Shown: one piece after another, positions 1 to 64,000 of the stretch
Layout of the letters: the number at the start of each line of letters is the position of its first letter
How positions within the stretch are numbered: the stretch's first letter is position 1
Assembly: GCF_009931435.1 (NCBI RefSeq)
Contig: NZ_CP043414.1
Length of the DNA: 64,000 nucleotides
Direction: 5' to 3' (one strand)
DNA from: Escherichia coli
GTDB lineage: Bacteria > Pseudomonadota > Gammaproteobacteria > Enterobacterales > Enterobacteriaceae
Position numbers and translations under genes: made by a program
The notes under the pieces: generated by a model
Told to the model about the DNA's origin: nothing
Database searches by the model: none
What the model saw: the letters and a program-made list of their open reading frames with translations, nothing else

Positions 1-1184
1 CGCCTCCCCCTATACCAGAGGCGGTTCCTGACACAGATTCTCCCTCCCAAAGTCTTAACATTCAAAACACCGCAACACCACCTGAACAATCCCCAGTTAA
101 AAGCAAACGATTCACTACCTTTTGGGTATGGTTTTTTTTCCTGTTGTCGTTAGGTATCTGTGTAGCACTGGTAGCGTTTTCAAGTCTTGATACACGTCTT
201 CCTATGAGCAAATCGCGTATTTTGCTCAATCCACGCGATATTGACATTAATATGGTAAATAAAAGTTGTAACAGCTGGAGTTCCCCGTATCAGCTCTCTT
301 ACGCGATAGGCGTGGGTGATTTGGTGGCGACATCACTTAACACCTTCTCCACCTTTATGGTGCATGACAAAATCAACTACAACATTGATGAACCGAGCAG
401 TTCCGGTAAAACATTATCTATTGCGTTTGTTAATCAGCGCCAATACCGTGCTCAACAATGCTTTATGTCGGTAAAATTGGTAGACAATGCAGATGGTTCA
501 ACCATGCTGGATAAACGTTATGTCATCACTAACGGTAATCAGCTGGCGATTCAAAATGATTTACTGGAGAGTTTATCAAAAGCGTTAAACCAACCGTGGC
601 CACAACGAATGCAGGAGATGCTCCAGCAAATTTTGCCGCATCGTGGTGCGTTATTAACTAATTTTTATCAGGCTCATGATTATTTACTGCATGGCGATGA
701 TAAATCATTGAACCGTGCCAGTGAATTACTAGGTGAGATTGTTCAATCATCCCCCGAATTTACCTACGCGAGAGCAGAAAAAGCATTAGTTGATATCGTG
801 CGCCATTCTCAACATCCTTTAGATGAAAAACAATTAGCAGCACTGAATACAGAAATAGATAACATTGTTACACTGCCGGAATTGAACAACCTGTCCATTA
901 TATATCAAATAAAAGCGGTCAGTGCTCTGGTAAAAGGTAAAACAGATGAGTCTTACCAGGCGATAAATACTGGCATTGATCTTGAAATGTCCTGGCTAAA
1001 TTATGTGTTGCTTGGCAAGGTTTATGAAATGAAGGGGATGAACCGGGAAGCAGCTGATGCATATCTCACCGCCTTTAATTTACGCCCAGGGGCAAACACC
1101 CTTTACTGGATTGAAAATGGTATATTCCAGACTTCTGTTCCTTATGTTGTACCTTATCTCGACAAATTTCTCGCTTCAGAATAA
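1..1184 (+). CDS. cadC: CadC, membrane-integrated ToxR-like activator of cadBA; 5' end lies outside the window (frame open from position 3)
   Basis: Frame is open from window start to the stop at 1184; translation has a TM segment (FWVWFFFLLSLGICVALVAF) and periplasmic sensor domain matching CadC as I recall it; sits directly upstream of cadBA. Confidence 0.9.
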   Translation, partial: PPPIPEAVPDTDSPSQSLNIQNTATPPEQSPVKSKRFTTFWVWFFFLLSLGICVALVAFSSLDTRLPMSKSRILLNPRDIDINMVNKSCNSWSSPYQLSYAIGVGDLVATSLNTFSTFMVHDKINYNIDEPSSSGKTLSIAFVNQRQYRAQQCFMSVKLVDNADGSTMLDKRYVITNGNQLAIQNDLLESLSKALNQPWPQRMQEMLQQILPHRGALLTNFYQAHDYLLHGDDKSLNRASELLGEIVQSSPEFTYARAEKALVDIVRHSQHPLDEKQLAALNTEIDNIVTLPELNNLSIIYQIKAVSALVKGKTDESYQAINTGIDLEMSWLNYVLLGKVYEMKGMNREAADAYLTAFNLRPGANTLYWIENGIFQTSVPYVVPYLDKFLASE

Positions 1185-1547
1185 GTGAATCCGGGTTGAT
1201 TCATACTCGGGAATATTTGTTGTTGATTTTTTGTATGCTTTTGTTGGTATAATATGTTGCGGCAATTTATTTGCCGCATAATTTTTATCACATAAATTTA
1301 ACCATGGAATATTCCGCAATCTATTGTAAACATTGAATGTTTATCTTTTCATGATATCAACTTGCGATCCTGATGTGTTAATAAAAAACCTCAAGTTCTC
1401 ACTTACAGAAACTTTTGTGTTATTTCACCTAATCTTTAGGATTAATCTTTTTTTTTGAGTAATCTTGTCGCCAGTTTGGTCTGGTCAGTAAATAGTTACG
1501 CATCATGACCCGGACTCCAAATTCAAAAATGAAATTAGGAGAAGAGC
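1185..1547 (+). promoter_or_regulatory. cadC-cadB intergenic region containing the Pcad promoter and CadC/H-NS target sites (exact sites not resolved)
   Basis: 363 bp AT-rich intergenic region between cadC stop and cadB start, with RBS 'aggag' about 8 nt before the cadB ATG; placement follows the known cadBA regulatory architecture. Confidence 0.5.
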
Positions 1548-2882
1548 ATGAGTTCTGCCAAGAAGATCGGGCTATTTGCCTGTACCGGTGTTGTTGCCGG
1601 TAATATGATGGGGAGCGGCATTGCATTATTGCCTGCGAACCTTGCAAGTATCGGTGGTATTGCTATCTGGGGTTGGATTATCTCTATTATTGGTGCAATG
1701 TCGTTGGCTTATGTATATGCCCGACTGGCAACAAAAAACCCGCAACAAGGTGGCCCAATTGCTTATGCCGGAGAAATTTCTCCTGCATTTGGTTTTCAGA
1801 CAGGTGTTCTTTATTACCATGCTAACTGGATTGGTAACCTGGCGATTGGTATTACCGCTGTATCTTATCTTTCCACCTTCTTCCCTGTATTAAATGATCC
1901 TGTTCCGGCGGGTATCGCTTGTATTGCTATCGTCTGGGTATTTACCTTTGTAAATATGCTCGGCGGTACCTGGGTAAGCCGTTTAACCACTATTGGTCTG
2001 GTGCTGGTTCTTATTCCTGTAGTTATGACTGCTATTGTTGGCTGGCATTGGTTTGATGCTGCAACTTATGCTGCTAACTGGAATACCGCAGGTACTACTG
2101 ATGGTCATGCGATCATTAAAAGTATTCTGCTCTGCCTGTGGGCCTTCGTGGGTGTTGAATCCGCAGCGGTAAGTACTGGTATGGTTAAAAACCCGAAACG
2201 TACCGTTCCGCTGGCAACCATGCTGGGTACTGGTTTAGCAGGTATTGTTTACATCGCTGCGACTCAGGTGCTTTCCGGTATGTATCCGTCTTCTGTAATG
2301 GCAGGCTCCGGTGCTCCGTTTGCAATCAGTGCTTCTACTATCCTGGGTAACTGGGCTGCGCCGATGGTTTCTGCATTCACCGCTTTTGCGTGCCTGACTT
2401 CTCTGGGCTCCTGGATGATGCTGGTAGGTCAGGCAGGTGTGCGTGCCGCTAACGACGGTAACTTCCCGAAAGTTTATGGTGAAGTCGACAGCAACGGTAT
2501 TCCGAAAAAAGGTCTGCTGCTGGCTGCAGTGAAAATGACTGCCCTGATGATCCTCATCACTCTGATGAACTCTGCCGGTGGTAAAGCATCTGACCTGTTC
2601 GGTGAACTGACCGGTATCGCAGTACTGCTGACTATGCTGCCGTACTTCTACTCTTGCGTTGACCTGATTCGTTTTGAAGGCGTTAACATCCGCAACTTTG
2701 TCAGCCTGATCTGCTCTGTACTGGGTTGCGTGTTCTGCTTCATCGCGCTAATGGGCGCAAGCTCCTTCGAGCTGGCAGGTACCTTCATCGTCAGCCTGAT
2801 TATCCTGATGTTCTACGCTCGCAAAATGCACGAGCGCCAGAGCCACTCAATGGATAACCACACAGCGTCTAACGCACATTAA
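1548..2882 (+). CDS. cadB: Lysine/cadaverine antiporter
   Basis: 444-aa ORF, APC-family polytopic membrane protein matching CadB; immediately upstream of cadA. Confidence 0.95.
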   Translation: MSSAKKIGLFACTGVVAGNMMGSGIALLPANLASIGGIAIWGWIISIIGAMSLAYVYARLATKNPQQGGPIAYAGEISPAFGFQTGVLYYHANWIGNLAIGITAVSYLSTFFPVLNDPVPAGIACIAIVWVFTFVNMLGGTWVSRLTTIGLVLVLIPVVMTAIVGWHWFDAATYAANWNTAGTTDGHAIIKSILLCLWAFVGVESAAVSTGMVKNPKRTVPLATMLGTGLAGIVYIAATQVLSGMYPSSVMAGSGAPFAISASTILGNWAAPMVSAFTAFACLTSLGSWMMLVGQAGVRAANDGNFPKVYGEVDSNGIPKKGLLLAAVKMTALMILITLMNSAGGKASDLFGELTGIAVLLTMLPYFYSCVDLIRFEGVNIRNFVSLICSVLGCVFCFIALMGASSFELAGTFIVSLIILMFYARKMHERQSHSMDNHTASNAH

Positions 2883-2961
2883 TTAAAAGTATTTTCCGAG
2901 GCTCCTCCTTTCATTTTGTCCCATGTGTTGGGAGGGGCCTTTTTTACCTGGAGATATGACT

Positions 2962-5109
2962 ATGAACGTTATTGCAATATTGAATCACATGGGGGTTTAT
3001 TTTAAAGAAGAACCCATCCGTGAACTTCATCGCGCGCTTGAACGTCTGAACTTCCAGATTGTTTACCCGAATGACCGTGACGACTTATTAAAACTGATCG
3101 AAAACAATGCGCGTCTGTGCGGTGTTATTTTTGACTGGGATAAATATAATCTCGAGCTGTGCGAAGAAATTAGCAAAATGAACGAGAACCTGCCGTTGTA
3201 CGCGTTCGCTAATACGTATTCCACTCTCGATGTCAGCCTGAATGACCTGCGTTTACAGATTAGCTTCTTTGAATATGCGCTGGGTGCTGCTGATGATATT
3301 GCTAACAAGATCAAGCAGACCACTGACGAATATATCAACACTATTCTGCCTCCGCTGACCAAAGCACTGTTTAAATATGTTCGTGAAGGTAAATATACTT
3401 TCTGTACTCCTGGTCACATGGGCGGTACTGCATTCCAGAAAAGCCCGGTAGGTAGCCTGTTCTATGATTTCTTTGGTCCGAACACCATGAAATCTGATAT
3501 TTCCATTTCAGTATCTGAACTGGGTTCTCTGCTGGATCACAGTGGTCCACACAAAGAAGCAGAACAGTATATCGCTCGCGTCTTTAACGCAGACCGCAGC
3601 TACATGGTGACCAACGGTACTTCCACTGCGAACAAAATTGTTGGTATGTACTCTGCTCCGGCAGGCAGCACCATTCTGATTGACCGTAACTGCCACAAAT
3701 CGCTGACCCACCTGATGATGATGAGCGATGTTACGCCAATCTATTTCCGCCCGACCCGTAACGCTTACGGTATTCTTGGTGGTATCCCACAGAGTGAATT
3801 CCAGCACGCTACCATTGCTAAGCGCGTAAAAGAAACACCAAACGCGACCTGGCCGGTACATGCCGTAATTACTAACTCAACCTATGATGGTCTGCTGTAC
3901 AACACCGACTTCATCAAGAAAACACTGGATGTAAAATCCATCCACTTTGACTCCGCGTGGGTGCCTTACACCAACTTCTCACCGATTTACGAAGGTAAAT
4001 GCGGTATGAGCGGTGGCCGTGTAGAAGGGAAAGTGATTTACGAAACCCAGTCCACTCACAAACTGCTGGCGGCATTCTCTCAGGCTTCCATGATCCACGT
4101 TAAAGGTGACGTAAACGAAGAAACCTTTAACGAAGCCTACATGATGCACACCACCACCTCTCCGCACTACGGTATCGTGGCGTCCACTGAAACCGCTGCG
4201 GCGATGATGAAAGGTAATGCTGGTAAGCGTCTGATCAACGGTTCCATTGAACGTGCGATCAAGTTCCGTAAAGAGATCAAACGCCTGAGAACGGAATCTG
4301 ATGGCTGGTTCTTTGATGTATGGCAGCCGGATCATATCGATACCACTGAATGCTGGCCGCTGCGTTCTGACAGCTCCTGGCACGGCTTCAAGAACATCGA
4401 CAATGAGCACATGTATCTTGACCCGATTAAAGTTACCCTGCTGACCCCGGGGATGGAAAAAGACGGCACCATGAGCGACTTTGGTATTCCGGCCAGCATC
4501 GTGGCGAAATACCTCGACGAACATGGCATCGTTGTTGAGAAAACCGGCCCGTATAACCTGCTGTTCCTGTTCAGCATCGGTATTGATAAGACCAAAGCAT
4601 TGAGTCTGCTGCGTGCTCTGACTGACTTCAAACGTGCGTTCGACCTGAACCTGCGTGTGAAAAACATGCTGCCGTCTCTGTATCGTGAAGATCCTGAATT
4701 CTATGAAGATATGCGTATTCAGGAACTGGCTCAGAATATCCACAAACTGATTGTTCACCACAATCTGCCGGATCTGATGTATCGCGCATTTGAAGTTCTG
4801 CCGACAATGGTTATGACTCCGTATGCGGCGTTCCAGAAAGAGCTGCACGGTATGACCGAAGAAGTTTACCTCGACGAAATGGTAGGTCGTATTAACGCCA
4901 ATATGATCCTTCCGTATCCGCCGGGAGTTCCTCTGGTAATGCCGGGTGAAATGATCACCGAAGAAAGCCGTCCGGTGCTGGAGTTCCTGCAGATGCTGTG
5001 TGAAATCGGCGCTCACTATCCGGGCTTTGAAACCGATATTCACGGTGCATACCGTCAGGCTGATGGCCGCTATACCGTTAAGGTATTGAAAGAAGAAAGC
5101 AAAAAATAA
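2962..5109 (+). CDS. cadA: Inducible lysine decarboxylase
   Basis: ORF track starts at 2923, but the ATG at 2962 (MNVIAILNHMGVYF...) gives the 715-aa CadA; PLP fold-III decarboxylase motifs (STHKLL). Confidence 0.95.
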   Translation: MNVIAILNHMGVYFKEEPIRELHRALERLNFQIVYPNDRDDLLKLIENNARLCGVIFDWDKYNLELCEEISKMNENLPLYAFANTYSTLDVSLNDLRLQISFFEYALGAADDIANKIKQTTDEYINTILPPLTKALFKYVREGKYTFCTPGHMGGTAFQKSPVGSLFYDFFGPNTMKSDISISVSELGSLLDHSGPHKEAEQYIARVFNADRSYMVTNGTSTANKIVGMYSAPAGSTILIDRNCHKSLTHLMMMSDVTPIYFRPTRNAYGILGGIPQSEFQHATIAKRVKETPNATWPVHAVITNSTYDGLLYNTDFIKKTLDVKSIHFDSAWVPYTNFSPIYEGKCGMSGGRVEGKVIYETQSTHKLLAAFSQASMIHVKGDVNEETFNEAYMMHTTTSPHYGIVASTETAAAMMKGNAGKRLINGSIERAIKFRKEIKRLRTESDGWFFDVWQPDHIDTTECWPLRSDSSWHGFKNIDNEHMYLDPIKVTLLTPGMEKDGTMSDFGIPASIVAKYLDEHGIVVEKTGPYNLLFLFSIGIDKTKALSLLRALTDFKRAFDLNLRVKNMLPSLYREDPEFYEDMRIQELAQNIHKLIVHHNLPDLMYRAFEVLPTMVMTPYAAFQKELHGMTEEVYLDEMVGRINANMILPYPPGVPLVMPGEMITEESRPVLEFLQMLCEIGAHYPGFETDIHGAYRQADGRYTVKVLKEESKK

Positions 5110-5122
5110 TTAGCTCGTACAA

Positions 5123-5150
5123 GGGAAGTGGCTTGCCACTTCCCTTTTTT
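5123..5150 (+). terminator. Rho-independent terminator after cadA
   Basis: GC-rich inverted repeat gggaagtggc/gccacttccc followed by a T6 run. Confidence 0.6.
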
Positions 5151-5167
5151 GCTCATAAGGAGAACAC

Positions 5168-6625
5168 ATGAAAACACCCTCACAGCCGCGCGCGATATAC
5201 TATATCGTGGCGATCCAAATCTGGGAGTACTTCAGTTTTTACGGCATGCGTGCCTTACTCATTCTCTATCTCACCCATCAGCTTGGTTTTGATGATAACC
5301 ATGCCATCAGTCTGTTCAGCGCATATGCATCTCTGGTTTACGTTACCCCTATTCTCGGCGGCTGGCTTGCCGACCGCCTGCTCGGCAATCGTACTGCGGT
5401 AATTGCCGGCGCGCTGTTAATGACCCTTGGCCATGTAGTGCTGGGCATTGATACAAATTCAACCTTTAGCCTGTATCTGGCGCTGGCAATCATTATTTGT
5501 GGCTACGGTTTATTCAAATCAAACATCAGCTGTTTGCTTGGCGAGCTCTATGCCCCTGACGATCATCGACGTGATGGCGGTTTTTCGCTGCTGTATGCTG
5601 CGGGCAATATCGGTTCTATCGCAGCCCCCATCGCCTGCGGCCTGGCTGCTCAGTGGTATGGATGGCATGTTGGCTTTGCCCTTGCGGGTGGTGGCATGTT
5701 TATCGGTTTGTTGATTTTCTTAAGCGGTCATCGTCATTTCCAGTCCACGCGTAGTATGGATAAAAAAGCACTCACTCGAGTGAAATTTGCCTTACCGGTA
5801 TGGAGCTGGTTAGTGGTGATGCTCTGTTTAGCCCCAGTATTTTTTACCCTACTGCTGGAGAACGACTGGTCCGGATATTTGCTGGCGATCGTTTGCCTTA
5901 TTGCTGCACAAATCATTGCCCGCATGATGATCAAATTCCCCGAACACCGCCGTGCTCTTTGGCAAATTGTATTGTTGATGCTTGTCGGAACGTTGTTCTG
6001 GGTACTGGCACAACAGGGCGGCAGCACCATCAGCTTGTTTATCGATCGCTTTGTGAATCGTCAGGCATTCAATATTGAAGTGCCGACTGCGCTATTCCAG
6101 TCAGTGAATGCGATTGCAGTGATGCTCGCTGGGGTTGTTCTGGCCTGGCTGGCGTCGCCAGAAAGCCGCGGCAATTCAGCATTGCGCGTCTGGCTGAAGT
6201 TTGCCTTTGGCTTACTGCTGATGGCTTGTGGCTTTATGTTGCTGGCATTTGATGCCCGACATGCAGCGGCTGGCGGTCAAGCGTCAATGGGCGTGATGAT
6301 ATCCGGGCTGGCGCTAATGGGCTTTGCTGAACTCTTTATTGACCCGGTGGCGATTGCGCAAATCACGCGTCTGAAAATGTCTGGCGTATTAACCGGTATT
6401 TATATGCTGGCAACAGGCGCGGTCGCCAACTGGCTGGCAGGCGTCGTGGCACAGCAGACGACAGAGTCGCAAATTAGCGGTATGGCAATTGCAGCTTACC
6501 AGCGATTCTTTTCTCAGATGGGAGAGTGGACGTTGGCTTGTGTCGCGATCATCGTGGTATTGGCCTTTGCTGTCCGTTTTCTGTTTAGCACGCCGACGAA
6601 TATGATACAGGAGAGCAACGATTAA
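5168..6625 (+). CDS. dtpC: Proton-dependent dipeptide/tripeptide permease (POT family)
   Basis: 485-aa polytopic membrane ORF matching DtpC/YjdL; position between cadA and lysU as in K-12. Confidence 0.9.
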
Positions 6626-6861
6626 CTGTCGTAAAAACAATTGGTTATGAATAAATTAACTTTCAGTTTATCACACTAATAAATCGAGATTAATAAGTCA
6701 TTTAAACCATTTTTATGGTTATTTATTAGTGATATCAACTTGAGGTAAGCGTTAGTTTCGATAAGATAAACTGAGTTATTAATAGTCGAGGCAGATAATA
6801 CAGTGTACCGATCTGTCTCTTTATCTACGCTAAATTGAAAGCTGGATTTAGAGGAACCAAA

Positions 6862-8379
6862 ATGTCTGAACGAGAAACACGGGGAGCCAATGAGGCTATT
6901 GATTTTAACGATGAACTGAGAAATCGCCGCGAAAAACTGGCGGCACTACGTCAGCAAGGTGTGGCGTTTCCCAATGATTTTCGCCGCGACCATACCTCTG
7001 ACCAGTTGCACGAAGAGTTTGATGCGAAGGATAACCAGGAACTGGAATCCTTAAACATTGAAGTCTCGGTTGCTGGCCGAATGATGACCCGTCGTATCAT
7101 GGGGAAAGCCTCCTTTGTAACGTTGCAGGATGTCGGTGGCCGTATTCAACTGTACGTTGCACGAGATAGCCTGCCAGAAGGTGTTTATAACGATCAGTTT
7201 AAAAAATGGGACCTCGGCGACATTATCGGTGCCCGCGGTACGCTGTTTAAGACGCAAACTGGTGAGCTTTCCATTCACTGTACTGAGTTACGCCTGCTGA
7301 CTAAGGCACTGCGTCCATTGCCGGATAAATTCCATGGCTTACAGGATCAGGAAGTCCGTTATCGTCAACGTTATCTGGACCTCATCGCTAACGATAAATC
7401 CCGTCAAACGTTTGTTGTCCGTTCAAAAATTCTGGCCGCTATCCGTCAGTTCATGGTCGCTCGCGGTTTTATGGAAGTAGAAACCCCAATGATGCAGGTA
7501 ATTCCAGGTGGGGCATCTGCTCGCCCGTTTATTACCCATCATAATGCTCTGGATTTGGATATGTACCTGCGTATTGCGCCGGAGCTATATCTGAAACGTC
7601 TGGTTGTAGGTGGTTTTGAACGGGTATTCGAAATCAACCGTAACTTCCGTAATGAAGGTATTTCTGTTCGTCATAATCCTGAGTTCACGATGATGGAACT
7701 CTACATGGCGTATGCGGATTACCACGATTTGATTGAACTGACGGAATCACTGTTCCGCACTCTGGCACAAGAGGTACTGGGTACCACTAAAGTCACTTAT
7801 GGCGAGCATGTGTTTGATTTCGGCAAACCGTTTGAAAAACTCACCATGCGCGAAGCAATCAAAAAATATCGTCCAGAAACCAATATGGCGGACCTGGATA
7901 ATTTTGATGCTGCTAAAGCATTAGCTGAATCTATCGGAATTACGGTAGAGAAAAGCTGGGGGCTGGGACGCATTGTCACGGAGATCTTTGATGAAGTGGC
8001 AGAAGCACATCTGATTCAGCCAACCTTTATCACGGAATATCCGGCAGAAGTGTCACCGCTGGCGCGCCGTAATGATGTTAACCCGGAAATCACCGACCGT
8101 TTTGAATTCTTCATCGGTGGTCGTGAAATCGGTAATGGTTTTAGCGAATTAAACGACGCAGAAGATCAGGCGGAACGTTTCCAGGAACAGGTTAACGCTA
8201 AAGCTGCAGGTGACGACGAAGCCATGTTCTATGACGAAGATTACGTGACTGCGCTGGAATATGGTCTGCCGCCAACCGCGGGTCTGGGTATTGGTATCGA
8301 CCGAATGATTATGCTGTTTACTAACAGTCATACTATTCGCGACGTTATTCTCTTCCCGGCGATGCGTCCACAGAAATAA
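6862..8379 (+). CDS. lysU: Lysyl-tRNA synthetase, inducible isozyme
   Basis: 505 aa from the ATG at 6862 ([31 protein letters not shown]...); class II aaRS; the ORF-track start at 6835 is an upstream extension. Confidence 0.95.
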
Positions 8380-8390
8380 ATTTCATTTTA

Positions 8391-8425
8391 ACGAACGAAG
8401 CAGTCAGACGACTGCTTCGTTCGTC
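8391..8425. terminator. Hairpin between convergent lysU and ghoT, possibly bidirectional
   Basis: Inverted repeat aacgaacgaagcagtc / gactgcttcgttcgt with 4-nt loop; AT-rich tract on the ghoT-sense side. Confidence 0.5.
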
Positions 8426-8497
8426 GTTCCACAAATCCAGTTTCGAGGAGAGACGCTTCGTTTCAAGATAACCAGCGGGTCCACTCAACTACAGCTC

Positions 8498-8671
8498 CTA
8501 AAAGAGAGAAAAAAGTAATGCCACAGGCAGGCTCATTGGCCAGGTTATTCCGACCAGAAATGCACTAAGTAAACGAATATGTGTTTTCTCATGTGAGATA
8601 AACCAGATAATGACAAAGGATATGTTCACACCAATCACATAAAAAATTAATATTTTAGAGAATAGTGCCAT
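8498..8671 (-). CDS. ghoT: GhoT membrane-lytic toxin of the type V GhoT/GhoS toxin-antitoxin pair (57 aa; below the ORF-track length cutoff)
   Basis: Minus-strand translation reads MALFSKILIFYVIGVNISFVIIWFISHEKTHIRLLSAFLVGITWPMSLPVALLFSLF*, matching GhoT/YjdO; lies directly downstream of ghoS. Confidence 0.85.
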   Translation of the reverse strand: MALFSKILIFYVIGVNISFVIIWFISHEKTHIRLLSAFLVGITWPMSLPVALLFSLF

Positions 8672-8698
8672 TTTTTATGTTCTTCTTATCCTTCCTGA

Positions 8699-8995
8699 CT
8701 ACTTGTAAAACTGACGGAAATAGTCATCAACTGTCATAATGTTGAGGTCAAAATCAATATCCGGTAAGTCTAAGCATTTGAGCCTGATTAAATCTTCGAT
8801 TTCACTTGCGGCTAACGATGTCGTTATTGCGAAGGAATTTTCATTCAATTGTCGTGGTATCCCATATTCATCAGCCACGATAGAGGAGAAATTCATATCA
8901 TACATCAATGATCTTAACCTTAAGAACACTGAGGAATAAGATGATGGATAATCAAAAGAAACAACATAAGTATTGAACTTGTTTTTACCTTCCAT
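8699..8995 (-). CDS. ghoS: GhoS antitoxin (sequence-specific endoribonuclease) of the type V TA pair
   Basis: 98 aa from the ATG at 8995 (MEGKNKFNTYVVSFDYPSSY...) matching YjdK/GhoS; the ORF-track start at 9037 is an extension. Confidence 0.85.
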   Translation of the reverse strand: MEGKNKFNTYVVSFDYPSSYSSVFLRLRSLMYDMNFSSIVADEYGIPRQLNENSFAITTSLAASEIEDLIRLKCLDLPDIDFDLNIMTVDDYFRQFYK

Positions 8996-9223
8996 AATAT
9001 GACTCCTATCAATATTAAACGCTCTGGGGACGCACAACTTATTAACCCCGATCGATGATTCTCATATAGGAGATATTCTTTTTTTTTTGCTCAGTAAAGG
9101 GGATGACTTGGGACAAGAAAACGCTCTCTCTGACCATTCTTTGTGCATCCCCCTACCCTTCAGATTCTCTCCTGCATCACACCGCGGAGAGCATGAAAAA
9201 TATCGTGACTCTGTACTCTCCCA

Positions 9224-9496
9224 TCAACTGCGAATATCATCATACTCCCGCGTTTTATCAAATTCGTGTTTCGCAAATGGACATAATGGGATAATTTTTC
9301 GTTTTTCCCGACGCATTTTTTCCACGACTTTCGCAACCAGCTGTTTACCAATCCCTTGCCCTTTCAGGCTTTCATCGACATCGGTATGTTCGATAATCGC
9401 TAAATTCTCTCCGGTCGGCACAAAGACAATTTCAGCGATTTGCTTGCCCTGTTCGTCATTAATGTAAAATTTATTGTGGCCTTCGTGTATTTCCAT
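9224..9496 (-). CDS. yjdJ: Small GNAT-family acetyltransferase
   Basis: 90-aa ORF matching YjdJ; position between ghoS and yjdI. Confidence 0.8.
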
Positions 9497-9507
9497 TTTA
9501 CCCTCGC

Positions 9508-9738
9508 TTATTTATGACGGTATTTCAGCGCGCCGCTCGGGCACGTATCAATCACTTTAACCACAGTGGCAACGTCGACTTCATCCGGCATGATCCACGG
9601 CTTTCGTTTGAGATTAAATAACTTGCCGTTGCCACGTACGCAATTGCCAGAATGCTGACATATCGCAGTGTTGAAATAGACATCGATCTTTTCGCCGGTA
9701 TAACAGCGATAACCCCCGTCCAGTAGCGCCTGATCCAT
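9508..9738 (-). CDS. yjdI: Small cysteine-rich ferredoxin-like protein (DUF1271)
   Basis: 76-aa ORF with a Cys cluster (CQHSGNC...C) matching YjdI. Confidence 0.8.
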
Positions 9739-9918
9739 GACCTTCCCTCTCTCATCAGTATGGTTTTCACTATAAGCATAGCCCTGGAATCTTCATACAG
9801 CACTGGCAGTTTCCGTTGCCAGAGTCTCTTCCCCTATATAGCCAATCATTCTTACTCCCTTTGAATTACCCGCCTCATCAGAGATAATGCTTAAGAAATT
9901 TGTCACACAAGGAAGCTG

Positions 9919-11550
9919 ATGAGACATTCATTGCCCTACCGTATGTTACGCAAACGTCCGATGAAATTGAGTACCACTGTGATCTTAATGGTCAGCGCGG
10001 TACTGTTCTCGGTGCTATTGGTGGTGCATCTGATTTACTTCTCGCAAATCAGTGATATGACGCGAGACGGGCTAGCCAACAAGGCACTGGCAGTGGCGCG
10101 TACCCTCGCCGACTCGCCGGAAATCCGTCAGGGCTTGCAGAAAAAACCGCAGGAGAGCGGCATCCAGGCCATCGCGGAAGCCGTGCGCAAACGCAACGAT
10201 CTGCTGTTTATTGTCGTTACCGATATGCAAAGTCTTCGCTACTCGCATCCTGAAGCCCAGCGTATTGGTCAGCCATTTAAAGGTGATGACATCCTTAAAG
10301 CGCTGAATGGCGAAGAAAATGTCGCTATCAATCGCGGTTTTCTGGCGCAGGCTTTACGCGTATTTACCCCCATCTACGATGAAAATCATAAACAAATTGG
10401 CGTGGTGGCGATCGGCCTTGAGTTAAGTCGCGTGACCCAACAGATCAATGACAGTCGCTGGAGCATCATCTGGTCGGTATTATTTGGCATGCTGGTCGGG
10501 CTGATTGGCACCTGCATTCTGGTTAAGGTACTGAAAAAAATCCTTTTCGGCCTGGAACCCTACGAAATCTCCACGCTGTTTGAGCAACGCCAGGCCATGT
10601 TGCAGTCTATCAAAGAAGGCGTCGTTGCCGTGGACGATCGCGGCGAGGTCACGCTGATCAACGATGCCGCACAAGAATTGCTGAATTACCGTAAGTCGCA
10701 GGACGATGAGAAACTGTCGACGCTAAGCCACGCGTGGTCACAGGTGGTAGATGTCTCGGAAGTGTTACGCGACGGTACCCCGCGGCGCGACGAAGAGATT
10801 ACGATTAAAGACCGGCTATTACTGATCAACACCGTTCCGGTGCGCAGTAATGGCGTTATCATCGGTGCCATTTCAACCTTCAGAGACAAAACTGAAGTAC
10901 GTAAACTGATGCAGCGACTCGATGGTCTGGTCAACTATGCTGACGCACTTCGTGAACGATCCCACGAATTTATGAATAAATTGCACGTGATTCTCGGATT
11001 ATTGCATCTGAAGAGTTATAAGCAGTTGGAAGATTACATTCTCAAAACAGCCAATAACTATCAGGAAGAGATTGGCTCTCTGCTGGGTAAGATCAAATCT
11101 CCGGTTATCGCTGGTTTTTTAATCAGCAAGATTAACCGCGCGACCGATTTAGGCCATACGCTGATTTTAAACAGTGAAAGCCAGTTGCCAGACAGCGGCA
11201 GTGAAGACCAGGTCGCGACGCTGATTACCACGTTGGGAAATCTGATAGAAAACGCGCTGGAGGCATTAGGACCGGAACCCGGTGGCGAAATTAGCGTAAC
11301 ATTGCACTACCGTCACGGCTGGCTGCACTGTGAAGTTAACGATGATGGACCGGGGATCGCACCCGACAAAATCGATCACATTTTTGACAAAGGTGTCTCG
11401 ACAAAAGGAAGCGAGCGAGGCGTCGGTTTAGCACTTGTCAAACAACAGGTAGAAAATCTCGGCGGCAGCATCGCCGTGGAATCGGAACCCGGGATTTTCA
11501 CACAATTTTTTGTCCAGATACCCTGGGACGGGGAGAGGTCGAACAGATGA
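9919..11550 (+). CDS. dcuS: C4-dicarboxylate sensor histidine kinase
   Basis: 543-aa ORF with N-terminal TM/periplasmic PAS and C-terminal HATPase motifs matching DcuS. Confidence 0.95.
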   Translation: MRHSLPYRMLRKRPMKLSTTVILMVSAVLFSVLLVVHLIYFSQISDMTRDGLANKALAVARTLADSPEIRQGLQKKPQESGIQAIAEAVRKRNDLLFIVVTDMQSLRYSHPEAQRIGQPFKGDDILKALNGEENVAINRGFLAQALRVFTPIYDENHKQIGVVAIGLELSRVTQQINDSRWSIIWSVLFGMLVGLIGTCILVKVLKKILFGLEPYEISTLFEQRQAMLQSIKEGVVAVDDRGEVTLINDAAQELLNYRKSQDDEKLSTLSHAWSQVVDVSEVLRDGTPRRDEEITIKDRLLLINTVPVRSNGVIIGAISTFRDKTEVRKLMQRLDGLVNYADALRERSHEFMNKLHVILGLLHLKSYKQLEDYILKTANNYQEEIGSLLGKIKSPVIAGFLISKINRATDLGHTLILNSESQLPDSGSEDQVATLITTLGNLIENALEALGPEPGGEISVTLHYRHGWLHCEVNDDGPGIAPDKIDHIFDKGVSTKGSERGVGLALVKQQVENLGGSIAVESEPGIFTQFFVQIPWDGERSNR

Positions 11551-12266
11551 TCAATGTATTAATTATCGATGACGACGCAATGGTCGCGGAGCTGAATCGC
11601 CGATACGTGGCACAAATCCCAGGCTTTCAATGCTGTGGAACAGCCTCGACGCTGGAGAAAGCCAAAGAGATTATCTTCAATAGCGATACGCCTATCGACC
11701 TGATATTGCTCGATATCTATATGCAAAAAGAGAACGGGCTCGATTTACTGCCTGTCCTGCATAACGCGCGTTGCAAAAGTGATGTGATTGTCATCTCCTC
11801 CGCAGCCGATGCGGCAACCATTAAAGATTCGCTGCATTACGGTGTCGTGGATTACCTGATCAAACCCTTCCAGGCTTCCCGCTTTGAAGAGGCGCTCACC
11901 GGCTGGCGGCAAAAGAAAATGGCGCTGGAAAAACATCAGTATTATGACCAGGCCGAGCTTGATCAGCTAATCCACGGCAGCAGCTCCAACGAGCAAGATC
12001 CTCGTCGCTTGCCAAAAGGCTTAACACCACAGACGTTACGCACGCTGTGCCAGTGGATTGACGCGCATCAGGACTATGAGTTTTCAACCGACGAGCTGGC
12101 TAATGAGGTTAACATCTCGCGTGTTTCCTGCCGTAAATATCTCATCTGGCTGGTCAACTGCCACATCTTGTTCACCAGTATCCATTATGGCGTCACAGGT
12201 CGTCCGGTTTATCGTTATCGTATTCAGGCAGAACATTACTCACTACTTAAACAATATTGCCAATAA
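11547..12266 (+). CDS. dcuR: C4-dicarboxylate response regulator
   Basis: 239-aa ORF overlapping the dcuS stop by 4 nt; receiver domain with conserved Asp (LLDIYM) matching DcuR. Confidence 0.95.
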   Translation: MINVLIIDDDAMVAELNRRYVAQIPGFQCCGTASTLEKAKEIIFNSDTPIDLILLDIYMQKENGLDLLPVLHNARCKSDVIVISSAADAATIKDSLHYGVVDYLIKPFQASRFEEALTGWRQKKMALEKHQYYDQAELDQLIHGSSSNEQDPRRLPKGLTPQTLRTLCQWIDAHQDYEFSTDELANEVNISRVSCRKYLIWLVNCHILFTSIHYGVTGRPVYRYRIQAEHYSLLKQYCQ

Positions 12267-12834
12267 CGATCACGGTTATCTGTAAGTAATAATTATTACA
12301 GTAATGCAAAATACCCCTGGCACAAGTTACATCGTTCATCAGTAAAACTTGTGCCAGATCAAATATAATTCCCCCTCTCTCACCGCTGAAAATTAATATC
12401 TCTTCGGATGAACGGTGTTTTTAATTTCAAAACGCTAACAAAAGTTAATTAACTATTATGTCGCCCGCATTATGTGTATTTTTACCCACAAATGGGTAGT
12501 TAAGAATAATCTATAAACCTGATGATACCTACCCTGAGAACAAAAAATATACCGATAAGTATCAATAAGATAGCAGCAAACAAAACATTAACATCTGCGT
12601 AGTACAAACTATAAACCCATCGCCAGAGAGTATTTCTCTCTGAAAAAACCGCTTATCACAGTGCATAAATTTGCCGCTGCTTTAATCAGCCAATATTCAC
12701 TGTGAGGTATTTACTCAAGCCGGTAACGACCAAACGGATATTTAGTCAAGCTCTGAAAACAGTTCATACAAAACAGAACGTGACTGTGATCTATTCAGCA
12801 AAAATTTAAATAGGATTATCGCGAGGGTTTACAC
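12267..12834 (+). promoter_or_regulatory. Long dcuR-dcuB intergenic region, expected to carry the dcuB promoter and its regulator sites (not resolved individually)
   Basis: 568-bp AT-rich non-coding stretch upstream of dcuB; regulatory function inferred from known dcuB control by DcuR/FNR. Confidence 0.4.
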
Positions 12835-14175
12835 ATGTTATTTACTATCCAACTTATCATAATACTGATATGTCTGTTTTATGGTGCCAGAAAGGGCGGT
12901 ATCGCGCTGGGTTTATTAGGCGGTATCGGCCTGGTCATTCTGGTCTTCGTCTTCCACCTTCAGCCAGGTAAACCACCGGTTGATGTCATGCTGGTTATCA
13001 TTGCGGTGGTGGCGGCCTCGGCGACCTTGCAAGCTTCGGGCGGTCTTGATGTCATGCTGCAAATTGCCGAGAAGCTGCTGCGCCGCAATCCGAAATATGT
13101 CTCAATTGTCGCACCGTTTGTAACCTGCACGCTGACCATTCTTTGCGGTACGGGTCATGTGGTTTACACCATTCTGCCGATCATCTACGACGTTGCTATT
13201 AAGAACAACATCCGTCCGGAACGTCCGATGGCGGCAAGTTCTATCGGTGCACAGATGGGGATTATCGCAAGTCCAGTGTCGGTTGCGGTTGTATCTCTGG
13301 TTGCGATGCTGGGTAATGTCACCTTTGATGGCCGCCATCTTGAGTTCCTCGACCTGCTGGCAATCACCATTCCATCGACGTTAATCGGTATCCTGGCGAT
13401 CGGTATCTTCAGTTGGTTCCGCGGTAAAGATCTGGATAAAGATGAAGAGTTCCAGAAATTCATCTCCGTACCGGAAAACCGTGAGTATGTTTACGGTGAT
13501 ACCGCGACGCTGCTGGATAAAAAACTGCCGAAAAGCAACTGGCTAGCAATGTGGATCTTCCTCGGGGCAATCGCTGTAGTTGCACTTCTTGGTGCTGATT
13601 CGGACCTGCGTCCATCCTTCGGTGGCAAACCGCTGTCGATGGTACTGGTTATTCAGATGTTTATGCTGCTAACCGGGGCGCTGATTATTATCCTGACCAA
13701 AACCAATCCCGCGTCTATCTCAAAAAACGAAGTCTTCCGTTCCGGTATGATCGCCATCGTGGCGGTGTACGGTATCGCATGGATGGCAGAAACCATGTTC
13801 GGTGCGCATATGTCTGAAATTCAGGGCGTACTGGGTGAAATGGTGAAAGAGTATCCGTGGGCCTATGCCATTGTTCTGCTGCTGGTTTCCAAATTTGTAA
13901 ACTCTCAGGCTGCGGCGCTGGCGGCGATTGTTCCGGTCGCGCTGGCGATCGGCGTTGATCCGGCATACATCGTGGCTTCAGCACCGGCTTGCTACGGTTA
14001 TTACATCCTGCCGACTTATCCGAGCGACCTGGCAGCGATTCAGTTTGACCGTTCCGGCACCACCCACATCGGTCGCTTCGTCATCAACCACAGCTTTATT
14101 CTGCCGGGGTTGATTGGTGTGAGCGTATCGTGCGTCTTCGGCTGGATCTTCGCTGCGATGTACGGGTTCTTATAA
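12835..14175 (+). CDS. dcuB: Anaerobic C4-dicarboxylate (fumarate/succinate) antiporter
   Basis: 446-aa polytopic membrane ORF matching DcuB; followed by fumB. Confidence 0.95.
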
Positions 14176-14252
14176 ATGCACTTTGCGTGCCGCCCGTGAC
14201 TGCGCGGCACGCCATTTTCGAATAACAAATACAGAGTTACAGGCTGGAAGCT

Positions 14253-15899
14253 ATGTCAAACAAACCCTTTATCTACCAGGCACCTTTCCCGATGGGGAAA
14301 GACAATACCGAATACTATCTACTCACGTCCGATTACGTTAGCGTTGCCGACTTCGACGGCGAAACCATCCTGAAAGTGGAACCAGAAGCCCTGACCTTGC
14401 TGGCGCAGCAAGCCTTCCACGACGCTTCTTTCATGCTCCGCCCGGCACACCAGAAACAGGTTGCTGCAATTCTTCACGATCCAGAAGCCAGCGAAAACGA
14501 CAAGTACGTGGCGCTGCAATTCTTAAGAAACTCAGAAATCGCCGCCAAAGGCGTGCTGCCAACCTGCCAGGATACTGGCACCGCGATCATCGTCGGTAAA
14601 AAAGGTCAGCGCGTGTGGACCGGAGGCGGCGATGAAGAAGCGCTGTCGAAAGGTGTCTATAACACCTATATCGAAGATAACCTGCGTTACTCACAAAACG
14701 CGCCGCTGGACATGTACAAAGAGGTCAACACCGGCACGAACCTGCCTGCGCAAATCGACCTGTACGCGGTAGATGGCGACGAATACAAATTCCTCTGCGT
14801 CGCCAAAGGCGGTGGCTCTGCCAATAAAACGTATCTCTACCAGGAAACCAAAGCTTTGCTGACTCCCGGCAAACTGAAAAACTTCCTCGTCGAGAAAATG
14901 CGTACACTCGGTACTGCAGCCTGCCCGCCGTACCATATCGCGTTTGTGATTGGCGGTACGTCTGCGGAAACCAACCTGAAAACCGTCAAGTTAGCAAGCG
15001 CTCACTATTACGATGAACTGCCGACCGAAGGGAACGAACATGGTCAGGCGTTCCGAGATGTCCAGCTGGAACAGGAACTGCTGGAAGAGGCCCAGAAACT
15101 CGGCCTTGGCGCGCAGTTTGGCGGTAAATACTTCGCGCACGACATCCGCGTGATCCGTCTGCCACGTCACGGCGCATCCTGCCCGGTAGGTATGGGCGTC
15201 TCCTGCTCCGCTGACCGTAACATTAAAGCGAAAATCAACCGCGAAGGTATCTGGATCGAAAAACTGGAACACAATCCAGGCCAGTACATTCCACAAGAAC
15301 TGCGTCAGGCCGGTGAAGGCGAAGCGGTGAAAGTCGACCTTAACCGCCCGATGAAAGAGATCCTCGCCCAGCTTTCGCAATACCCGGTATCCACCCGCTT
15401 GTCGCTCACCGGCACTATTATCGTGGGTCGCGATATTGCACACGCCAAACTGAAAGAGCTGATTGACGCCGGTAAAGAACTGCCGCAGTACATCAAAGAT
15501 CACCCGATCTACTACGCGGGTCCGGCGAAAACGCCTGCCGGTTATCCATCAGGTTCACTTGGCCCAACCACCGCAGGTCGTATGGACTCCTACGTGGATC
15601 TGCTGCAATCCCACGGCGGCAGCATGATCATGCTGGCGAAAGGTAACCGCAGTCAGCAGGTTACCGACGCGTGTCATAAACACGGCGGCTTCTACCTCGG
15701 TAGTATCGGCGGCCCGGCGGCGGTACTGGCGCAGCAGAGCATCAAGCATCTGGAATGCGTCGCTTATCCGGAGCTGGGTATGGAAGCTATCTGGAAAATC
15801 GAAGTAGAAGATTTCCCGGCGTTTATCCTGGTCGATGACAAAGGCAACGACTTCTTCCAGCAAATCGTCAACAAACAGTGCGCGAACTGCACTAAGTAA
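14253..15899 (+). CDS. fumB: Class I fumarate hydratase, anaerobic isozyme
   Basis: 548-aa ORF matching FumB; dcuB-fumB arrangement as in E. coli. Confidence 0.95.
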
Positions 15900-16021
15900 C
15901 CTCTTCGGCCCAGCGCCTGGCAGCATGCTGCCAGGTGATCCCCCTGGGCCACCTCTTTTGCGATTGTAATTTCACGCTTGCTGGTGAATAGTCAGTATTT
16001 TTCCTGACTTGCGAACTCACC

Positions 16022-16672
16022 ATGACCCGCACACTCAAGCCGTTAATTCTTAACACCGGCGCACTGGCGCTAACGTTAATCCTGATTTATACCGGCATTT
16101 CGGCCAATGACAAACTCACCTGGCTGATGGAAGTGACACCGGTGATTATTGTCGTGCCGCTACTGCTTGCCACCGCCAGACGTTACCCGTTAACGCCGCT
16201 GCTCTATACGCTCATTTTCTTTCATGCCATCATCCTGATGGTCGGCGGGCAATACACCTACGCGAAAGTCCCCGTTGGTTTTGAGGTGCAGGAATGGCTG
16301 GGGTTGAGCCGTAATCCGTATGACAAGCTGGGGCATTTTTTCCAGGGGCTGGTGCCTGCACTGGTGGCGCGAGAAATTCTCGTTCGCGGGATGTACGTGC
16401 ACGGACGTAAAATGGTGGCGTTTCTGGTCTGCTGCGTGGCGCTGGCGATAAGCGCGATGTATGAATTAATCGAGTGGTGGGCAGCGCTGGCAATGGGTCA
16501 GGGAGCGGATGATTTTCTCGGCACCCAGGGCGACCAGTGGGACACGCAATCCGATATGTTCTGCGCGCTGCTTGGCGCATTAACGACGGTGATATTCCTC
16601 GCTCGCTTTCATTGCCGCCAGCTACGGCGCTATGGCTTAATCACCAGAGCGCCGGAAGCGATTACCTCTTAA
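16022..16672 (+). CDS. yjdF: Inner-membrane protein YjdF; the 3' end may be altered at a deletion junction
   Basis: 216-aa membrane ORF matching YjdF over most of its length; its stop shares nucleotides with the melA stop on the opposite strand. Confidence 0.8.
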   Translation: MTRTLKPLILNTGALALTLILIYTGISANDKLTWLMEVTPVIIVVPLLLATARRYPLTPLLYTLIFFHAIILMVGGQYTYAKVPVGFEVQEWLGLSRNPYDKLGHFFQGLVPALVAREILVRGMYVHGRKMVAFLVCCVALAISAMYELIEWWAALAMGQGADDFLGTQGDQWDTQSDMFCALLGALTTVIFLARFHCRQLRRYGLITRAPEAITS

Positions 16673-18024
16673 CGGTGCAACCAGCCTGGCAGCCAGTCGC
16701 CGTGGGCGGCAATCAGGTCGTCAACAAGAGCATATATTTCGTCAATGCCCAGCACGGCGGCAGTATGCGGGTCCATCATCGCGGCGTGGTAAACACGGTC
16801 GCGATTTTCTGTGAGAATGGCTTCCGTCAGCAGCGTCTGTACGTTGATGTTGGTTTGCATCAGGGCGGCCAGATGCGAAGGTAGCGTACCGACTTTGGTC
16901 GGCTGAATGCCATTAGCATCAACTAAACAGGCCACTTCCACGCAACATCCTTGTGGCAGGTTATCAATCAAACCATCGTTACGGACGTTGCCATAAATCA
17001 CACTCGGCTCGCCAGTCCAGATAGCGTTCATGATTGTGCTGGCATATTCCCGTGACGGTTTAATATCAATCCGGGAGGCGTTCTTATACTCCTCCAGCTC
17101 TTTATGCCAGTTCGCCAGCTGCTCGACGCAGCGTTTCGGGTACTCATCCAGCGGTACTTTATAACGCTCAATCAAATCCTCACGACCTGGCTTAATAAAC
17201 CACGGCGTGTACTCAGCAAAATGTTCTGACGATTCCGTGACGAAGTAGCCCAGCTTTTTGAACATTTCGTAGCGCACAATATTCTGGCAGCGAGTATTGC
17301 CATGAATATTCGGCTTCGGTGCCTGCCCTGCTTCATAAGCCGCCAGCAGTTCCGGGTAGAGATTCACGTAACTGCCGTCGGCGGTTTTGCGCTCCAGTTC
17401 CAGGTAAAACGCCATATGGTTGATACCTGCGCAACGGTAACGCAGCGTAGCCGGGTCGATATTGAGGTCACGCGCCAGCTCTTCCGCCGTTCCCTGCACC
17501 GAATGGCACAGCCCTACCTGTTTGATATGCGGATAGCGGGCATACATCGCCCAGGTATTCATCGCCATTGGGTTAACATAGTTGAGCATGGTGGCATCGG
17601 GGCAGACTTCCGTCATGTCCTCGCAAATTTGCCACAGGTGCGGAATGGTACGCAGCGCGCGCATAATACCGCCCGGCCCCAGCGTATCGGCAATGGTTTG
17701 TTCCAGACCGTGGCGCTTACAGACCTCGAAATCAGTCACCGTGCAAGGTTCATAACCGCCAATCTGAAATGCCACCACGACAAAATCGGCATCCTGTAAG
17801 GCTTCTTTCTGTTGGGTGTGGCAGGTGATTTTGCCGCTGGCCCCTGCTGAATCCATCAGCTTGCGCACCACAATATGCGACTCTTCCAGGCGGGTGGGAT
17901 CAATGTCCATCAGGGCAATATGCGCCGTTTTCAGCGCCTCGCGATGGAACACATCACCAAGAATATTTTTAACGAAAATCGTCGAACCAGCGCCGATAAA
18001 TGTAATTTTGGGTGCAGACATCAT
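16669..18024 (-). CDS. melA: Alpha-galactosidase (melibiase), NAD/Mn-dependent GH4
   Basis: 451-aa ORF (MMSAPKITFIGAGSTIF ... LPGWLHR) matching MelA; divergent from melR. Confidence 0.95.
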   Translation of the reverse strand: MMSAPKITFIGAGSTIFVKNILGDVFHREALKTAHIALMDIDPTRLEESHIVVRKLMDSAGASGKITCHTQQKEALQDADFVVVAFQIGGYEPCTVTDFEVCKRHGLEQTIADTLGPGGIMRALRTIPHLWQICEDMTEVCPDATMLNYVNPMAMNTWAMYARYPHIKQVGLCHSVQGTAEELARDLNIDPATLRYRCAGINHMAFYLELERKTADGSYVNLYPELLAAYEAGQAPKPNIHGNTRCQNIVRYEMFKKLGYFVTESSEHFAEYTPWFIKPGREDLIERYKVPLDEYPKRCVEQLANWHKELEEYKNASRIDIKPSREYASTIMNAIWTGEPSVIYGNVRNDGLIDNLPQGCCVEVACLVDANGIQPTKVGTLPSHLAALMQTNINVQTLLTEAILTENRDRVYHAAMMDPHTAAVLGIDEIYALVDDLIAAHGDWLPGWLHR

Positions 18025-18306
18025 GCAGATCTCCTGGCTTGCTTGAATAACTTCATCATGGCAGGCGAATCTGCAGAAAACCTCCGGCTTCCAGGTTGAG
18101 CATTCCCATAAACTCAGATCCTGCGTGAAGTGTCAGTAAATCTGAGTTTATGGGAATAAATTACCTGAAAAGCAGAGTTTTCGGCCTCATGGTACTCGGA
18201 TGATCCCTTCGCCCCTCTGGCAAGAGGACGAAAACCGTGCTCCCACTCGCAGTCATCCTCCCTCACTCCTGCCATAATTCTGATATTCCAGGAAAGAGAG
18301 TCATCC
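18025..18306. promoter_or_regulatory. Divergent melR/melA promoter region (MelR and CRP sites expected)
   Basis: 282-bp intergenic region between divergently oriented melA and melR; sites not individually resolved. Confidence 0.5.
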
Positions 18307-19215
18307 ATGAATACAGATACGTTTATGTGCAGCAGCGACGAAAAACAGACCCGCAGCCCGCTGTCGCTGTATTCGGAATACCAGCGGATGGAGATTGAGT
18401 TTCGCGCACCGCATATCATGCCCACCAGCCACTGGCATGGTCAGGTCGAAGTGAATGTGCCTTTCGATGGCGATGTGGAATACCTGATCAACAATGAAAA
18501 AGTGAGTATCAATCAGGGACATATCACGCTGTTCTGGGCCTGTACACCGCACCAACTAACAGATACCGGAACCTGTCAGAGCATGGCGATTTTTAATCTG
18601 CCGATGCATCTGTTTCTCTCCTGGCCGCTGGATAAAGACCTGATTAACCACGTCACTCACGGCATGGTGATCAAATCACTGGCGACACAGCAACTTAGCC
18701 CGTTTGAAGTGCGCCGCTGGCAGCAGGAATTGAACAGTCCGAACGAGCAAATTCGCCAGCTCGCCATTGATGAAATTGGCCTGATGCTCAAGCGATTTAG
18801 CCTCTCTGGCTGGGAACCGATTCTGGTCAATAAAACCTCGCGCACACACAAAAACAGCGTCTCGCGCCATGCGCAATTTTATGTCAGCCAGATGCTGGGC
18901 TTTATTGCCGAAAACTATGATCAGGCGCTGACCATCAACGATGTGGCTGAGCACGTCAAACTTAACGCCAACTATGCAATGGGGATATTCCAGCGGGTCA
19001 TGCAATTGACGATGAAACAGTACATTACCGCGATGCGCATCAACCACGTTCGCGCGTTACTGAGCGATACCGATAAAAGTATTCTCGATATTGCCCTGAC
19101 GGCAGGCTTTCGTTCGAGTAGCCGTTTTTACAGCACGTTCGGCAAATATGTCGGCATGTCACCGCAACAATACCGCAAACTTAGCCAACAGCGCCGCCAG
19201 ACGTTTCCCGGCTAA
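18307..19215 (+). CDS. melR: AraC-family melibiose operon activator
   Basis: 302-aa ORF with C-terminal AraC-type HTH matching MelR. Confidence 0.95.
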   Translation: MNTDTFMCSSDEKQTRSPLSLYSEYQRMEIEFRAPHIMPTSHWHGQVEVNVPFDGDVEYLINNEKVSINQGHITLFWACTPHQLTDTGTCQSMAIFNLPMHLFLSWPLDKDLINHVTHGMVIKSLATQQLSPFEVRRWQQELNSPNEQIRQLAIDEIGLMLKRFSLSGWEPILVNKTSRTHKNSVSRHAQFYVSQMLGFIAENYDQALTINDVAEHVKLNANYAMGIFQRVMQLTMKQYITAMRINHVRALLSDTDKSILDIALTAGFRSSSRFYSTFGKYVGMSPQQYRKLSQQRRQTFPG

Positions 19216-19413
19216 AGACGATATCAGTATCAGCCAAAAAAATAGTTTAGCCGTCGATAATAAGCAGTGAAAATAAATCAAAATAATCACATAACATATT
19301 GTTTATAAAAATGAATATATAAAAAATGTTTGTTTTTCATGCGCTTTACAGCCCGAAAAGGCCGGAAGATACTTGCCCGCAACGAAGATTCCTTCATAAC
19401 CGGGTAAGCAATG

Positions 19414-21681
19414 ATGAAAGTATTAATTGTTGAAAGCGAGTTTCTCCATCAGGACACCTGGGTCGGTAACGCCGTTGAGCGTCTGGCAGATGCTTTAAGC
19501 CAGCAAAATGTTACCGTGATTAAATCCACCTCCTTTGATGATGGCTTTGCCATTCTCTCTTCAAACGAAGCCATTGACTGCCTGATGTTCAGCTATCAAA
19601 TGGAACATCCGGACGAACATCAAAACGTCAGACAATTGATCGGTAAGCTTCATGAGCGCCAACAAAACGTGCCGGTCTTCCTGTTGGGCGATCGGGAAAA
19701 AGCCCTCGCCGCAATAGACCGAGATCTGCTGGAGCTTGTCGATGAATTCGCCTGGATTCTGGAAGATACCGCCGACTTTATCGCCGGACGCGCCGTTGCC
19801 GCAATGACCCGCTACCGCCAGCAGCTGTTGCCGCCACTGTTCAGCGCGCTGATGAAATATAGCGACATCCATGAATATTCCTGGGCAGCGCCAGGCCACC
19901 AGGGCGGCGTTGGCTTTACCAAAACACCCGCCGGACGTTTTTACCATGACTACTATGGTGAAAATCTGTTCCGCACCGACATGGGCATCGAACGGACTTC
20001 CCTCGGTTCTTTGCTTGACCATACTGGCGCATTTGGCGAAAGCGAAAAATATGCCGCACGCGTATTTGGTGCCGATCGCTCCTGGTCGGTAGTCGTCGGT
20101 ACTTCCGGCTCTAACCGTACCATCATGCAGGCTTGCATGACCGATAACGATGTAGTGGTCGTTGACCGTAACTGCCATAAATCCATCGAACAAGGCTTGA
20201 TGCTGACAGGCGCGAAACCGGTCTACATGGTGCCAAGCCGCAACCGCTACGGCATTATCGGGCCAATTTATCCGCAGGAAATGCAACCTGAAACCTTGCA
20301 GAAGAAAATCAGTGAAAGCCCGCTGACCAAAGACAAAGCCGGGCAAAAACCGTCTTACTGCGTGGTAACCAACTGCACCTATGACGGCGTGTGTTATAAC
20401 GCTAAAGAAGCGCAGGATCTGCTGGAAAAAACTTCCGATCGTCTGCACTTTGACGAAGCCTGGTACGGCTATGCACGTTTCAACCCGATCTATGCCGATC
20501 ACTATGCCATGCGCGGTGAACCTGGCGATCACAACGGTCCTACCGTTTTCGCCACCCACTCAACCCACAAACTGCTGAATGCGCTGTCACAGGCCTCTTA
20601 CATTCATGTGCGTGAAGGTCGTGGGGCGATTAACTTCTCCCGCTTCAACCAGGCATACATGATGCATGCCACCACCTCCCCGCTGTATGCCATCTGTGCA
20701 TCTAACGACGTGGCGGTGTCGATGATGGACGGCAACAGCGGCCTGTCACTGACCCAGGAAGTGATCGACGAAGCGGTTGATTTCCGTCAAGCGATGGCAC
20801 GGCTGTATAAAGAGTTCACCCATGACGGTAGCTGGTTCTTCAAACCGTGGAACAAAGAAGTGGTCACCGATCCACAAACCGGCAAAACCTACGACTTTGC
20901 TGACGCGCCAACCAAACTGCTGACCACCGTTCAGGACTGCTGGGTAATGCATCCGGGCGAAAGCTGGCACGGCTTCAAAGATATTCCGGATAACTGGAGT
21001 ATGCTCGACCCAATTAAAGTCAGCATTCTCGCACCGGGAATGGGTGAAGATGGTGAACTGGAAGAAACCGGTGTTCCGGCGGCGCTGGTCACTGCCTGGC
21101 TTGGTCGCCACGGCATTGTGCCTACCCGCACCACTGACTTCCAGATTATGTTCCTGTTCTCTATGGGCGTAACCCGTGGGAAATGGGGAACTCTGGTTAA
21201 CACCCTTTGCTCCTTCAAACGCCACTACGACGCCAACACACCGCTGGCGCAGGTGATGCCGGAACTTGTTGAACAATATCCTGACACTTACGCGAATATG
21301 GGGATTCACGATCTGGGTGACACCATGTTTGCCTGGCTAAAAGAAAATAACCCTGGCGCACGGTTGAACGAAGCCTATTCCGGCCTGCCGGTGGCGGAAA
21401 TCACCCCGCGTGAAGCGTACAACGCAATTGTCGATAACAATGTCGAACTGGTATCCATTGAAAATCTGCCTGGACGCATCGCGGCAAACTCAGTTATCCC
21501 GTATCCGCCAGGAATCCCGATGCTACTGTCTGGTGAAAACTTCGGCGATAAAAACAGTCCACAGGTAAGTTATTTACGCTCCCTGCAATCCTGGGACCAT
21601 CATTTCCCTGGATTTGAACACGAAACTGAAGGGACTGAAATTATTGACGGTATTTACCACGTCATGTGTGTGAAAGCGTAA
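19414..21681 (+). CDS. adiA: Biodegradative (acid-inducible) arginine decarboxylase
   Basis: 755 aa from the ATG at 19414 (MKVLIVESEFLHQDTWVGNAVERLADALSQ...); paralogous to CadA. Confidence 0.95.
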   Translation: MKVLIVESEFLHQDTWVGNAVERLADALSQQNVTVIKSTSFDDGFAILSSNEAIDCLMFSYQMEHPDEHQNVRQLIGKLHERQQNVPVFLLGDREKALAAIDRDLLELVDEFAWILEDTADFIAGRAVAAMTRYRQQLLPPLFSALMKYSDIHEYSWAAPGHQGGVGFTKTPAGRFYHDYYGENLFRTDMGIERTSLGSLLDHTGAFGESEKYAARVFGADRSWSVVVGTSGSNRTIMQACMTDNDVVVVDRNCHKSIEQGLMLTGAKPVYMVPSRNRYGIIGPIYPQEMQPETLQKKISESPLTKDKAGQKPSYCVVTNCTYDGVCYNAKEAQDLLEKTSDRLHFDEAWYGYARFNPIYADHYAMRGEPGDHNGPTVFATHSTHKLLNALSQASYIHVREGRGAINFSRFNQAYMMHATTSPLYAICASNDVAVSMMDGNSGLSLTQEVIDEAVDFRQAMARLYKEFTHDGSWFFKPWNKEVVTDPQTGKTYDFADAPTKLLTTVQDCWVMHPGESWHGFKDIPDNWSMLDPIKVSILAPGMGEDGELEETGVPAALVTAWLGRHGIVPTRTTDFQIMFLFSMGVTRGKWGTLVNTLCSFKRHYDANTPLAQVMPELVEQYPDTYANMGIHDLGDTMFAWLKENNPGARLNEAYSGLPVAEITPREAYNAIVDNNVELVSIENLPGRIAANSVIPYPPGIPMLLSGENFGDKNSPQVSYLRSLQSWDHHFPGFEHETEGTEIIDGIYHVMCVKA

Positions 21682-22004
21682 CCACTATTCCGCTGAAGGC
21701 GTAATTGTTAAATAACATTACGCCGCCTGGCTTGAGGCCTTTTTAGTATGGCAACGTTTTCATAAAAATTGCTGCAAACAAAAATGTCATACTTTTTGCG
21801 CGGTCCCACCCCGCGCTTTTTTTCGCCTGTTATTTATCCTGTAAAAAAATATGTACATGAGAAATTACTATAAAAATTTGTAATATTAGTAAAACTCGTT
21901 ATTTTTATGCATGTTTATATTCATCATACAATTATATAACCATTTCCCGGTATCGCTTTGCTTTAGCGAGAACTGGTCTTTTATTCGCACTCAGGAGTAC
22001 ATGT

Positions 22005-22766
22005 ATGAGGATTTGCAGCGACCAACCTTGTATTGTTTTATTGACTGAAAAAGATGTCTGGATAAGGGTGAATGGGAAAGAACCTATTAGCCTTAAAGCT
22101 AACCATATGGCGTTATTAAATTGTGAAAATAATATTATCGACGTCTCCTCTCTTAATAACACTTTGGTTGCTCATATTAGTCACGACATCATCAAAGATT
22201 ACCTCCGGTTTCTGAATAAAGATCTCTCGCAAATACCAGTATGGCAACGTAGTGCTACGCCCATCCTCACCCTGCCATGCCTGACGCCAGACGTCTTTCG
22301 CGTTGCCGCGCAACATAGCATGATGCCCGCTGAAACTGAGTCAGAAAAAGAACGAACACGTGCATTATTATTCACAGTGCTATCCCGTTTTCTCGACAGT
22401 AAAAAATTCCTTTCATTAATGATGTATATGTTACGTAATTGTGTAAGTGACAGCGTTTATCAAATTATTGAAAGCGATATCCACAAAGACTGGAATCTTA
22501 GTATGGTAGCCAGTTGTTTATGTCTTAGCCCAAGCCTGTTAAAGAAAAAGCTGAAAAGCGAAAACACCAGTTATAGCCAAATAATCACCACCTGCCGCAT
22601 GCGTTATGCCGTCAATGAATTAATGATGGACGGTAAAAATATCTCTCAGGTCTCACAGTCGTGTGGCTACAACAGTACGTCGTACTTTATTTCTGTCTTT
22701 AAAGACTTCTACGGTATGACGCCTCTGCATTATGTTAGTCAGCACAGAGAGCGCACTGTCGCCTGA
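22005..22766 (+). CDS. adiY: AraC-family regulator of the arginine-dependent acid-resistance system
   Basis: 253-aa ORF with C-terminal AraC HTH, low GC, between adiA and adiC. Confidence 0.9.
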   Translation: MRICSDQPCIVLLTEKDVWIRVNGKEPISLKANHMALLNCENNIIDVSSLNNTLVAHISHDIIKDYLRFLNKDLSQIPVWQRSATPILTLPCLTPDVFRVAAQHSMMPAETESEKERTRALLFTVLSRFLDSKKFLSLMMYMLRNCVSDSVYQIIESDIHKDWNLSMVASCLCLSPSLLKKKLKSENTSYSQIITTCRMRYAVNELMMDGKNISQVSQSCGYNSTSYFISVFKDFYGMTPLHYVSQHRERTVA

Positions 22767-22902
22767 TTTTTAACCTTAACGAAGAGCTATATTAATAACG
22801 GCATCAGCGATAACCCGGTCGATAATAATTCAACTATCGAATGCAGGCGTATGATATGACGTAATTTATTGTCACGAAGCTCGCCTTCGCAGGAGTTTAA
22901 TT

Positions 22903-24240
22903 ATGTCTTCGGATGCTGATGCTCACAAAGTGGGCTTAATCCCCGTCACCCTGATGGTGTCGGGGAATATTATGGGGTCAGGTGTTTTTCTGTTACCTGC
23001 AAACCTGGCCTCCACTGGCGGGATTGCCATTTATGGATGGTTGGTGACGATTATCGGTGCGCTGGGGCTCTCGATGGTATACGCCAAAATGTCGTTCCTC
23101 GACCCAAGTCCTGGTGGTTCTTACGCTTACGCCCGCCGCTGCTTTGGCCCGTTTCTCGGTTATCAAACCAACGTCCTCTACTGGCTGGCCTGCTGGATCG
23201 GCAATATCGCCATGGTGGTCATTGGCGTAGGATATTTAAGTTACTTCTTCCCGATTCTGAAAGATCCACTGGTATTAACCATCACCTGCGTCGTGGTGCT
23301 GTGGATCTTCGTCCTGCTGAACATTGTCGGTCCGAAAATGATCACCCGCGTGCAGGCCGTTGCCACCGTGCTGGCGCTGATCCCCATCGTCGGGATTGCC
23401 GTATTTGGCTGGTTCTGGTTCCGTGGTGAAACCTATATGGCGGCATGGAACGTCAGCGGCCTGGGCACCTTCGGCGCGATTCAAAGTACCCTTAACGTTA
23501 CGCTGTGGTCGTTCATCGGTGTGGAAAGTGCCTCCGTTGCCGCAGGTGTGGTGAAAAACCCGAAACGCAACGTCCCTATCGCCACCATTGGTGGGGTATT
23601 GATTGCCGCCGTTTGCTATGTACTTTCTACCACCGCGATTATGGGGATGATCCCTAATGCCGCACTGCGCGTTTCTGCTTCGCCATTCGGTGATGCCGCA
23701 CGGATGGCGCTGGGTGACACCGCCGGGGCCATTGTTTCTTTCTGCGCAGCTGCGGGTTGCTTAGGTTCACTGGGCGGCTGGACATTGCTGGCGGGTCAAA
23801 CGGCGAAAGCCGCTGCCGATGACGGGCTGTTCCCACCGATTTTTGCTCGTGTAAACAAAGCGGGTACGCCAGTGGCGGGGCTGATTATCGTCGGAATTTT
23901 GATGACCATCTTCCAGCTCAGCAGCATTTCGCCAAACGCGACCAAAGAATTCGGTCTGGTTTCTTCCGTGTCGGTCATCTTTACACTGGTGCCATATCTT
24001 TACACCTGTGCGGCGTTACTGCTGCTCGGCCACGGCCACTTTGGTAAAGCACGCCCTGCATATCTGGCTGTTACTACCATTGCCTTCCTCTACTGCATCT
24101 GGGCCGTGGTGGGGTCCGGGGCGAAAGAGGTTATGTGGTCATTTGTCACCCTGATGGTCATCACCGCCATGTATGCGCTGAATTACAACCGGCTGCATAA
24201 AAACCCGTATCCCTTAGATGCACCAATAAGCAAAGATTAA
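22903..24240 (+). CDS. adiC: Arginine/agmatine antiporter
   Basis: 445-aa APC-family membrane ORF matching AdiC. Confidence 0.95.
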
Positions 24241-24263
24241 TTCCCCTTAATCCAGCAAACATA

Positions 24264-24300
24264 AAAGCCAACCTTAAGAACTTAAGGTTGGCTTAATTTT
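24264..24300 (+). terminator. Rho-independent terminator after adiC
   Basis: Inverted repeat agccaaccttaag / cttaaggttggct followed by aatttt. Confidence 0.6.
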
Positions 24301-24343
24301 GCTTTGCGAGCATATGCGCACTTTGTTCGATGGAAACACCGTG

Positions 24344-25987
24344 ATGTTGAAGCGCCTACTAAAAAGACCCTCTTTGAATTTACTCGCCTGGCTATTGTTG
24401 GCCGCTTTTTATATCTCTATCTGCCTGAATATTGCCTTTTTTAAACAGGTGTTGCAGGCGCTGCCGCTGGACTCGCTGCATAACGTACTGGTTTTCTTGT
24501 CGATGCCGGTCGTCGCTTTCAGCGTGATTAATATTGTCCTGACACTAAGCTCTTTCTTATGGCTTAATCGACCGCTGGCCTGCCTGTTTATTCTGGTTGG
24601 CGCGGCTGCACAATATTTCATAATGACTTACGGCATCGTCATCGACCGCTCGATGATTGCCAATATTATTGATACCACCCCAGCAGAAAGTTATGCGCTG
24701 ATGACACCGCAAATGTTATTAACGCTGGGACTCAGCGGCGTACTTGCTGCGCTAATTGCCTGCTGGATTAAAATCAAACCGGCCACCTCGCGCCTGCGCA
24801 GTGTTCTTTTCCGTGGAGCCAATATTCTGGTTTCTGTGCTCCTGATTCTGCTGGTCGCCGCACTGTTTTATAAAGACTACGCCTCGCTGTTTCGCAACAA
24901 CAAAGAGCTGGTGAAGTCCTTAAGCCCCTCTAACAGCATTGTTGCCAGCTGGTCATGGTACTCCCATCAGCGACTGGCAAATCTGCCGCTGGTGCGAATT
25001 GGTGAAGACGCGCACCGCAACCCGTTAATGCAGAACGAGAAACGTAAAAATTTGACCATTTTGATTGTCGGCGAAACCTCGCGGGCGGAGAACTTCTCCC
25101 TCAACGGCTACCCGCGTGAAACTAACCCGCGGCTGGCGAAAGATAACGTGGTCTATTTCCCTAATACCGCATCTTGCGGCACGGCAACGGCAGTTTCAGT
25201 ACCGTGCATGTTCTCGGATATGCCGCGTGAGCATTACAAAGAAGAGTTGGCACAGCACCAGGAAGGCGTGCTGGATATCATTCAGCGAGCGGGCATCAAC
25301 GTGCTGTGGAATGACAACGATGGTGGCTGCAAAGGTGCCTGCGATCGCGTGCCTCACCAGAACGTCACTGCGCTGAACCTGCCTGGTCAGTGTATCAACG
25401 GCGAATGTTATGACGAAGTGCTTTTCCACGGGCTGGAAGAGTACATCAATAACCTGCAAGGTGATGGCGTAATTGTCTTACACACCATCGGCAGTCACGG
25501 CCCGACCTATTACAATCGCTATCCGCCACAGTTCAGGAAATTTACCCCTACCTGCGACACCAACGAGATCCAGACCTGTACCCAAGAGCAACTGGTAAAC
25601 ACTTACGACAATACGCTGGTCTACGTCGACTATATTGTTGATAAAGCAATTAATCTACTGAAAGAACATCAGGATAAATTTACCACCAGCCTGGTTTATC
25701 TTTCTGACCACGGTGAATCGTTAGGTGAAAATGGCATCTATCTGCACGGTTTGCCTTATGCCATCGCCCCGGATAGCCAAAAACAGGTGCCGATGCTGCT
25801 GTGGCTGTCTGAGGATTATCAAAAACGGTATCAGGTTGACCAAAGTTGCCTACAGAAACAGGCGCAAACGCAACACTATTCACAAGACAATTTATTCTCC
25901 ACGCTATTGGGATTAACTGGCGTTGAGACGAAGTATTACCAGGCTGCGGATGATATTCTGCAAACTTGCAGGAGAGTGAGTGAATGA
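24344..25987 (+). CDS. eptA: Lipid A phosphoethanolamine transferase
   Basis: 547 aa from the ATG at 24344 ([19 protein letters not shown]...); sulfatase-family membrane enzyme; the ORF-track start at 24299 is a TTG extension. Confidence 0.9.
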
Positions 25988-26652
25988 AAATTCTGATTGT
26001 TGAAGACGATACGCTGTTATTGCAGGGATTGATTCTGGCGGCGCAAACCGAAGGCTACGCGTGCGATGGCGTGACAACCGCGCGGATGGCGGAACAAAGC
26101 CTTGAGGCAGGTCATTACAGCCTGGTGGTACTGGATTTAGGGTTACCCGACGAAGATGGGCTGCATTTTCTCGCCCGAATCCGGCAGAAAAAATACACCC
26201 TGCCGGTGTTAATTCTCACCGCCCGCGATACCCTTACCGACAAAATCGCCGGGCTGGATGTCGGTGCCGATGACTATCTGGTGAAGCCTTTTGCGCTGGA
26301 AGAGTTACATGCCCGTATCCGCGCCCTGCTACGACGCCATAATAATCAGGGTGAAAGTGAGCTGATTGTTGGCAATCTGACGCTGAATATGGGTCGCCGT
26401 CAGGTATGGATGGGCAGTGAAGAGTTGATTCTGACGCCCAAAGAATATGCTCTGCTATCACGGTTAATGCTCAAAGCAGGCAGTCCGGTGCATCGGGAAA
26501 TTCTCTACAACGACATCTATAACTGGGACAATGAACCCTCGACCAACACCCTGGAAGTGCATATCCACAATCTGCGCGACAAAGTGGGCAAAGCCCGTAT
26601 CCGCACCGTGCGCGGCTTTGGCTATATGCTGGTCGCGAATGAGGAAAACTAA
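25984..26652 (+). CDS. basR: Response regulator BasR/PmrA
   Basis: 222-aa OmpR-family ORF overlapping the eptA stop (ATGA); matches BasR. Confidence 0.95.
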
Positions 26653-26661
26653 TTGAATCTG

Positions 26662-27753
26662 ATGCGTTTTCTGCGCCGACCAATATCGCTGCGCCAACGG
26701 CTGATATTGACCATCGGGGCCATTTTGTTGGTGTTTGAGCTGATCAGCGTCTTCTGGCTATGGCATGAAAGTACCGAGCAGATTCAGCTGTTTGAGCAGG
26801 CGCTACGCGACAATCGTAACAACGATCGCCACATCATGCGTGAGATCCGCGAGGCGGTCGCCAGCCTGATTGTCCCTGGCGTCTTTATGGTCAGCCTGAC
26901 GCTATTTATCTGCTATCAGGCGGTACGCCGCATCACCCGCCCGCTGGCGGAGCTGCAAAAAGAGCTGGAAGCGCGCACCGCCGACAACTTAACGCCCATT
27001 GCCATTCACAGCGCCACCCTCGAAATCGAAGCGGTGGTTTCAGCGTTAAACGATCTGGTCAGTCGCCTGACCAACACGCTGGATAACGAAAGGTTGTTTA
27101 CCGCTGACGTCGCGCACGAACTGCGAACGCCACTGGCGGGGGTGCGTTTGCATCTGGAACTGCTGGCGAAAACGCATCACATTGATGTAGCACCGTTAGT
27201 GGCACGACTTGATCAGATGATGGAGAGTGTCTCCCAGCTACTGCAACTGGCGCGTGCCGGACAGTCATTTTCTTCCGGTAATTATCAACATGTAAAACTG
27301 CTGGAAGATGTCATTCTCCCCTCGTATGACGAACTCAGTACCATGCTCGACCAGCGCCAGCAAACCCTGCTATTACCAGAGAGCGCCGCCGACATCATCG
27401 TTCAGGGTGATGCAACCCTGCTGCGGATGTTATTGCGAAACCTGGTAGAAAATGCCCATCGTTACAGCCCGCAAGGCAGCAACATTATGATTAAGCTGCA
27501 AGAAGATGGCGGAGCGGTCATGGCCGTTGAAGATGAAGGACCGGGTATTGATGAGAGTAAATGCGGGGAGTTGAGTAAAGCGTTTGTACGTATGGACAGC
27601 CGTTATGGCGGGATTGGTCTGGGGTTAAGTATTGTCAGCCGCATTACACAGTTGCATCACGGGCAGTTTTTCCTGCAAAACCGGCAAGAGACTTCTGGCA
27701 CACGGGCCTGGATACGGCTGAAAAAAGATCAGTACGTGGCAAACCAGATATAA
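26662..27753 (+). CDS. basS: Sensor histidine kinase BasS/PmrB
   Basis: 363 aa from the ATG at 26662 (MRFLRRPISLRQRLILTIGAILLV...); the ORF track begins 9 nt upstream at a TTG. Confidence 0.9.
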   Translation: MRFLRRPISLRQRLILTIGAILLVFELISVFWLWHESTEQIQLFEQALRDNRNNDRHIMREIREAVASLIVPGVFMVSLTLFICYQAVRRITRPLAELQKELEARTADNLTPIAIHSATLEIEAVVSALNDLVSRLTNTLDNERLFTADVAHELRTPLAGVRLHLELLAKTHHIDVAPLVARLDQMMESVSQLLQLARAGQSFSSGNYQHVKLLEDVILPSYDELSTMLDQRQQTLLLPESAADIIVQGDATLLRMLLRNLVENAHRYSPQGSNIMIKLQEDGGAVMAVEDEGPGIDESKCGELSKAFVRMDSRYGGIGLGLSIVSRITQLHHGQFFLQNRQETSGTRAWIRLKKDQYVANQI

Positions 27754-27818
27754 AGAAAGCTGCTGACCACCAGCACGCTGAACACGGTAGTTAAACTTTC
27801 ATAAACACGGTTTTTCAT
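27729..27818 (-). CDS. pmrR: PmrR small membrane protein (29 aa), antisense to and overlapping the 3' end of basS
   Basis: Minus-strand translation MKNRVYESLTTVFSVLVVSSFLYIWFATY* matches PmrR as I recall it; below the ORF-track cutoff. Confidence 0.75.
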   Translation of the reverse strand: MKNRVYESLTTVFSVLVVSSFLYIWFATY

Positions 27819-27929
27819 TGCACTCTCCTCCGTTAACCTGGAGGAGAGTATGCGCGTCAGAGATTAAGTGAACCTTAAGAGTTCAATTGGCCTGATAAGA
27901 CAGCGTCACATCAGGCCATCCGTTTCAGC

Positions 27930-29432
27930 TTATTCATCAATTCGCGGATGTTGCTGCACCAGGCGGGTACGTTTCGCCTGCAAATCGGCAATCTCGTGGT
28001 CAATATCATCGATTTTCTGCTCGATATTATCGTAATGCTCGACGAGAATTTCCTTCGCTTCCTGTATATCTGACGCCGCCGGTGTCGCACCTTTCAACGG
28101 ACGATTCGCCGTCTCTTTCATGGTTACGCCGGTGATTAAACCAACCACCGCCACTACCATCAGGTAATAGGCAGGCATCATCAGATTCTGCGAGCTTTCG
28201 ACCAGCCAGGCCGCCAACGTTGGCGTCAGACCGGCAACCAGCACCGAAATATTAAATGCCGCCGCCAGCGCGCTGTAACGGATATGCGTCGGGAACATCG
28301 CTGGCAAGGTAGAAGCCATAACGCCCGTGAAGCAGTTAAGGATCACCGCCAGCATCAGTAACCCGGCAAAAATCAGGCCGATGACGTTACTGTTAATCAG
28401 AATAAACGCCGGGATCGCCAACACAAACAGTGCAACACTACCAAGTAGCACAAACGGACGACGGCCAAAACGGTCACTCAGCAAGCCCATCACCGGCTGG
28501 ACAAACAGCATACCGATCATAATGGCGATAATAATCAGCACCCCGTGGTCTTCGGAGTAATGCAGGTTATGCGACAAATAACTCGGCATATAGGTCAGCA
28601 ACATGTAGTAAGTCACGTTGGTGGCAATTACCAGACCAATACATGTCAACAGGCTGCGCCAGTATTTAGTGGCAATCTCTTTAAACGAGACTTTCGGACC
28701 ATCCTGCAAACCTTCGCGGTCGCCCTGTTCCAGTTTATCAACATGCTGCTGGAACGCCGGAGTTTCTTCCAGCGCATGGCGCAGGTAAAGCCCGATAATC
28801 CCTAACGGCAGAGCAATAAAGAACGGAATACGCCAGCCCCAGTCGAGGAAGTTCGCTTCGCCGACAATGGTCGAAATTAACACCACCACGCCCGCACCCA
28901 GCACAAACCCGGCAATAGAACCGAAGTCCAGCCAGCTGCCCATAAAGCCACGTTTACGGTCAGGGGAGTATTCCGCAACAAATATCGACGCCCCGGTATA
29001 TTCACCGCCGACCGAGAAACCTTGTGCCATCTTACAGATCAACAGCAGAATCGGTGCCCAAATACCAATCGTGTCGTAGGACGGTATTAAACCAATACAG
29101 AACGTACTGATCGACATAATCACAATAGTGATAGCGAGGATCTTCTGGCGACCATATTTATCGCCCAACATACCAAAGAAGAGTCCGCCAAGCGGTCGAA
29201 TCAGAAAGGGAACGGAGAAAGTGGCAAGTGCAGCAACCATCTGCACGCTGGGGTCAGCCCCCGGGAAAAAAACTTTACCTAATGCGTAAGCAACAAAACC
29301 ATAAACACCAAAATCGAACCATTCCATTGCATTACCCAGTGATGCTGCGGTAATGGCTTTACGCAGTTTACCGTCATCAATAATAGTGACATCACGAAGG
29401 GTAATCGGTTTTACTTTTTTCCTTTTCAGCAT
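27930..29432 (-). CDS. proP: Proline/glycine betaine:H+ symporter (osmosensory MFS transporter)
   Basis: 500 aa from the ATG at 29432 (MLKRKKVKPITLRDVTIIDDGKLRKAI...); C-terminal coiled-coil tail; the ORF-track start at 29465 is an extension. Confidence 0.95.
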   Translation of the reverse strand: MLKRKKVKPITLRDVTIIDDGKLRKAITAASLGNAMEWFDFGVYGFVAYALGKVFFPGADPSVQMVAALATFSVPFLIRPLGGLFFGMLGDKYGRQKILAITIVIMSISTFCIGLIPSYDTIGIWAPILLLICKMAQGFSVGGEYTGASIFVAEYSPDRKRGFMGSWLDFGSIAGFVLGAGVVVLISTIVGEANFLDWGWRIPFFIALPLGIIGLYLRHALEETPAFQQHVDKLEQGDREGLQDGPKVSFKEIATKYWRSLLTCIGLVIATNVTYYMLLTYMPSYLSHNLHYSEDHGVLIIIAIMIGMLFVQPVMGLLSDRFGRRPFVLLGSVALFVLAIPAFILINSNVIGLIFAGLLMLAVILNCFTGVMASTLPAMFPTHIRYSALAAAFNISVLVAGLTPTLAAWLVESSQNLMMPAYYLMVVAVVGLITGVTMKETANRPLKGATPAASDIQEAKEILVEHYDNIEQKIDDIDHEIADLQAKRTRLVQQHPRIDE

Positions 29433-29695
29433 AGCTTTCCTCGCAGAGTTGGCCCATTTCCGCAAACGCCAGAAAAATCAGCGCGACGGCCGCAAAAGGG
29501 GAGCGGGAATTGCAGGATGCAATCTCTGTAACAAGCGTAGCGGGTTTGCTTACACCCTCCGGTTAAGGAATGTACAATCAAACCAGTTGACGCCTGAATT
29601 GGGCAGTTAATGAGCTTTTTACCCTACCAGTGTTTAAATTTGTGATCAACTTCACACATGGTTTTCGTTTAGGAGTCATTGATGTAACTGATTAT

Positions 29696-30574
29696 TTACA
29701 CCAAATTTACAGAGAAGATTTCCTCGACCATTGCCCCCGCCAGACGCTGCGCTGAACAGAGTCGTGGCATCCCCAGTGCGACAGTTTGCCAGCGTTGGGT
29801 CACTGACCAGCAAACGGGTTGTTTATCTGCCGTGGACCACTTTCCCAGCCAACTTAAAAAATCAGCATGATCCCCACCCGTCGGGGCGGTTGAAGAGGTA
29901 AACCACTGATGGTAATAGTGACGAGTGGTCGTTGCCGCATTAATACTCTCTGCCAGATGTTGTGTCGCTTTCACGCGCAAATCATCAAGCAACAACGCCA
30001 CCGCTTGCGGGCTTCCCAGACGGCAGGCATCGCCAAATGCCCCCCAGCGCAACTCCTCCAGAACGATAAAACAGCGCCCAGGCAACGACCAGGCGTTATA
30101 CGCACCAGCACGCCAGCGGGTAAAAATTTGCTCACTCTGATCACCGGCCTGTACCAGTAATCCTCGTTGCGTTAACGCCTTTTCCTTCCAGCGACAACGG
30201 GCTGAAAACAACTCATACAAGGCGGCAATTTGCTGGGGGAGCTCCGGGAAAGCAGAGTGCTGGCGGTGATCCATTTTTTGCAGCAGCGCCAGATGCTGCG
30301 CGATCTGCGTCAGCGCCAGATGACCGGGATCCAGCATCGACGCCAGTTTTTCCACCAATGTCAGACGCAGGCTAAGCGGCGCATTTAACATGCCGCCGTT
30401 CGTCCATGACTGAAGCTGTACGCGCGCAAGAAGTTCCTGCATCAGTCGTTCACGAAACTGCTGCTGATGGGCTTGTGGATGGCGGGCATCATCGCCCTGC
30501 GCCAGATCCACTAAAAAGCGGGGATGAATCGACTCCAGCACACGACCGGGGCCGTCAAGTAACGTCTTGGTCAA
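29696..30574 (-). CDS. yjcZ: Uncharacterised protein YjcZ
   Basis: 292-aa ORF overlapping the crfC stop by 4 nt; matches YjcZ. Confidence 0.8.
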   Translation of the reverse strand: MTKTLLDGPGRVLESIHPRFLVDLAQGDDARHPQAHQQQFRERLMQELLARVQLQSWTNGGMLNAPLSLRLTLVEKLASMLDPGHLALTQIAQHLALLQKMDHRQHSAFPELPQQIAALYELFSARCRWKEKALTQRGLLVQAGDQSEQIFTRWRAGAYNAWSLPGRCFIVLEELRWGAFGDACRLGSPQAVALLLDDLRVKATQHLAESINAATTTRHYYHQWFTSSTAPTGGDHADFLSWLGKWSTADKQPVCWSVTQRWQTVALGMPRLCSAQRLAGAMVEEIFSVNLV

Positions 30575-32799
30575 TATCGTTCTGCCGTGAAAAGTGTTTG
30601 AATATCATCGCGTAACAGCTGAGCGTCGATGTAAATCCAGCCATGAGTCATCACAGTCTGCTGCAATTGCTGCTGCATCAGCCTGACCACCGATTCATTT
30701 TGTTGACGCAGAGCCAGACTTTCGCGTAAACGCGTCTGTAATTCCGTCAAACATGAAGCAAACTCAGCGAAAAAAGTATTCATGCCTGCCGTAACAGATT
30801 CATCGACCTGCTCTGCCAGAACTTTAGCCATTTGTTGGCAATAAAGATCGACTTCTGCGCTTAATGCTCGTTGCAACGCACTGTAATCAACCGTCTCTAT
30901 CGGGGATTTCTCATTTCCCCGTCCCCAGTCGGGCTGATTCAACCAGCGCGAAAAAGTCTCACGCACAACGCCTAAACGCGTGCTCTGCTCGTCCATTGCG
31001 TCCTGGCGCGAAATGACTTCACTGAACAGCTGGCGAGTGTTGAAGTGGGGAACTGCGCCGTGAAAAACAGGAAAATGAAACCCAGAACGAAACCCTGACT
31101 CGCTCAATTCCATTTTGACTTGTTGCTCAATGGGCCGAATAACATCGGTTAACACCCGGCAAAGAGTGGATTCAAGCTCGGCAAAACGCAGCGTAAAGTC
31201 GCGACTGATGGTGTTCTGCGCCGTCTGTAACAGTGTCTCACAGCAGGTACGAATCTCGCTTAATGACCCCGAATCATCCTGAAACAACGCGGCTAACTGG
31301 GCATTCACCGCATCTTGCTGTTGACGCAGAAAGAGGTTGGCGGAGGTCAGGGCCAGCTCGATTTCATGTTTAATCTCGCCGCTCACCTGAGCCTGATTGA
31401 GTTGAAATAGCTGCAAACTTTCTTCGATCTGGTGGATATTTTGCCGCAATTGTTCACAAGCGACGTTTAACCCGTGCGCACGAAAATCCAGGTATTCCCG
31501 CGCCTGCTGCGCGTAATTCAACAGTTTATGCGCGGCAGATCGCAGAGCATACAACGAGGCGTTAGCGTAAGCGGCATGAAGCAACGCCTGAATTGGCTGG
31601 GCGAACAGCGAATCTTCCCACAACTGATCGGCAGCATGACGAATATGTTCGAGGTCCGCCAGGTCGGCATGACGCCAGCGCCTGCCGAGCGCGGCATGGG
31701 CAAAATCTTCCACCCAGCGTTGTTGCTCTGGCGCGGGTAACTTACCGTTGTTGGCTAACTCATTACGCGCCCGATTCGCCAGGTAGCCCCACATCGACGA
31801 CACTGGAAATATCTGCTGTGGCGTAATACAGCCTTTCATCAGCGTCCCGGAAATCAGTGCCCGCACCTGGTCGGCGTCGTCACTGTTACGATCCTGTTGA
31901 TCGAACTTATTGACCAGCACATACAGCGGCACCGATTGCCCCACCGCCAAAATCGCCTCACGGACCTCGTCATCGGAGATCGATTTCAGTTGCGTATAAT
32001 CCAGCACCGCCAGTACCGCCGAGGCGCGAGCCAGCTGCTGGTTAAGCATTTTTTGCAGATGCGGTTGCCCGGCTTCATTTGGCCCAGGGGTATCCAGTAA
32101 CGTCAACTGACCGGGATAACTCTCCAGCCCCGCCAGATGGACAAACTCCACTTCAATCACGGGAATATGCTCAATGGCGGCGTAAGCAGAAAAAGGAAAA
32201 TCGACGTCCAGCGCCTTCGCCAGTCGCACCAAATCATTCAAACTTTTCAGACAATGAAAAATAGGCTGGGCACCCAGATAATATTTTTCGAAAGCGACGC
32301 CATTTTCGATCCGCTGCATAAGCGCACGCATATCTTTATCTATTTCCAGCACATCGGTCAGATGCTTAATATCGCAGTCACGCAGGCGCTGTTGTAATTG
32401 TTGAATTAAACAGTCGATTGGCGCGACATGTGAAAAATGCAGTACCGGTTCTTTTTGCCCGGGCGTATGACGAATAAGCGTCGGCAGCGCAGTCATTGGG
32501 CGATTGCGATTAGGCAGAACCTCCGTACCAACAATGGCATTAATGGTGGTTGATTTCCCTGCTTTCATAGTACCGACAATCGCCAGCACCATTTCCAGTC
32601 GGGAAATTTTACGCAACTCATTATTCAGCATCGCGTGACGTTCGGCGATATTAGGCTGACTCCAGGGTAAAGCCAGTTGTGGCGCATCGTCTCCGGGTAC
32701 AGAGAGAGGCATTTTTTCCAGTAACTGCAACTGTTGGCGAGAAAGCTGTAACAGGCGTTCAGCCTCCTGACTTAACTCATACAGGGTCTGTGTGTACAT
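30571..32799 (-). CDS. crfC: Dynamin-like large GTPase CrfC/YjdA
   Basis: 742-aa ORF with P-loop GTPase motif (GTMKAGKST) near the N-terminus and long coiled-coil-rich remainder. Confidence 0.85.
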   Translation of the reverse strand: MYTQTLYELSQEAERLLQLSRQQLQLLEKMPLSVPGDDAPQLALPWSQPNIAERHAMLNNELRKISRLEMVLAIVGTMKAGKSTTINAIVGTEVLPNRNRPMTALPTLIRHTPGQKEPVLHFSHVAPIDCLIQQLQQRLRDCDIKHLTDVLEIDKDMRALMQRIENGVAFEKYYLGAQPIFHCLKSLNDLVRLAKALDVDFPFSAYAAIEHIPVIEVEFVHLAGLESYPGQLTLLDTPGPNEAGQPHLQKMLNQQLARASAVLAVLDYTQLKSISDDEVREAILAVGQSVPLYVLVNKFDQQDRNSDDADQVRALISGTLMKGCITPQQIFPVSSMWGYLANRARNELANNGKLPAPEQQRWVEDFAHAALGRRWRHADLADLEHIRHAADQLWEDSLFAQPIQALLHAAYANASLYALRSAAHKLLNYAQQAREYLDFRAHGLNVACEQLRQNIHQIEESLQLFQLNQAQVSGEIKHEIELALTSANLFLRQQQDAVNAQLAALFQDDSGSLSEIRTCCETLLQTAQNTISRDFTLRFAELESTLCRVLTDVIRPIEQQVKMELSESGFRSGFHFPVFHGAVPHFNTRQLFSEVISRQDAMDEQSTRLGVVRETFSRWLNQPDWGRGNEKSPIETVDYSALQRALSAEVDLYCQQMAKVLAEQVDESVTAGMNTFFAEFASCLTELQTRLRESLALRQQNESVVRLMQQQLQQTVMTHGWIYIDAQLLRDDIQTLFTAERY

Positions 32800-33200
32800 A
32801 GAAAATTTTTCCTTAAAGCAAATTTTATTACTTTTATTTAGCCAGATTGTTTTTGAGTTCTGTTTTCGGCTTTTATAATTACTGCAAGAAATAATTTTAT
32901 ATTTAGAGTGTTGTTTTTTATTAGAATAAATAACGTCTTCCGATACGTTTAAAACGTCAGAAAGATAAAAATATCATTTGAATTAAAAAAAGAACAAGTA
33001 GAGCATTAACCTTATCTTAAATAATAAATGGAGGCAAAAAGATTATTTTCTTTTTGCGTTTCCTTTCAAATGAAAACGATCGTCGTCTAAAATCAGCAGT
33101 ACCCCCGACAAACTCAGGGATTTTGTGTATAATTGCGGCCTTTTTCGGCAATCTGCCGTTTTTTGGCGCTTTTGCCCTGCTGACTTTTGAGGAAATCCAC

Positions 33201-33536
33201 ATGTCATTACCACACTGCCCAAAATGCAACTCCGAATACACCTACGAAGATAACGGCATGTACATCTGCCCGGAATGTGCCTACGAATGGAACGACGTAG
33301 AACCTGCACAGGAAAGCGACGAGCTGATCGTTAAAGATGCTAACGGCAATCTGCTGGCTGACGGCGACAGCGTTACCATCATTAAAGATCTGAAGGTGAA
33401 AGGTAGCTCTTCGATGCTGAAGATCGGTACCAAAGTGAAAAACATTCGCCTGGTTGAAGGCGACCACAACATCGATTGCAAAATCGACGGTTTTGGTCCG
33501 ATGAAACTGAAATCTGAGTTTGTGAAAAAGAACTGA
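33201..33536 (+). CDS. phnA: Zinc-ribbon protein PhnA/YjdM
   Basis: 111 aa from the ATG at 33201 ([31 protein letters not shown]...); CxxC...CxxC zinc ribbon; extended -10 (tgtgtataat) about 70 bp upstream. Confidence 0.9.
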
Positions 33537-33559
33537 TTGTATTGCTCAATGTAATATTG

Positions 33560-33715
33560 GCACATGATCGGTAGGCCGGATAAGGCGCTCGCGCCGCATC
33601 CGGCTACGGTGCCGACTGCCTGATGCGACGCTCGCGCGTCTTATCAGGCCTACAAATTCTCGCACCATCCGGCAACGGTGCCTAATGCGACGCTTACCGA
33701 GTCTTATCAGCCCCC
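33560..33715. repeat. BIME/REP cluster of several palindromic units
   Basis: Repeated gcctgatgcgacgc...gtcttatcaggcctac and ggtaggccggataaggcg...ccgcatccggc motifs typical of enterobacterial REP elements. Confidence 0.85.
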
Positions 33716-33775
33716 GCTCATCTGTATAATTTTCGAACTACACTTAACTGGCTTCTCTTAACTGAGGTCACCATC

Positions 33776-34219
33776 ATGCCGTTAAGTCCCTACCTCTCTT
33801 TTGCTGGTAACTGTTCCGATGCGATTGCCTATTATCAACGCACGTTGGGCGCGGAACTGCTTTATAAAATCAGCTTCGGCGAAATGCCGAAATCAGCGCA
33901 GGACAGCGCCGAGAACTGCCCTTCCGGAATGCAATTTCCCGATACCGCCATCGCTCATGCCAACGTGCGCATTGCCGGAAGCGACATCATGATGAGCGAT
34001 GCCATACCGTCAGGAAAAGCCAGCTACTCCGGCTTTACGCTGGTACTCGATTCGCAACAGGTCGAAGAAGGAAAACGCTGGTTTGACAACCTTGCCGCTA
34101 ACGGAAAAATCGAAATGGCCTGGCAGGAAACTTTCTGGGCGCATGGCTTCGGCAAAGTCACCGATAAATTTGGCGTACCGTGGATGATTAATGTCGTCAA
34201 ACAACAACCAACGCACTAA
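33776..34219 (+). CDS. yjdN: VOC/glyoxalase-family protein YjdN (PhnB)
   Basis: 147-aa ORF matching YjdN/PhnB. Confidence 0.85.
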   Translation: MPLSPYLSFAGNCSDAIAYYQRTLGAELLYKISFGEMPKSAQDSAENCPSGMQFPDTAIAHANVRIAGSDIMMSDAIPSGKASYSGFTLVLDSQQVEEGKRWFDNLAANGKIEMAWQETFWAHGFGKVTDKFGVPWMINVVKQQPTH

Positions 34220-34245
34220 CCCGCCGGGAGGCCCGCCCTCCCGCA

Positions 34246-34296
34246 CTGTCATCGAATTCCCGTTAACTCTTCATCTGTTAGTCACTTTTAGTTAAC
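34246..34296 (+). promoter_or_regulatory. Putative Pho box / phnC promoter
   Basis: CTGTCAT at 34246 and CTGTTAG at 34275 with TTAAC-containing repeats 50-100 bp upstream of phnC; consistent with PhoB control of the phn operon, exact site boundaries uncertain. Confidence 0.5.
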
Positions 34297-34351
34297 AAAA
34301 TCGTCACGATAATCCGCCACGATGGAGCCACTTTTTTAGGGAGGCTGCATC

Positions 34352-35140
34352 ATGCAAACGATTATCCGCGTCGAACAACTGAGCAAAACCTTCAATCAGC
34401 ATCAGGCGCTGCACGCGGTTGATCTGAACATTCATCACGGTGAAATGGTGGCTCTGCTTGGGCCGTCGGGTTCCGGCAAATCCACCCTTTTACGTCACTT
34501 AAGCGGCCTGATTGTCGGCGATAAAAAGCCAGAATGCCGCGTCGAACTGCTGGGCCGCACCGTCCAGCAAAATGGCCGCCTGGCCCGCGATATCCGCAAA
34601 AGCCGCGCCAACACCGGCTACATCTTCCAACAATTCAACCTGGTGAATCGCCTGAGCGTACTGGAGAACGTGCTGATTGGCGCGCTCGGCAGCACGCCGT
34701 TCTGGCGTACCTGTTTTAGCTGGTTCACCCGCGAGCAGAAACAGCGTGCGTTACAGGCACTGACTCGCGTTGGGATGGTGCACTTTGCCCATCAGCGCGT
34801 TTCCACGCTCTCCGGCGGCCAGCAGCAGCGTGTGGCGATAGCCCGTGCGCTGATGCAGCAGGCGAAGGTGATTCTGGCCGATGAACCCATCGCCTCGCTG
34901 GACCCGGAATCGGCCCGCATCGTGATGGATACCCTGCGCGACATCAACCAGAACGACGGCATCACCGTGGTGGTGACGCTGCATCAGGTGGATTACGCCC
35001 TGCGCTACTGCGAACGCATCGTCGCCCTGCGCCAGGGGCACGTCTTCTACGACGGCAGCAGCCAACAGTTTGATAACGAACGTTTTGACCATCTCTACCG
35101 CAGCATTAACCGCGTCGAAGAGAACGCGAAAGCTGCCTGA
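34352..35140 (+). CDS. phnC: Phosphonate ABC transporter ATP-binding protein
   Basis: 262-aa ORF with Walker A (GPSGSGKST), ABC signature (LSGGQQQR) and Walker B. Confidence 0.95.
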
Positions 35141-35164
35141 CATCCCCATCATTGAGGAAAACGA

Positions 35165-36181
35165 ATGAACGCTAAGATAATTGCCTCGCTGGCCTTCACC
35201 AGCATGTTCAGCCTCAGCACCCTGTTCAGCCCGGCACACGCCGAAGAGCAGGAAAAGGCGCTGAATTTCGGCATTATTTCAACGGAATCACAGCAAAACC
35301 TGAAACCGCAATGGACGCCTTTCCTGCAAGATATGGAGAAGAAACTGGGCGTAAAGGTCAACGCCTTCTTTGCTCCGGACTACGCGGGCATTATCCAGGG
35401 GATGCGCTTCAATAAAGTGGATATCGCCTGGTACGGCAATCTGTCGGCGATGGAAGCGGTGGATCGCGCCAACGGTCAGGTCTTCGCCCAGACGGTCGCG
35501 GCGGATGGATCGCCGGGTTACTGGAGCGTGTTGATCGTCAACAAAGACAGTCCGATCAACAACCTGAACGATCTGCTGGCGAAGCGTAAAGATCTCACCT
35601 TTGGCAATGGCGATCCTAACTCCACCTCTGGCTTCCTCGTCCCCGGCTACTACGTCTTCGCCAAAAACAATATCTCCGCCAGCGACTTCAAGCGCACCGT
35701 CAACGCCGGGCATGAAACCAACGCGCTGGCCGTCGCCAACAAGCAGGTGGATGTGGCGACCAACAACACCGAGAACCTCGACAAGCTGAAAACCTCCGCA
35801 CCGGAGAAGCTCAAAGAACTGAAGGTGATCTGGAAATCGCCGCTGATCCCAGGCGATCCGATCGTCTGGCGCAAAAATCTTTCCGAAACCACCAAAGACA
35901 AGATCTACGACTTCTTTATGAACTACGGCAAAACGCCGGAAGAGAAAGCGGTGCTGGAGCGCCTGGGCTGGGCCCCGTTCCGCGCCTCCAGCGACCTGCA
36001 ACTGGTGCCAATTCGCCAGCTCGCGCTGTTTAAAGAGATGCAGGGCGTGAAAGGCAATAAGGGACTGAATGAGCAGGACAAGCTGGCAAAAACCACCGCC
36101 ATTCAGGCGCAACTGGATGATTTGGACCGCCTGAACAACGCGTTAAGCGCAATGAGTTCGGTGAGTAAAGCGGTGCAGTAA
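35165..36181 (+). CDS. phnD: Phosphonate ABC transporter periplasmic binding protein
   Basis: 338-aa ORF with N-terminal signal peptide; matches PhnD. Confidence 0.95.
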   Translation: MNAKIIASLAFTSMFSLSTLFSPAHAEEQEKALNFGIISTESQQNLKPQWTPFLQDMEKKLGVKVNAFFAPDYAGIIQGMRFNKVDIAWYGNLSAMEAVDRANGQVFAQTVAADGSPGYWSVLIVNKDSPINNLNDLLAKRKDLTFGNGDPNSTSGFLVPGYYVFAKNNISASDFKRTVNAGHETNALAVANKQVDVATNNTENLDKLKTSAPEKLKELKVIWKSPLIPGDPIVWRKNLSETTKDKIYDFFMNYGKTPEEKAVLERLGWAPFRASSDLQLVPIRQLALFKEMQGVKGNKGLNEQDKLAKTTAIQAQLDDLDRLNNALSAMSSVSKAVQ

Positions 36182-36187
36182 TGTGCT

Positions 36188-36295
36188 CGATCGGTCCCCT
36201 CTCCCTTGAGGGAGAGGGTTAGGGTGAGGGGGGAAATACGCACGCTGATGCCCTCACCCCGGCCCTCTCCTACAGGGAGAGGGAGAAAACATTAA
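36188..36295. repeat. GC-rich nested palindromic element between phnD and phnE (family not assigned)
   Basis: Three inverted-repeat pairs: cccctctccc/gggagaggg, agggtgagggg/ccctcacccc, ccctctcc/gggagaggg. Confidence 0.6.
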
Positions 36296-36307
36296 ACGGA
36301 GCCAAAC

Positions 36308-37087
36308 ATGCAAACCATCACCATCGCCCCACCCAAGCGCAGCTGGTTCTCGATCTTCAGCTGGGCCGTTGTTCTCGCCGTACTGGTCGTCTCGTGGCAG
36401 GGCGCGGAAATGGCCCCGCTCACGCTGATTAAAGACGGCGGCAACATGGCGACGTTCGCCGCCGACTTCTTCCCGCCCGATTTCAGCCAGTGGCAGGATT
36501 ACCTCACCGAAATGGCCGTCACGCTGCAAATCGCCGTCTGGGGCACTGCGCTGGCAGTCGTTCTCTCCATCCCCTTCGGCCTGATGAGCGCCGAAAACCT
36601 GGTGCCGTGGTGGGTTTACCAGCCCGTTCGCCGCCTGATGGACGCCTGCCGCGCCATTAACGAGATGGTCTTCGCCATGCTGTTCGTGGTCGCCGTCGGT
36701 CTCGGTCCGTTCGCTGGCGTACTGGCGCTGTTTATCCACACCACCGGCGTGCTCTCCAAACTGCTTTCCGAAGCGGTAGAAGCAATTGAACCCGGCCCGG
36801 TGGAAGGTATTCGCGCCACTGGTGCCAACAAGCTCGAAGAGATCCTCTATGGCGTGCTGCCGCAGGTGATGCCGCTGCTGATCTCCTACTCCCTCTATCG
36901 CTTCGAATCCAACGTCCGTTCGGCCACCGTTGTTGGCATGGTCGGCGCTGGCGGGATCGGCGTCACGCTGTGGGAAGCGATTCGCGGTTTCCAGTTCCAG
37001 CAAACCTGCGCCCTGATGGTGCTGATTATCGTCACGGTCAGCCTGCTGGATTTCCTCTCTCAACGGTTGCGTAAGCACTTTATCTGA
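36308..37087 (+). CDS. phnE: Phosphonate ABC transporter permease, intact reading frame
   Basis: Uninterrupted 259-aa polytopic membrane ORF matching PhnE. Confidence 0.9.
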
Positions 37088-37107
37088 TAAGCGAGGCATT
37101 GATAGCT

Positions 37108-37833
37108 ATGCACTTGTCTACACATCCGACCAGCTACCCAACACGCTATCAGGAGATAGCCGCAAAACTTGAGCAGGAGCTTCGTCAACACTACCGCTGC
37201 GGCGACTATCTTCCCGCCGAGCATCAACTGGCGGCACGCTTTGAGGTGAATCGCCACACCCTGCGCCGCGCCATCGACCAACTGGTGGAAAAAGGCTGGG
37301 TACAGCGCCGTCAGGGCGTCGGCGTGCTGGTGCTGATGCGCCCGTTCGATTACCCGCTCAACGCCCAGGCGCGTTTTAGCCAGAACCTGCTGGATCAGGG
37401 TAGCCATCCCACCAGCGAAAAACTGCTGTCGGTGCTGCGCCCGGCCTCCGGCCACGTCGCTGACGCGCTGGGGATAACCGAGGGCGAGAACGTTATCCAC
37501 CTGCGCACCCTGCGTCGGGTCAACGGCGTCGCACTCTGTTTAATCGACCACTACTTTGCGGACCTCACTCTCTGGCCGACGCTGCAACGCTTCGACAGCG
37601 GCTCGCTGCACGATTTTTTGCACGAGCAAACGGGAATTGCGCTGCGCCGCAGCCAGACGCGGATCAGCGCCCGCCGCGCCCAGGCCAAAGAGTGCCAGCG
37701 TCTTGAAATTCCGAATATGTCGCCGCTGCTGTGCGTGCGCACCCTTAACCACCGTGACGGTGAAAGCAGCCCGGCGGAGTACTCCGTCAGCCTGACGCGC
37801 GCCGACATGATTGAATTCACCATGGAGCACTGA
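37108..37833 (+). CDS. phnF: GntR-family repressor of the phn operon
   Basis: 241 aa from the ATG at 37108 (MHLSTHPTSYPTRYQEIAAK...); N-terminal GntR HTH. Confidence 0.9.
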   Translation: MHLSTHPTSYPTRYQEIAAKLEQELRQHYRCGDYLPAEHQLAARFEVNRHTLRRAIDQLVEKGWVQRRQGVGVLVLMRPFDYPLNAQARFSQNLLDQGSHPTSEKLLSVLRPASGHVADALGITEGENVIHLRTLRRVNGVALCLIDHYFADLTLWPTLQRFDSGSLHDFLHEQTGIALRRSQTRISARRAQAKECQRLEIPNMSPLLCVRTLNHRDGESSPAEYSVSLTRADMIEFTMEH

Positions 37834-38286
37834 ATGCACGCAGATACCGCGACCCGCCAGCACTGGATGTCCGTGCTGGCGCACAGCCAACCGGCTGAAC
37901 TGGCTAACCGCCTTAAAGCGCTAAACATCACCGCCGACTATGACATGATCCGCGCCGCCGAAACCGGCCTGGTACAGATTCAGGCGCGAATGGGTGGCAC
38001 CGGCGAACGCTTTTTTGCTGGCGACGCTACGCTCACCCGCGCCGCTGTACGCCTTACTGACGGCACGCTCGGCTACAGCTGGGTGCTGGGGCGCGACAAA
38101 CAGCACGCCGAACGCTGCGCGCTGATTGACGCGCTGATGCAGCAATCTCGCCACTTTCAAAACTTATCAGAAACCCTTATTGCCCCGCTGGACGCTGACC
38201 GTATGGCACGCATTGCCGCACGCCAGGCCGAAGTGAACGCCAGTCGGGTCGACTTCTTTACGATGGTTCGCGGAGACAACGCATGA
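37834..38286 (+). CDS. phnG: C-P lyase core complex subunit PhnG
   Basis: 150-aa ORF starting immediately after the phnF stop (tgaATG). Confidence 0.9.
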
Positions 38287-38867
38287 CCCTGGAAACCGCT
38301 TTTATGCTTCCCGTGCAGGATGCCCAGCACAGTTTTCGTCGCCTGTTAAAGGCCATGAGCGAGCCGGGCGTGATTGTCGCCCTGCATCAACTCAAACGCG
38401 GCTGGCAGCCGCTGAATATCGCCACCACCAGCGTGCTGCTGACGCTGGCCGATAACGACACGCCGGTGTGGCTTTCTGCGCCATTAAGTAACGATATCGT
38501 CAGCCAGAGCCTGCGTTTTCATACCAACGCGCCGCTGGTCAATCAGCCGGAACAGGCGACCTTCGCAGTGACGGATGAGGCGATTGCCAGCGAGCAGCTC
38601 AACGCCCTTTCCATCGGCACCGCCGTTGCGCCGGAAGCCGGTGCGACGTTGATTTTACAGGTCACCAGCCTGAGCGGCGGACGCATGCTGCGCCTCACCG
38701 GCGCGGGTATTGCCGAAGAACGGATGATCGCCCCGCAACTGCCGGAGTGCATTCTGCACGAACTCACCGAGCGCCCGCACCCGTTCCCGCTCGGCATCGA
38801 CCTGATCCTGACCTGCGGCGAGCGCCTGCTGGCTATCCCGCGAACCACTCATGTGGAGGTGTGCTGA
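38283..38867 (+). CDS. phnH: C-P lyase core complex subunit PhnH
   Basis: 194-aa ORF with 4-nt overlap to phnG. Confidence 0.9.
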
Positions 38868-39931
38868 TGTACGTTGCCGTGAAAGGGGGCGAAAAGGCGA
38901 TCGACGCCGCCCACGCCCTGCAAGAGAGCCGACGCCGGGGCGATACTGATTTGCCTGAACTGAGCGTCGCCCAGATTGAACAGCAGCTTAATCTCGCGGT
39001 GGATCGCGTGATGACCGAAGGCGGCATTGCCGACCGTGAACTGGCGGCACTAGCGCTGAAACAGGCCAGCGGCGATAACGTTGAAGCGATTTTCCTGTTG
39101 CGCGCCTACCGCACGACGCTGGCAAAGCTGGCGGTGAGCGAGCCGCTCGACACCACCGAGATGCGGCTCGAACGCCGTATTTCGGCGGTTTATAAAGACA
39201 TTCCCGGCGGCCAGTTGCTTGGCCCGACCTACGACTACACCCATCGCCTGCTCGATTTCACCCTGCTGGCGAATGGCGAAGCGCCGACGCTGACCACCGC
39301 CGACAGCGAGCAAGCCCCATCGCCGCACGTTTTCAGCCTGCTGGCGCGTCAGGGGCTGGCGAAGTTTGAAGAGGATAGCGGCGCACAGCCGGACGACATC
39401 ACCCGCACGCCGCCGGTTTACCCCTGCTCACGTTCTTCCCGTTTGCAGCAGCTCATGCGCGGAGACGAAGGCTATTTGCTGGCGCTGGCCTACTCCACCC
39501 AGCGTGGTTACGGACGCAATCACCCGTTCGCAGGCGAAATCCGCAGTGGCTATATCGACGTGTCTATTGTGCCGGAAGAGCTGGGATTTGCGGTGAACAT
39601 CGGCGAACTGCTGATGACCGAGTGTGAAATGGTCAACGGTTTTATCGACCCGCCGGATGAGCCGCCGCACTTCACGCGCGGCTACGGGCTGGTGTTCGGC
39701 ATGAGCGAGCGCAAAGCGATGGCAATGGCGCTGGTTGACCGCGCTCTACAAGCCCCGGAGTACGGCGAGCACGCGACAGGCCCGGCGCAGGATGAAGAGT
39801 TCGTGCTGGCGCATGCCGACAACGTCGAAGCCGCAGGCTTTGTCTCGCACCTCAAACTCCCGCACTACGTCGATTTCCAGGCCGAACTGGAGCTACTCAA
39901 ACGTCTGCAACAGGAGCAGAACCATGGCTAA
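38867..39931 (+). CDS. phnI: C-P lyase subunit PhnI (ribose-1-methylphosphonate 5-triphosphate synthase component)
   Basis: 354 aa from the ATG at 38867 ([16 protein letters not shown]...), overlapping the phnH stop; the ORF-track start at 38747 is an extension. Confidence 0.9.
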   Translation: MYVAVKGGEKAIDAAHALQESRRRGDTDLPELSVAQIEQQLNLAVDRVMTEGGIADRELAALALKQASGDNVEAIFLLRAYRTTLAKLAVSEPLDTTEMRLERRISAVYKDIPGGQLLGPTYDYTHRLLDFTLLANGEAPTLTTADSEQAPSPHVFSLLARQGLAKFEEDSGAQPDDITRTPPVYPCSRSSRLQQLMRGDEGYLLALAYSTQRGYGRNHPFAGEIRSGYIDVSIVPEELGFAVNIGELLMTECEMVNGFIDPPDEPPHFTRGYGLVFGMSERKAMAMALVDRALQAPEYGEHATGPAQDEEFVLAHADNVEAAGFVSHLKLPHYVDFQAELELLKRLQQEQNHG

Positions 39932-40769
39932 TCTGAGCGGCTACAACTTTGCCTACCTCGACGAGCAGACCAAACGTATGATCCGCCGCGCCATCTTAAA
40001 AGCGGTGGCGATCCCCGGTTATCAGGTGCCGTTTGGCGGGCGCGAGATGCCGATGCCATACGGCTGGGGAACTGGTGGTATCCAGCTTACCGCCAGCGTG
40101 ATTGGCGAAAGCGACGTGTTGAAGGTGATTGACCAGGGCGCGGATGACACCACCAACGCCGTATCAATTCGCAACTTTTTCAAGCGCGTGACCGGGGTAA
40201 ACACCACTGAACGTACGGATGATGCGACGCTTATCCAGACGCGCCACCGCATCCCCGAAACGCCGCTGACCGAAGATCAGATCATTATTTTCCAGGTGCC
40301 GATCCCCGAACCGCTGCGCTTTATCGAGCCGCGCGAAACGGAGACCCGCACTATGCACGCGCTGGAGGAGTACGGCGTGATGCAGGTGAAACTGTATGAA
40401 GATATCGCCCGCTTCGGTCATATCGCCACCACCTACGCCTATCCGGTGAAGGTGAACGGACGCTACGTAATGGACCCATCGCCGATCCCGAAATTTGATA
40501 ACCCGAAAATGGACATGATGCCCGCCCTGCAACTGTTTGGCGCGGGGCGCGAGAAGCGTATTTATGCGGTGCCGCCGTTTACCCGCGTGGAAAGCCTCGA
40601 TTTCGACGATCATCCGTTCACCGTTCAGCAGTGGGATGAACCCTGCGCCATCTGCGGATCGACCCACAGCTATCTCGATGAAGTGGTGCTGGATGACGCC
40701 GGAAACCGCATGTTTGTCTGTTCCGATACCGATTATTGCCGCCAACAGAGCGAGGCGAAAAGCCAATGA
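39924..40769 (+). CDS. phnJ: C-P lyase PhnJ (radical-SAM-dependent C-P bond cleavage enzyme)
   Basis: 281 aa from the ATG at 39924 (MANLSGYNFAYLDEQTKRMIRR...); C-terminal Cys cluster CxxC...C...C. Confidence 0.9.
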   Translation: MANLSGYNFAYLDEQTKRMIRRAILKAVAIPGYQVPFGGREMPMPYGWGTGGIQLTASVIGESDVLKVIDQGADDTTNAVSIRNFFKRVTGVNTTERTDDATLIQTRHRIPETPLTEDQIIIFQVPIPEPLRFIEPRETETRTMHALEEYGVMQVKLYEDIARFGHIATTYAYPVKVNGRYVMDPSPIPKFDNPKMDMMPALQLFGAGREKRIYAVPPFTRVESLDFDDHPFTVQQWDEPCAICGSTHSYLDEVVLDDAGNRMFVCSDTDYCRQQSEAKSQ

Positions 40770-41524
40770 ATCAACCGTTACTTTCGGTCAATAACCTGAC
40801 CCACCTCTACGCACCGGGCAAAGGCTTCAGCGACGTTTCTTTTGATTTATGGCCGGGGGAAGTGCTGGGCATCGTCGGGGAATCCGGTTCCGGGAAGACC
40901 ACGCTGCTGAAATCAATCTCCGCGCGCCTGACGCCGCAGCAGGGGGAGATTCGCTATGAAAACCGTTCCCTCTATGGCATGAGCGAAGCCGACCGCCGCC
41001 GTTTACTGCGCACCGAATGGGGCGTGGTACATCAGCATCCGCTCGACGGCCTGCGTCGCCAGGTCTCGGCAGGCGGCAATATCGGCGAACGGCTGATGGC
41101 GACCGGGGCGCGTCATTACGGCGATATTCGCGCCACCGCGCAGAAGTGGCTGGAAGAGGTGGAGATTCCCGCCAACCGGATCGACGACCTGCCGACCACT
41201 TTTTCCGGCGGTATGCAGCAGCGTTTGCAGATTGCCCGCAACCTGGTGACGCATCCGAAGCTGGTGTTTATGGATGAACCGACCGGCGGGCTGGATGTAT
41301 CAGTGCAAGCGCGCCTGCTCGATCTGCTGCGCGGTCTGGTGGTGGAGCTGAACCTGGCGGTGGTGATTGTCACCCACGATCTGGGCGTCGCCCGCCTGCT
41401 GGCGGACCGTTTGCTGGTGATGAAGCAAGGGCAAGTGGTGGAGAGTGGGTTAACCGACCGCGTGCTCGACGACCCGCATCACCCGTATACCCAGCTGCTG
41501 GTGTCATCGGTTTTGCAGAATTGA
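40766..41524 (+). CDS. phnK: C-P lyase-associated ABC-type ATPase PhnK
   Basis: 252 aa from the ATG at 40766 (MNQPLLSVNNL...); Walker A GESGSGKTT. Confidence 0.9.
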   Translation: MNQPLLSVNNLTHLYAPGKGFSDVSFDLWPGEVLGIVGESGSGKTTLLKSISARLTPQQGEIRYENRSLYGMSEADRRRLLRTEWGVVHQHPLDGLRRQVSAGGNIGERLMATGARHYGDIRATAQKWLEEVEIPANRIDDLPTTFSGGMQQRLQIARNLVTHPKLVFMDEPTGGLDVSVQARLLDLLRGLVVELNLAVVIVTHDLGVARLLADRLLVMKQGQVVESGLTDRVLDDPHHPYTQLLVSSVLQN

Positions 41525-41535
41525 GCCTTGCTTGT

Positions 41536-41690
41536 GTCGGGTGGCGCTGCGCTTACCCGACCTACGGTACATGTAGGCCGGATAAGGCGTAGCCGCCATC
41601 CGGCTTATCAGGCCTACAAAACCATCGTAATACATTGATATTGATTCATTTGTAGGCCGGATAAGGCGCAGCCGCCATCCGGCAAAAACA
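41536..41690. repeat. BIME/REP cluster inside the phn operon, between phnK and phnL
   Basis: Tandem/inverted copies of gtaggccggataaggcg...ccgccatccggc and ttatcaggcctac REP motifs. Confidence 0.85.
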
Positions 41691-41703
41691 CGAAGAGGCC
41701 AAA

Positions 41704-42384
41704 ATGATCCGCGTCGAAAACGTCAGTAAAACCTTCATCCTGCACCAACAAAACGGCGTGCGCCTGCCCGTCTTACAACGCGCCTCGCTCACCGTCAACG
41801 CGGGCGAATGCGTGGTGCTCCACGGCCATTCCGGCAGCGGCAAATCAACCCTGCTGCGCTCGCTGTACGCTAACTATCTGCCCGACGAAGGGCAAATTCA
41901 GATCAAACATGGTGACGAGTGGGTAGACCTGGTCACCGCGCCAGCGCGCAAAGTGGTGGAAATCCGCAAAACCACCGTCGGCTGGGTGAGCCAGTTTCTG
42001 CGGGTCATCCCGCGTATTTCGGCGCTGGAAGTGGTAATGCAGCCGCTGCTCGATACCGGCGTTCCGCGTGAAGCCTGCGCCGCTAAAGCCGCCCGTCTGC
42101 TCACCCGCCTGAACGTGCCGGAACGTCTGTGGCACCTGGCGCCATCGACCTTCTCCGGCGGCGAACAGCAGCGCGTCAACATCGCGCGCGGCTTTATCGT
42201 CGATTACCCCATTCTGCTGCTCGACGAACCTACTGCCTCGCTGGACGCCAAAAACAGCGCCGCGGTGGTGGAACTGATCCGCGAAGCTAAAACCCGCGGC
42301 GCAGCCATCGTCGGCATCTTCCACGACGAAGCCGTACGCAATGACGTCGCCGACCGCCTCCACCCAATGGGAGCCTCTGCATGA
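41704..42384 (+). CDS. phnL: C-P lyase-associated ABC-type ATPase PhnL
   Basis: 226-aa ORF with Walker [10 protein letters not shown]. Confidence 0.9.
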
Positions 42385-43517
42385 TTATCAATAACGTCAA
42401 ACTGGTGCTGGAAAACGAAGTGGTACACGGTTCGCTGGAGGTGCAGGACGGCGAAATTCGCGCCTTTGCCGAAAGCCAGAGCCGCCTGCCAGAAGCGATG
42501 GACGGCGAAGGTGGCTGGCTGCTGCCGGGGCTGATTGAGCTGCATACCGACAACCTCGATAAATTCTTCACTCCGCGCCCGAAAGTGGACTGGCCTGCCC
42601 ACTCAGCGATGAGCAGCCACGACGCGCTGATGGTGGCGAGCGGCATCACCACGGTGCTGGATGCCGTGGCGATTGGCGACGTGCGCGACGGCGGCGATCG
42701 GCTGGAGAATCTGGAGAAGATGATCAACGCCATCGAAGAGACGCAGAAACGCGGGGTCAACCGCGCCGAGCACCGTCTGCACCTGCGCTGTGAACTGCCG
42801 CATCACACTACGCTGCCGCTGTTTGAAAAACTGGTGCAGCGCGAGCCGGTCACGCTGGTGTCGCTGATGGACCACTCGCCGGGCCAGCGCCAGTTCGCCA
42901 ATCGCGAGAAGTATCGCGAATATTACCAGGGCAAATACTCGCTCACCGATGCGCAGATGCAGCAGTACGAAGAGGAACAACTGGCGCTTGCCGCACGCTG
43001 GTCGCAGCCGAATCGCGAAACCATCGCCGCAATATGCCGCGCGCGACAAATTGCCCTCGCCAGCCACGATGATGCTACGCACGAGCACGTTGCCGAATCC
43101 CACCAGCTTGGCAGCGTAATCGCCGAATTTCCCACCACGTTCGAAGCGGCGGAAGCTTCGCGCAAGCATGGCATGAATGTATTGATGGGCGCGCCGAATA
43201 TTGTGCGCGGCGGTTCGCACTCCGGCAACGTGGCGGCAAGCGAACTGGCACAGCTTGGCCTGCTGGATATCCTCTCTTCCGACTACTACCCCGCCAGCCT
43301 GCTCGATGCGGCATTTCGCGTCGCCGATGACGAGAGCAACCGCTTTACGCTGCCGCAGGCGGTGAAGCTGGTGACTAAAAATCCGGCGCAGGCGCTTAAT
43401 CTTCAGGATCGCGGGGTGATTGGCGAGGGCAAACGCGCCGACCTGGTGCTGGCGCATCGCAAGGGCAACCACATTCATATCGATCACGTCTGGCGTCAGG
43501 GTAAAAGGGTGTTCTGA
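42381..43517 (+). CDS. phnM: PhnM, amidohydrolase-family ribosyl-methylphosphonate triphosphate diphosphatase
   Basis: 378-aa ORF with 4-nt overlap to phnL; matches PhnM. Confidence 0.9.
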
Positions 43518-44074
43518 TGACGGGAAAACTGATTTGGTTAATGGGGGCCTCTGGCTCCGGAAAAGACAGTCTGTTGACGGAACTCCGCCAGCGGGAACAA
43601 ACTCAGCTACTGGTAGCGCATCGCTACATCACGCGCGCCGCCAGCGCCGGAAGTGAAAACCATATCGCCCTGAGCGAGCAGGAGTTTTTTACCCGCGCGG
43701 GGCAGAACCTTCTGGCCTTAAGCTGGCACGCCAACGGCCTGTATTATGGCATCGGCGTCGAGATTGACCTCTGGCTACACGCCGGATTCGACGTGGTGGT
43801 CAACGGCTCACGCGCGCATTTGCCGCAGGCGCGGGCGCGCTATCAATCGGCTCTGCTGCCTATCTGTTTACAGGTGTCACCGGAGATCCTGCGCCAGCGT
43901 CTGGAAAACCGTGGTCGTGAAAATGCCAGTGAAATTAACGCCCGGCTGGCGCGCGCTGCCCGCTATACTCCTCAGGATTGTCTTACGCTCAATAATGACG
44001 GCAGCCTGCGCCAGTCGGTCGACAAGCTGCTGACGCTGATTCATCAGAAGGAGAAACACCATGCCTGCTTGTGA
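43517..44074 (+). CDS. phnN: Ribose 1,5-bisphosphate phosphokinase PhnN
   Basis: 185-aa ORF with P-loop GASGSGKDS; overlaps the phnM stop. Confidence 0.9.
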
Positions 44075-44495
44075 GCTTCGTCCGGCCACGCAGTACGACA
44101 CCGACGCGGTTTACGCGCTGATTTGTGAGCTAAAACAGGCGGAGTTTGACCACCATGCGTTTCGCGTGGGCTTTAACGCCAACCTGCGCGACCCGAACAT
44201 GCGCTACCATCTGGCGCTGCTGGAAGGCGAAGTTGTCGGCATGATCGGCCTGCATTTGCAGTTTCATCTGCATCATGTCAACTGGATCGGCGAAATTCAG
44301 GAACTGGTGGTGATGCCGCAGGCGCGCGGTCTGAACGTCGGCAGTAAATTACTGGCATGGGCCGAAGAAGAAGCCCGCCAGGCCGGGGCCGAAATGACCG
44401 AGCTTTCCACCAACGTCAAGCGCCACGACGCGCACCGTTTCTATCTGCGCGAAGGCTACGAGCAGAGCCACTTCCGCTTCACCAAGGCGCTGTAA
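44061..44495 (+). CDS. phnO: Aminoalkylphosphonate N-acetyltransferase PhnO (GNAT)
   Basis: 144-aa ORF overlapping phnN by 14 nt. Confidence 0.9.
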
Positions 44496-44496
44496 C

Positions 44497-45255
44497 ATGA
44501 GCCTGACCCTCACACTTACTGGCACTGGCGGCGCACAGGGTGTTCCCGCATGGGGCTGTGAGTGCGCGGCCTGCGCCAGAGCGCGGCGCTCACCGCAGTA
44601 TCGCCGCCAGCCATGCAGCGGCGTCGTGAAGTTTAACGACGCGATCACCCTGATCGACGCCGGACTGCACGATCTCGCCGATCGCTGGTCGCCCGGATCG
44701 TTCCAGCAGTTTTTGCTGACGCACTACCATATGGATCACGTGCAGGGGCTGTTTCCGCTGCGCTGGGGCGTGGGCGATTCGATCCCGGTCTACGGCCCGC
44801 CGGATGAACAGGGCTGCGACGATCTGTTTAAACATCCGGGCCTGCTTGATTTCAGCCACACGGTGGAGCCATTTGTGATGTTTGATTTGCAGGGATTACA
44901 GGTCACGCCGCTGCCGCTCAACCATTCGAAACTCACTTTCGGCTATCTACTGGAAACGGCACATAGCCGGGTGGCGTGGCTGTCTGACACCGCAGGCCTG
45001 CCGGAAAAAACGGTGAAATTTTTATGCAATAATCAGCCACAGGTAATGGTGATTGATTGCTGCCACCCACCGCGCGCGAATTCGCCACGCAATCACTGTG
45101 ATTTAAACACCGTGCTGGCGCTGAATGAAGTTATCCGCTCGCCGTGCGTGGTTCTGACACATATCAGCCATCAGTTTGATGCGTGGCTGATGGAGAACAT
45201 ACTGCCGTCAGGGTTTGAGGCGGGGTTTGATGGGATGGAGATTGGGGTGGAGTGA
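44497..45255 (+). CDS. phnP: Metallo-beta-lactamase-fold cyclic phosphodiesterase PhnP
   Basis: 252-aa ORF with HxHxDH motif ([10 protein letters not shown]). Confidence 0.9.
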
Positions 45256-45289
45256 TGGGTGAGGGGCGATGCCTGCTCTAAACTCAACA

Positions 45290-45598
45290 TCACCGCCCAT
45301 ACTCATCTTCCATTCTCCGCTCTTCATCTTCTAGCTGCCGACGCTCCTGATCCAGCTGGCGCTGGCGATCGTCCAGCTGCCTGCGGCGATCTTCATATTG
45401 TCTGCGCCGATCGTCGTTCACTTCACGCTGCCAGCCGTCGTCGCGCCAATCTTCATAGTCTCGCCCACGGTCAGGGTTATAAGCATCGTTAATCGCCTGC
45501 TGAATATTGCCAATGGTGTCGTCGATAATATCGGCCTGGGCCGGAACGGTGGACAGCGTGAGCAGGGTGAATAAAAGAAATAGCGGAAAACGTTTCAT
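45290..45598 (-). CDS. yjdP: Small secreted low-complexity protein YjdP (Arg/Asp/Glu/Gln-rich)
   Basis: 102-aa ORF with signal peptide (MKRFPLFLLFTLLTLSTVPAQA) and charged repeats (RRRQYEDRRRQLDDRQRQLDQERRQLEDEE). Confidence 0.8.
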   Translation of the reverse strand: MKRFPLFLLFTLLTLSTVPAQADIIDDTIGNIQQAINDAYNPDRGRDYEDWRDDGWQREVNDDRRRQYEDRRRQLDDRQRQLDQERRQLEDEERRMEDEYGR

Positions 45599-45666
45599 TA
45601 GCCAACCTCAAAAAGAAACTCTATCCACATTAGTCATTACTCATCCATGCAAGTAGTGGATGAATC

Positions 45667-45984
45667 TCAATTTTTCCGCTGCTCTATTGCCGTAATCGCC
45701 TCCACGCGTTGTTGATGACGACCGCCTTCGTACTGCGCGCCCAGCCACGCATCCACAATCATTTTTGCCAGTTCGAGGCCAACCACTCGTGAACCAAAAG
45801 CCAGTGCAACTTCACTGGCGTAATGCGGATAATCAGTGCGCTCTGACGACCTGGTTTCTTTATCAATCCCCTCACTCATTGACCATGAATAAAAGGCTGG
45901 CACAGCAACGCAGAATCCTGCGGTGCCAGCGACATGACCGCCCATTGCTCCGGTACGTTTTTTAATAAGAAACACCGGTTGCAT
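45667..45984 (-). pseudogene. rpiB: rpiB-like remnant: the C-terminal ~45 residues and a short N-proximal block match ribose-5-phosphate isomerase B, but the central part is missing and the N-terminus is diverged
   Basis: Translation ...ETRSSERTDYPHYASEVALAFGSRVVGLELAKMIVDAWLGAQYEGGRHQQRVEAITAIEQRKN matches RpiB segments as I recall them, but the ORF is 105 aa against ~149 aa for RpiB, with no match to the central catalytic region. Confidence 0.55.
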
Positions 45985-46236
45985 TGATTAATTGTGCTCA
46001 GTATTTGCCGAAGTACAATATATATAATAAATATATAAAACACCTCATATTATTTACAGAGATAATAAATTCGCGTACTTTTCCCTCTTCAGCACAAATG
46101 CCTAATAAAATGGCTCGTTCCGCTCACACTTCCACTTATTAAAATCGCAATTTCCCAATTATGATAACGCCAGCTTTAAATGACGTATTTTGCATGGATT
46201 ACATATTTACGACACAAATGATAAATGGAGATTTAT

Positions 46237-48222
46237 ATGAATAACTCTCGGTTATTCCGTTTGAGCAGGATTGTTATTGCGTTAACTGCCGCCAGCGGCA
46301 TGATGGTAAATACCGCTCACGCAACAGATGAAGCGAAAGCCGCCACTCAATATACCCAACAGGTTAATCAGAATTACGCCAAATCATTACCGTTTAGCGA
46401 TCGTCAGGATTTTGACGATGCCCAGCGCGGATTTATCGCCCCGCTGCTGGATGAAGGTATTCTGCGCGATGCGAATGGCAAAGTTTACTACCGCGCGAAT
46501 GATTACAAATTTGATATTAATGCCGCTGCGCCGGAAACCGTAAACCCCAGCCTGTGGCGTCAGTCGCAGATCAACGGCATTTCTGGTCTGTTCAAAGTCA
46601 CCGATAAAATGTATCAGGTGCGCGGCCAGGATATCTCTAACATTACATTCGTTGAGGGCGAGAAAGGCATTATTGTTATCGACCCACTGGTGACGCCGCC
46701 TGCCGCAAAAGCCGCACTTGACCTTTACTTCCAGCATCGTCCGCAAAAACCGATTGTTGCTGTTATTTACACCCACAGCCACGCCGACCATTATGGCGGT
46801 GTGAAAGGCATTATCTCTGAAGCGGATGTTAAATCTGGCAAAGTGCAGGTGATCGCTCCGGCAGGCTTTATGGACGAAGCCATCAGCGAAAACGTGCTGG
46901 CGGGTAACATCATGAGCCGCCGTGCGCTCTACTCTTACGGTCTGTTACTGCCGCACAACGCGCAAGGCAACGTGGGCAACGGCCTGGGCGTGACGCTGGC
47001 AACGGGCGACCCGAGCATTATTGCGCCAACCAAAACGATTGTCAGAACTGGCGAGAAGATGATTATCGACGGCCTGGAGTTTGACTTCCTGATGACTCCG
47101 GGTAGCGAAGCGCCAGCCGAAATGCACTTCTATATTCCGGCCCTGAAAGCCCTGTGTACCGCCGAAAACGCCACGCATACCCTGCACAACTTCTACACCC
47201 TGCGCGGCGCGAAAACCCGCGATACCAGCAAGTGGACAGAGTATCTGAACGAAACGCTGGATATGTGGGGTAACGACGCGGAAGTACTGTTTATGCCGCA
47301 CACCTGGCCGGTCTGGGGCAATAAGCATATCAATGATTATATTGGTAAATATCGCGATACTATCAAATACATTCACGACCAGACCCTGCACCTGGCGAAC
47401 CAGGGTTACACCATGAATGAAATTGGCGACATGATTAAGCTGCCACCTGCGCTTGCCAATAACTGGGCCAGCCGCGGCTATTACGGTTCTGTTAGCCACA
47501 ACGCCCGTGCAGTGTATAACTTCTATCTCGGCTATTATGACGGCAATCCAGCTAACCTACATCCGTACGGTCAGGTGGAGATGGGCAAACGTTACGTGAA
47601 AGCGCTGGGCGGTTCCGCCCGTGTCATCAACCTGGCGCAAGAAGCGAACAAGCAAGGGGATTACCGCTGGTCAGCAGAGTTGCTGAAACAGGTGATTGCC
47701 GCCAATCCGGGTGACCAGGTGGCGAAGAATCTGCAAGCGAATAACTTTGAACAGCTGGGCTATCAGGCCGAGTCCGCCACCTGGCGCGGTTTCTACCTGA
47801 CCGGCGCAAAAGAGCTGCGCGAAGGGGTGCATAAGTTCAGCCACGGCACCACGGGTTCTCCGGACACCCTTCGCGGGATGTCGGTCGAAATGCTGTTCGA
47901 CTTTATGGCCGTTCGCCTCGATAGCGCGAAAGCCGCAGGTAAGAATATCAGCCTGAACTTCAATATGAGCAACGGCGATAACCTCAACCTGACGCTGAAC
48001 GATAGCGTGCTTAACTACCGTAAAACGCTGCAACCTGAAGCCAACGCCTCTTTCTACATCAGCCGTGAAGATCTTCACGCCGTGCTGACCGGACAAGCCA
48101 AAATGGCGGATCTGGTAAAAGCGAAGAAAGCCAAAATTATTGGCAATGGCGCGAAACTGGAAGAAATTATTGCCTGTCTGGATAATTTCGATTTGTGGGT
48201 GAATATCGTAACCCCAAATTAA
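46237..48222 (+). CDS. yjcS: Putative alkyl/aryl sulfatase (metallo-beta-lactamase fold) YjcS
   Basis: 661 aa from the ATG at 46237 ([29 protein letters not shown], signal peptide); HxHxDH motif ([10 protein letters not shown]). Confidence 0.9.
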
Positions 48223-48229
48223 TGCCACT

Positions 48230-48270
48230 CACTTTTGGGGGCGCTTAAGCCCCCAAAAGTATTTATTTTA
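48230..48270 (+). terminator. Rho-independent terminator after yjcS
   Basis: cttttgggggc / gcccccaaaag inverted repeat followed by a T-rich tract (tatttatttt). Confidence 0.65.
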
Positions 48271-48430
48271 AAAATACATACAACCAATTAATACATAAAA
48301 TATATAAGTTATGAATGCGGTGGCTGAATAAAGCTATTTTTATTCATCGAGAAAATAGCCATACTGACGCCTTCAATGGATATTGATATTCACTACAGAT
48401 ATTGTTCGCAGCAGACAGGATGTATTTAAT

Positions 48431-48706
48431 ATGCCAACAGTTCTCTCTCGCATGGCGATGCAACTCAAAAAAACAGCCTGGATAATTCCCGTCTTCATGG
48501 TTTCGGGATGCTCATTATCTCCGGCAATCCCGGTGATCGGCGCTTATTATCCCAGCTGGTTTTTCTGCGCCATTGCCAGCCTTATTTTGACGCTCATCAC
48601 GAGGCGAATTATTCAGCGGGCAAATATCAATCTGGCATTTGTCGGAATTATTTATACCGCCCTTTTTGCTCTCTACGCCATGCTGTTCTGGCTGGCATTT
48701 TTCTAA
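48431..48706 (+). CDS. ytcA: Small lipoprotein-like membrane protein YtcA
   Basis: 91 aa from the ATG at 48431 (MPTVLSRMAMQLKKTAWIIPVFMVSGCSL...), lipobox-like SGC; directly upstream of mdtN. Confidence 0.75.
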   Translation: MPTVLSRMAMQLKKTAWIIPVFMVSGCSLSPAIPVIGAYYPSWFFCAIASLILTLITRRIIQRANINLAFVGIIYTALFALYAMLFWLAFF

Positions 48707-48724
48707 TCTATTTGAGACGCGCTC

Positions 48725-49756
48725 ATGGAAAGTACGCCGAAAAAAGCTCCTCGCAGTAAATTCCCTGCTCTGTTAGTGGTTGCGTTGGCGCTGGTTGCCC
48801 TTGTTTTCGTTATCTGGCGCGTAGACAGTGCGCCATCAACTAATGACGCCTACGCGTCAGCAGATACCATTGATGTGGTGCCGGAAGTCAGCGGTCGCAT
48901 TGTAGAACTGGCGGTCACCGACAACCAGGCGGTGAAACAGGGCGATTTGCTGTTCCGCATCGACTCGCGCCCGTACGAAGCCAATCTGGCGAAAGCCGAA
49001 GCCTCCCTCGCGGCGCTGGATAAGCAAATTATGCTCACCCAGCGTAGCGTTGACGCACAACAGTTTGGTGCCGACTCGGTTAATGCCACGGTAGAAAAAG
49101 CCCGTGCCGCCGCGAAACAGGCCAGTGATACATTACGCCGCACCGAGCCATTACTGAAAGAAGGTTTCGTCTCAGCGGAAGACGTTGACCGTGCAAGAAC
49201 GGCGCAGCGCGCCGCAGAAGCAGATCTTAATGCCGTATTGTTGCAGGCGCAGTCAGCCGCCAGCGCCGTCAGCGGCGTGGATGCGCTGGTGGCGCAACGT
49301 GCGGCAGTGGAAGCGGATATTGCGTTGACGAAACTGCATCTGGAAATGGCGACCGTTCGCGCGCCGTTTGATGGCCGAGTCATTTCCCTCAAAACCTCGG
49401 TTGGGCAATTTGCTTCTGCCATGCGCCCTATTTTCACCCTAATCGACACTCGTCACTGGTACGTGATCGCCAACTTCCGCGAAACCGATCTGAAAAATAT
49501 TCGCTCGGGTACACCCGCAACGATTCGCCTGATGAGCGACAGCGGCAAAACCTTCGAGGGTAAAGTGGATTCGATTGGCTACGGCGTGCTACCGGATGAC
49601 GGCGGTCTGGTGCTGGGCGGCCTGCCGAAAGTGTCTCGTTCTATTAACTGGGTCCGCGTTGCCCAGCGTTTTCCGGTCAAAATCATGGTTGAAAAACCTG
49701 ACCCGGAAATGTTCCGCATCGGCGCTTCGGCAGTCGCTAATCTTGAGCCGCAATAA
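48725..49756 (+). CDS. mdtN: Efflux pump membrane-fusion (periplasmic adaptor) protein
   Basis: 343-aa ORF with N-terminal TM anchor and coiled-coil; matches MdtN. Confidence 0.9.
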   Translation: MESTPKKAPRSKFPALLVVALALVALVFVIWRVDSAPSTNDAYASADTIDVVPEVSGRIVELAVTDNQAVKQGDLLFRIDSRPYEANLAKAEASLAALDKQIMLTQRSVDAQQFGADSVNATVEKARAAAKQASDTLRRTEPLLKEGFVSAEDVDRARTAQRAAEADLNAVLLQAQSAASAVSGVDALVAQRAAVEADIALTKLHLEMATVRAPFDGRVISLKTSVGQFASAMRPIFTLIDTRHWYVIANFRETDLKNIRSGTPATIRLMSDSGKTFEGKVDSIGYGVLPDDGGLVLGGLPKVSRSINWVRVAQRFPVKIMVEKPDPEMFRIGASAVANLEPQ

Positions 49757-51807
49757 TGAGCGCGCTCAACTCCCTGCCATTACCGGTGGTCAGGCTGCTG
49801 GCGTTCTTTCATGAAGAGTTAAGCGAGCGGCGACCAGGCCGCGTGCCGCAGACTATGCAACTCTGGGTAGGCTGCTTGCTGGTGATTCTGATCTCGATGA
49901 CTTTTGAGATCCCTTTTGTGGCGTTATCACTGGCAGTGCTGTTTTACGGTATTCAGTCGAACGCGTTTTACACCAAATTTGTCGCGATCTTGTTTGTGGT
50001 CGCCACGATGCTGGAAATCGCCAGCCTGTTTTTGATCTACAAATGGTCATATGGCGAACCGTTGATCCGATTGATCATTGCCGGACCGATCCTGATGGGC
50101 TGTATGTTTTTGATGCGCACCCATCGGTTGGGGCTGGTCTTTTTCGCCGTCGCCATTGTCGCTATTTACGGGCAAACCTTCCCCGCCATGCTCGACTATC
50201 CGGAAGTGGTCGTGCGCTTAACGCTGTGGTGTATCGTTGTCGGCCTCTACCCGACGTTATTGATGACGTTAATCGGCGTGCTGTGGTTTCCCAGCCGTGC
50301 TATCACGCAGATGCATCAGGTGCTTAATGATCGGCTTGATGATGCCATTAGCCACCTGACGGACAGCCTCGCACCGCTACCCGAAACGCGGATTGAAAGA
50401 GAGGCGCTGGCGCTGCAAAAACTCAATGTCTTTTGCCTCGCGGACGATGCCAACTGGCGAACTCAGAGCGCATGGTGGCAAAGCTGCGTGGCAACGGTAA
50501 CCTACATTTACTCGACGCTGAATCGCTACGATCCCACCTCTTTTGCTGATTCTCAGGCAATTATTGAATTTCGGCAAAAATTAGCCTCAGAAATCAACAA
50601 ACTGCAGCATGCCATTGCCGAAGGTCAGCGCTGGCAAAGCGACTGGCGGATCACTGAAAGTGAAGCGATGGCGGCACGGGAATGTAACCTGGAGAATATC
50701 TGCCAGACATTGTTGCAACTGGGTCAGATGGACCCAAATACGCCGCCAACGCCCGCCGCCAAACCGCCATCAATGGTCGCCGATGCTTTTACCAATCCAG
50801 ACTATATGCGCTACGCGGTAAAAACGCTGCTCGCCTGTTTGATCTGTTACACCTTCTACAGCGGCGTGGACTGGGAAGGCATTCACACCTGTATGCTGAC
50901 CTGCGTGATCGTCGCTAACCCCAATGTCGGTTCGTCGTACCAGAAGATGGTGTTGCGTTTTGGCGGGGCTTTTTCCGGCGCAATTCTGGCGCTGTTATTC
51001 ACGCTACTGGTCATGCCCTGGCTGGACAATATTGTCGAATTGCTATTTGTGCTGGCACCGATTTTCCTGTTAGGCGCATGGATTGCCACCAGCTCTGAAC
51101 GCTCTTCTTATATCGGCACACAGATGGTGGTCACCTTCGCGCTCGCCACGCTCGAAAACGTTTTTGGCCCGGTGTACGACCTGGTGGAAATTCGCGATCG
51201 CGCCCTGGGTATCATCATTGGTACCGTGGTGTCCGCGGTGATTTACACCTTTGTCTGGCCTGAAAGTGAAGCGCGCACACTGCCGCAAAAACTGGCTGGC
51301 GCGCTGGGTATGTTGAGTAAAGTAATGCGGATCCCACGCCAGCAGGAAGTCACGGCTCTGCGCACTTATCTGCAAATTCGTATAGGTCTGCATGCGGCGT
51401 TTAATGCCTGTGAAGAGATGTGCCAACGCGTGGCGCTGGAGCGTCAACTGGACAGCGAAGAACGCGCGTTACTGATTGAACGTTCGCAAACGGTTATTCG
51501 TCAGGGCCGCGATATTCTTCACGCCTGGGATGCAACCTGGAACTCGGCGCAGGCGCTGGATAACGCACTACAGCCGGACAGAGCAGGCCTGTTTGCCGAC
51601 GCACTGGAGAAATACGCCGCCGGCCTGGCAAGCGCATTCAGTCGTTCTCCTCAAATAACGCTTGAAGAAACACCCGCCTCGCAGGCCATTCTGCCGACCT
51701 TATTAAAACAGGAGCAACACGTCTGCCAGCTTTTCGCCCGCTTGCCAGACTGGACAGCCCCGGCATTAACGCCCGCCACGGAACAGGCACAAGGAGCCAC
51801 GCAATGA
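49756..51807 (+). CDS. mdtO: Efflux pump inner-membrane component (FUSC/aromatic acid exporter family)
   Basis: 683-aa polytopic membrane ORF overlapping the mdtN stop; matches MdtO. Confidence 0.9.
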   Translation: MSALNSLPLPVVRLLAFFHEELSERRPGRVPQTMQLWVGCLLVILISMTFEIPFVALSLAVLFYGIQSNAFYTKFVAILFVVATMLEIASLFLIYKWSYGEPLIRLIIAGPILMGCMFLMRTHRLGLVFFAVAIVAIYGQTFPAMLDYPEVVVRLTLWCIVVGLYPTLLMTLIGVLWFPSRAITQMHQVLNDRLDDAISHLTDSLAPLPETRIEREALALQKLNVFCLADDANWRTQSAWWQSCVATVTYIYSTLNRYDPTSFADSQAIIEFRQKLASEINKLQHAIAEGQRWQSDWRITESEAMAARECNLENICQTLLQLGQMDPNTPPTPAAKPPSMVADAFTNPDYMRYAVKTLLACLICYTFYSGVDWEGIHTCMLTCVIVANPNVGSSYQKMVLRFGGAFSGAILALLFTLLVMPWLDNIVELLFVLAPIFLLGAWIATSSERSSYIGTQMVVTFALATLENVFGPVYDLVEIRDRALGIIIGTVVSAVIYTFVWPESEARTLPQKLAGALGMLSKVMRIPRQQEVTALRTYLQIRIGLHAAFNACEEMCQRVALERQLDSEERALLIERSQTVIRQGRDILHAWDATWNSAQALDNALQPDRAGLFADALEKYAAGLASAFSRSPQITLEETPASQAILPTLLKQEQHVCQLFARLPDWTAPALTPATEQAQGATQ

Positions 51808-53270
51808 TCAATCGTCAACTTTCACGCCTGCTGTTGTGCAGCATTCTCGGCAGCACGACGCTGATTTCCGGCTGTGCCCTGGTACGTAAGGATTCTGCGC
51901 CTCATCAACAGCTCAAACCGGAACAAATCAAACTGGCCGATGATATTCATCTTGCCAGCTCCGGTTGGCCGCAGGCGCAGTGGTGGAAACAACTCAATGA
52001 CCCGCAGTTGGATGCTTTGATCCAACGGACGCTAAGTGGTTCACACACCCTCGCCGAAGCGAAACTGCGGGAAGAAAAAGCGCAGTCGCAGGCCGATTTG
52101 TTAGATGCCGGTTCACAATTACAGGTCGCAGCGTTAGGGATGCTCAACCGCCAACGTGTCTCGGCGAACGGCTTTTTAAGCCCTTATGCTATGGATGCGC
52201 CAGCACTGGGTATGGACGGGCCGTACTATACGGAAGCCACAGTCGGTTTGTTTGCCGGACTGGATCTTGATTTGTGGGGTGTGCATCGCTCAGCGGTTGC
52301 CGCCGCCATTGGCGCGCATAATGCAGCGCTGGCAGAAACCGCAGCAGTAGAGCTATCGCTGACCACGGGCGTAGCGCAGCTTTATTACAGTATGCAGGCC
52401 AGCTATCAGATGCTCGATCTGTTAGAACAAACTCGCGATGTGATTGATTACGCGGTGAAAGCGCACCAGAGCAAAGTGGCGCACGGCCTGGAAGCGCAAG
52501 TGCCTTTCCACGGCGCGCGGGCGCAGATTCTGGCGGTCGATAAACAAATTGCTGCCGTTAAAGGGCAAATCACCGAAACGCGAGAATCTCTGCGTGCATT
52601 GATTGGCGCAGGAGCCAGCGATATGCCGGAGATCAAAGCGGTGGCATTACCGCAAGTCCAGACCGGTATTCCGGCGACACTCTCTTATGAGTTGCTCGCC
52701 AGACGCCCGGATCTGCAAGCCATGCGTTGGTATGTTCAGGCGTCATTAGATCAGGTGGATTCCGCGCGGGCGCTGTTCTACCCGAGCTTTGATATCAAAG
52801 CATTTTTCGGCCTTGATGCCATCCACCTGGATACCTTATTCAAAAAAACCAGTCGCCAGTTCAATTTCATTCCTGGTCTGAAATTACCGCTGTTTGATGG
52901 TGGACGGTTGAATGCCAATCTCGAAGGCACGCGCGCCGCCAGCAACATGATGATTGAACGTTACAACCAGTCAGTACTGAATGCGGTGCGCGACGTTGCA
53001 GTCAACGGCACGCGTCTGCAAACGCTCAACGACGAGCGGGAGATGCAGGCAGAACGCGTAGAAGCAACGCGCTTCACCCAGCGCGCTGCCGACGCCGCCT
53101 ACCAACGAGGCTTAACCAGTCGCTTACAGGCCACCGAAGCCCAGTTGCCGGTGCTTGCCGAAGAGATGTCATTACTGATGCTGGACAGCCGCCGGGTGAT
53201 CCAAAGCATTCAGTTGATGAAATCGCTGGGTGGCGGGTATCAGGCGGCTCCCGTCGTCGAGAAAAAATAA
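51804..53270 (+). CDS. mdtP: Efflux pump outer-membrane factor lipoprotein
   Basis: 488-aa ORF with lipoprotein signal (LISGCALV); OMF/TolC-like; 4-nt overlap with mdtO. Confidence 0.9.
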   Translation: MINRQLSRLLLCSILGSTTLISGCALVRKDSAPHQQLKPEQIKLADDIHLASSGWPQAQWWKQLNDPQLDALIQRTLSGSHTLAEAKLREEKAQSQADLLDAGSQLQVAALGMLNRQRVSANGFLSPYAMDAPALGMDGPYYTEATVGLFAGLDLDLWGVHRSAVAAAIGAHNAALAETAAVELSLTTGVAQLYYSMQASYQMLDLLEQTRDVIDYAVKAHQSKVAHGLEAQVPFHGARAQILAVDKQIAAVKGQITETRESLRALIGAGASDMPEIKAVALPQVQTGIPATLSYELLARRPDLQAMRWYVQASLDQVDSARALFYPSFDIKAFFGLDAIHLDTLFKKTSRQFNFIPGLKLPLFDGGRLNANLEGTRAASNMMIERYNQSVLNAVRDVAVNGTRLQTLNDEREMQAERVEATRFTQRAADAAYQRGLTSRLQATEAQLPVLAEEMSLLMLDSRRVIQSIQLMKSLGGGYQAAPVVEKK

Positions 53271-53399
53271 AATGTCAGCCGCGTGATGGCTGTCACGCGG
53301 TATTTCGTTTCGTCACGTCAAAACTGACGACAGCCTGTTTTTCGTCAGAGTTTTGAACAAATAGTGCCCGTAATATCAGGGAATGACCCCAAATAAAAT

Positions 53400-53416
53400 G
53401 TGGCATAAAAGATGCA
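53400..53416 (+). promoter_or_regulatory. Sigma54 (-24/-12) promoter of fdhF
   Basis: TGGCATaaaagaTGCAT matches the TGGCAC-N5-TTGCA consensus, about 50 bp upstream of the fdhF ATG; upstream repeats (gtcaaaactgacga ... cgtcagagttttgaac) are consistent with an FhlA UAS. Confidence 0.6.
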
Positions 53417-53467
53417 TACTGTAGTCGAGAGCGCGTATGCGTGATTTGATTAACTGGAGCGAGACCG

Positions 53468-55615
53468 ATGAAAAAAGTCGTCACGGTTTGCCCCTATTGC
53501 GCATCAGGTTGCAAAATCAACCTGGTCGTCGATAACGGCAAAATCGTCCGGGCGGAGGCAGCGCAGGGCAAAACCAACCAGGGTACCCTGTGTCTGAAGG
53601 GGTATTATGGCTGGGATTTCATTAACGATACCCAGATCCTGACCCCGCGCCTGAAAACCCCCATGATTCGTCGCCAGCGTGGCGGCAAACTCGAACCTGT
53701 TTCCTGGGATGAGGCACTGAATTACGTTGCCGAGCGCCTGAGCGCCATCAAAGAGAAGTACGGTCCGGATGCCATCCAGACGACCGGCTCCTCGCGTGGT
53801 ACGGGTAACGAAACCAACTATGTAATGCAAAAATTTGCGCGCGCCGTTATTGGTACCAATAACGTTGATTGCTGCGCTCGTGTCTGACACGGCCCATCGG
53901 TTGCAGGTCTGCACCAATCGGTCGGTAATGGCGCAATGAGCAATGCTATTAACGAAATTGATAATACCGATTTAGTGTTCGTTTTCGGGTACAACCCGGC
54001 GGATTCCCACCCTATCGTGGCGAATCACGTAATTAACGCTAAACGTAACGGGGCGAAAATTATCGTCTGCGATCCGCGCAAAATTGAAACCGCGCGCATT
54101 GCTGACATGCACATTGCACTGAAAAACGGCTCGAATATCGCGCTGTTGAATGCAATGGGCCATGTCATTATTGAAGAAAATCTGTACGACAAAGCGTTCG
54201 TCGCTTCCCGTACAGAAGGCTTTGAAGAGTATCGTAAAATCGTTGAAGGCTACACGCCAGAGTCGGTTGAAGATATCACCGGCGTCAGCGCCAGTGAGAT
54301 TCGTCAGGCGGCGCGGATGTATGCCCAGGCGAAAAGCGCCGCCATCCTGTGGGGCATGGGTGTAACCCAGTTCTACCAGGGCGTGGAAACCGTGCGTTCT
54401 CTGACCAGCCTCGCGATGCTGACCGGTAACCTCGGTAAGCCGCATGCGGGTGTAAACCCGGTTCGTGGGCAAAACAACGTGCAGGGTGCCTGCGATATGG
54501 GCGCGCTGCCAGATACTTACCCTGGCTACCAGTACGTGAAAGATCCGGCTAACCGCGAGAAATTCGCCAAAGCCTGGGGTGTAGAGAGTCTGCCAGCACA
54601 TACCGGTTATCGCATCAGCGAGCTACCGCATCGCGCAGCGCATGGTGAAGTGCGTGCCGCGTACATTATGGGCGAAGATCCGCTACAAACTGACGCGGAG
54701 CTGTCGGCAGTACGTAAAGCCTTTGAAGATCTGGAACTGGTCATCGTTCAGGACATCTTTATGACCAAAACCGCGTCGGCGGCGGATGTCATTTTACCGT
54801 CAACGTCGTGGGGCGAGCATGAAGGCGTGTTTACTGCGGCTGACCGTGGCTTCCAGCGTTTCTTCAAAGCAGTTGAACCGAAATGGGATCTGAAAACGGA
54901 CTGGCAGATTATCAGTGAAATCGCCACCCGTATGGGTTATCCGATGCACTACAACAACACCCAGGAGATCTGGGATGAGTTGCGTCATCTGTGCCCGGAT
55001 TTCTACGGTGCGACTTACGAGAAAATGGGCGAACTGGGCTTCATTCAGTGGCCTTGTCGCGATACTTCAGATGCCGATCAGGGGACTTCTTATCTGTTTA
55101 AAGAGAAGTTTGATACTCCGAACGGTCTGGCGCAGTTCTTCACCTGCGACTGGGTAGCGCCAATCGACAAACTCACCGACGAGTATCCGATGGTACTGTC
55201 AACGGTGCGTGAAGTCGGTCACTACTCTTGCCGTTCGATGACCGGTAACTGTGCGGCACTGGCGGCGCTGGCTGATGAACCTGGCTACGCACAAATCAAT
55301 ACCGAAGACGCCAAACGTCTGGGTATTGAAGATGAGGCATTGGTTTGGGTGCACTCGCGTAAAGGCAAAATTATCACCCGTGCGCAGGTCAGCGATCGTC
55401 CGAACAAAGGGGCGATTTACATGACCTACCAGTGGTGGATTGGTGCCTGTAACGAGCTGGTTACCGAAAACTTAAGCCCGATTACGAAAACGCCGGAATA
55501 CAAATACTGCGCCGTGCGCGTCGAGCCGATCGCCGATCAGCGCGCCGCCGAGCAGTACGTGATTGACGAGTACAACAAGTTGAAAACTCGCCTGCGCGAA
55601 GCGGCACTGGCGTAA
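53468..55615 (+). CDS. fdhF: Formate dehydrogenase H (selenocysteine- and molybdopterin-containing); in-frame UGA at 53885-53887 decoded as Sec
   Basis: Two ORF-track fragments (53468-53887, 53936-55615) are in the same frame and joined by a single TGA; flanking sequence ...NNVDCCARV-U-HGPSVAGLHQSVGNGAMSNAINE... matches FdhF around Sec140. Confidence 0.95.
53885..53932 (+). promoter_or_regulatory. SECIS stem-loop directing SelB-dependent selenocysteine insertion at the fdhF UGA
   Basis: UGA followed immediately by cacggcccatcggttgcaggtctgcaccaatcggtcggtaatggcg, matching the canonical fdhF SECIS hairpin (loop GGUC). Confidence 0.9.
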
Positions 55616-55629
55616 TACAGTCCTTTCTA

Positions 55630-55658
55630 CAGCCTCCTTTCGGAGGCTGTTTTTTTAT
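55630..55658 (+). terminator. Rho-independent terminator after fdhF
   Basis: acagcctcc / ggaggctgt inverted repeat followed by T7. Confidence 0.8.
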
Positions 55659-55708
55659 CCATTCGAACTCTTTATACTGGTTACTCCCTACCCAATCGTA
55701 TTATCAAA

Positions 55709-56398
55709 ATGAAAAAAATTATCGCATTGATGTTGTTTTTGACATTCTTTGCCCACGCGAACGGCTCCGAGCCTGGCAGTCAGTATCTCAAGGCTGCAGA
55801 GGCTGGAGACCGACGCGCACAATATTTTCTTGCCGACAGCTGGTTTAGCTCCGGCGATTTGAGCAAAGCCGAATATTGGGCACAGAAAGCCGCCGACAGC
55901 GGTGATGCTGATGCCTGCGCGCTGTTGGCGCAGATCAAAATCACCAATCCGGTCAGTCTGGACTATCCACAAGCAAAAGTTCTTGCAGAGAAAGCGGCGC
56001 AAGCGGGCAGTAAAGAAGGTGAAGTAACGCTGGCGCATATTCTGGTAAATACGCAAGCGGGTAAACCGGATTATCCAAAGGCGATTTCGCTGTTAGAAAA
56101 CGCCTCGGAAGATCTGGAGAACGACTCTGCCGTCGATGCCCAAATGCTGCTTGGTTTGATTTACGCCAACGGCGTGGGCATTAAGGCCGACGATGACAAG
56201 GCAACCTGGTATTTCAAACGCAGCTCTGCGATTTCCCGAACCGGTTATTCCGAGTACTGGGCGGGAATGATGTTCTTAAATGGTGAAGAAGGTTTTATCG
56301 AGAAGAACAAACAGAAGGCGCTGCACTGGCTGAACCTGAGCTGTATGGAAGGGTTTGATACCGGGTGTGAAGAGTTTGAAAAATTAACTAACGGTTAA
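55709..56398 (+). CDS. yjcO: Sel1/TPR-like repeat protein YjcO, secreted
   Basis: 229-aa ORF with signal peptide and Sel1-like repeats (AQYFLADSWFSSGD, AQMLLGLIYANGVG). Confidence 0.85.
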   Translation: MKKIIALMLFLTFFAHANGSEPGSQYLKAAEAGDRRAQYFLADSWFSSGDLSKAEYWAQKAADSGDADACALLAQIKITNPVSLDYPQAKVLAEKAAQAGSKEGEVTLAHILVNTQAGKPDYPKAISLLENASEDLENDSAVDAQMLLGLIYANGVGIKADDDKATWYFKRSSAISRTGYSEYWAGMMFLNGEEGFIEKNKQKALHWLNLSCMEGFDTGCEEFEKLTNG

Positions 56399-56440
56399 TG
56401 TAGGCCTGATAAGACGCGGCAAGCGTCGCATCAGGCATCC
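56399..56440. repeat. Single REP element between yjcO and gltP
   Basis: gtaggcctgataagacgcggcaagcgtcgcatcaggc matches the REP consensus. Confidence 0.8.
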
Positions 56441-56476
56441 ACACATTGCCGGGTGTATGTCCCCGGCAATCCTCAA

Positions 56477-57790
56477 TTATTGATCCGCAGTTTTATCAAA
56501 TTTGCCCAGCACTTCGCGCTCATAAGCCAGCGCTTTCTTACGGTCAAATTTGTGTTCCCACTTGGCAATCACCAGCACCGCCAGCGCATTACCCACCACG
56601 TTCAGCGCAGTACGCGCCATGTCGAGGATACGGTCAACACCGGCAATAAACGCCAGACCTTCCAGCGGGATCCCTACGCTGCCCAGCGTTGCCAGCAACA
56701 CCACAAACGACACGCCCGGCACGCCAGCAATCCCTTTCGAGGTCACCATCAGCGTCAGCACCAGAATGATTTCCTGCCAGATGGACAGGTCAATGCCATA
56801 CAACTGCGCGATGAAAATAGCGGCAATACTTTGATACAGCGTCGAACCATCAAGGTTAAAAGAGTAACCGGTCGGCACCACGAAACTGGTGATCGACGCC
56901 GGTGCACCATAGGCTTCCATCTTCTCAATAATTCGCGGCAGCACGCTTTCAGAGCTGGCAGTGGAGTACGCCAGAATCAGCTCATCTTTCAGAATACGAA
57001 TCAGGATCCAGACGCTTAACCCACACAGGCGCGCCACAATTCCCAATACCACCAGCGCGAAGAACAGAATGGCGAAATGCACCAGCAGCACCAGTTTCGC
57101 CAGTGGCCACAGAGACGAGAAACCAAAGTTAGCCACCGTCACCGCAATCAGCGCAAACACACCCACCGGCGCATAACGCATCACCATATGAGTCACTTTA
57201 AACATGGTTTCAGAGATGGAGCGGAACACGGTCACCAGCGGTTCACGATGCGTCGCGGGCAGGGAGGAAAGCCCCAGACCAAACAGTACCGAGAAGAAGA
57301 TGATCGGTAACATTTCGCCTTTCGCCATCGACGCCACAATGTTCGTCGGCACCAGAGACAAAATCGTGCCCATAATACCGTGGGAACTGCTCTGTACCGC
57401 TTCTGTAGTGCTCTGATATTTCGAGATATCGACGGTTGCCAGCTGCGACATATCCACCCCGGCACCGGGCTGGAAGACGTTCGCCAGGGTGATCCCCAGA
57501 ATGATGGCGACAGTGGTGATCACCTCGAAATAGATAATGGTTTTCGCGCCAATACGCCCGAGCTGTTTGGCATCACCAACACCCGCAATACCCACCACCA
57601 GCGTGGAAATAACAATCGGCACAACAATCATTTTGATCAGATGGATGAAGATATCACCCGCCGGAGAGAGCAAATTGACGACCAGCCATTCGCGACTGTC
57701 GCTATGGTAGTGCAGGTAGCTTCCCAGGAGAATGCCCAGCACCATAGCAAACAGAATCTGCCAGGCCAGGCTGAATTTTATATTTTTCAT
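56477..57790 (-). CDS. gltP: Glutamate/aspartate:proton symporter (DAACS family)
   Basis: 437 aa from the ATG at 57790 (MKNIKFSLAWQILFAMVLGILLG...); the ORF-track start at 57913 is an extension. Confidence 0.95.
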   Translation of the reverse strand: MKNIKFSLAWQILFAMVLGILLGSYLHYHSDSREWLVVNLLSPAGDIFIHLIKMIVVPIVISTLVVGIAGVGDAKQLGRIGAKTIIYFEVITTVAIILGITLANVFQPGAGVDMSQLATVDISKYQSTTEAVQSSSHGIMGTILSLVPTNIVASMAKGEMLPIIFFSVLFGLGLSSLPATHREPLVTVFRSISETMFKVTHMVMRYAPVGVFALIAVTVANFGFSSLWPLAKLVLLVHFAILFFALVVLGIVARLCGLSVWILIRILKDELILAYSTASSESVLPRIIEKMEAYGAPASITSFVVPTGYSFNLDGSTLYQSIAAIFIAQLYGIDLSIWQEIILVLTLMVTSKGIAGVPGVSFVVLLATLGSVGIPLEGLAFIAGVDRILDMARTALNVVGNALAVLVIAKWEHKFDRKKALAYEREVLGKFDKTADQ

Positions 57791-58130
57791 CAGAATAACT
57801 TCCTCAATGGAGCGCCGTTCCCGTTCAGAAACGCGAGAACGTGACATACTGCCAGGGCATGAATTGTGTTGCGTTGGTTTGTAGATTTTTTTAACGCTTA
57901 TAATCAGTATCATTTGCGCGGTATGTTGCGCAACCCTTTAACAACAGAGCTTTTCGCTGCATTAATGCATAATAACGCGAGTTTATGGTAGGATTAATGA
58001 ATAACCATTTGTTATGGAAAGATTTTTATTTGTTTAATCTGCAATAATACTGATTGGTGATTATTTTTGGTATATGTTCATTCGATTGTTTTTTATGCAG
58101 CTCAATAACATAATCTTCATCACCAAATGA

Positions 58131-58727
58131 TTAATCTGATCTCCGCTGCAACAGTTTCGCCAAATTAATCGACTCGACCAGCTGTGTCCGGTTGATCCGG
58201 GGTGAGTTGAGATCCATCACTTTTTGCCATAGTTCGATGGCTTGCGCGTAATTCGCCTGCATAAACGCATCGGAAGCCAGCAGCATCAGAGCGGTGATTT
58301 CGTTAGAGTCCAGCGCGAGGGCTTTGTCGATCATTGCGCGAGTCTGGGCGGTCATATGCTGGCTGGCCTGGTAATAAAGCACCGTCGCCAGCGCCGCATA
58401 CAGTTCAGCGTTCTCACCACGTAATTGCAACGCCTGACGGTACGCCAGCAGCGAATTGCTGTAATCGTTTTGCCACAGATAATACTCGCCCAGTAACGCC
58501 CATTGTTCGCTGTTTTGTGGATTAGCGCGGATTTTATCCTGCAATGCCTGAAGCTGCGCTTCCGGGGTTTGCTGGCTGGCAAACTGATGTAGCGGATCGC
58601 GCTGACGCTGATACTCCGCACGCACCGCCTGCCATTTCTGGCTTAACAGATAACTGCCAACACAGAGAAATACCATCAATATCGTGAGTGTTGTCAGCAT
58701 CTTCACCGGTATTTGAGGCTGTTTCAT
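58131..58727 (-). CDS. nrfG: TPR-repeat heme lyase accessory protein NrfG
   Basis: 198 aa from the ATG at 58727 ([21 protein letters not shown]...); TPR motifs. Confidence 0.9.
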
Positions 58728-59107
58728 CGCTTCGCCCTTACCCGCCAGAGGATCAAGGCCATCGCCAGTAACAACACCACTGGCAGCGCCCACAACACGA
58801 GCGTCTGACCGGTTAACGGTGGGTTATAGCGAACAAAATCTCCGTAACGTTCGGTCATCCAGCCAATGATTTCGACTTCACTTTTCCCCTCCGCCACCAT
58901 GCTGTAAACCTGATGGCGCATACTGACTGCCACCGGCGCATTGGATTCCAGTAAGTTCTGATTCTGGCACTGCGGGCAGCGTAACTGGCTGGCAATAGTT
59001 AACGCCTGTTCCTGTTGTTGCGGATTGGCGAATTGCCATGTGTCTACGACCTGAGCGCGCGCAAAACAGGTAAATAACAGCAGTAGCGTGAGAAGACCTT
59101 TATTCAT
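58724..59107 (-). CDS. nrfF: Cytochrome c heme lyase subunit NrfF (CcmH-like)
   Basis: 127-aa ORF with CxxC motif (LRCPQCQNQ), overlapping nrfG. Confidence 0.9.
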
Positions 59108-60758
59108 CGCGCTTCCTTCCCCGCCATCCGCTTAACAATGCGCCCGCAATCATCAACAATCCTCCCCCCCAGATCCAGCGCACACCGCTTTGTACATACA
59201 AACGAAAAGCGTAACGATCCGCTCCGGTTTTCTCGCCCATGACCGCATACCAGTCATGGATGCCGTTCCAGCGAATTGCCGGTTCCATCATTTGCTGACG
59301 ACGTGCTTCGTAAAAACGCCGCTCCGGCGTCAGTTCACCAATGCGTTGCTGATGGTCAAACAGCGCCACTATCGCTTTTTCGCTGGTGTAATTACCTTTG
59401 GCTTGCAGATCGAGGCGCTCAAAACGGAAGGTATATCCTGCCAGAGTCACCTGCTGACCCGGCTGTAAATTCAGGCTGATCTCCTGACGGCTGACGCTTG
59501 AAACCACGATCCCCGCGGCAAATAACAGCACACCCGCATGCGCCAGCAGCGCCGGAAGCTGCACGCGTTTGCCAGAGACAAACGTCGTCAGCACAATCAC
59601 CACCAGCATCAACAGACCAAACGGTAACGTTGCGCGGTTAAAATATGGCGCACCAACGGAGAGGCGTCCCCAGCCCAGCAGGCCGTAAATCATCGGATAA
59701 AGCGTTCCCACCAGCACGATCAGTAGCACTGCGCAAAACAGCAACAGCGTAGCGAGGATTAACATTTCCCGCGATAACCCCGATAAACGCACCGCCGGGC
59801 CACCGTCCCGCGCTCGCCAGCCATACAGAGCCAGAGACGCAAGGCTAATCAACGCAAACAGGCTGAACAACGGCACGGCGCGGACGTTATCCAGTGCGAA
59901 CGCATGAACCGAAACCAGAATGCCAGAACGGACAATTAAGGTGCCCAGCAGCGACAGCATCAGAGTAACTATCGCCAGTAACAGCGACCAGTGGCGGAAA
60001 ATCCCCCGCTGGCGTGTCAGGGACAAACTGTGCAGCAGCGCAGTGGCAGAAAGCCAGGGTAATAAAGAGGCGTTTTCCACCGGATCCCAGAACCACCAAC
60101 CGCCCCAGCCCAGTTCGCAATAGGCCCACCAGGAACCAAGGATGATCCCCGCAGTTAATGCGCTCCAGCCAGGTAGTGCCCAATGCCAGCAAATTCGGGC
60201 GCTGACACAATCAAACTCGCCGCGCAGTAGACTCGCCAGCGCCACGCTCGCCGCTACCATCAAACCGCCATAGCCAAGGTAAAGCAGCGGTGGATGAAAG
60301 ATAAGACCGGGATGTTGCAGCATCGGATTGAGATCTCGGCCTTCGATTGCTGGCGGAAATATCCGCGCAAACGGATCGGACCACAGCACCACAAACAGCA
60401 ACAGTGCGGCGAGCATGAGAGATAAAACGGCTAATGTCAGCGGAAATAGCGGATCGGTTTGCTGCCGATAATGCCAGGCAAACAGCGCACTCCACGCGGA
60501 AAGGAGTAGCACCCAAAGTAGCAACGAACCTTCATGCCCTCCCCACACTGCCGCCAGTTTGAGTTCCCACGACAGCAGGCTGTAGCTATGTTGGGCGACA
60601 TAAATGACCGAGAAATCGCTGATGAGAAAACAATACGACAGTACGCCAAAAGCGATCAGCAGGAGCGCGAACTGTGCCAGAGTGCCGATGCAAGTGAGTC
60701 GCATCATGGCAGGCCAGCGCAACCGCACTCCCGCAAAGGTTGTCAACGGGGTCAACAC
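59100..60758 (-). CDS. nrfE: Cytochrome c-type biogenesis heme lyase NrfE (CcmF-like)
   Basis: Large polytopic membrane ORF; start placed at the GTG giving 552 aa, while the ORF track extends 8 codons further to a TTG at 60782; start is uncertain. Confidence 0.85.
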   Translation of the reverse strand: MLTPLTTFAGVRLRWPAMMRLTCIGTLAQFALLLIAFGVLSYCFLISDFSVIYVAQHSYSLLSWELKLAAVWGGHEGSLLLWVLLLSAWSALFAWHYRQQTDPLFPLTLAVLSLMLAALLLFVVLWSDPFARIFPPAIEGRDLNPMLQHPGLIFHPPLLYLGYGGLMVAASVALASLLRGEFDCVSARICWHWALPGWSALTAGIILGSWWAYCELGWGGWWFWDPVENASLLPWLSATALLHSLSLTRQRGIFRHWSLLLAIVTLMLSLLGTLIVRSGILVSVHAFALDNVRAVPLFSLFALISLASLALYGWRARDGGPAVRLSGLSREMLILATLLLFCAVLLIVLVGTLYPMIYGLLGWGRLSVGAPYFNRATLPFGLLMLVVIVLTTFVSGKRVQLPALLAHAGVLLFAAGIVVSSVSRQEISLNLQPGQQVTLAGYTFRFERLDLQAKGNYTSEKAIVALFDHQQRIGELTPERRFYEARRQQMMEPAIRWNGIHDWYAVMGEKTGADRYAFRLYVQSGVRWIWGGGLLMIAGALLSGWRGRKRDE

Positions 60759-60837
60759 GTTGACCCCAAGACTTAACAACAACGCCAGAAAACCGACTTC
60801 AGGAAGGAATACGTCCAGAAACCACCTCTTTTCTGGC

Positions 60838-61794
60838 TTACGCCACCGTTAACTGCCCGGCGTAGAGAATGAAAAAGCGCAGCATCAACACGCCGACCAG
60901 GCTGGCTCCACACGCCGCCAGCACGGCAGGAATGCCGGAACTACGATTCACCCACGGTTTGAGCAACATTGGCACAATCAGCCCCAGCCCGGCGACACCA
61001 AGCCAGAACCACCACGTCCAGAAACCACCGCCCAATGCTGCCACCAGCGCACGCACTTTGCCGTCATCGCCCAGCGCCAGTCCAACAAAAAACGCCACCA
61101 GCAGGAAGATTTCGCCCCATACCACAGGGATCTCCATACGGTGTACAAAGTGCGCTTCCGTGGAGTGCGGATTACTGCGCTGGCGTATCGCCATAGCGAT
61201 CAACGCCACCGCCGCACCGGACGAAATGCCGGAGAAGAGGAACAGCACCGGTAAAATCGGATTATTGAGGAACGGATATGATTTCAGCGCCGACAGCAGA
61301 AAGCCGGTATAAGCCCCCAGCAACACCGCCAGCACCAGCATTAGCGTTTCCAGTCCGCGGTGAACGGGCGTCAGCAGACTCAGAACCTTTTGTACGATCC
61401 CCAGCTTCGGCAACCAGCGTTGTTGCAGGGCAAGCAAATCATGTTCAAAGATTTTCGCCAGCCACAGCACCAGCACCACCATGTAGAGCTGAAACAGCAT
61501 CACCCCCATCGACATCACCGAGGTAAAACTGTAATGGAACATCAGCTTCCAGAAGGTCCACGGTCTTGTCAGGTGGAAGACGAGAATCAACAGACCGAGG
61601 ATCACCGCGCCAGGCCCGACAATCAGCGTGGTGCGCAACAACGTACTGTCTGCACCGCCCGCCTGCGGGTAGAAGCGACGTAACAGCACGGCCAGCGTCA
61701 CCAGACCGGCAGAAATACCAATCAAAAACAGGTAGATGGCAATCGGCCAGTCCCACACCAGCGATTCAAAATGAAATGCGGAAGTCTGCGTCAT
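60838..61794 (-). CDS. nrfD: Nitrite reductase membrane quinol-oxidase subunit NrfD
   Basis: 318-aa polytopic membrane ORF (NrfD/PsrC family). Confidence 0.9.
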   Translation of the reverse strand: MTQTSAFHFESLVWDWPIAIYLFLIGISAGLVTLAVLLRRFYPQAGGADSTLLRTTLIVGPGAVILGLLILVFHLTRPWTFWKLMFHYSFTSVMSMGVMLFQLYMVVLVLWLAKIFEHDLLALQQRWLPKLGIVQKVLSLLTPVHRGLETLMLVLAVLLGAYTGFLLSALKSYPFLNNPILPVLFLFSGISSGAAVALIAMAIRQRSNPHSTEAHFVHRMEIPVVWGEIFLLVAFFVGLALGDDGKVRALVAALGGGFWTWWFWLGVAGLGLIVPMLLKPWVNRSSGIPAVLAACGASLVGVLMLRFFILYAGQLTVA

Positions 61795-62462
61795 TGGCTC
61801 ACCTCCCCGTATTTAAACGGTACGCGGTACAGCTTCGGTTTGGTTCCCAGCGCCAGCTTGTAGCGGTAAGTGGGCTTCTGGCGTAGCAGTTGCGAAATCT
61901 CACTGTTGGGATCGTCCAGATTGCCAAACGTCAGCGCCTTCGTCGGGCAAGCCTCAACGCACGCAGGCAGCTTACCGGCCTGCAAATTGGTCTTACGGCA
62001 GAAATCGCATTTGTCCGCCGTCTTCGTGACCGGATGGATAAAGCGCACGCGGTACGGACAGGCGGCGATGCAGTACTGACAACCGACGCAGAGATCTGGG
62101 TTAACATCGACAATCCCGCTGGCAGCATCGCGAAAAGACGCACCCGTTGGGCAGACGTCAACGCACGGTGCATGGTCGCAGTGCTGGCAAGACTTACGAA
62201 AGAAGCGATATTTCACATCAGGAAATTCGCCCTGCGGCTCGCTACGAATAATTGTCAGGCGCGAGACGCCTTCCGGCACCTTGTTCACTTCCCGACAAGC
62301 ATCCATACAGGCAGTACAGCCGATGCATAACGACTCGTCATGCACCATGCCGTAACGCACCCCATTGATATTCAACGTTTTCGCCACCACGCGTCCTGCG
62401 GTGCCGCTGACGGCTGCCAGCACGCCGACGCCGGTGAGAAACTGGCGACGAGACCAGGTCAT
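61791..62462 (-). CDS. nrfC: Nitrite reductase 4Fe-4S ferredoxin subunit NrfC
   Basis: 223-aa ORF with Tat-like signal (RRQFLTG) and several CxxCxxCxxxCP clusters. Confidence 0.9.
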
Positions 62463-63025
62463 GGCTGCTCCTTAAGCAACGGAACAGACGCCGGGTTAAA
62501 GTTCGGATTGGTGCGCTGATCGCTGTGGCAATCGACGCAAATCTTAATCCGTCCTTTGTCACTTAACGTCTGCATCGTATCTTGCTGTGGATGCAGGGAA
62601 TGGCAGCTGGCGCACGCCACTTTGGTTACGTGGACATCGTGCGGCCAGAACGCTTTTTGCAACTGTTCCGGCAGATGGCAGGACATACAGACGCTGTTCT
62701 GCTCTCCAACCTTGTACATCGGCTCGTTAAAGCGCATCACATCTTTCACCCCTTCGCGGTGTTGCGGTGATGGCTGGCCGTGACAGTTGGTGCAGGTGAC
62801 CGGCAGTTTGTTATTCGGGTTGATAACGGAAGCATGTTTGCCATGCATACCTTCGGTATCTGGTTTATGACAGTCCAGACAGGCGGCATCCGGGTTACGC
62901 TGCTGGGTAACTTCGTAGCGATCACCAGATGCCTGCGACGCAGGGGTAGCGGTAATTCCGTTCAGGCTCCACAACAGGCCCGACGCCAGCACCCCGGCAG
63001 TTAATAACGAACGTAATACGCTCAT
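62459..63025 (-). CDS. nrfB: Pentaheme cytochrome c NrfB
   Basis: 188 aa from the ATG at 63025 ([11 protein letters not shown]...); five CxxCH motifs; the ORF-track start at 63031 is a GTG extension. Confidence 0.9.
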
Positions 63026-63070
63026 ATTCACTCCATTGTGTTTTCCGCCCCTTGCGAGGCGGAACGGGGG

Positions 63071-64000
<930 letters not shown>

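Follow-up and report, generated by a model that had tools for sequence, protein, structure and literature searches.

The acid-resistance region and its gene content

The window analysed here, a 64-kb stretch of Escherichia coli DNA, carries the lysine-dependent (cad) and arginine-dependent (adi) acid-resistance systems of E. coli. They extend over 22,693 bp, from the ATG of cadB at position 1548 to the last base of the adiC stop codon at 24240. The two systems are intact and anciently related, an identification that is correct but ordinary. Window DNA is 97.5% identical to that of MG1655, and every gene is named in the RefSeq annotation of a genome 99.2% identical to it. Gene order in the first 25 kb is collinear in 4,595 of 5,426 complete E. 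coli genomes, and between 1548 and 24240 the absence of melB is the sole departure from collinearity with K-12.

The five core genes (cadB, cadA, adiA, adiY and adiC) are intact, as are the 13 others that lie in between, and their proteins are about 96-100% identical to those of K-12. Reading frames of the 14 larger genes are full-length and free of internal stops, and their products are 98.4-100% identical to those of MG1655 with the exception of YjdF (201/216), because the 3' end of yjdF is altered by the melB deletion. The four small genes gave full-length tblastn alignments to K-12 at 97.8-100% identity, the lowest value being that of YjdJ (97.8%). A reading-frame check of the five core genes found no frameshift or nonsense mutation. 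No known RNA family was detected in a scan of 1548-24240 at Rfam gathering thresholds. Terminator-like hairpins lie 3' of cadC, cadA, adiA and adiC. Sigma-70 promoter scans of the cad and adi modules gave matches no more frequent than in shuffled sequence, and no promoter is therefore claimed.

An earlier note on this DNA had placed two acid-resistance modules at these coordinates, interleaved with dcuSR-dcuB-fumB and lysU, and had regarded them as known biology rather than novelty. The coordinates are exact, the interleaved genes are indeed present between cad and adi, and RefSeq annotation, K-12 identity and NCBIfam equivalog models agree on gene identities and functions, which are those of textbook E. 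coli systems. The further statement that these genes explain the function of the greater part of the window's first third stands, because the named genes (cadC, cadBA, lysU, dcuSR, dcuB, fumB and adiA, counted arithmetically from their coordinates) together account for about 63% of the initial 21.3 kb. The annotation of this part of the window is borne out.

The Cad module

The product of cadC (plus strand, positions 1-1184) is a membrane-integrated, ToxR-like sensor of pH and lysine and the activator of cadBA. The gene lies outside 1548-24240, and the window begins within it, near codon 120, so that its 3' 393 codons (approximately 120-512; 3-1184) are visible in a frame open from the window start and codons 1 to about 119 lie upstream. 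The N-terminal cytoplasmic winged-helix DNA-binding domain accordingly falls beyond the window; it is present in the 99.2%-identical genome. The visible part is identical to K-12 at 388/393 residues, matches the CadC_C1 periplasmic domain (E=2.5e-63) and scores 510 bits on the NF007540 equivalog (cut-off 400). Residues C208, C272, D198, D200, H240, K242, E468 and D471 are all present, among them the C208-C272 disulfide pair, as is the hydrophobic segment FWVWFFFLLSLGICVALVAF, taken as the single transmembrane helix. A 346-aa open reading frame at 144-1184 was considered as the trace of a pathoadaptive cadC nonsense mutation and was rejected, since the cadC frame is open to the window start; the start of the shorter frame is an artefact of the way the open reading frame listing handles the window edge.

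The spacer between cadC and cadB contains an AT-rich palindromic 17-mer, TAAACATTGAATGTTTA, on the plus strand at 1327-1343, which forms the core of Cad1, a site in the cadBA promoter that CadC binds. The K-12 counterpart, TAAACATTAAATGTTTA, occupies the homologous place and differs at the centre base only (G here, A in K-12). The Cad1 quasi-palindromic 17-mer has been described previously (PMC5430869). A repeat search missed this 8+1+8 palindrome, whose arms fall under the length threshold, and it was read directly from the sequence instead.

The lysine:cadaverine antiporter gene cadB (plus strand, 1548-2882), an APC superfamily member, was assigned by domain, equivalog and K-12 matches. Its product matches AA_permease_2 (E=4e-40), scores 916 bits on NF007754 (cut-off 585), passes the broader TIGR00905 subfamily model (484 versus 409), is identical to K-12 at 441/444 positions, and matches solved AdiC structures with E=1e-96 to 1e-99. 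Residues Y73, Y89, Y90, E204, Y235, D303 and Y423, the functional positions known from CadB mutagenesis, are present. The inducible lysine decarboxylase gene cadA (ldcI; plus strand, 2962-5109) encodes a wing-domain, AAT-fold PLP enzyme with OKR_DC_1_N (3e-31), OKR_DC_1 (2e-200) and OKR_DC_1_C (5e-47) domains, scoring 1627 bits on the lysine decarboxylase subfamily model NF011929 (cut-off 1056) and identical to K-12 at 712/715 residues. The Schiff-base lysine K367 stands in QSTHK, and T220, S221, H245, D330, W333, S364 and H366, PLP-site residues listed in the literature (PMC9036910), are intact. A 728-aa CadA starting from an upstream in-frame ATG at 2923 was rejected in favour of the RefSeq and K-12 start at 2962, because the resulting 715-aa protein matches the solved LdcI structure (PDB 3N75) from end to end.

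Genes between the modules

Downstream of cadA lie an intrinsic-terminator hairpin (plus strand, 5121-5146; 11 bp followed by a T-run, 22 nt before the dtpC ATG) and dtpC (yjdL; plus strand, 5168-6625), encoding a proton-coupled dipeptide permease identical to K-12 at 477/485 residues. Further along the plus strand are lysU (6862-8379), assigned to the inducible lysyl-tRNA synthetase by synteny and by identity to K-12 LysU at 503/505 residues, the genes dcuS (9919-11550; 542/543) and dcuR (11547-12266; 239/239) for the C4-dicarboxylate two-component system, the anaerobic C4-dicarboxylate carrier gene dcuB (12835-14175; 446/446), the anaerobic fumarase gene fumB (14253-15899; 546/548) and yjdF (16022-16672). 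On the minus strand, ghoT and ghoS, a type V toxin-antitoxin pair, together with yjdJ and yjdI occupy 8498-9738, as located by tblastn with the K-12 proteins. The genes melA (minus strand, 16669-18024) and melR (plus strand, 18307-19215) were assigned from annotation and K-12 matches. In K-12, melB sits between melA and yjdF; a tblastn search of the whole 64-kb window gave no match to MelB, and the junction left by its loss is at 16646-16668.

Comparison with other genomes showed that the four genes cadCBA-dtpC form a block that is conserved across the Enterobacterales. Of 61 cadBA loci, 45 have dtpC no more than 400 nt from cadA, and among the 47 with a CadA at least 86% identical the figure is likewise 45. 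The intervening spacer is mostly 54-92 nt long and consists of a conserved hairpin with a T-run, then AGGAG, then the ATG. No consensus structure emerged from an alignment of 36 cadA-dtpC spacers, owing to misalignment of those from Hafnia, Edwardsiella and Enterobacillus; in a subset of 23 aligned Enterobacterales spacers the hairpin is conserved cleanly as 12 pairs, four of them with compensatory changes.

It has been reported that yjdL is acid-induced together with cadBA in an array experiment (PMC2270276) and that DtpC prefers X-Lys dipeptides, with Lys at the C-terminus (PMC9309889, PMC3478282). The conserved block and its terminator hairpin suggest that the Cad system has an arm supplying it with lysine dipeptides. 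Tentatively, and at somewhat less than an even chance, dtpC would be a fourth working part of the module: expression would arise by partial read-through of the conserved cadA terminator or from a promoter in the cadA 3' end, and hydrolysis of imported X-Lys dipeptides would feed CadA when free lysine is scarce. The DtpC literature examined makes no mention of cad, and the link may be noted elsewhere.

The Adi module

The biodegradative arginine decarboxylase gene adiA (plus strand, 19414-21681) also encodes a wing-domain, AAT-fold PLP enzyme, with OKR_DC_1_N (2e-25), OKR_DC_1 (9e-192) and OKR_DC_1_C (4e-43) domains. AdiA scores 1703 bits on the NF011603 equivalog (cut-off 1167), is identical to K-12 at 752/755 residues, matches the solved AdiA structure (2VYC), and carries its Schiff-base lysine, K386, in HSTHK. 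The adiA 3'UTR (plus strand, 21682-21823) ends in a U-rich stretch and a terminator hairpin at 21798-21816 with a T-run; its predicted fold has an energy of -39.5 kcal/mol (z=-2.6). It is near-identical to its K-12 counterpart, with a few substitutions and a conserved terminator module, and is, to judge by its sequence, the region homologous to the 3'UTR-derived sRNA AdiZ, which has been described together with an Escherichia-Shigella sequence cluster (PMC12746102).

The gene adiY (plus strand, 22005-22766) encodes an AraC/XylS-family activator of adiA and adiC that serves as a cytoplasmic pH sensor. Its product has the C-terminal double helix-turn-helix of the family, with matches to HTH_AraC (4.7e-17) and HTH_18 (9.7e-15), is identical to K-12 at 252/253 residues, and retains the pH-sensing residues His34 and His60. 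No AdiY-specific NCBIfam model was matched, the best match being GadX, far under its cut-off. The arginine:agmatine antiporter gene adiC (plus strand, 22903-24240), again of the APC superfamily, was identified by equivalog and K-12 matches. AdiC has the AA_permease_2 core, is identical to K-12 at 445/445 residues and scores 892 bits on NF007929 (cut-off 574); it does not pass the broader TIGR00905 subfamily model (353 versus 409). Residues N22, S26, Y93, W202, E208, W293 and S357, to which AdiC structures assign roles in substrate binding and gating, are present. A 13-bp palindromic hairpin follows at 24265-24294 and is terminator-like on both strands.

Fold class of the decarboxylases

CadA and AdiA are wing-domain enzymes of the AAT-fold, or PLP fold type I. 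Both have the N-terminal wing, PLP-binding major and C-terminal domains of the wing-domain LAOdc architecture, and neither gave a Pfam match at E<=1e-3 to the fold III (alanine-racemase-type) domains, the TIM-barrel Orn_Arg_deC_N and the beta-sandwich Orn_DAP_Arg_deC. The only additional Pfam match of AdiA is to Pyridoxal_deC, which is another fold-type-I family. Wing-domain decarboxylases have been assigned to the AAT-fold class in the literature (PMC6257575, PMC9036910), and the AR-fold belongs to the other, unrelated decarboxylase superfamily (PMC6257575). The description of these enzymes as fold-III decarboxylases in the earlier note is therefore mistaken, and the label is corrected here to AAT-fold, or fold type I.

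Paralogy of the two modules

Pairwise alignment bore out the proposed paralogy of the enzymes and transporters: CadA and AdiA share 36% identity over 740 columns (E=3e-163) and CadB and AdiC 38% over 447 columns (E=1e-109). By tblastn, the 64-kb window holds exactly two copies each of the decarboxylase and the antiporter. The regulators are another matter. Homology between AdiY and the ToxR-like CadC was tested by domain search and direct comparison and rejected, and tblastn at E<=0.01 found no paralogue of AdiY in the window, even though MelR is also an AraC-family protein. The description of the modules as paralogous consequently applies to two of three components only, because CadC and AdiY are unrelated, and gene order differs as well. 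Cad places the antiporter first (cadB-cadA); in adiA-adiY-adiC and speF-potE the decarboxylase comes first.

The duplication is, judging from the divergence of the sequences, ancient, the DNA similarity between cad and adi having almost gone, with five short blastn patches of 22-44 nt. Within E. coli, CadA and AdiA are closer to one another (36%) than to SpeF and SpeC (31-32.5%), CadB and AdiC (40% in this comparison) are closer than either is to PotE (29-33%), and a neighbour-joining tree rooted on GadC has the topology ((CadB,AdiC),PotE). A published phylogeny joins LdcI/C and Adc in one 'LAdc' clade that is sister to Odc, and leaves the LdcI/C-Adc-LdcA relationships unresolved (PMC6257575). 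These paralogues are consistent with the duplication of an ancestral decarboxylase-antiporter pair, to which the regulators were recruited independently later; we infer this co-duplication from three paralogous lineages.

An alternative is that the decarboxylases and antiporters were assembled independently and paired later, so that the modules would not be paralogous units. We consider this unlikely, at roughly one chance in four. The pairing could still have been independent because the gene order is inverted and because AdiC scores slightly higher on a histidine-histamine antiporter model (400 bits), its second-best NCBIfam match, than on the CadB model (372 bits); the unrelatedness of CadC and AdiY and the shaping of the Adc subfamily by horizontal transfer (PMC6257575) point the same way. 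Against it stand the reciprocal closeness in both E. coli families (36% versus 31-32.5% and 40% versus 29-33%), the position of the published LAdc clade as sister to Odc (PMC6257575), and the fact that the second-best NCBIfam model of CadB is that of AdiC. Co-duplication of an ancestral pair is the preferred reading.

Proximity of cad and adi

The genomic setting was compared in a contig scan of 79 cadA-like loci from other species with flanks of up to 10 kb. Among these loci, dcuS-dcuR-dcuB was seen 3' of cadA only in E. coli and one Escherichia sp., and in none of the other genera was an orthologue of adiA, adiY or adiC located less than 10 kb from cadA; what flanks of this length show directly is that the dcu genes linking cad to adi in E. 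coli are absent, and they bear on the position of adi in other genera only indirectly. At the E. albertii locus, ghoS, yjdI and dcuS were not found after lysU. A literature search with STM2559 and STM4296 on the separation of cad and adi in Salmonella returned nothing. The 23-kb proximity looks like an Escherichia-specific juxtaposition, and the position of cad and adi 14 kb apart appears to be a juxtaposition seen in Escherichia and not a remnant of duplication. Adc genes have been described as prone to horizontal transfer, with genomic context that is not conserved (PMC6257575). Chromosomal proximity accordingly says nothing on how the cad and adi systems arose.

Two other accounts of the proximity were weighed against juxtaposition. 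A local segmental duplication, of which the 23-kb proximity would be the relic, draws on the location of both modules on the same strand, 14 kb apart, with two of three components homologous, and is nevertheless highly improbable. The proteins are no more than 36-40% identical and next to no DNA similarity is left; about 45 other Enterobacterales loci have cadCBA-dtpC and no dcuSR or adi genes closer than 10 kb; E. albertii is without the ghoS/yjdI/dcuS continuation; Cad and Adi differ in taxonomic distribution (PMC8989999); and the mobility and unconserved context of adc noted above (PMC6257575) argue in the same direction. Only slightly less improbable is that selection has kept cad-dtpC-lysU-dcu-fumB-adi together as a co-regulated 'acid/anaerobiosis island', its proximity serving a function such as shared silencing of a chromosomal domain or coordinated, mutually exclusive expression of Cad and Adi. 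Several of its genes respond to low pH, yjdL, yjdI and yjdJ being acid-induced alongside cadBA (PMC2270276), activation of Cad and Adi is mutually exclusive in single cells (PMC8989999), and GC content is 40-42% in the 1-kb bins at 1-2, 12-13 and 22-23 kb, reflecting AT-rich regulatory spacers and an AT-rich adiY. [quoted passage not shown] Juxtaposition within Escherichia is retained as the reading of the locus.

Published mechanism of Cad and Adi

The biochemical and regulatory mechanism is drawn from the literature (PMC12826058, PMC8989999, PMC5430869). In each system a cytoplasmic PLP decarboxylase uses one proton per amino acid to give the amine and CO2, CadA converting lysine to cadaverine and AdiA arginine to agmatine. 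The APC-family antiporters CadB and AdiC bring the external amino acid in and pass the internal amine out, and decarboxylation and antiport together raise both cytoplasmic and external pH. CadC senses a periplasmic pH of about 5.8 together with lysine and binds Cad1/Cad2 upstream of cadBA; protonation of His34 and His60 of AdiY at an external pH of about 4.4 leads to separate activation of adiA and adiC (PMC12826058). Acid-induced expression and protection at low pH would be expected of these copies, given 98-100% protein identity to the characterised K-12 genes (PMC8989999, PMC12826058). It is almost certain that the region comprises two complete textbook systems, Cad (AR4) and Adi (AR3).

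Comparison with known systems

The fold-type III (alanine-racemase-fold) basic amino-acid decarboxylases, for instance SpeA and the eukaryotic-type ODC, act on the same substrates by PLP-dependent decarboxylation (PMC6257575), but their fold is unrelated to that of CadA and AdiA. The fold-III label of the earlier note properly applies to these enzymes. The glutamate-dependent AR2 system, GadB/GadC, shares the logic of proton-consuming decarboxylation and antiport, and GadC belongs to the APC superfamily, with 19.6-20.9% identity to CadB and AdiC. GadB, a group II (Pyridoxal_deC) decarboxylase, comes from another family that has no wing domain, and GadB/GadC is analogous to Cad and Adi rather than paralogous. 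A third paralogous pair from the same two families is SpeF-PotE (AR5), the inducible ornithine decarboxylase and putrescine-ornithine antiporter, located elsewhere on the chromosome with the decarboxylase upstream, as in adi. This pair is more distant (31% to CadA and AdiA, 29-33% to CadB and AdiC) and has a leader peptide, speFL, in place of a dedicated transcription factor.

Both systems in the window were already known, few bacterial acid-resistance systems having been studied more closely, and the copies here are intact and close to those of K-12. For Adi (adiA-adiY-adiC; AR3; b4115-b4117, with the AdiZ region), all three proteins are near-identical to K-12; the function of AdiZ was demonstrated in Salmonella, and the Escherichia/Shigella cluster is without the SgrS-like seed used against ptsG (PMC12746102). 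For Cad (cadC-cadBA; AR4; b4131-b4133), the genes, their order, spacing and strand are the same as in K-12, and the likeness extends to the Cad1 17-mer core, the cadA terminator and the PLP-site residues, all of which are conserved.

Gene content and integrity

The Cad (cadC, cadBA; lysine to cadaverine) and Adi (adiA, adiY, adiC; arginine to agmatine) modules of this E. coli stretch span limits that the earlier note had placed exactly, from the cadB ATG (1548) to the final base of the adiC stop codon (24240). Within these limits the 14 larger genes are full-length frames with zero internal stops, and their products are 98.4-100% identical to those of K-12 strain MG1655, with the exception of YjdF. 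Identical residues number 441/444 in CadB, 712/715 in CadA, 752/755 in AdiA, 252/253 in AdiY, 445/445 in AdiC, 542/543 in DcuS, 239/239 in DcuR, 446/446 in DcuB, 546/548 in FumB and 503/505 in LysU; GhoT, GhoS, YjdJ and YjdI aligned over their full length (97.8-100%). The cadC gene, named with the modules in the earlier note, lies upstream of this span at 3-1184 and is cut near codon 120 by the window start. Its visible 393 codons form an open frame, 388/393 identical to K-12. Truncation of cadC (a 346-aa ORF in a mechanical ORF list) was rejected as a window-edge artefact, the frame being open to the window start. An in-frame ATG at 2923, 39 nt upstream (2923-2961; 728-aa ORF), was also rejected as the cadA start in favour of 2962 (715 aa), which agrees with K-12 and with the solved structure.

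Gene order, as annotated by RefSeq in K-12 and in a genome 99.2% identical to the region, is cadC, cadB, cadA, dtpC, lysU, ghoT, ghoS, yjdJ, yjdI, dcuS, dcuR, dcuB, fumB, yjdF, melA, melR, adiA, adiY, adiC and then eptA-basRS. By megablast, window 1-25000 matched 5,425/5,426 complete E. coli genomes, with at least 80% of the query covered in one place in 4,595 genomes and best genome identities of 99.2-99.3%. MG1655 is collinear with the region at 97.5% identity, reversed relative to K-12 coordinates 4.335-4.362 Mb, and the sole structural difference is the absence of melB (melibiose permease). At 16646-16668, between yjdF (16022-16672) and melA (16669-18024), 23 nt replace 1,668 nt of K-12, and MelB-like sequence was found nowhere in the window. 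Because of this replacement, the YjdF C-terminus is altered (216 versus 209 aa) and yjdF overlaps the melA end (stop) by 4 nt. The identical junction is present in 1,264/5,413 complete E. coli genomes, and the loss is therefore a common lineage polymorphism.

The whole window lacked a near-identical match among the 5,426 complete genomes, the best identity per third being 99.3% (1-25000), 98.1% (25001-50000) and 98.5% (50001-64000), and its source lineage appears to be unrepresented among them. The middle third is more variable, with a best identity of only 90-95% in 1,248 records. Beyond the cad-adi span, three Rfam models scored above their gathering thresholds, namely the sRNA STnc630 (27722-27887, minus strand), the nucleoid-associated naRNA4 (CssrE; 33574-33650, plus strand) and a SECIS_2 element (53880-53934, plus strand), presumably in fdhF.

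Protein families and paralogy

Both decarboxylases carry the Pfam domains OKR_DC_1_N, OKR_DC_1 and OKR_DC_1_C, and both antiporters AA_permease_2. NCBIfam scores greatly exceed the curated cut-offs for CadB (916 versus 585), CadA (1627 versus 1056, subfamily model), AdiA (1703 versus 1167), AdiC (892 versus 574) and, despite truncation by the window edge, CadC (510 versus 400). CadA matches the solved structure of LdcI (3N75) end to end and that of AdiA (2VYC) at 1e-143, and CadB aligns with AdiC structures (about 1e-98). The PLP lysines are present in an S-T-H-K motif (K367 in CadA, K386 in AdiA), as are the other CadA PLP-site residues, AdiC Y93/W202/E208/W293, CadB E204/Y235/D303/Y423, and C208/C272 with the acidic sensor residues of CadC. 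The decarboxylases had been labelled fold-III enzymes, and this label must be replaced: the Pfam search matched no fold-III domain in CadA or AdiA, and LdcI/CadA, LdcC, AdiA, SpeC and SpeF belong to the aspartate-aminotransferase-fold superfamily (PLP fold type I) with a CheY-like wing domain, decarboxylases of basic amino acids with the alanine-racemase fold forming a separate superfamily that is unrelated (PMC6257575; PMC9036910).

The description of the modules as paralogous was borne out by pairwise alignment for the enzymes (CadA-AdiA, 267/740 identities, 36%, E=3e-163, all three domains) and the transporters (CadB-AdiC, 172/447 identities, 38%, E=1e-109, end to end), each family having exactly two copies in the whole 64-kb window by tblastn. 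It failed for the regulators: CadC and AdiY fall in different Pfam families (CadC_C1 and HTH_AraC/HTH_18, respectively) and showed no homology, the best match being E=0.09 over 24 residues. Thus the modules are paralogous in enzyme and transporter and not in regulator. Their organization also differs, with cadB-cadA in one operon versus adiA, adiY and adiC each with its own flanking spacer; terminator-like hairpins follow cadC, cadA (5121-5146), adiA (21798-21816) and adiC (24265-24294).

Origin of the duplication and of the cad-adi proximity

DNA similarity between the modules is confined to five patches of 22-44 nt each, so the duplication is ancient. Window proteins were compared with K-12 paralogues fetched for this purpose (SpeF, SpeC, LdcC, PotE and GadC). 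CadA is 36% identical to AdiA versus 31-32.5% to SpeF/SpeC, and 69% identical to LdcC; CadB-AdiC identity in this comparison was 40%, compared with 29-33% for PotE and some 20% for GadC, and a GadC-rooted neighbor-joining tree of the antiporters gave ((CadB,AdiC),PotE). A published phylogeny unites LdcI/C and Adc as the "LAdc" clade, whose sister is Odc, with relationships inside the clade unresolved (PMC6257575). The congruent topologies of the two families fit duplication of an ancestral decarboxylase-antiporter pair as a unit. Independent pairing of the decarboxylases with their antiporters is unlikely in view of this congruence, although only three lineages underlie the argument, gene order is inverted between cad and adi, and the score of AdiC on a histidine-histamine antiporter model slightly exceeds that on the CadB model.

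The earlier note had stressed that both modules lie within 23 kb. One genome per species was scanned for CadA relatives with up to 10-kb flanks, and the 79 loci obtained were searched with the window's proteins. The dcuS-dcuR-dcuB genes that bridge cad and adi in E. coli were found downstream of cadA only in E. coli and Escherichia sp. MOD1-EC7003, and no adiA, adiY or adiC orthologue lay within 10 kb of cadA in any other genus among these loci. Taxonomic distributions differ between Cad and Adi (PMC8989999), and the Adc subfamily has a history shaped by horizontal transfer and a non-conserved genomic context (PMC6257575). Based upon this synteny and literature, the proximity is best read as a juxtaposition that arose within Escherichia, not as a duplication relic; it tells nothing about the duplication, and the emphasis placed on it was an overstatement, as was the inclusion of the regulators among the paralogous parts. 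Reading the cluster as a functional "acid/anaerobic island" is weak: the known Cad-Adi cross-talk runs via intracellular pH, with no second CadC site (PMC8989999). Even inside the genus the cad-dcu junction differs: E. albertii (L009) retains cadCBA-dtpC-lysU, and its flank past lysU (about 13000-19724, some 6.7 kb) gave no ghoS, yjdI, dcuS or dcuR matches.

The cadCBA-dtpC block

Across Enterobacterales (loci L008-L057), cadC-cadB-cadA-dtpC forms a conserved four-gene block. The dipeptide permease gene dtpC (yjdL; 5168-6625, plus strand) starts within 400 nt after cadA in 45 of the 61 cadBA loci whose flank is long enough, and in 45/47 of those with a CadA identity of 86% or more. Most spacers measure 54-92 nt, the few exceptions carrying inserts. 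Almost all genera examined show a GC-rich hairpin and then a T-run in the folded spacer, with the dtpC Shine-Dalgarno sequence and ATG directly 3'. Across 23 aligned sequences the stem has 12 pairs, with compensatory changes at four and almost none broken. The window hairpin (5121-5146) ends 22 nt ahead of the dtpC ATG, too short a distance to hold a separate promoter in between. [quoted passage not shown] We infer that dtpC may be expressed by read-through and may supply the Cad system with lysine in the form of dipeptides.

Several neighboring arrangements were also observed. Only Escherichia, Klebsiella, Raoultella, Buttiauxella, Pseudescherichia and a few relatives that are unclassified or labelled Enterobacter have lysU after dtpC. 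Serratia (L029-L034, L050, L083) and Citrobacter freundii (L056) loci contain a further CadA-like gene (68-75% identity with CadA), about 3-3.7 kb into the locus. It lies upstream of cadC by a few kb, has the orientation of cadCBA, and might be an ldcC-like paralogue linked to cad. Edwardsiella genomes have up to three cadA-like loci each; in E. anguillarum and E. ictaluri (L060, L061; about 6500-12100) a CadA-like gene (82-83%) without cadB upstream is preceded by AdiA-like (30-32%) and AdiC-like (34-36%) genes, which may be a speF/potE-type pair and would make up a three-gene decarboxylase cluster with it.

Comparison with the known Cad and Adi systems

The functions assigned earlier are right in substance, and everything central to the cad-adi finding is textbook knowledge, as the earlier note had said. 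Each decarboxylase uses up one cytoplasmic proton, and the antiporter trades the amine, which is more alkaline, for new substrate. CadC senses the periplasm and switches Cad on near pH 5.8 when lysine is present; Adi comes on near pH 4.4 through cytoplasmic protonation of AdiY His34/His60 (PMC12826058, PMC8989999), both of which are present in the window's AdiY. Expression of the two systems is heterogeneous and mostly in separate cells (PMC8989999). The core of the CadC target, an AT-rich palindromic 17-mer (PMC5430869), lies at 1327-1343 and differs from K-12 at the centre base alone. The adiA 3'UTR (21682-21823) differs little from that of K-12, closes with a U-rich stretch and an intrinsic terminator, and matched no Rfam family. 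In Salmonella the homologous region yields AdiZ, an sRNA that is processed by RNase E and depends on Hfq; the window sequence is the counterpart of the Escherichia-Shigella AdiZ cluster (PMC12746102).

Follow-up and report, generated by a model that had tools for sequence, protein, structure and literature searches.

Layout and identity of the ghoS-ghoT locus

The window analysed here is a 64-kb stretch of Escherichia coli DNA, and the interval between yjdJ and lysU is almost certainly the chromosomal ghoS-ghoT operon of E. coli, the founding type V toxin-antitoxin system (Table 1). The ghoS gene lies directly 5' of ghoT, both are on the minus strand, and a 27-nt spacer separates them, which is the layout of a type V operon. 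The gene order dtpC-lysU-ghoT-ghoS-yjdJ-yjdI is the same in the window and in K-12 MG1655, where yjdI, yjdJ, ghoS (b4128) and ghoT (b4559) are followed by the convergent lysU (b4129), dtpC, and cadA. Among the listed RefSeq matches, ghoT carries the label 'type V toxin-antitoxin system toxin GhoT', ghoS is labelled 'endoribonuclease antitoxin GhoS', and a gene for a lysine--tRNA ligase is the neighbour. A 901-bp query covering the locus was found in 5,341 of 5,426 complete E. coli genomes. An earlier sequence-only reading of this DNA had proposed a type V pair convergent with lysU; RefSeq annotates the pair in the same way, and the lysyl-tRNA synthetase gene on the plus strand does end at 8379, facing ghoT.

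Table 1. Coordinates of the genes and other features at the ghoST locus, as positions in the window.
Feature	Position	Strand	Description	Basis
lysU-type lysyl-tRNA synthetase gene	6862..8379	+	convergent neighbour of ghoT	RefSeq lysS/lysU; collinear with K-12 b4129
Hairpin	8391..8424	both	perfect 15-bp stem, 4-nt loop; between convergent lysU and ghoT	
ghoT CDS	8498..8671	-	57 codons + TAG; small two-helix membrane toxin	PF10753, K-12 identity, RefSeq annotation
ghoS-ghoT spacer	8672..8698	-	27 nt; mRNA UCAGGAAGGAUAAGAAGAACAUAAAAA; SD-like GGAAGGA, then A-rich leader	
ghoS CDS	8699..8995	-	98 codons + TAG; endoribonuclease antitoxin	PF11080, K-12 identity, PDB 2LLZ
ghoS Shine-Dalgarno AGGAG	9003..9007	-	7 nt before ATG at 8995	
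yjdJ-ghoS intergenic region	8996..9223	-	presumed ghoST promoter and 5' leader	gene positions

Direct translation of 8498..8671 on the minus strand gives 57 codons and a stop, running from ATG to TAG with no internal stop or frameshift, and the product is MALFSKILIFYVIGVNISFVIIWFISHEKTHIRLLSAFLVGITWPMSLPVALLFSLF. This is the uninterrupted 174-nt frame for a 57-aa peptide that the sequence-only reading had described as missing from the list of open reading frames. It is indeed unlisted because its 57 aa fall under the default 60-aa floor of the mechanical ORF listing; at a 30-aa floor it appears. The product matches Pfam PF10753 (Toxin_GhoT_OrtT) with 90.4 bits (E=8.9e-26; gathering cut-off 22.1) over profile positions 1-55 of 55. 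All 57 of its 57 residues are identical to those of K-12 GhoT (b4559, YP_588474.1), so the claimed match to GhoT is a complete one, and the peptide is also identical to RefSeq WP_001173343.1. Judged by its sequence, the 57-aa peptide is a K-12-type GhoT, which would be a membrane toxin according to the work on K-12. The sole way to overturn this identification is a frameshift arising from a sequencing error, and none was seen.

The GRAVY of GhoT is 1.50, and in its hydropathy profile (11-residue Kyte-Doolittle window) a hydrophobic stretch lies on either side of the polar loop SHEKTHIR, one over approximately residues 4-26 and the other over 34-57; the two-helix hydrophobic profile attributed to the peptide is therefore borne out. 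Two transmembrane domains are predicted for both GhoT and its relative OrtT, and the substitution F38R abolishes GhoT toxicity (PMC4344625); residue 38 of the window's peptide is Phe. A search of the PDB with GhoT returned no solved relative.

The upstream 98-aa product matches Pfam PF11080 (endoribonuclease GhoS) with 138.8 bits (E=6.1e-41; cut-off 21), and it is identical to K-12 GhoS (b4128, NP_418552.1) at 98 of 98 residues. It also aligns over residues 1-98 with PDB 2LLZ chain A ('uncharacterized protein YjdK') with E=7.8e-62, and the assignment of this gene to GhoS in the sequence-only reading is in full agreement with both matches. A longer, 112-aa form of ghoS starting from TTG at 9037 was dropped: the ATG at 8995 is where the Pfam match starts and where the annotations of RefSeq and K-12 place the start codon, and the AGGAG motif is also better placed for it. 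A scan of GhoT and GhoS against NCBIfam matched neither protein to a family; we take this to mean a gap in that library and not counter-evidence, because the Pfam and RefSeq names are unambiguous. The two genes share a reading frame and are separated by the ghoS TAG and an additional in-frame TAA, to which no meaning is attached.

A scan of the whole window against Rfam gave no match in or near 8380..9223, and thus no known sRNA or antisense RNA at the locus. A promoter scan found four sites where 3.1 are expected from shuffles and is uninformative; the sole promoter-like site on the ghoST strand (9261..9233) is no more than what shuffles give.

Strain comparison and selection

The window aligns collinearly with K-12 4361579..4295000 in reverse complement, with an identity of about 97.5%, and the ghoST region falls in the part collinear with K-12 4361579..4344932. 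For the comparison of alleles, nine strains were used: the window, K-12, the best match, and six others sampled at regular intervals along the similarity ranking. In these strains ghoT has six variable sites with seven synonymous and no nonsynonymous variants; in ghoS the corresponding counts of variants are seven and one. Only 23% of the possible single-base changes in ghoT are synonymous, and the chance that seven out of seven would be so without selection is about 3e-5, by simple arithmetic that ignores transition bias. WP_001173343.1 is the GhoT accession in all seven of the annotated non-K-12 strains examined. From these alignments it is concluded that the GhoT peptide is under strict purifying selection.

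Between the window and K-12, the coding differences are at 8558 and 8531 in ghoT and at 8918 and 8837 in ghoS, and all four are synonymous; the spacer has one substitution, at 8698. In the yjdJ-ghoS spacer, an A10 homopolymer (9079..9088 on the ghoST strand; T10 on the plus strand) is 10 nt long in the window and six other strains, and 8 nt long in K-12 and one other. Such variation could alter the spacing within the ghoST promoter or leader.

At positions 8300-9200, an identity of 99% or more to the window is reached by only 18 of the 5,341 matching genomes, and 5,309 are at 95-99%. The window therefore belongs to a thinly sampled lineage of E. coli. The nearest relative over this interval is strain N96, which was obtained from a Tibetan pig.

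Translation signals

In front of ghoS, the AGGAG motif forms an anti-Shine-Dalgarno duplex of -6.8 kcal/mol at canonical spacing. An anti-Shine-Dalgarno duplex scan found no such site at normal spacing before the ghoT start at 8671, and in this respect the search for a ribosome-binding site that the sequence-only reading had recommended came out negative. The best match, CAGGAAGGA, has -6.5 kcal/mol and ends 17 nt before the AUG; the leader is A-rich, with ACAUAAAAA as the last 9 nt before the start. K-12 ghoT likewise has no canonically spaced Shine-Dalgarno sequence, because its spacer differs from that of the window only at 8698. A weak initiation signal of this kind would fit a toxin that is made at a low level.

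GCU sites and A/U-rich regions

The ghoS gene contains three GCU sites (nt 121, 213, and 221) and ghoT contains none, counts that equal the published ones (PMC4803016; PMC4344625). The absence of GCU from ghoT extends to all nine strains examined. Of the mononucleotide shuffles of ghoT, 9.6% were free of GCU, as were 2% of random recodings of GhoT in which synonymous codons were drawn according to codon usage in the window; the avoidance of GCU is thus only mildly unlikely by chance, and is suggestive but not striking. This asymmetry has a published role, in which the ghoST mRNA loses its ghoS part, with three GCU, to the GCU-specific RNase MqsR but keeps its ghoT part, with none, so that the toxin message becomes enriched (PMC4803016; PMC4344625; PMC4905990). 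The DNA of the present lineage differs here from that of K-12 by about 2.5%, and both the GCU asymmetry and the exact GhoT peptide are preserved in it.

GhoS cuts ghoT mRNA in A/U-rich regions, and its recognition sequence has been called 'rather undefined' (PMC3997798); it also reduces about 20 other transcripts (PMC3997798; PMC4010927). The ghoT gene has 65% A+U (35% G+C), including a 19-nt run of A and U only at nt 15-33 (window 8639..8657), which is a plausible candidate for a GhoS target region. With regard to the cleavage motif that the sequence-only reading had suggested looking for in the ghoT mRNA, the base composition and the 19-nt run are compatible with the description of GhoS cleavage and are not diagnostic of it. 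The window's ghoT mRNA differs from that of K-12 by two synonymous bases.

The hairpin between lysU and ghoT

The hairpin at 8391..8424 lies 12 nt past the lysU stop and 73 nt past the ghoT stop, and it dominates the predicted intergenic folds on both strands (z = -4.0 and -4.9). No U-tract follows the stem on either side, the flanking sequences being CGUUCCAC on the lysU side and UAAAAUGAAAU on the ghoT side, and no terminator was called at the hairpin because of this lack of a T-run. A consensus terminator scan of 8200..9300 found none; therefore the sequence does not justify calling the hairpin an intrinsic terminator.

One base pair of the stem, 8392:8423, varies among the strains. The window and its nearest relative have C:G here, five strains have T:G, and K-12 and L009 have T:A; the stem is kept across the strains despite this change. 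The commonest allele, T:G, gives a U-G wobble in the lysU RNA and an A-C mismatch in the ghoST RNA. This wobble pattern, which concerns one pair only, is a weak hint that the hairpin is selected on the lysU strand.

The simplest reading of the hairpin is that of a stem-loop at the 3' end of the lysU mRNA, and it may also stop or stabilise ghoST transcripts that arrive from the opposite side. The sequence-only reading had gone further and had described a hairpin shared between the gene pair and the 3' end of lysU. The hairpin itself is there; that it is shared is a possibility and not a result, because it is closer to lysU, has no U-tract, and lies in a region where the terminator scan is blank. 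A true bidirectional terminator common to lysU and ghoST would agree with its being the sole strong structure between two convergent genes, with a perfect 15-bp stem that folds on both strands and is maintained despite the change at 8392:8423. However, neither strand supplies a U-tract, the scan gave no terminator, and the commonest allele, T:G, pairs only in the lysU RNA, though this last point rests on one pair and is weak. Overall, a bidirectional terminator appears possible but doubtful, and a stem-loop at the 3' end of the lysU mRNA is the simpler reading.

One may also speculate that lysU transcription might read through the U-tract-less hairpin and run antisense over ghoT, and that the A8/A10 run might tune ghoST expression between lineages; we consider this very improbable. 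If it were true, lysU read-through would add a layer of antisense or transcriptional interference, resembling a type I system, and would tie expression of the toxin to the induction of lysU. The lysU gene is induced by heat, anaerobiosis, and low pH.

Proposed mechanism

The following scheme is drawn from published work on the identical K-12 proteins (PMC4344625, PMC3997798, PMC4803016, PMC12282077), as given in later papers that cite the original studies. The ghoS and ghoT genes would be co-transcribed, and GhoS, as a stable endoribonuclease with a ferredoxin fold, would cut the ghoT part of the transcript in its A/U-rich regions, such that little GhoT is made. Under stress, the GCU-specific RNase MqsR would be freed and would destroy the ghoS part, with the ghoT part being spared. 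GhoT would then be made and may insert into the inner membrane through its two helices, where it would dissipate the membrane potential and ATP and slow down growth. In K-12, the mqsRA genes are located far outside the span of this 64-kb window.

The cleavage of mRNA by GhoS is known from experiments with K-12 (PMC3997798, PMC4010927), and membrane damage, loss of ATP, and growth arrest have been published for the identical K-12 GhoT (cited in PMC4344625, PMC12282077). In a CRISPRi screen under gentamicin, knock-down of ghoS had a 9.8-fold fitness cost compared with 1.5-fold for ghoT, which the authors read as the effect of unrestrained toxin at native copy number (PMC12282077). This result is compatible with release of the toxin at native copy number. 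The physiological weight of the toxin-antitoxin behaviour of ghoST is debatable.

Comparison with known systems

The closest known system is K-12 GhoT/GhoS (YjdO/YjdK; b4559/b4128), of which both proteins are 100% identical to those of the window. The two loci share gene order, orientation, the length of the 27-nt spacer, the neighbours (yjdJ upstream and lysU convergent), the GCU counts of three and zero, and the position of the hairpin. They differ by two synonymous changes per gene, one spacer base (8698), the hairpin pair (T:A in K-12 and C:G in the window), one base of the hairpin loop, and the length of the A-run upstream of ghoS, which is A8 in K-12 and A10 in the window. Viewed as sequence changes, these differences look neutral, and there are no variant features at the window's ghoST beyond neutral polymorphism.

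OrtT (YdcX) resembles GhoT in belonging to PF10753, in its length of 57 aa, in its two transmembrane helices, and in having Phe38 (PMC4344625). In contrast to GhoT, to which it is 63% identical, OrtT has no antitoxin gene beside its own, GhoS does not neutralise it, and its mRNA contains two GCU (PMC4344625). The type I membrane peptides such as Hok and TisB are, like GhoT, small and hydrophobic proteins of the inner membrane, and the block on their synthesis likewise acts on the mRNA (PMC3827094). However, the antitoxin of a type I system is an antisense RNA, whereas ghoST has a protein antitoxin, an endoribonuclease whose gene precedes that of the toxin on the same strand.

The finding of ghoT is already known in that an annotated and characterised gene pair has been correctly re-identified. 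Since ghoT is annotated in K-12 (b4559), has been characterised since 2012, and is present in RefSeq for thousands of genomes, the discovery value is little. The case has a practical side: a 60-aa floor for open reading frames hides functional small genes, and frames of less than 60 aa that lie beside known partner genes deserve inspection.

Alternative interpretations

No evidence against the identification of ghoST was found, and the alternatives were weighed against the same data. A 57-codon frame downstream of ghoS might be open by chance, as the intergenic DNA is AT-rich (35% G+C), the frame is short, and there is no canonically spaced Shine-Dalgarno sequence in front of it. Yet a chance frame would hardly match a Pfam family with E=8.9e-26 or be annotated as ghoT across RefSeq, and the protein is invariant while the DNA differs at six sites, with seven of seven variants synonymous. 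In addition, toxicity is abolished by F38R in GhoT and by a start-codon mutation in the homologue OrtT (PMC4344625). Because of the conservation pattern, the reading as a chance frame is refuted and retains practically no probability. Just as little can be said for an orphan toxin of the OrtT type, the paralogue YdcX, free of control by a neighbouring GhoS. PF10753 covers both GhoT and OrtT, and OrtT is also 57 aa long with 63% identity to GhoT (PMC4344625); however, the window's peptide is identical to K-12 GhoT at 100% and not at 63%, its gene follows ghoS after 27 nt at the same locus as K-12 ghoST, and it has no GCU, as opposed to the two of the ortT mRNA (PMC4344625). Sequence identity and synteny therefore refute this reading as well, to which we assign a negligible probability.

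A further alternative accepts both genes and concerns what they do. Several of the roles in stress and persistence that have been ascribed to the upstream MqsRA system are contested, which counts in favour of a reading in which the stress-activated toxin-antitoxin behaviour is largely an effect of overexpression, GhoT at its native level is a small membrane protein that does no harm, and GhoS is an RNase with other targets, namely about 20 purine and pyrimidine transcripts. The poor ribosome-binding site of ghoT fits very low native translation; the published phenotypes rest mainly on plasmid overproduction (PMC4344625, PMC4010927), and GhoS does lower about 20 other transcripts (PMC3997798, PMC4010927). 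This reading is set against the gentamicin screen, in which silencing of ghoS was costly (9.8-fold) and silencing of ghoT was much less so (1.5-fold) at native copy number (PMC12282077), as well as against the strict purifying selection on the peptide and the avoidance of GCU in its gene. On balance, it appears rather unlikely that the behaviour is largely an overexpression effect, and a functional type V toxin-antitoxin operon is the preferred reading.

Other features of the window

Two segments of K-12 are absent from the window outside the ghoST locus. The melB gene is missing: about 20 bp (16649..16668) separate the stops of yjdF and melA, and the corresponding segment of K-12 is 1.66 kb long and carries melB. 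The strain would accordingly be predicted to lack the MelB melibiose carrier. The yjdF-melA junction without melB is contiguous in 1,264 of 5,426 complete E. coli genomes. The D-allose operon alsRBACEK is also missing, together with the sequence up to rpiB, at 45804..46013; the corresponding segment is about 6.8 kb in K-12 (4306822..4313662). The als-less junction is contiguous in 1,569 of the 5,426 genomes, and is annotated as a gene for an isomerase of the RpiB/LacA/LacB family. The absences of melB and als are common lineage polymorphisms.

No tRNA genes are present in the 64-kb window. Matches to Rfam at the gathering level were obtained for the sRNA STnc630 at 27722-27887 on the minus strand, for the repeat-derived nucleoid-associated RNA naRNA4 at 33574-33650 on the plus strand, and for the selenocysteine insertion element SECIS_2 at 53880-53934 on the plus strand, which lies within fdhF by collinearity with K-12. 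The phn (phosphonate) operon at 33679-45804 has 93-95.6% identity to K-12, compared with about 97.5% in the flanking DNA, and may be a product of recombination or a divergent allele. An alignment gap occurs near phnE (36181-36297), where K-12 carries its known pseudogene.

Follow-up and report, generated by a model that had tools for sequence, protein, structure and literature searches.

A frequent melB-less allele of the mel locus in Escherichia coli and its probable descent from one old deletion

The stretch of Escherichia coli DNA analysed here (64,000 nucleotides, hereafter the window) very probably carries the common melB-less Escherichia allele of the mel locus, which stems from one old deletion, has since been inherited and recombined, and in which MelA has been kept by selection. 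The allele is already known and is an ordinary, frequent lineage polymorphism, published when Touchon et al. (2009; PMC2617782) put ‘melB, melibiose permease’ on their list of genes that every B2 strain lacks; the B2 phylogroup was later found to be negatively associated with the melibiose pathway (Touchon et al., 2020; PMC7314097). Its value as a discovery is therefore small, the absence of melB having been in print since 2009 and being visible in the RefSeq annotation of more than 1000 finished genomes. It does carry a caution for annotation and metabolic models, namely that at the mel locus the gene order of K-12 cannot be taken as the norm for the species. The analysis goes beyond the papers found in that (i) the deletion scar is common to E. 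whittamii and, as a remnant, E. albertii, and (ii) melA is under strong purifying selection in the absence of melB. Together these make alpha-galactoside uptake in melB-less strains a clean, testable question.

Gene content and junction of the mel locus

The left side of the locus holds dcuB (12835-14175) followed by fumB (14253-15899, plus strand), a conserved neighbour that serves as context only, as does adiA (19411-21681, plus strand) on the right; fumB and adiA were delineated by open reading frames (ORFs) and alignment to MG1655. Between them three ORFs were identified: a long allele of yjdF (16022-16672, plus strand; 651 nt, 216 aa) encoding a DUF2238 inner-membrane protein, melA (16669-18024, minus strand; 451 aa) encoding alpha-galactosidase, and melR (18307-19215, plus strand; 302 aa) encoding the AraC-family activator of the mel promoter. 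The divergent melR-melA regulatory region (18025-18306) was placed by alignment to K-12. The gene order in MG1655 is adiA-melR-melA-melB-yjdF-fumB-dcuB, and of the features of a K-12-type melR and melAB locus the window has melR and has melA as the first gene, with no melB downstream. The K-12 order given in the initial annotation and its comparison of 209 with 216 yjdF codons both agree with MG1655, and melA and melR, which it had called intact, are full-length ORFs.

MelA matched the NCBIfam model PRK15076 (736 bits, cutoff 486) and MelR the equivalog model PRK10371 (635 bits, cutoff 253). YjdF matched the equivalog model PRK09867 (464 bits, cutoff 353), with residues 1-208 aligned to positions 1-208 of the 209 in the profile and the 8-residue tail falling outside it. 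Nucleotide identity to K-12 was 97.4% for yjdF (16022-16645), 98.2% for melA, 99.1% for melR and 95.7% for the regulatory region, in which the differences are confined to the melR-proximal part; the melA-proximal half is identical to K-12, with 0 differences in the 125 nt nearest melA. A tblastn search for MelB-like sequence elsewhere in the 64-kb window found none (best E = 0.4).

Colinearity with MG1655 stops at 16645 (yjdF codon 208, ACC) and restarts at 16669, with the final base of the melA stop codon. Between these breakpoints K-12 has 1668 nt and the window has 23 nt, AGAGCGCCGGAAGCGATTACCTC (16646-16668), which are here called the filler or scar. The K-12 stretch that is missing from the window comprises the last yjdF sense codon and stop, the 138-nt melB-yjdF spacer with a REP element plus a hairpin followed by a T-run, melB itself (1422 nt) and the 102-nt melA-melB spacer. 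The alignment thereby bears out the initial reading that melB and the melA-melB spacer are missing between melA and yjdF, nearly all of both spacers being gone together with melB. The overlap between the ends of melA (16669) and yjdF (16672) was also read correctly: both convergent stop codons use the TTAA at 16669-16672, the yjdF stop being the TAA at 16670-16672 and the melA stop the complement of 16669-16671 (minus-strand TAA, 16671-16669).

The K-12 YjdF protein (209 aa) ends in ...RRFGLITG. That of the window (216 aa) has the C-terminus ...RRYGLITRAPEAITS, with ...GLITRAPEAITS as its final residues; residues 1-208 are colinear with K-12 and are followed by RAPEAITS in place of G. A breakpoint inside the yjdF 3' end that creates a new C-terminus had been suspected, and it is located here to the last codons of yjdF, with 8 new residues. 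The melB-less allele is recognized by a AGAGCGCC(G/A)GAAG... filler past yjdF codon 208 and by stop codons that overlap on TTAA (TTAG in some), and the window shows this signature; it also has the 216-aa YjdF ending in RAPE(A/V)xxx (...LITRAPEAITS). In the junction alignments the same filler was found in RMDEC465, 14EC047, E1V33, SCPM-O-B-8794, E. whittamii, E. albertii, CFT073 and 042. The tail reads RAPEAITP in CFT073, 042, E. whittamii and SCPM-O-B-8794, RAPEATTP in E1V33 and RAPEALNL in E. albertii.

The filler and one arm of the conserved melA-melB intercistronic hairpin, which lies directly downstream of melA in all melB-containing taxa compared, have the 9-mer GCGCCGGAA in common. Shuffling equalled the score of this match 8 times in 1000 when confined to the spacer, and 204 times in 1000 when the whole deleted segment was used. 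Since the match is significant only for a search restricted to the spacer, it does no more than suggest that the filler is what remains, in shortened form, of the melA-melB spacer on its melA side. A microhomology-mediated deletion between the CCGGA motifs of the spacer and of the end of yjdF was rejected, the observed junction sequence being unlike the product of such an event.

We propose that a single old deletion would have removed the last yjdF sense codon and stop, the REP-containing yjdF-melB spacer, melB and most of the melA-melB spacer. It would have fused the yjdF frame to about 23 nt of leftover spacer, extending it by 8 codons to a stop on the TTAA that holds the melA stop. The melAB operon would have been cut down to a single-gene melA unit with its MelR-dependent regulatory region retained, in which melA presumably closes the transcription unit instead of preceding melB.

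The deletion also took the REP element and hairpin between the convergent yjdF and melA. No terminator-like site was detected at the junction by a consensus scan, hits elsewhere being at chance level, and the folds of both transcripts across the junction were no better than those of shuffled sequences (z = -1.3 and -1.1); the birth of a new terminator or structured element at the junction was rejected on these grounds. As no terminator-like site or unusually stable fold replaces the lost REP element and hairpin, some read-through into the opposite gene may be possible at the yjdF/melA junction.

Frequency in E. coli and age of the deletion

A 2.2-kb query spanning the junction was compared by megablast with 5426 complete E. 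coli genomes. The query matched in one piece in 1267 genomes, including CFT073, LF82 and 042, and it splits exactly at the melA stop in the remaining ones. The K-12 melB segment was found in 4137 of the 5426 genomes and a third arrangement in 12. The classes add up to 5416 (1267 + 4137 + 12), compared with 5413 genomes with any match to the locus; because they cover essentially all genomes, melB is absent, and not moved, in the genomes that bear the junction. Relocation of melB was rejected accordingly, none being present in the 64-kb window and the class counts leaving no room for genomes with both.

The junction was confirmed by direct inspection in CFT073, 042 and RMDEC465, and RefSeq annotates the same 651-nt yjdF in RMDEC465, 042 and 14EC047. 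The overlap of yjdF and melA is likewise annotated by RefSeq in LF82, NRG 857C, the Nissle-derived SYNB1934, K-15KW01, H105 and a strain named ST648. We take 042 and the strain named ST648 to belong to phylogroups D and F, and K-15KW01 and H105 to ST131. At the mel locus the window is about 97-98% identical to each of K-12, CFT073 and 042, and the nearest complete genomes are RMDEC465, 2013C-4282 and WL297 (99.0-99.3%). The window is thus not close to CFT073 and is no typical B2 sequence; as its nearest genomes are of other lineages, and as 042 and the strain named ST648 have the melB-less allele too, the allele seems not to be confined to B2. It would have been inherited and spread by homologous recombination across several Escherichia species and, within E. 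coli, phylogroups B2, D and F among others, where it coexists with the undeleted melB-containing allele of K-12-like strains. Over positions 8000-30000 of the window (22 kb) no complete RefSeq E. coli genome is more than 99.3% identical, so that finished genomes evidently cover the source lineage poorly; the best match is RMDEC465, which carries an IS66 insertion in the matching stretch.

For the age of the deletion the species-representative genomes were scanned for YjdF, which gave 57 loci. In Escherichia sp. E1V33, ‘E. coli’ SCPM-O-B-8794 and E. whittamii, melB is missing, the filler is that of the window, the stop codons overlap in the same way and YjdF has 216 aa. The genes on either side show 91-96% identity to those of the window (88-96% with E. 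albertii included). A 23-nt filler common to lineages with 4-12% diverged flanks points to one old event and not to recurrent deletion. In the outgroups (Citrobacter portucalensis, C. braakii, C. amalonaticus S646, Kluyvera and others) melB lies between melA and yjdF, and the YjdF proteins are 205-209 aa long, some with a K-12-like end (...LIAG or ...LIG). According to this gene order and these lengths, melB with a short YjdF is the ancestral state in enterobacteria, and the deletion with its 216-aa tail is derived, so that the initial interpretation of the locus as a deletion also stands relative to the ancestral order. Within Escherichia itself, how old the polymorphism is and in which direction it ran are fixed only in part, since the scan recovered no type genome of E. 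fergusonii, E. marmotae or E. ruysiae; nor did it return the main E. coli representative.

The initial annotation had treated the arrangement as if it were a special feature of one genome. This part was not upheld, because the identical junction occurs throughout the large class of complete genomes described above and in other Escherichia species, and because the absence from B2 was already published (PMC2617782); the question whether the allele recurs in a lineage, to be settled by genome alignment, is answered by the same 1267 of 5426 genomes. It had also allowed that reference genomes might lack melB at this position, which is partly so: CFT073 and 042 lack it, and the K-12 order is as that annotation gave it. 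A recent deletion private to one strain or narrow clone would be in keeping with the absence of any complete genome more than 99.3% identical to the mel region of the window, and hence with a poorly sampled source lineage, but it is extremely improbable given that the junction is shared with CFT073, 042, LF82 and the rest of the 1267 genomes and with four other Escherichia species-level lineages whose flanks are 4-12% diverged. The probability of an assembly or sequencing artefact, in which the contig was collapsed or mis-joined at the REP downstream of melB, is smaller still and practically negligible: nothing specific speaks for it apart from the REP elements that flank melB in K-12, both reading frames are clean, more than 1000 independently finished genomes have the same junction, and RefSeq annotates the yjdF/melA overlap.

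Further mel losses, recombination and the maintenance of melA and melR

Loss at the mel locus has gone further in some lineages. In E. albertii the same scar leads into no more than 35 nt from the melA 3' end, after which come the last bases of melR and then adiA (retrieved locus 6001-6891). Since the scar from yjdF through the filler to the melA stop is kept, this second deletion arose on a melB-less background. The third allele, found in the 12 complete E. coli genomes (14EC047, 14EC017, 14EC007, ML35, 2013C-4991, D1 and others), combines the scar with the second deletion, so that only 35 nt remain of melA and about 10 nt of melR (14EC047, NZ_CP024155.1, retrieved locus 6122-7013). In 14EC047 the piece reaching from the yjdF tail to what is left of melA occupies 4593429-4593490 (6748-6808 of the retrieved locus). 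The allele lies in a fumB-yjdF-adiA segment of E. albertii type, with 98.25% identity to E. albertii and 87-91% to typical E. coli, and it looks like introgression. Outside Escherichia, melB has been lost and melA and melR kept, with yjdF and melA convergent, in C. youngae and in Citrobacter sp. wls619, Cu233 and MGH106. A lost melB beside a retained melA is a recurrent pattern in more than one genus. The whole mel locus is missing from C. werkmanii and one C. amalonaticus.

The dN/dS ratio of melA is 0.00-0.03 at dS 0.10-0.43 among melB-less lineages, and the MelA proteins of the window and CFT073 are identical (dN = 0) despite 2.1% nucleotide divergence. In every melB-less genome examined for its integrity melA is full length. 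To judge from these ratios, the intact melR and the conserved melA-proximal regulatory region, melA and melR are maintained and not decaying. The initial annotation had described an alpha-galactosidase left without its dedicated transporter; melB is indeed gone, but the decay implied by this wording is at odds with the strong purifying selection on melA. That melA and melR are functionless leftovers on their way to loss is accordingly improbable, even though a second deletion has removed them on a melB-less background in E. albertii, 14EC047, ML35 and others, and yjdF itself is frameshifted in CFT073; besides the selection, the unchanged MelA and the intact melR with its conserved promoter-proximal region, both genes are also kept in the four Citrobacter genomes that lost melB independently.

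Retention of MelA without MelB implies that alpha-galactoside substrates must enter by another carrier. In K-12, LacY transports melibiose and allows growth on this sugar at 42 C, where MelB is inactive. Extrapolating from this physiology, the entry route in melB-less strains would be LacY or another permease, most likely LacY. Published phenotypes are mixed: 8 of 16 ST131 isolates were melibiose-positive (PMC9170502), and one ST131 strain used melibiose ‘less efficiently’ (PMC10581457). The papers on E. coli melibiose use that we found did not link melibiose phenotype to melB genotype.

Recombination at the locus is illustrated by the genome of R32_14_1F, which is 99.2% identical to the window over 22 kb, yet has melB. 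Its melB segment is 99.3-99.5% identical to K-12 and its flanking genes 96.7-98.6%; the melB patch is about 1.9 kb long (8640-10570 of its retrieved locus), and its switch points fall no more than 17 nt from the yjdF end on one side and about 160-250 nt inside melA on the other. This mosaic suggests that melB presence or absence travels in short homologous patches. Single-nucleotide differences adjacent to the junction (three sites within 10 nt) were discarded as allele markers, as 042 pairs K-12 bases with the scar.

A tentative alternative to loss by descent reverses the direction of change within the genus. The melB-less junction would be ancestral within Escherichia, and K-12-type melB would have been secondarily re-imported from a lineage that retained it, spreading by homologous recombination. 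This would agree with the presence of the scar in four of the five Escherichia genomes obtained that are divergent or of species other than E. coli, and with the fifth, MOD1-EC7003, in which the MelB protein is 100% identical to K-12 and the flanks are 96-97.6% identical to the window at the nucleotide level. It would also agree with the uniformity of melB, whose segment reaches 99% identity or more to K-12 in 4126 of the 4137 genomes that have it, when melA is below 99% in 2473 genomes, about 1200 beyond the 1267 melB-less ones, and with the K-12-like melB patch of R32_14_1F on its window-like background. However, the gap in identity is modest, the lowest values among melB-containing genomes being about 99.1% for melB and about 98.4% for melA. 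K-12 MelB is 82-85% identical to the MelB proteins of Citrobacter and Kluyvera, which are 84-88% identical to each other, as vertical descent would predict. The first 141 nt of melA at the junction are identical in K-12 and the window, so that no donor-derived flank is visible, and the genomes compared exclude E. fergusonii, E. marmotae and E. ruysiae. The divergence of the MelB protein was dropped as a test of a foreign origin of K-12 melB, because MelB is more variable than MelA across all genera compared and the test is uninformative. In its fullest form, which we regard as doubtful, the scar would be either a trans-species polymorphism dating back to the origin of the genus Escherichia or the ancestral state of that genus, K-12-type melB would have been re-imported and would still be spreading via short patches, and MelA would have been kept throughout without MelB. 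If this were true, the natural substrates of MelA would arrive through another permease, or MelA would serve something besides melibiose. We prefer the reading as one old deletion on a melB-containing background, with later recombination between the two alleles.

Comparison with known mel loci

The melB loss in Citrobacter differs from that in the window: YjdF has 210 aa there, and the stops, which overlap in the window, are held apart by a spacer of about 58 nt with a hairpin (retrieved loci, about 6630-6700). Because its scar differs from that of Escherichia, it is a separate event. The complete-loss allele of E. albertii and the 12 E. coli genomes has a window-like scar and a 216-aa YjdF, and differs from the window in that melA (but for its last 35 nt) and melR (but for about its last 10 nt) are gone. 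A ‘mel deletion with a 70-bp fragment of unknown origin’ has been described in O80:H2 (PMC11945584), and the complete-loss allele may be this ‘70mel’ deletion.

The melB-less locus of CFT073, a B2 strain, resembles the window in the order fumB-yjdF><melA-melR-adiA, the 4-nt stop overlap, the 23-nt filler and the type of YjdF tail, and the MelA protein is identical in both. Nucleotide identity between them is 94.5-98.9% per gene and 84.5% in the melR-melA spacer. The same spacer of the window shows 83-87% identity to its counterparts in SCPM-O-B-8794 and E. whittamii; melA and melR on either side of it reach about 98-99% in the comparison with CFT073. The yjdF gene of CFT073 is annotated as a frameshifted pseudogene (CFT073 locus 31811-32453), unlike the intact copies of the window, RMDEC465 and 042. 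Beyond the mel locus, identity to CFT073 is 97.0% over 1-33649 of the window and goes down to 93.2-94.6% across the crfC-phn operon stretch (33650-45800). Three short gaps relative to CFT073 could not be aligned (about 33650-33678, 36182-36296 and 41527-41651), and they partly coincide with REP-like repeats.

Compared with the melR and melAB locus of K-12, melR, the regulatory region and melA of the window are colinear and 96-99% identical, and fumB and adiA are neighbours in both. Only K-12 has the 1422-nt melB, the 102-nt spacer with the conserved hairpin, the 138-nt REP-containing spacer and the 209-aa YjdF.

Follow-up and report, generated by a model that had tools for sequence, protein, structure and literature searches.

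The 29-codon reading frame antisense to the 3' end of basS in Escherichia coli is pmrR, and its conserved leader hairpin may overlap its own PmrA-dependent promoter

In a 64,000-nt stretch of Escherichia coli DNA (contig NZ_CP043414.1; hereafter the window), the gap between the convergent genes basS and proP raises the question of whether a very short reading frame on the minus strand encodes a functional product and, if so, how its synthesis could be set when transcription of proP runs strongly into it. This frame had originally been predicted to be pmrR, a 29-codon gene antisense to the last ~25 nt of basS that encodes a PmrA-activated small membrane peptide involved in the control of lipid A modification. 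The position was as predicted. An ATG frame at 27729-27818 (-), present in the mechanical list of open reading frames (ORFs), is translated as MKNRVYESLTTVFSVLVVSSFLYIWFATY over 29 codons and ends in TGA. The basS (pmrB) gene occupies 26653-27753 (+), and its last 25 nt including the stop codon (27729-27753, +) are antisense to codons 22-29 and the stop codon of pmrR, a tail-to-tail overlap of the coding sequences of exactly 25 nt that is likewise annotated in K-12. The proP gene (27930-29465, -) ends 111 nt upstream of the pmrR ATG, and pmrR thus sits between basS and proP, with the same orientation as proP and convergent to basS.

A frame of this length is not significant alone, given the 82 ORFs of 20 aa or more that overlap the surrounding 5.5 kb. 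Such abundance is what would favour a functionless chance open frame, a reading that we regard as already refuted, since pmrR is set above chance by an NCBIfam hit, a perfect PmrA box, a GGAGG Shine-Dalgarno sequence (SD), conservation across genera, the coding pattern of its codon positions and published experiments. The NCBIfam equivalog NF033224 ('PmrR'; curated cutoff, 30 bits) was hit with 74.2 bits (E=5.2e-21), with residues 1-29 on profile positions 1-29, and Pfam holds no PmrR family. The peptide is identical to PmrR of MG1655 (b4703; UniProt PMRR_ECOLI). When the 401 nt around the ORF were compared with MG1655, four substitutions and no indels were found, all of them downstream of the ORF inside basS and none within the ORF, its leader or the PmrA box. 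With the same 401 nt as query, matches of 95-100% identity were obtained in 5,408 of 5,426 complete E. coli genomes; the RefSeq feature under the match is named 'pmrR: LpxT activity modulator PmrR'. In K-12 records, pmrR (b4703) is a 90-nt CDS overlapping pmrB. The identity of the gene is already known from RefSeq, EcoCyc (b4703), UniProt, NCBIfam, Rfam and experiments in E. coli; the original assignment is borne out by these records, and nothing was found that contradicts it.

The region upstream of the ORF was searched for the PmrA (BasR) box with the pattern YTTAAK-N5-YTTAAK, revealing a perfect match, CTTAAGGTTCACTTAAT, at 27863-27879 (-), 44 nt upstream of the ATG. Two perfect boxes are present in the 64-kb window against 0.12 expected by chance, and the second one (24281-24297, +) stands directly before eptA. 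The GGAGG SD lies at 27827-27831 (-), 8 nt before the ATG. Within the peptide, residues 9-27 form one hydrophobic helix with a Kyte-Doolittle mean of 1.94, in agreement with the single transmembrane helix that had been expected. Lysine 2 and arginine 4 flank this helix on its N-terminal side and only T-Y follows it, which fits a single-pass peptide with its N-terminus in the cytoplasm.

To follow the gene in other Enterobacteriaceae, 80 PmrB loci were sampled, with one genome per species, and the region downstream of each pmrB was searched with the PmrA box (at most one mismatch) as anchor; Salmonella is absent from these loci, as the scan patterns were E. coli-specific, and Salmonella-type sequence was represented solely through the Rfam consensus. 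In 54 loci, and in two more detected by a covariance model, a 28-33-codon ORF begins with ATG 41-46 nt past the box and ends at or just inside the 3' end of pmrB, and an SD of the GAGG or GGAG type was found at the same position in all of the 54. The arrangement of box, SD and 28-33-codon ORF recurs in 57 of 81 PmrB loci, in about 15 enterobacterial genera, among them Escherichia, Citrobacter (C. amalonaticus), Klebsiella, Raoultella, Kosakonia, Kluyvera, Phytobacter, Pseudocitrobacter, Trabulsiella, Yokenella and Pluralibacter, as well as several 'Enterobacter' species. No such ORF was found downstream of pmrB in Pectobacterium, Rahnella, Rouxiella, Ewingella, Chimaeribacter or Edaphovirga. 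Upstream of pmrR and in the same direction lies proP in Escherichia and C. amalonaticus; elsewhere this place is taken by uvrB. Thus, when examined for poor conservation and for a lack of promoter or ribosome-binding signals, the predicted gene showed neither.

The peptides encoded at these loci are strongly diverged, with a length of 30 aa in 43 of 54 and with the hydrophobic core retained. Among 51 distinct peptides, no variation was seen at M1, F21 and W25 (numbered as in E. coli), and the C-terminus is T or S followed by Y or F. Mean pairwise identity at codon positions 1, 2 and 3 was 0.49, 0.73 and 0.37, respectively (codons 2-20 of 42 distinct 30-codon genes), and this pattern together with the kept ORF length is, on comparative grounds, a signature of protein-level selection. 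The cutoff of NF033224 was passed only by the Escherichia/Citrobacter type and by one MAG; the Klebsiella, Raoultella, Trabulsiella and Pseudocitrobacter types gave 17-19 bits or no score. The peptides below the cutoff, of which MQKINFREYLAVATALVIIVAFFHQWVLTF is a Klebsiella-type example, carry 'hypothetical' or 'uncharacterised' labels in public records.

The function of PmrR has been studied genetically in E. coli, in which pmrR was described as overlapping pmrB and as having a PmrA-box promoter (PMC8129183). Deletion of the box only, in a PmrA-constitutive strain, led to polymyxin sensitivity and deoxycholate resistance, which is the phenotype of a pmrR null mutant; the polymyxin phenotype was reversed by deletion of lpxT and complemented by ectopic pmrR, and the authors concluded that LpxT is inhibited by PmrR (PMC8129183). 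For Salmonella, PmrR is reported to bind and inhibit LpxT by Kato et al. 2012, as that work is cited in PMC8129183, PMC11429745 and PMC8004244. The E. coli peptide was seen by Ribo-RET under low Mg2+, a PmrR-6xHis version was found in the membrane fraction, and the growth defect of a pmrR deletion could be complemented with the wild-type gene, whereas an ATG-to-TAA allele failed to do so (PMC11429745). As the low-Mg growth defects resulting from pmrR deletion and from its overexpression were both lpxT-independent, LpxT may not be the sole target; a pmrR-proximal reporter showed no stress-induced activity in the same work (PMC11429745). In another study, the 25-bp overlap was noted together with the suggestion that E. 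coli PmrR may differ in behaviour from the Salmonella model, and the effects of the pmrB 3' region were at odds with the Salmonella feedback model (PMC8004244).

The locus was also matched by an Rfam family of declared non-coding type, RF02052 (STnc630), over its full length (model positions 1-166 of 166) at 27722-27887 (-), with 182 bits against a gathering threshold of 55 bits. Such a match is what would be expected if the transcript were a non-coding or antisense RNA that pairs with basS mRNA across the overlap as an 'excludon', the small ORF being incidental. The published 3' end of the 'primary' pmrR transcript is compatible with pairing of this kind: it lies at 27629 (-; MG1655 4332305), inside basS, 100 nt past the pmrR stop codon (PMC10687069) and ~5 nt after a long-range stem, and would give ~125 nt of complementarity to basS. 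Furthermore, a list of convergent excludons drawn up from RNA-seq coverage includes the pair pmrR-basS (PMC12288877), and the region downstream of the pmrB 3' end affects PmrB expression in BL21 (PMC8004244). However, the match spans the PmrA box, the leader hairpin, the whole ORF and 7 nt past it, so that it is not delimited as a mapped sRNA would be, and the declared type does not apply to a region that holds a promoter box and a translated, selection-constrained ORF. A non-coding RNA also accords poorly with codon positions that behave as coding and with an ORF length kept while the sequence diverges, as well as with the published Ribo-RET signal, membrane-fraction protein and loss of complementation by the ATG-to-TAA allele (PMC11429745). 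In addition, the antisense overlap is not itself conserved, the pmrR and pmrB coding sequences overlapping by anything from -8 to +57 nt depending on the genus. A role as antisense RNA with an incidental ORF is thus very unlikely. The Rfam 'sRNA' STnc630 is the pmrR locus, with no separate non-coding RNA, and the pmrR transcript may have an extra antisense role beside the peptide.

Overall, the locus is almost certainly best explained as pmrR, the gene of a PmrA-induced inner-membrane peptide that inhibits LpxT, in keeping with the PmrA-activated role in lipid A control that had been predicted; the box and the hydrophobic helix are present, and both PmrA dependence and LpxT inhibition are published. 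In the proposed circuit, Fe3+, mild acid, or PhoPQ by way of PmrD would lead to phosphorylation of PmrA/BasR, as published. Phosphorylated PmrA would then bind the box at 27863-27879 in place of a -35 element, and RNA polymerase would start ~20-24 nt downstream, producing a short leader with a strong SD from which the 29-residue single-pass peptide, with its basic N-terminus in the cytoplasm, would be translated. According to the published steps, PmrR would bind and inhibit LpxT, the enzyme that puts a second phosphate on position 1 of lipid A, and the position left free would receive phosphoethanolamine from EptA. The less negative surface charge would increase polymyxin resistance, decrease deoxycholate resistance and feed back on PmrB signalling, also as published. 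The pmrR transcript itself would continue ~100 nt antisense into basS. To this circuit we add a part for the leader hairpin, which we infer from its position and conservation.

This hairpin, with a perfect stem of 10 bp, is located at 27822-27849 (-), between the PmrA box and the ATG. Its 5' arm is ACTCTCCTCC (27849-27840, -), its loop AGGTTAAC (27839-27832, -) and its 3' arm GGAGGAGAGT (27831-27822, -), the last of which contains the SD. The fold had a z-score of -4.39 versus shuffles. The structure itself is not new, as it is present in the consensus structure of Rfam STnc630. An equivalent hairpin was found in every locus with the module, with differing bases (for instance CTATCTTCA/TGAGGATAG in K. 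pneumoniae and ACTGCCC/GGGCAGT in Kosakonia), and its 5' arm begins 10-14 nt after the PmrA box across loci. The spacer between proP and pmrR holds another palindrome, GGCCTGATGTGACGCTGTCTTATCAGGCC, at 27889-27917 (-), which is wholly paired in the computed fold and which we take to be REP-like.

Conservation of the pairing was followed in two alignments. In the first (A1), a MAFFT alignment of 41 distinct leaders that was not fitted to any structure, the 12-pair stem was 75.9% paired versus 35-52% in slid registers, with a covariation score of 0.26 versus 0.06-0.14, and one stem pair occurred as AU in 12 leaders, CG in 12, GC in 6 and GU in 5. The second alignment (A2) was fitted to a model and so leans toward the structure by construction; in it, the core helix was 83.6% paired, with a covariation score of 0.262 against at most 0.10, and 8 of the 12 pairs were changed on both sides, a number equalled by 5 of 500 shuffles. 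Over both alignments together, 35-60% of cells were paired in the slid registers. In K. pneumoniae, a GC-rich terminator belonging to the upstream gene uvrB directly adjoins the box, and the SD hairpin is still kept. The hairpin is therefore to be counted as part of the pmrR/pmrB module, and its conservation may not be owed solely to insulation from read-through.

As 87% of the stem cells are Watson-Crick pairs, the hairpin would be workable on either strand, and it could act in the opposite RNA as a 3'-end stabiliser or terminator of eptA-basRS (pmrCAB), with masking of the SD as a by-product. That pmrB is the neighbour constant in all genera, while the upstream gene alternates between proP and uvrB, would agree with such a role, as would the 19 of 50 leaders in which the antisense fold was the more stable one. 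The two strands can be told apart by the imperfect pairs, since G.U is tolerated only in the pmrR-sense RNA and A.C only in the pmrB-sense RNA. Counts were made in a fixed register, replacing those from free MFE folds of each strand (50 vs 42), which were confounded. Over the whole stem, A.C cells were not rare (30 versus 44 G.U cells), but most of them fall at a single outer pair, in which the adenine on the 5' side is fixed by the -10-like element, and in the six central pairs 25 G.U cells were found against 4 A.C cells. Moreover, no U-tract follows the stem on the pmrB-sense strand, and two datasets, in which basS was poorly expressed, contain no pmrB-sense 3' end near the hairpin, whereas pmrR-sense 3' ends were seen in both. 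A primary function in the eptA-basRS transcript is consequently unlikely, and the pattern of imperfect pairs favours use of the hairpin by the pmrR-sense strand.

The position of the hairpin relative to the promoter was then considered. A generic sigma-70 scan called no -35/-10 promoter for pmrR, an outcome to be expected where, as in PmrA-activated promoters, the pmra-box takes the place of the -35 element (PMC10570014). At the mapped pbgP promoter, a PhoB site at -41 to -25 lies four bp upstream of the pmra-box (PMC10570014), which puts that box at about -37 to -21. In the pmrR leader, the hexamer CATACT (27847-27852, -), a putative -10 element whose 3' half is the start of the hairpin 5' arm, is found 10 nt after the PmrA box, which fits the published pmra-box geometry. 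The consensus of this hexamer in the family is N-A-N-A-C-T, its A, A, C and T columns (30, 32, 33 and 34 of A1) being invariant or nearly so, and the A and T of the A-x-A-C-T motif correspond to positions -11 and -7 in a -10 hexamer. From the pbgP geometry and this hexamer, a PmrA-dependent transcription start site (TSS) was predicted at 27839-27842 (-; MG1655 4332092-4332095), which falls on the last bases of the hairpin 5' arm or the first base of the loop. The supplements of Cappable-seq and SMRT-Cappable-seq contain no entry near the pmrR start.

A TSS upstream of the 5' arm would instead include the hairpin in the PmrA-dependent mRNA, where it would exert translational control or serve as a stabilising 5' stem-loop that is opened for synthesis. 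This arrangement is compatible with the STnc630 model, which has its start 8 nt before the box and treats the hairpin as an RNA structure, and the filter rule applied to the Term-seq data implies, for the 3' end retained at 4332116, some TSS 21-200 nt upstream of it (Adams et al., PMC7815308). A masked SD would also account for PmrR levels that seem to be tightly limited (PMC11429745). Nevertheless, the gap between box and 5' arm is only 10-14 nt, and at pbgP the pmra-box replaces the -35 element and ends near -21; were the TSS placed ahead of the arm, a -10 element could not be accommodated, and the invariant A..ACT motif stands where that element must be. Inclusion of the hairpin in the PmrA-dependent mRNA is for these reasons improbable.

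Read from the predicted promoter, the conserved hairpin would base-pair that promoter's -10/discriminator with the SD. The computed mean unpaired probability of GGAGGAGAGU was 0.27 in RNA from the predicted TSS versus 0.002-0.003 in RNA starting upstream. We tentatively propose, as a reading that has a fair claim but falls somewhat short of being probable, an insulator formed by a promoter inside a hairpin, in which the 5' arm would be the -10/discriminator, the loop the start site and the 3' arm the SD. RNA coming from the upstream gene, which is proP here and uvrB in other genera, would fold the hairpin and have its SD masked, so that the read-through RNA would acquire a stable 3' end just past the stem and pmrR would be untranslatable from it. 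RNA initiated by PmrA would start at the end of the 5' arm, without the anti-SD, and would be translated. With a predicted TSS, this model rests on promoter geometry.

Published 3' ends of proP-side transcripts were located at 27816-27818 (-; MG1655 4332116, 4332117 and 4332118), 4-6 nt after the stem. The first of them was reported as a pmrR-sense 3' end by Term-seq (PMC7815308), and those at 4332117 and 4332118 by TRS on two datasets, whose authors also stated that SEnd-seq shows the upstream gene terminating within the pmrR CDS (PMC10687069). The leader hairpin does not correspond to an intrinsic terminator, as its stem is followed by GCAAUGAAAAAC with no U-tract and the terminator scan was silent at it; A-rich flanks of the hairpin are also present in other genera. 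The 3' ends at 4332116-8 may be the product of termination, non-canonical or Rho-dependent, with later trimming to the stem, or may be trimmed ends at which the hairpin stopped exonucleases. A terminator-like site inside the ORF (27775-27761) was considered as the end of proP and rejected, as no published 3' end lies there and all are at 4332116-8.

PmrR is part of a circuit that sets the charge of lipid A and, through it, resistance to polymyxin/colistin and to bile salts. Confirmation of pmrR in the window adds nothing new, as the gene has been studied genetically and virtually all E. coli genomes carry its annotation. What is added is, on the one hand, the putative arrangement that would tie together the 3' end of proP, the masking of the SD and the PmrA-dependent start. 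If true, PmrR synthesis would be strictly set by the position at which transcription starts and not merely by the amount of RNA over the gene, and this would be a simple reason for pmrR being silent despite strong transcription of proP into it. On the other hand, Klebsiella and other genera were found to have, linked to a PmrA box, positional orthologues that are still without a name and are not recognised by the NCBIfam model; the module with its much-diverged 'hypothetical' peptides is also present in Raoultella, Kosakonia, Kluyvera and further genera. The unnamed Klebsiella orthologues matter for work on colistin resistance in K. pneumoniae.

When compared with known systems, the peptide corresponds in every respect to PmrR of Salmonella enterica and E. 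coli, with a sequence identical to that of K-12, the same position antisense to pmrB, the PmrA box, a single transmembrane helix and a length of 29 aa; there is no difference from pmrR of E. coli K-12, and it is the same gene in another strain. The consensus structure of STnc630 (RF02052) has two elements, the SD hairpin and a hairpin internal to the ORF, and although Rfam assigns the family the type of an sRNA gene, the model takes in the PmrA box, which is a promoter element, as well as a translated ORF. PmrR resembles MgrB, MgtS and the connector PmrD of the PhoPQ/PmrAB network in its size below 50 aa, its induction by a two-component system, the modulation of a membrane enzyme or sensor and the feedback; unlike in those cases, with which it has no sequence relationship, its published target LpxT is neither a kinase nor a transporter. 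As in convergent excludons, among which it is listed (PMC12288877), the pmrR transcript runs antisense into basS, but the CDS overlap is not conserved between genera and a reciprocal effect on expression is only putative here. Among the papers accessible to search, no description was found of a regulated transcript that starts inside such a hairpin. The leader hairpin is similar to SD-sequestering leader hairpins and to protective 3'-terminal stem-loops, as its 3' arm is the SD and 3' ends are found a few nt past the stem; unlike in SD-sequestering hairpins, its 5' arm would coincide with the -10/discriminator of its own activator-dependent promoter.

PmrA-box-driven syntenic ORFs for peptides of 30 aa (for instance MQKINFREYLAVATALVIIVAFFHQWVLTF) were present in Klebsiella, Raoultella, Kosakonia, Kluyvera, Phytobacter, Trabulsiella and Pseudocitrobacter. 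In K. pneumoniae, the ORF occupies 3550–3642 (minus strand) of the PmrB locus sampled for this species (L022), and like ORFs were located on the same strand at about 3530–3680 in L008, L011, L017, L020, L023, L044, L060 and others. These peptides scored 0–19 bits with NF033224, the NCBIfam equivalog model for PmrR, under its cutoff of 30 bits, and public records carry them as 'hypothetical/uncharacterised'. They seem to be PmrR orthologues that have not been named.

The pmrCAB-pmrR module adjoins proP in Escherichia and Citrobacter amalonaticus (L002–L007, L073), whereas in other Enterobacteriaceae (L008–L062) its neighbour is uvrB; therefore, either the module was relocated or its surroundings were rearranged. 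The unit formed by the box, the leader hairpin and the ORF was kept in both settings. In the K. pneumoniae locus (L022, 3686–3719, minus strand), the uvrB terminator hairpin, GGCCGC-GTT-GCGGCC, is followed by a T-rich run that merges into the PmrA box of pmrR (3702–3686); the tail of the terminator thus shares sequence with the activator site. In C. amalonaticus AUH_CA_2023_1 (L073, 2501–3575, plus strand), a stop was found at about 3007 in the pmrB frame read from the start of the match, despite which the similarity to pmrB runs on to 3575. A frameshift in pmrB, a pseudogene or an error of assembly could account for this interruption. At this locus, pmrR retains an intact box, hairpin and ORF (R1 match, 62 bits).

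Within the window, the only perfect PmrA box besides that of pmrR was detected in the eptA promoter (24281–24297, plus strand), 46 nt upstream of the ATG at 24344, compared to 44 nt for pmrR, with additional CTTAAG/CTTAAT half-sites at 24273–24278 and 24245–24250 on the same strand. The covariance model of box plus hairpin also gave weak matches (24–28 bits) at the pmrC/eptA promoters of L002, L004, L022, L047 and L073 (around 100–200, plus strand), because the PmrA box is common to both promoters and the distance from box to ATG is similar.

Regarding the RNA ends, the 3′ end published as 'primary' for pmrR maps to 27629 on the minus strand (MG1655 4332305), about 5 nt past a long-range stem and 100 nt beyond the stop codon; therefore, the mRNA covers some 125 nt at the 3′ end of basS in antisense. 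The two genes have been listed as a convergent excludon. The spacer that separates the stop codon of proP from the PmrA box contains the palindrome GGCCTGATGTGACGCTGTCTTATCAGGCC (27889–27917, minus strand), which we take to be REP-like; it was fully paired in folds of the read-through RNA, and no published RNA 3′ end was found at it. A small terminator-like hairpin with a T-rich tail lies within pmrR codons 15–22 (27761–27775, minus strand), where the datasets searched held no measured RNA 3′ end.

The latter hairpin is also part of the consensus structure of Rfam RF02052 'STnc630' (27722–27887, minus strand). Positions 9–25 of this model correspond to the PmrA box, a DNA promoter element, and the full translated ORF also falls inside it. 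Although Rfam gives its type as sRNA gene, what RF02052 describes is in fact the pmrR locus.

What the first reader, a model, noticed from the sequence alone, without database searches (positions are those of the whole stretch)
29696..32799. crfC-yjcZ: dynamin-like GTPase gene pair with a poorly characterised partner
A 742-aa P-loop GTPase with a long coiled-coil-rich C-terminus is translationally coupled (4-nt overlap) to the 292-aa YjcZ, which has no obvious catalytic motif. The pair is flanked by AT-rich intergenic DNA on the crfC side. The function of YjcZ and any joint role remain unclear from sequence.
Basis: partly seen in the sequence, partly recalled or inferred. Interest (0 to 1): 0.3.

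Follow-up and report, generated by a model that had tools for sequence, protein, structure and literature searches.

The report
Known RdcA–RdcB (CrfC–YjcZ) GTPase pair
This is the ordinary E. coli crfC–yjcZ operon, already characterised under the names rdcA–rdcB as a dynamin-like GTPase and its partner that together switch on the biofilm enzyme DgcE, so the sequence reading is correct but the pair is no longer a mystery.

Summary
A 742-aa dynamin-like GTPase gene (30571..32799, minus strand) overlaps a 292-aa YjcZ gene (29696..30574) by 4 nt (TTGA). A 401-bp, 31% GC spacer lies on the crfC side.

The claim that the function is unclear is out of date. K-12 RefSeq names the genes rdcA and rdcB. 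Pfiffer et al. 2019 showed that both are needed to activate the diguanylate cyclase DgcE, and that RdcA binds RdcB and the MASE1 domain of DgcE.

It transcribes yjcZ separately, so the two genes are not linked by translational coupling alone.

New here:
- YjcZ follows a CrfC-type GTPase in all 80 Enterobacteriaceae loci fetched, and 75 of them have the 4-nt overlap.
- The promoter motif is conserved at synonymous sites.
- The clamp-binding motif QLALP occurs only in E. coli proper.
- YjcZ gives a confident all-helical model with no solved relative.
- A sister clade of the YjcZ family sits in three-gene operons (dynamin-like GTPase, YjcZ-like, patatin phospholipase). These occur on islands and plasmids, in about 48% of E. 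coli genomes, and I found no study of them. This module is not in the window.

Verdict: already known, low interest.

The parts
30571..32799 (-). crfC / yjdA / rdcA: 742-aa dynamin-like GTPase
   Evidence: ORF. NCBIfam NF007368 'clamp-binding protein CrfC' equivalog scores 1580 bits against a cut-off of 1146. Pfam Dynamin_N covers residues 72-279. 97.8% nt identity to K-12 rdcA b4109, with 18 aa differences.
29696..30574 (-). yjcZ / rdcB: 292-aa all-helical partner protein, TTG start
   Evidence: ORF. Pfam PF13990 YjcZ scores 468 bits. 96.1% nt identity to K-12 rdcB b4110, with 16 aa differences and the same TTG start. AF2 model with a 106-sequence alignment: pLDDT 90.8, pTM 0.91.
30571..30574 (-). 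TTGA overlap: crfC stop TGA and yjcZ start TTG
   Evidence: Sequence. The homologous junction is ATGA in 69 loci by direct count, plus 3 more on re-inspection, and TTGA in the 3 Escherichia loci.
30799..30826 (-). Sigma-28 (FliA) promoter inside crfC that drives yjcZ: TAAAGTTC-N11-GTCGATGA-A, 225 nt upstream of the yjcZ start
   Evidence: 28/28 match to the ChIP-seq motif '(yjdA)yjcZ' of Fitzgerald 2014. FliA-dependent lacZ activity is reported in bioRxiv 188474. The motif is kept at the homologous site in most of the 80 loci, and synonymous codon choices are unusually fixed.
32548..32574 (-). P-loop (G1) GTMKAGKST, residues 76-84, including K82
   Evidence: Invariant in 78 of 79 orthologues. 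The K82A and T103D phenotypes are published in PMC6510439.
32665..32679 (-). Beta-clamp-binding motif 41-QLALP-45
   Evidence: The motif is defined in PMC6374313. It is not conserved outside E. coli proper.
30032..30058 (-). YjcZ family signature EELRWGAFG, residues 173-181
   Evidence: L175, W177, G178 and G181 are at least 95% conserved across 95-106 family members at 17-47% identity.
32800..33200 (.). AT-rich divergent intergenic region between crfC and yjdM; the crfC promoter is not mapped
   Evidence: GC 0.312. A sigma-70-like TTGAAA-16-AATAAT lies at 33069..33042 (-) as a consensus match only. Divergent yjdM synteny is kept in distant two-gene loci L097-L099.
29433..29695 (.). yjcZ-proP spacer, with no convincing terminator directly after yjcZ
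   Evidence: One search finds only a weak stem-loop at 29494..29482, about 200 nt downstream of the yjcZ stop near the proP start. A 'yjcZ-proP' transcription unit is listed in PMC4066584.

Best explanation
The locus is the E. coli rdcA-rdcB (crfC/yjdA-yjcZ) operon.

Shown by others: RdcA is a soluble dynamin-like GTPase that self-associates and binds RdcB. RdcA and RdcB together are required to activate the membrane diguanylate cyclase DgcE. RdcA docks on the N-terminal MASE1 domain of DgcE. A GTP-locked variant (T103D) is inactive, while a variant that cannot bind nucleotide (K82A) is active. This suggests the GTP-free form is the activator and that the fall in cellular GTP at entry into stationary phase is the input signal. 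The output is c-di-GMP, then PdeR/DgcM/MlrA, then csgD, then curli and cellulose.

Shown here: the two genes are an obligate, tightly coupled pair. YjcZ always sits next to the GTPase, the stop/start overlap is conserved, and the GTPase motifs are invariant.

Shown by others and confirmed in sequence here: yjcZ has a second, independent supply from a sigma-28 promoter inside crfC. This ties RdcB dosage to the flagellar regulon.

Inferred: RdcB is a non-catalytic, all-helical regulatory subunit. It probably binds the divergent helical C-terminal half of RdcA and sets how much active complex forms. Extra sigma-28-driven RdcB in motile post-exponential cells would prime the switch from motility to biofilm.
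For: - Identity: NCBIfam CrfC equivalog 1580 bits, Pfam YjcZ 468 bits. K-12 RefSeq names are rdcA and rdcB. The locus is present in 5417 of 5426 complete E. coli genomes.
- Function: PMC6510439 reports genetics, epistasis, c-di-GMP levels, two-hybrid interactions RdcA-RdcB and RdcA-DgcE(MASE1), and the K82A and T103D alleles. The residues K82 and T103 are present in the window protein.
- Pairing: 80 of 80 loci have the GTPase upstream. 75 of 80 have a 4-nt overlap. Pairwise divergences of the two proteins correlate at r = 0.94 (shared phylogeny inflates this value).
- GTPase motifs G1, G2, G3 and G4 are invariant in 79 orthologues.
- Sigma-28 promoter: exact motif; ChIP-seq and RNA-seq, with yjcZ falling from 52 to 1 in a fliA deletion; a FliA-dependent fusion. 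Synonymous-site conservation: K659 AAA in 68 of 71, D666 GAT in 73 of 77, both below the 2nd percentile of codon entropy among 412 conserved columns. The spacer codons are ordinary.
- RdcB is non-catalytic: no Pfam domain other than YjcZ, and no family-wide polar catalytic set. The fold is all-helical.
Against: - The molecular role of RdcB is not known. No interface was modelled here, and the GTP-sensing step is a published proposal, not a measurement.
- RdcB did not bind DgcE in the published two-hybrid assay, so why it is required is unexplained.
- CrfC also has a published, separate role in nucleoid partition through the beta-clamp.
- A yjcZ deletion had no motility phenotype in an otherwise wild-type strain.
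- I could not test whether dgcE co-occurs with rdcAB across genera.
- yjdA read counts also fall tenfold in a fliA deletion although no FliA site lies upstream. The transcription of crfC itself is therefore not understood.
Confidence: 0.78

Rival explanations
1. The main conserved job of the locus is chromosome partition. CrfC oligomers bind the beta-clamp through 41-QLALP and hold sister forks together. YjcZ is then an unrelated passenger or a helper in that process.
For: Published CrfC work reports clamp binding, anucleate cells in crfC deletion and Q41A mutants, and nucleoid-pole foci (PMC6374313). NCBIfam names the family 'clamp-binding protein CrfC'. The QLALP motif is present in the window.
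Against: The motif with its essential Q41 is absent from the other Escherichia species sampled (PLTLP) and from 15 other genera shown (VLPLH and similar). The GTPase motifs and the YjcZ partner are conserved throughout. The CrfC paper never mentions yjcZ. Pfiffer et al. note that most in vivo evidence came from plasmid expression and that growth is unaffected in the mutant. This role may still exist in E. coli as a lineage-specific second job.
Confidence: 0.12
2. The pair is a membrane-remodelling or anti-phage dynamin system of the LeoABC/Eleos or DynA kind, with YjcZ as an adaptor. DgcE activation would then be a side effect.
For: There are weak PADLOC matches of CrfC to LeoBC (E 3.9e-6) and LeoA (E 5.7e-5). 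The sister clade of the family is coupled to a patatin phospholipase with an intact Ser-Asp dyad, on islands and plasmids.
Against: The PADLOC matches are partial and well below a family-level score, and YjcZ matches nothing. The window has no patatin gene and no second dynamin gene. The locus is a core gene in a fixed chromosomal position, with yjdM synteny, in 5417 of 5426 genomes. Published work describes RdcA as soluble and lacking a membrane-binding element.
Confidence: 0.07
3. The two genes are merely adjacent, and the overlap is a chance product of compact gene packing.
For: Four-base overlaps are common in bacterial operons, and yjcZ has its own promoter.
Against: Co-occurrence is 80 of 80, adjacency is conserved down to 17-30% identity, and a two-hybrid interaction and identical mutant phenotypes are published.
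Confidence: 0.01

Closest known systems
RdcA/RdcB (YjdA/YjcZ, b4109/b4110) of E. coli K-12, regulators of diguanylate cyclase DgcE (Pfiffer et al. 2019, PMC6510439)
   Same: Same genes, same lengths (742 and 292 aa), same TTG start and TTGA overlap, same neighbours (yjdM, proP), same internal sigma-28 motif, and K82 and T103 present.
   Different: An allelic variant. There are 18 aa changes in RdcA (all after residue 276) and 16 in RdcB. Most E. coli genomes are 95-99% identical over the locus and only 6 are at least 99% identical.
CrfC, the clamp-binding dynamin-like nucleoid partition factor (Ozaki et al. 2013; PMC6374313)
   Same: The same protein under another name. The 41-QLALP motif is present.
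   Different: The clamp motif is confined to E. coli proper among the 79 orthologues examined, so this is not the property that defines the wider family.
Bacterial dynamin-like proteins with solved structures: Nostoc BDLP (2J68), Campylobacter jejuni DLP1/DLP2 (5OWV)
   Same: Dynamin-type G domain followed by a long helical region. They are often encoded as operon pairs (for sequence similarity; the operon pairing is from my own knowledge).
   Different: Sequence similarity is limited to about 55 residues around the P-loop (E 2.6e-6 at best). The partner here is a 292-aa non-GTPase helical protein, not a second dynamin. Published work reports no membrane paddle.
Accessory operon of dynamin family protein, RdcB family protein and patatin-like phospholipase, found in E. 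coli islands and enterobacterial plasmids (uncharacterised)
   Same: The GTPase is 44% identical to CrfC over residues 1-481 and the YjcZ-like protein about 30% identical. Gene order is the same and the junctions overlap.
   Different: It has a third gene, a patatin with GASIG and DG[AG] motifs. It is mobile and present in 2615 of 5426 E. coli genomes and 44 plasmids. It has no sigma-28 motif, no QLALP and no yjdM neighbour, and it is absent from this window.
LeoA/LeoBC ('Dynamins'/Eleos) anti-phage system
   Same: Dynamin-family GTPases encoded together.
   Different: Only weak partial matches (24 and 20 bits). YjcZ has no counterpart, and PADLOC models do not recognise a system.

Membership tests
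Dynamin superfamily / bacterial dynamin-like protein (CrfC) | Dynamin-type G domain with G1 GxxxxGK[ST], G2 Thr, G3 DxxG and G4 [NT]KxD | tested here: met
   GTMKAGKST, T103, DTPG and NKFD. Pfam Dynamin_N 66.5 bits against a cut-off of 27. The motifs are invariant in 79 orthologues.
Dynamin superfamily / bacterial dynamin-like protein (CrfC) | Helical stalk/neck region after the G domain | tested here: inconclusive
   Only a crude heptad score was run: 48 positive windows against 5.4 +/- 6.3 in shuffles, in residues 435-701. No structure model of CrfC was made.
Dynamin superfamily / bacterial dynamin-like protein (CrfC) | GTP hydrolysis and nucleotide-dependent self-assembly | not testable with these tools
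   Reported in the literature. It cannot be tested from sequence.
Dynamin superfamily / bacterial dynamin-like protein (CrfC) | Membrane-binding paddle or transmembrane element | not tested
   The literature states that CrfC/RdcA lacks one and is soluble. I ran no hydrophobicity analysis.
CrfC equivalog (NCBIfam NF007368) | Full-length match above the curated cut-off | tested here: met
   1580.4 bits against a cut-off of 1146, covering 1-742 of 742.
CrfC equivalog (NCBIfam NF007368) | Beta-clamp-binding motif 41-QLALP with Q41 | tested here: met
   QLALP at 32665..32679. It is absent from orthologues outside E. coli proper.
YjcZ / RdcB family (Pfam PF13990) | Full-length match to the family model | tested here: met
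   468.3 bits against a cut-off of 27, profile positions 1-272 of 272. The signature LxWGxFG is present.
RdcA/RdcB system | GTPase gene immediately upstream of the YjcZ gene in one operon | tested here: met
   4-nt overlap in the window. 80 of 80 related loci have this arrangement.
RdcA/RdcB system | Physical RdcA-RdcB complex, and RdcA binding to the MASE1 domain of DgcE | not testable with these tools
   Published two-hybrid data only.
RdcA/RdcB system | Target DgcE present in the same genome | not tested
FliA (sigma-28) regulon promoter | TAAAGTTT-N11-GCCGATAA-type motif at a site bound by FliA | tested here: met
   13 of 16 matches to the consensus, and 28 of 28 identity to the ChIP-seq-defined site in K-12. 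FliA binding itself is published, not tested here.
LeoA/LeoBC (Eleos/Dynamins) defence system | Family-level match to LeoA and LeoBC models with both components present | tested here: not met
   24.3 and 20.4 bits, partial matches. YjcZ has no match.
Three-gene module: dynamin-like GTPase, YjcZ-like protein, patatin | [quoted passage not shown] | tested here: not met
   tblastn with three patatins finds nothing in the window or in the 80 Enterobacteriaceae loci. The gene downstream of yjcZ is proP.

The most novel reading that the evidence does not exclude
The dynamin-like GTPase plus YjcZ pair may be a portable, nucleotide-gated module that switches on a membrane-acting effector. On this reading, the chromosomal rdcAB operon is the version wired to a diguanylate cyclase (DgcE). 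Its sister clade is wired to a patatin phospholipase encoded as an overlapping third gene. That clade occurs on genomic islands and conjugative plasmids, in about half of E. coli genomes, and I found no study of it. It could be a new GTPase-controlled lipase system for defence, competition or membrane repair. RdcB-like proteins would be the adaptor that couples GTPase state to the effector. One lineage (L082) keeps YjcZ and patatin but replaces the GTPase with a fused N-terminal domain, which fits that adaptor role.
Probability: 0.3. Interest if true: 0.55.

Novelty: already known. Interest (0 to 1): 0.22.

Why it matters
For the window itself, little changes. The genes are core E. coli genes with an experimentally supported role linking GTP level and the flagellar regulon to c-di-GMP and biofilm matrix. 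Their current official names already say so.

The follow-up does add points that specialists could use:
1. The RdcA-RdcB partnership and the internal sigma-28 promoter are conserved across many enterobacterial genera, whereas the clamp-binding motif is not. This bears on the published disagreement over the primary function of CrfC/RdcA.
2. RdcB has a confidently predicted all-helical fold with no solved relative, so a structure would be informative.
3. The family has a large sister branch coupled to patatin phospholipases on mobile elements, on which I found no published work. Studying it could show what RdcB-type proteins actually do.

Tried and rejected
- **Metal or redox site in YjcZ.** C168, C184, H219 and C273 are invariant in 19 Enterobacteriaceae sequences. 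They are replaced by hydrophobic residues in most of the wider family: C184 in 29 of 95, H219 in 17 of 95. Rejected as a family feature.
- **Sigma-28 promoter upstream of crfC.** A -10-like GCCGAAAA lies at 32870..32863 (-), read. It has a poor -35, and a strict TAAA-N14-16-GCCGATAA search finds nothing. Fitzgerald et al. state that the upstream prediction was wrong.
- **PADLOC defence models.** No system was recognised for either the core pair or the accessory module.
- **Rfam on 29300..33300.** No match.
- **NtrC control.** A weak ChIP peak labelled 'yjcZ-proP' had a negative gel-shift result in the source paper. Not pursued.
- **Reverse co-occurrence (is CrfC ever found without YjcZ?).** A search with the C-terminal half of CrfC returned mostly E. 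coli fragments, 59 hits in the same genera. It was uninformative.
- **Direction of evolution between the two-gene and three-gene forms.** Midpoint rooting puts them as sister clades, and the basal two-gene members lack patatin. The question of loss versus gain of patatin is unresolved.
- **Model of the complex.** Not attempted. It would need a hand-built fused alignment, and the tool reports no coordinates or inter-chain error.
Full report
**1. Observation**

The junction reads CGA-TAT-TGA, with TTG-ACC in the next frame. The crfC stop and the yjcZ start therefore share four bases, TTGA. The yjcZ start codon is TTG, as in K-12.

The larger protein has a complete dynamin-type G domain: GTMKAGKST, T103, DTPG and NKFD. 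Pfam Dynamin_N scores 66.5 bits. It matches the NCBIfam equivalog 'clamp-binding protein CrfC' end to end, at 1580 bits against a cut-off of 1146. The smaller protein matches only Pfam PF13990 'YjcZ' (468 bits).

The crfC-yjdM spacer (32800..33200) has GC 0.312, against 0.519 for the window. A crude heptad score supports a periodic helical C-terminal half of CrfC, with 48 positive windows against 5.4 +/- 6.3 in shuffles. I did not run a real coiled-coil predictor. Rfam finds nothing in 29300..33300.

**2. Identity**

The 3.7-kb locus is present in 5417 of 5426 complete E. coli genomes. It is usually 95-99% identical and is annotated crfC plus rdcB, next to proP. In K-12 MG1655 RefSeq the genes are b4109 'regulator of diguanylate cyclase RdcA' and b4110 'regulator of diguanylate cyclase RdcB', with the same lengths and overlap. 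The window alleles differ from K-12 at 18 of 742 and 16 of 292 residues. proP next door is 99.2% identical in DNA.

**3. What is already known**

*Pfiffer, Sarenko, Possling and Hengge 2019 (PMC6510439).*
- Deleting rdcA and/or rdcB phenocopies a dgcE deletion for macrocolony matrix, CsgD, csgB::lacZ and c-di-GMP, and the effects are not additive.
- In two-hybrid assays RdcA binds itself, RdcB, and the MASE1 domain of DgcE.
- RdcB binds neither itself nor DgcE.
- RdcA K82A complements the deletion, while T103D does not and loses DgcE binding.
- They propose that the GTP-free RdcA/RdcB complex aligns two DgcE molecules, and that falling GTP at entry into stationary phase is the signal.
- The lead came from Girgis et al. 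[quoted passage not shown]

*Fitzgerald et al. 2014 (PMC4183435).* They mapped a FliA site inside yjdA that drives yjcZ. The motif is TAAAGTTCTGGCAGAGCAGGTCGATGAA, and yjcZ RNA falls from 52 to 1 in a fliA deletion. [quoted passage not shown] A follow-up confirmed FliA-dependent activity of the fusion.

*The Katayama group* describes the same protein as CrfC, a clamp-binding (41-QLALP) nucleoid partition factor (PMC6374313).

*GlnZ.* An sRNA study reports RIL-seq chimeras of GlnZ near the rdcB ribosome-binding site.

**4. The internal promoter in this window**

The 28-nt FliA motif is present without a mismatch at 30799..30826 (-), 225 nt upstream of the yjcZ TTG. It lies in codons 658-667 (..KVLAEQVD..).

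At the homologous position most of the 80 related loci carry TAAAG[CT]TT-N11-GTCGAT[GA]. The most divergent genera (Atlantibacter, Franconibacter, Trabulsiella, Superficieibacter) do not.

I ranked codon entropy among the 412 crfC columns where the amino acid is conserved:
- K659 is AAA in 68 of 71 (1.7th percentile).
- D666 is GAT in 73 of 77 (1.9th percentile).
- A660 GCT and V665 GTC are near the 16th percentile.
- L661 is TTR in 66 of 72.
- The spacer codon A663 and the flanking codons sit near the median.

This is what selection on a DNA motif, over and above the protein, would give. It is an argument from ranks within one gene, not a formal test. The motif is absent from the basal two-gene loci and from the three-gene clade.

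**5. Co-occurrence**

A scan of one genome per species (100,044 species) with a YjcZ alignment found 111 loci, of which 80 were fetched. All 80 are Enterobacteriaceae or mislabelled records: Escherichia, Citrobacter, Enterobacter, Kosakonia, Phytobacter, Lelliottia, Leclercia, Pseudescherichia, Silvania, Huaxiibacter, Trabulsiella, Pluralibacter, Superficieibacter, Yokenella, Atlantibacter and Franconibacter. None of the 80 is Salmonella or Klebsiella. The pattern-based scan cannot prove absence there.

All 80 have a CrfC homologue (53-92% identity) ending at the YjcZ start on the same strand. The junction is:
- ATGA in 69 loci by direct count, and in 3 more on inspection;
- TTGA in the 3 Escherichia loci;
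- a 2-nt gap in 4 loci;
- GTGATGA in 1 locus.

Pairwise divergences of the two proteins correlate at r = 0.94 (shared phylogeny inflates this value).

**6. Which features of CrfC are conserved**

The four GTPase motifs are invariant in 79 orthologues. The G domain (residues 61-340) averages 83% identity to non-Escherichia orthologues. Residues 481-600 average 42%.

The clamp motif is not conserved. Escherichia sp. E1V33 and E. whittamii have PLTLP, so the essential Q41 is lost. Other genera have VLPLH, VQPLH, IHPLH or gaps.

This favours the view that the RdcA/RdcB partnership is the family's conserved function and that clamp binding is an addition in E. coli proper. It does not disprove clamp binding through other sequences.

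**7. YjcZ/RdcB itself**

An exhaustive profile search of 1.84 billion representatives gives 260 hits at E <= 1e-3, many of them about 300 aa long at 17-47% identity. Family-wide conserved positions are R43, W154, G157, R167, L175-x-W177-G178-x-F180-G181, R218, W224, P253, P270, R277 and E285. The Cys and His residues that are invariant in Enterobacteriaceae are not conserved across the family.

With 19 sequences AlphaFold2 gave pLDDT 66.6. With 106 sequences it gave pLDDT 90.8 and pTM 0.91, an all-helical protein of about 15 helices plus a two-residue bridge.

**8. A sister branch with a third gene (outside the window)**

Every distant family member whose context I could read is followed by an overlapping patatin-like phospholipase gene. 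All but one are preceded by a Dynamin_N gene of 794-902 aa.

| Locus | Notes |
|---|---|
| L081, L083-85 | short contigs, upstream gene cut off |
| L087/88 | upstream GTPase-like gene 756+ aa, cut off in L088 |
| context of P0227 | no DNA fetched |
| L090 | Ottowia MAG; third gene is patatin at E 4e-29 |
| L092 | |
| L093/94 | |

The exception is L082. There, a DUF3944/Ubiq_cyt_C_chap-like region is fused to the YjcZ domain and no GTPase is present.

The patatins keep GxSxG (GASIG) and DG[AG].

One such module is in E. coli itself. A 2975-bp probe hits 2615 of 5426 complete genomes. RefSeq annotates it as dynamin family protein, RdcB family protein and patatin-like phospholipase family protein. 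In strain SK1144 it lies in an island with antirestriction, yeeS/T and cbeA/cbtA genes. Related copies occur on 44 plasmids, 16 of them conjugative, and on no phage record.

Its GTPase is 44% identical to CrfC over residues 1-481. PADLOC does not recognise it. The only paper I found that mentions it does so in passing.

The window has no such module.

In a midpoint-rooted neighbour-joining tree, the two-gene (yjdM-syntenic) and three-gene forms are sister clades. The basal two-gene members L097 and L098/99 also lack patatin and keep the divergent yjdM. Which form is ancestral is unresolved.

**9. Mechanism I commit to**

Shown by others: RdcA and RdcB form a complex that activates DgcE through MASE1 when RdcA is not GTP-locked.

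Shown here: the pairing, the overlap and the GTPase motifs are conserved, and the separate sigma-28 supply of RdcB is under selection in most genera.

Inferred: RdcB is a non-catalytic helical subunit that binds the fast-evolving C-terminal half of RdcA and limits or tunes the amount of active complex. Sigma-28-driven RdcB would couple the end of the flagellar programme to c-di-GMP production.

I give the overall account 0.78. The specific role of RdcB deserves much less, perhaps 0.4.

**10. Verdict**

The finding is already known and its interest is low. The most novel reading left open concerns the three-gene relatives, not this locus.

Noticed in passing
L089:7361-11714 (E. coli SK1144); also L081-L094; not in the window: An apparently unstudied three-gene operon of a dynamin-like GTPase, a YjcZ/RdcB-like protein and a patatin phospholipase, with overlapping junctions and an intact Ser-Asp dyad. 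It is present in 2615 of 5426 complete E. coli genomes, on 44 plasmids and in Beta- and Gammaproteobacteria metagenome contigs. PADLOC does not recognise it.
   Followed up: partly
window 32665..32679 (-); alignment of 79 CrfC orthologues: The published beta-clamp-binding motif 41-QLALP is confined to E. coli proper. Other Escherichia species sampled have PLTLP and other genera have VLPLH or similar. The GTPase motifs are invariant throughout.
   Followed up: yes
window 30572..30574 (-); L001-L080 junctions: Escherichia uses a TTG start for yjcZ (TTGA overlap), whereas about 72 loci from other genera use ATGA. The upstream Shine-Dalgarno sequence is weak. This suggests lower or more coupling-dependent RdcB translation in Escherichia.
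   Followed up: partly
L097:2219-4564 (metagenome contig, yjdM-syntenic two-gene locus): A basal CrfC homologue (29% identity, E 1e-80) has lost all GTPase motifs: ATPNAKQSS for the P-loop, LEMPA for DTPG and VDHRD for NKFD. It still overlaps a YjcZ homologue by 4 nt. This natural pseudo-GTPase pair fits the published finding that nucleotide-free RdcA K82A is active.
   Followed up: partly
window 30781..30783 (-): The in-frame Met673 codon of crfC lies 16 nt downstream of the internal sigma-28 -10 element and is Met in 74 of 79 orthologues. If used on the sigma-28 transcript, it would give a 70-aa CrfC C-terminal peptide ending at the TTGA junction. That could deliver ribosomes to the weak yjcZ start. 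This is pure speculation.
   Followed up: no
window 29696..32799 compared with K-12 (L096): The locus is more divergent from K-12 than its neighbour proP: rdcB 96.1% and rdcA 97.8% against proP 99.2% nt identity. The share of amino-acid changes is high (nonsynonymous:synonymous codon differences 16:17 in rdcB and 18:29 in rdcA). All 18 RdcA changes lie after residue 276.
   Followed up: partly
L082:6001-8630 (1.4-Mb metagenome contig, downstream of parE-parC): A 532-aa protein fuses DUF3944 and a Ubiq_cyt_C_chap-like region to a YjcZ domain. A patatin gene follows with a 4-nt overlap, and there is no dynamin-like gene. The YjcZ-patatin link therefore persists without the GTPase.
   Followed up: no
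window 32800..33200 and 33201..33536 (+): Divergent yjdM (zinc-ribbon protein) is the neighbour of crfC here and also in distant two-gene loci L097-L099. The AT-rich spacer holds a sigma-70-like TTGAAA-16-AATAAT at 33069..33042 (-). The promoter of crfC itself is unmapped, and yjdA reads still drop tenfold in a fliA deletion with no upstream FliA site.
   Followed up: no
window 29433..29695: There is no convincing intrinsic terminator directly after yjcZ. One paper lists a yjcZ-proP transcription unit with a weak NtrC ChIP peak and a negative gel shift. Other peaks in that list (flgMN, fliC) are at flagellar genes I know to be FliA-controlled, so the signal may reflect polymerase occupancy rather than NtrC.
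   Followed up: no
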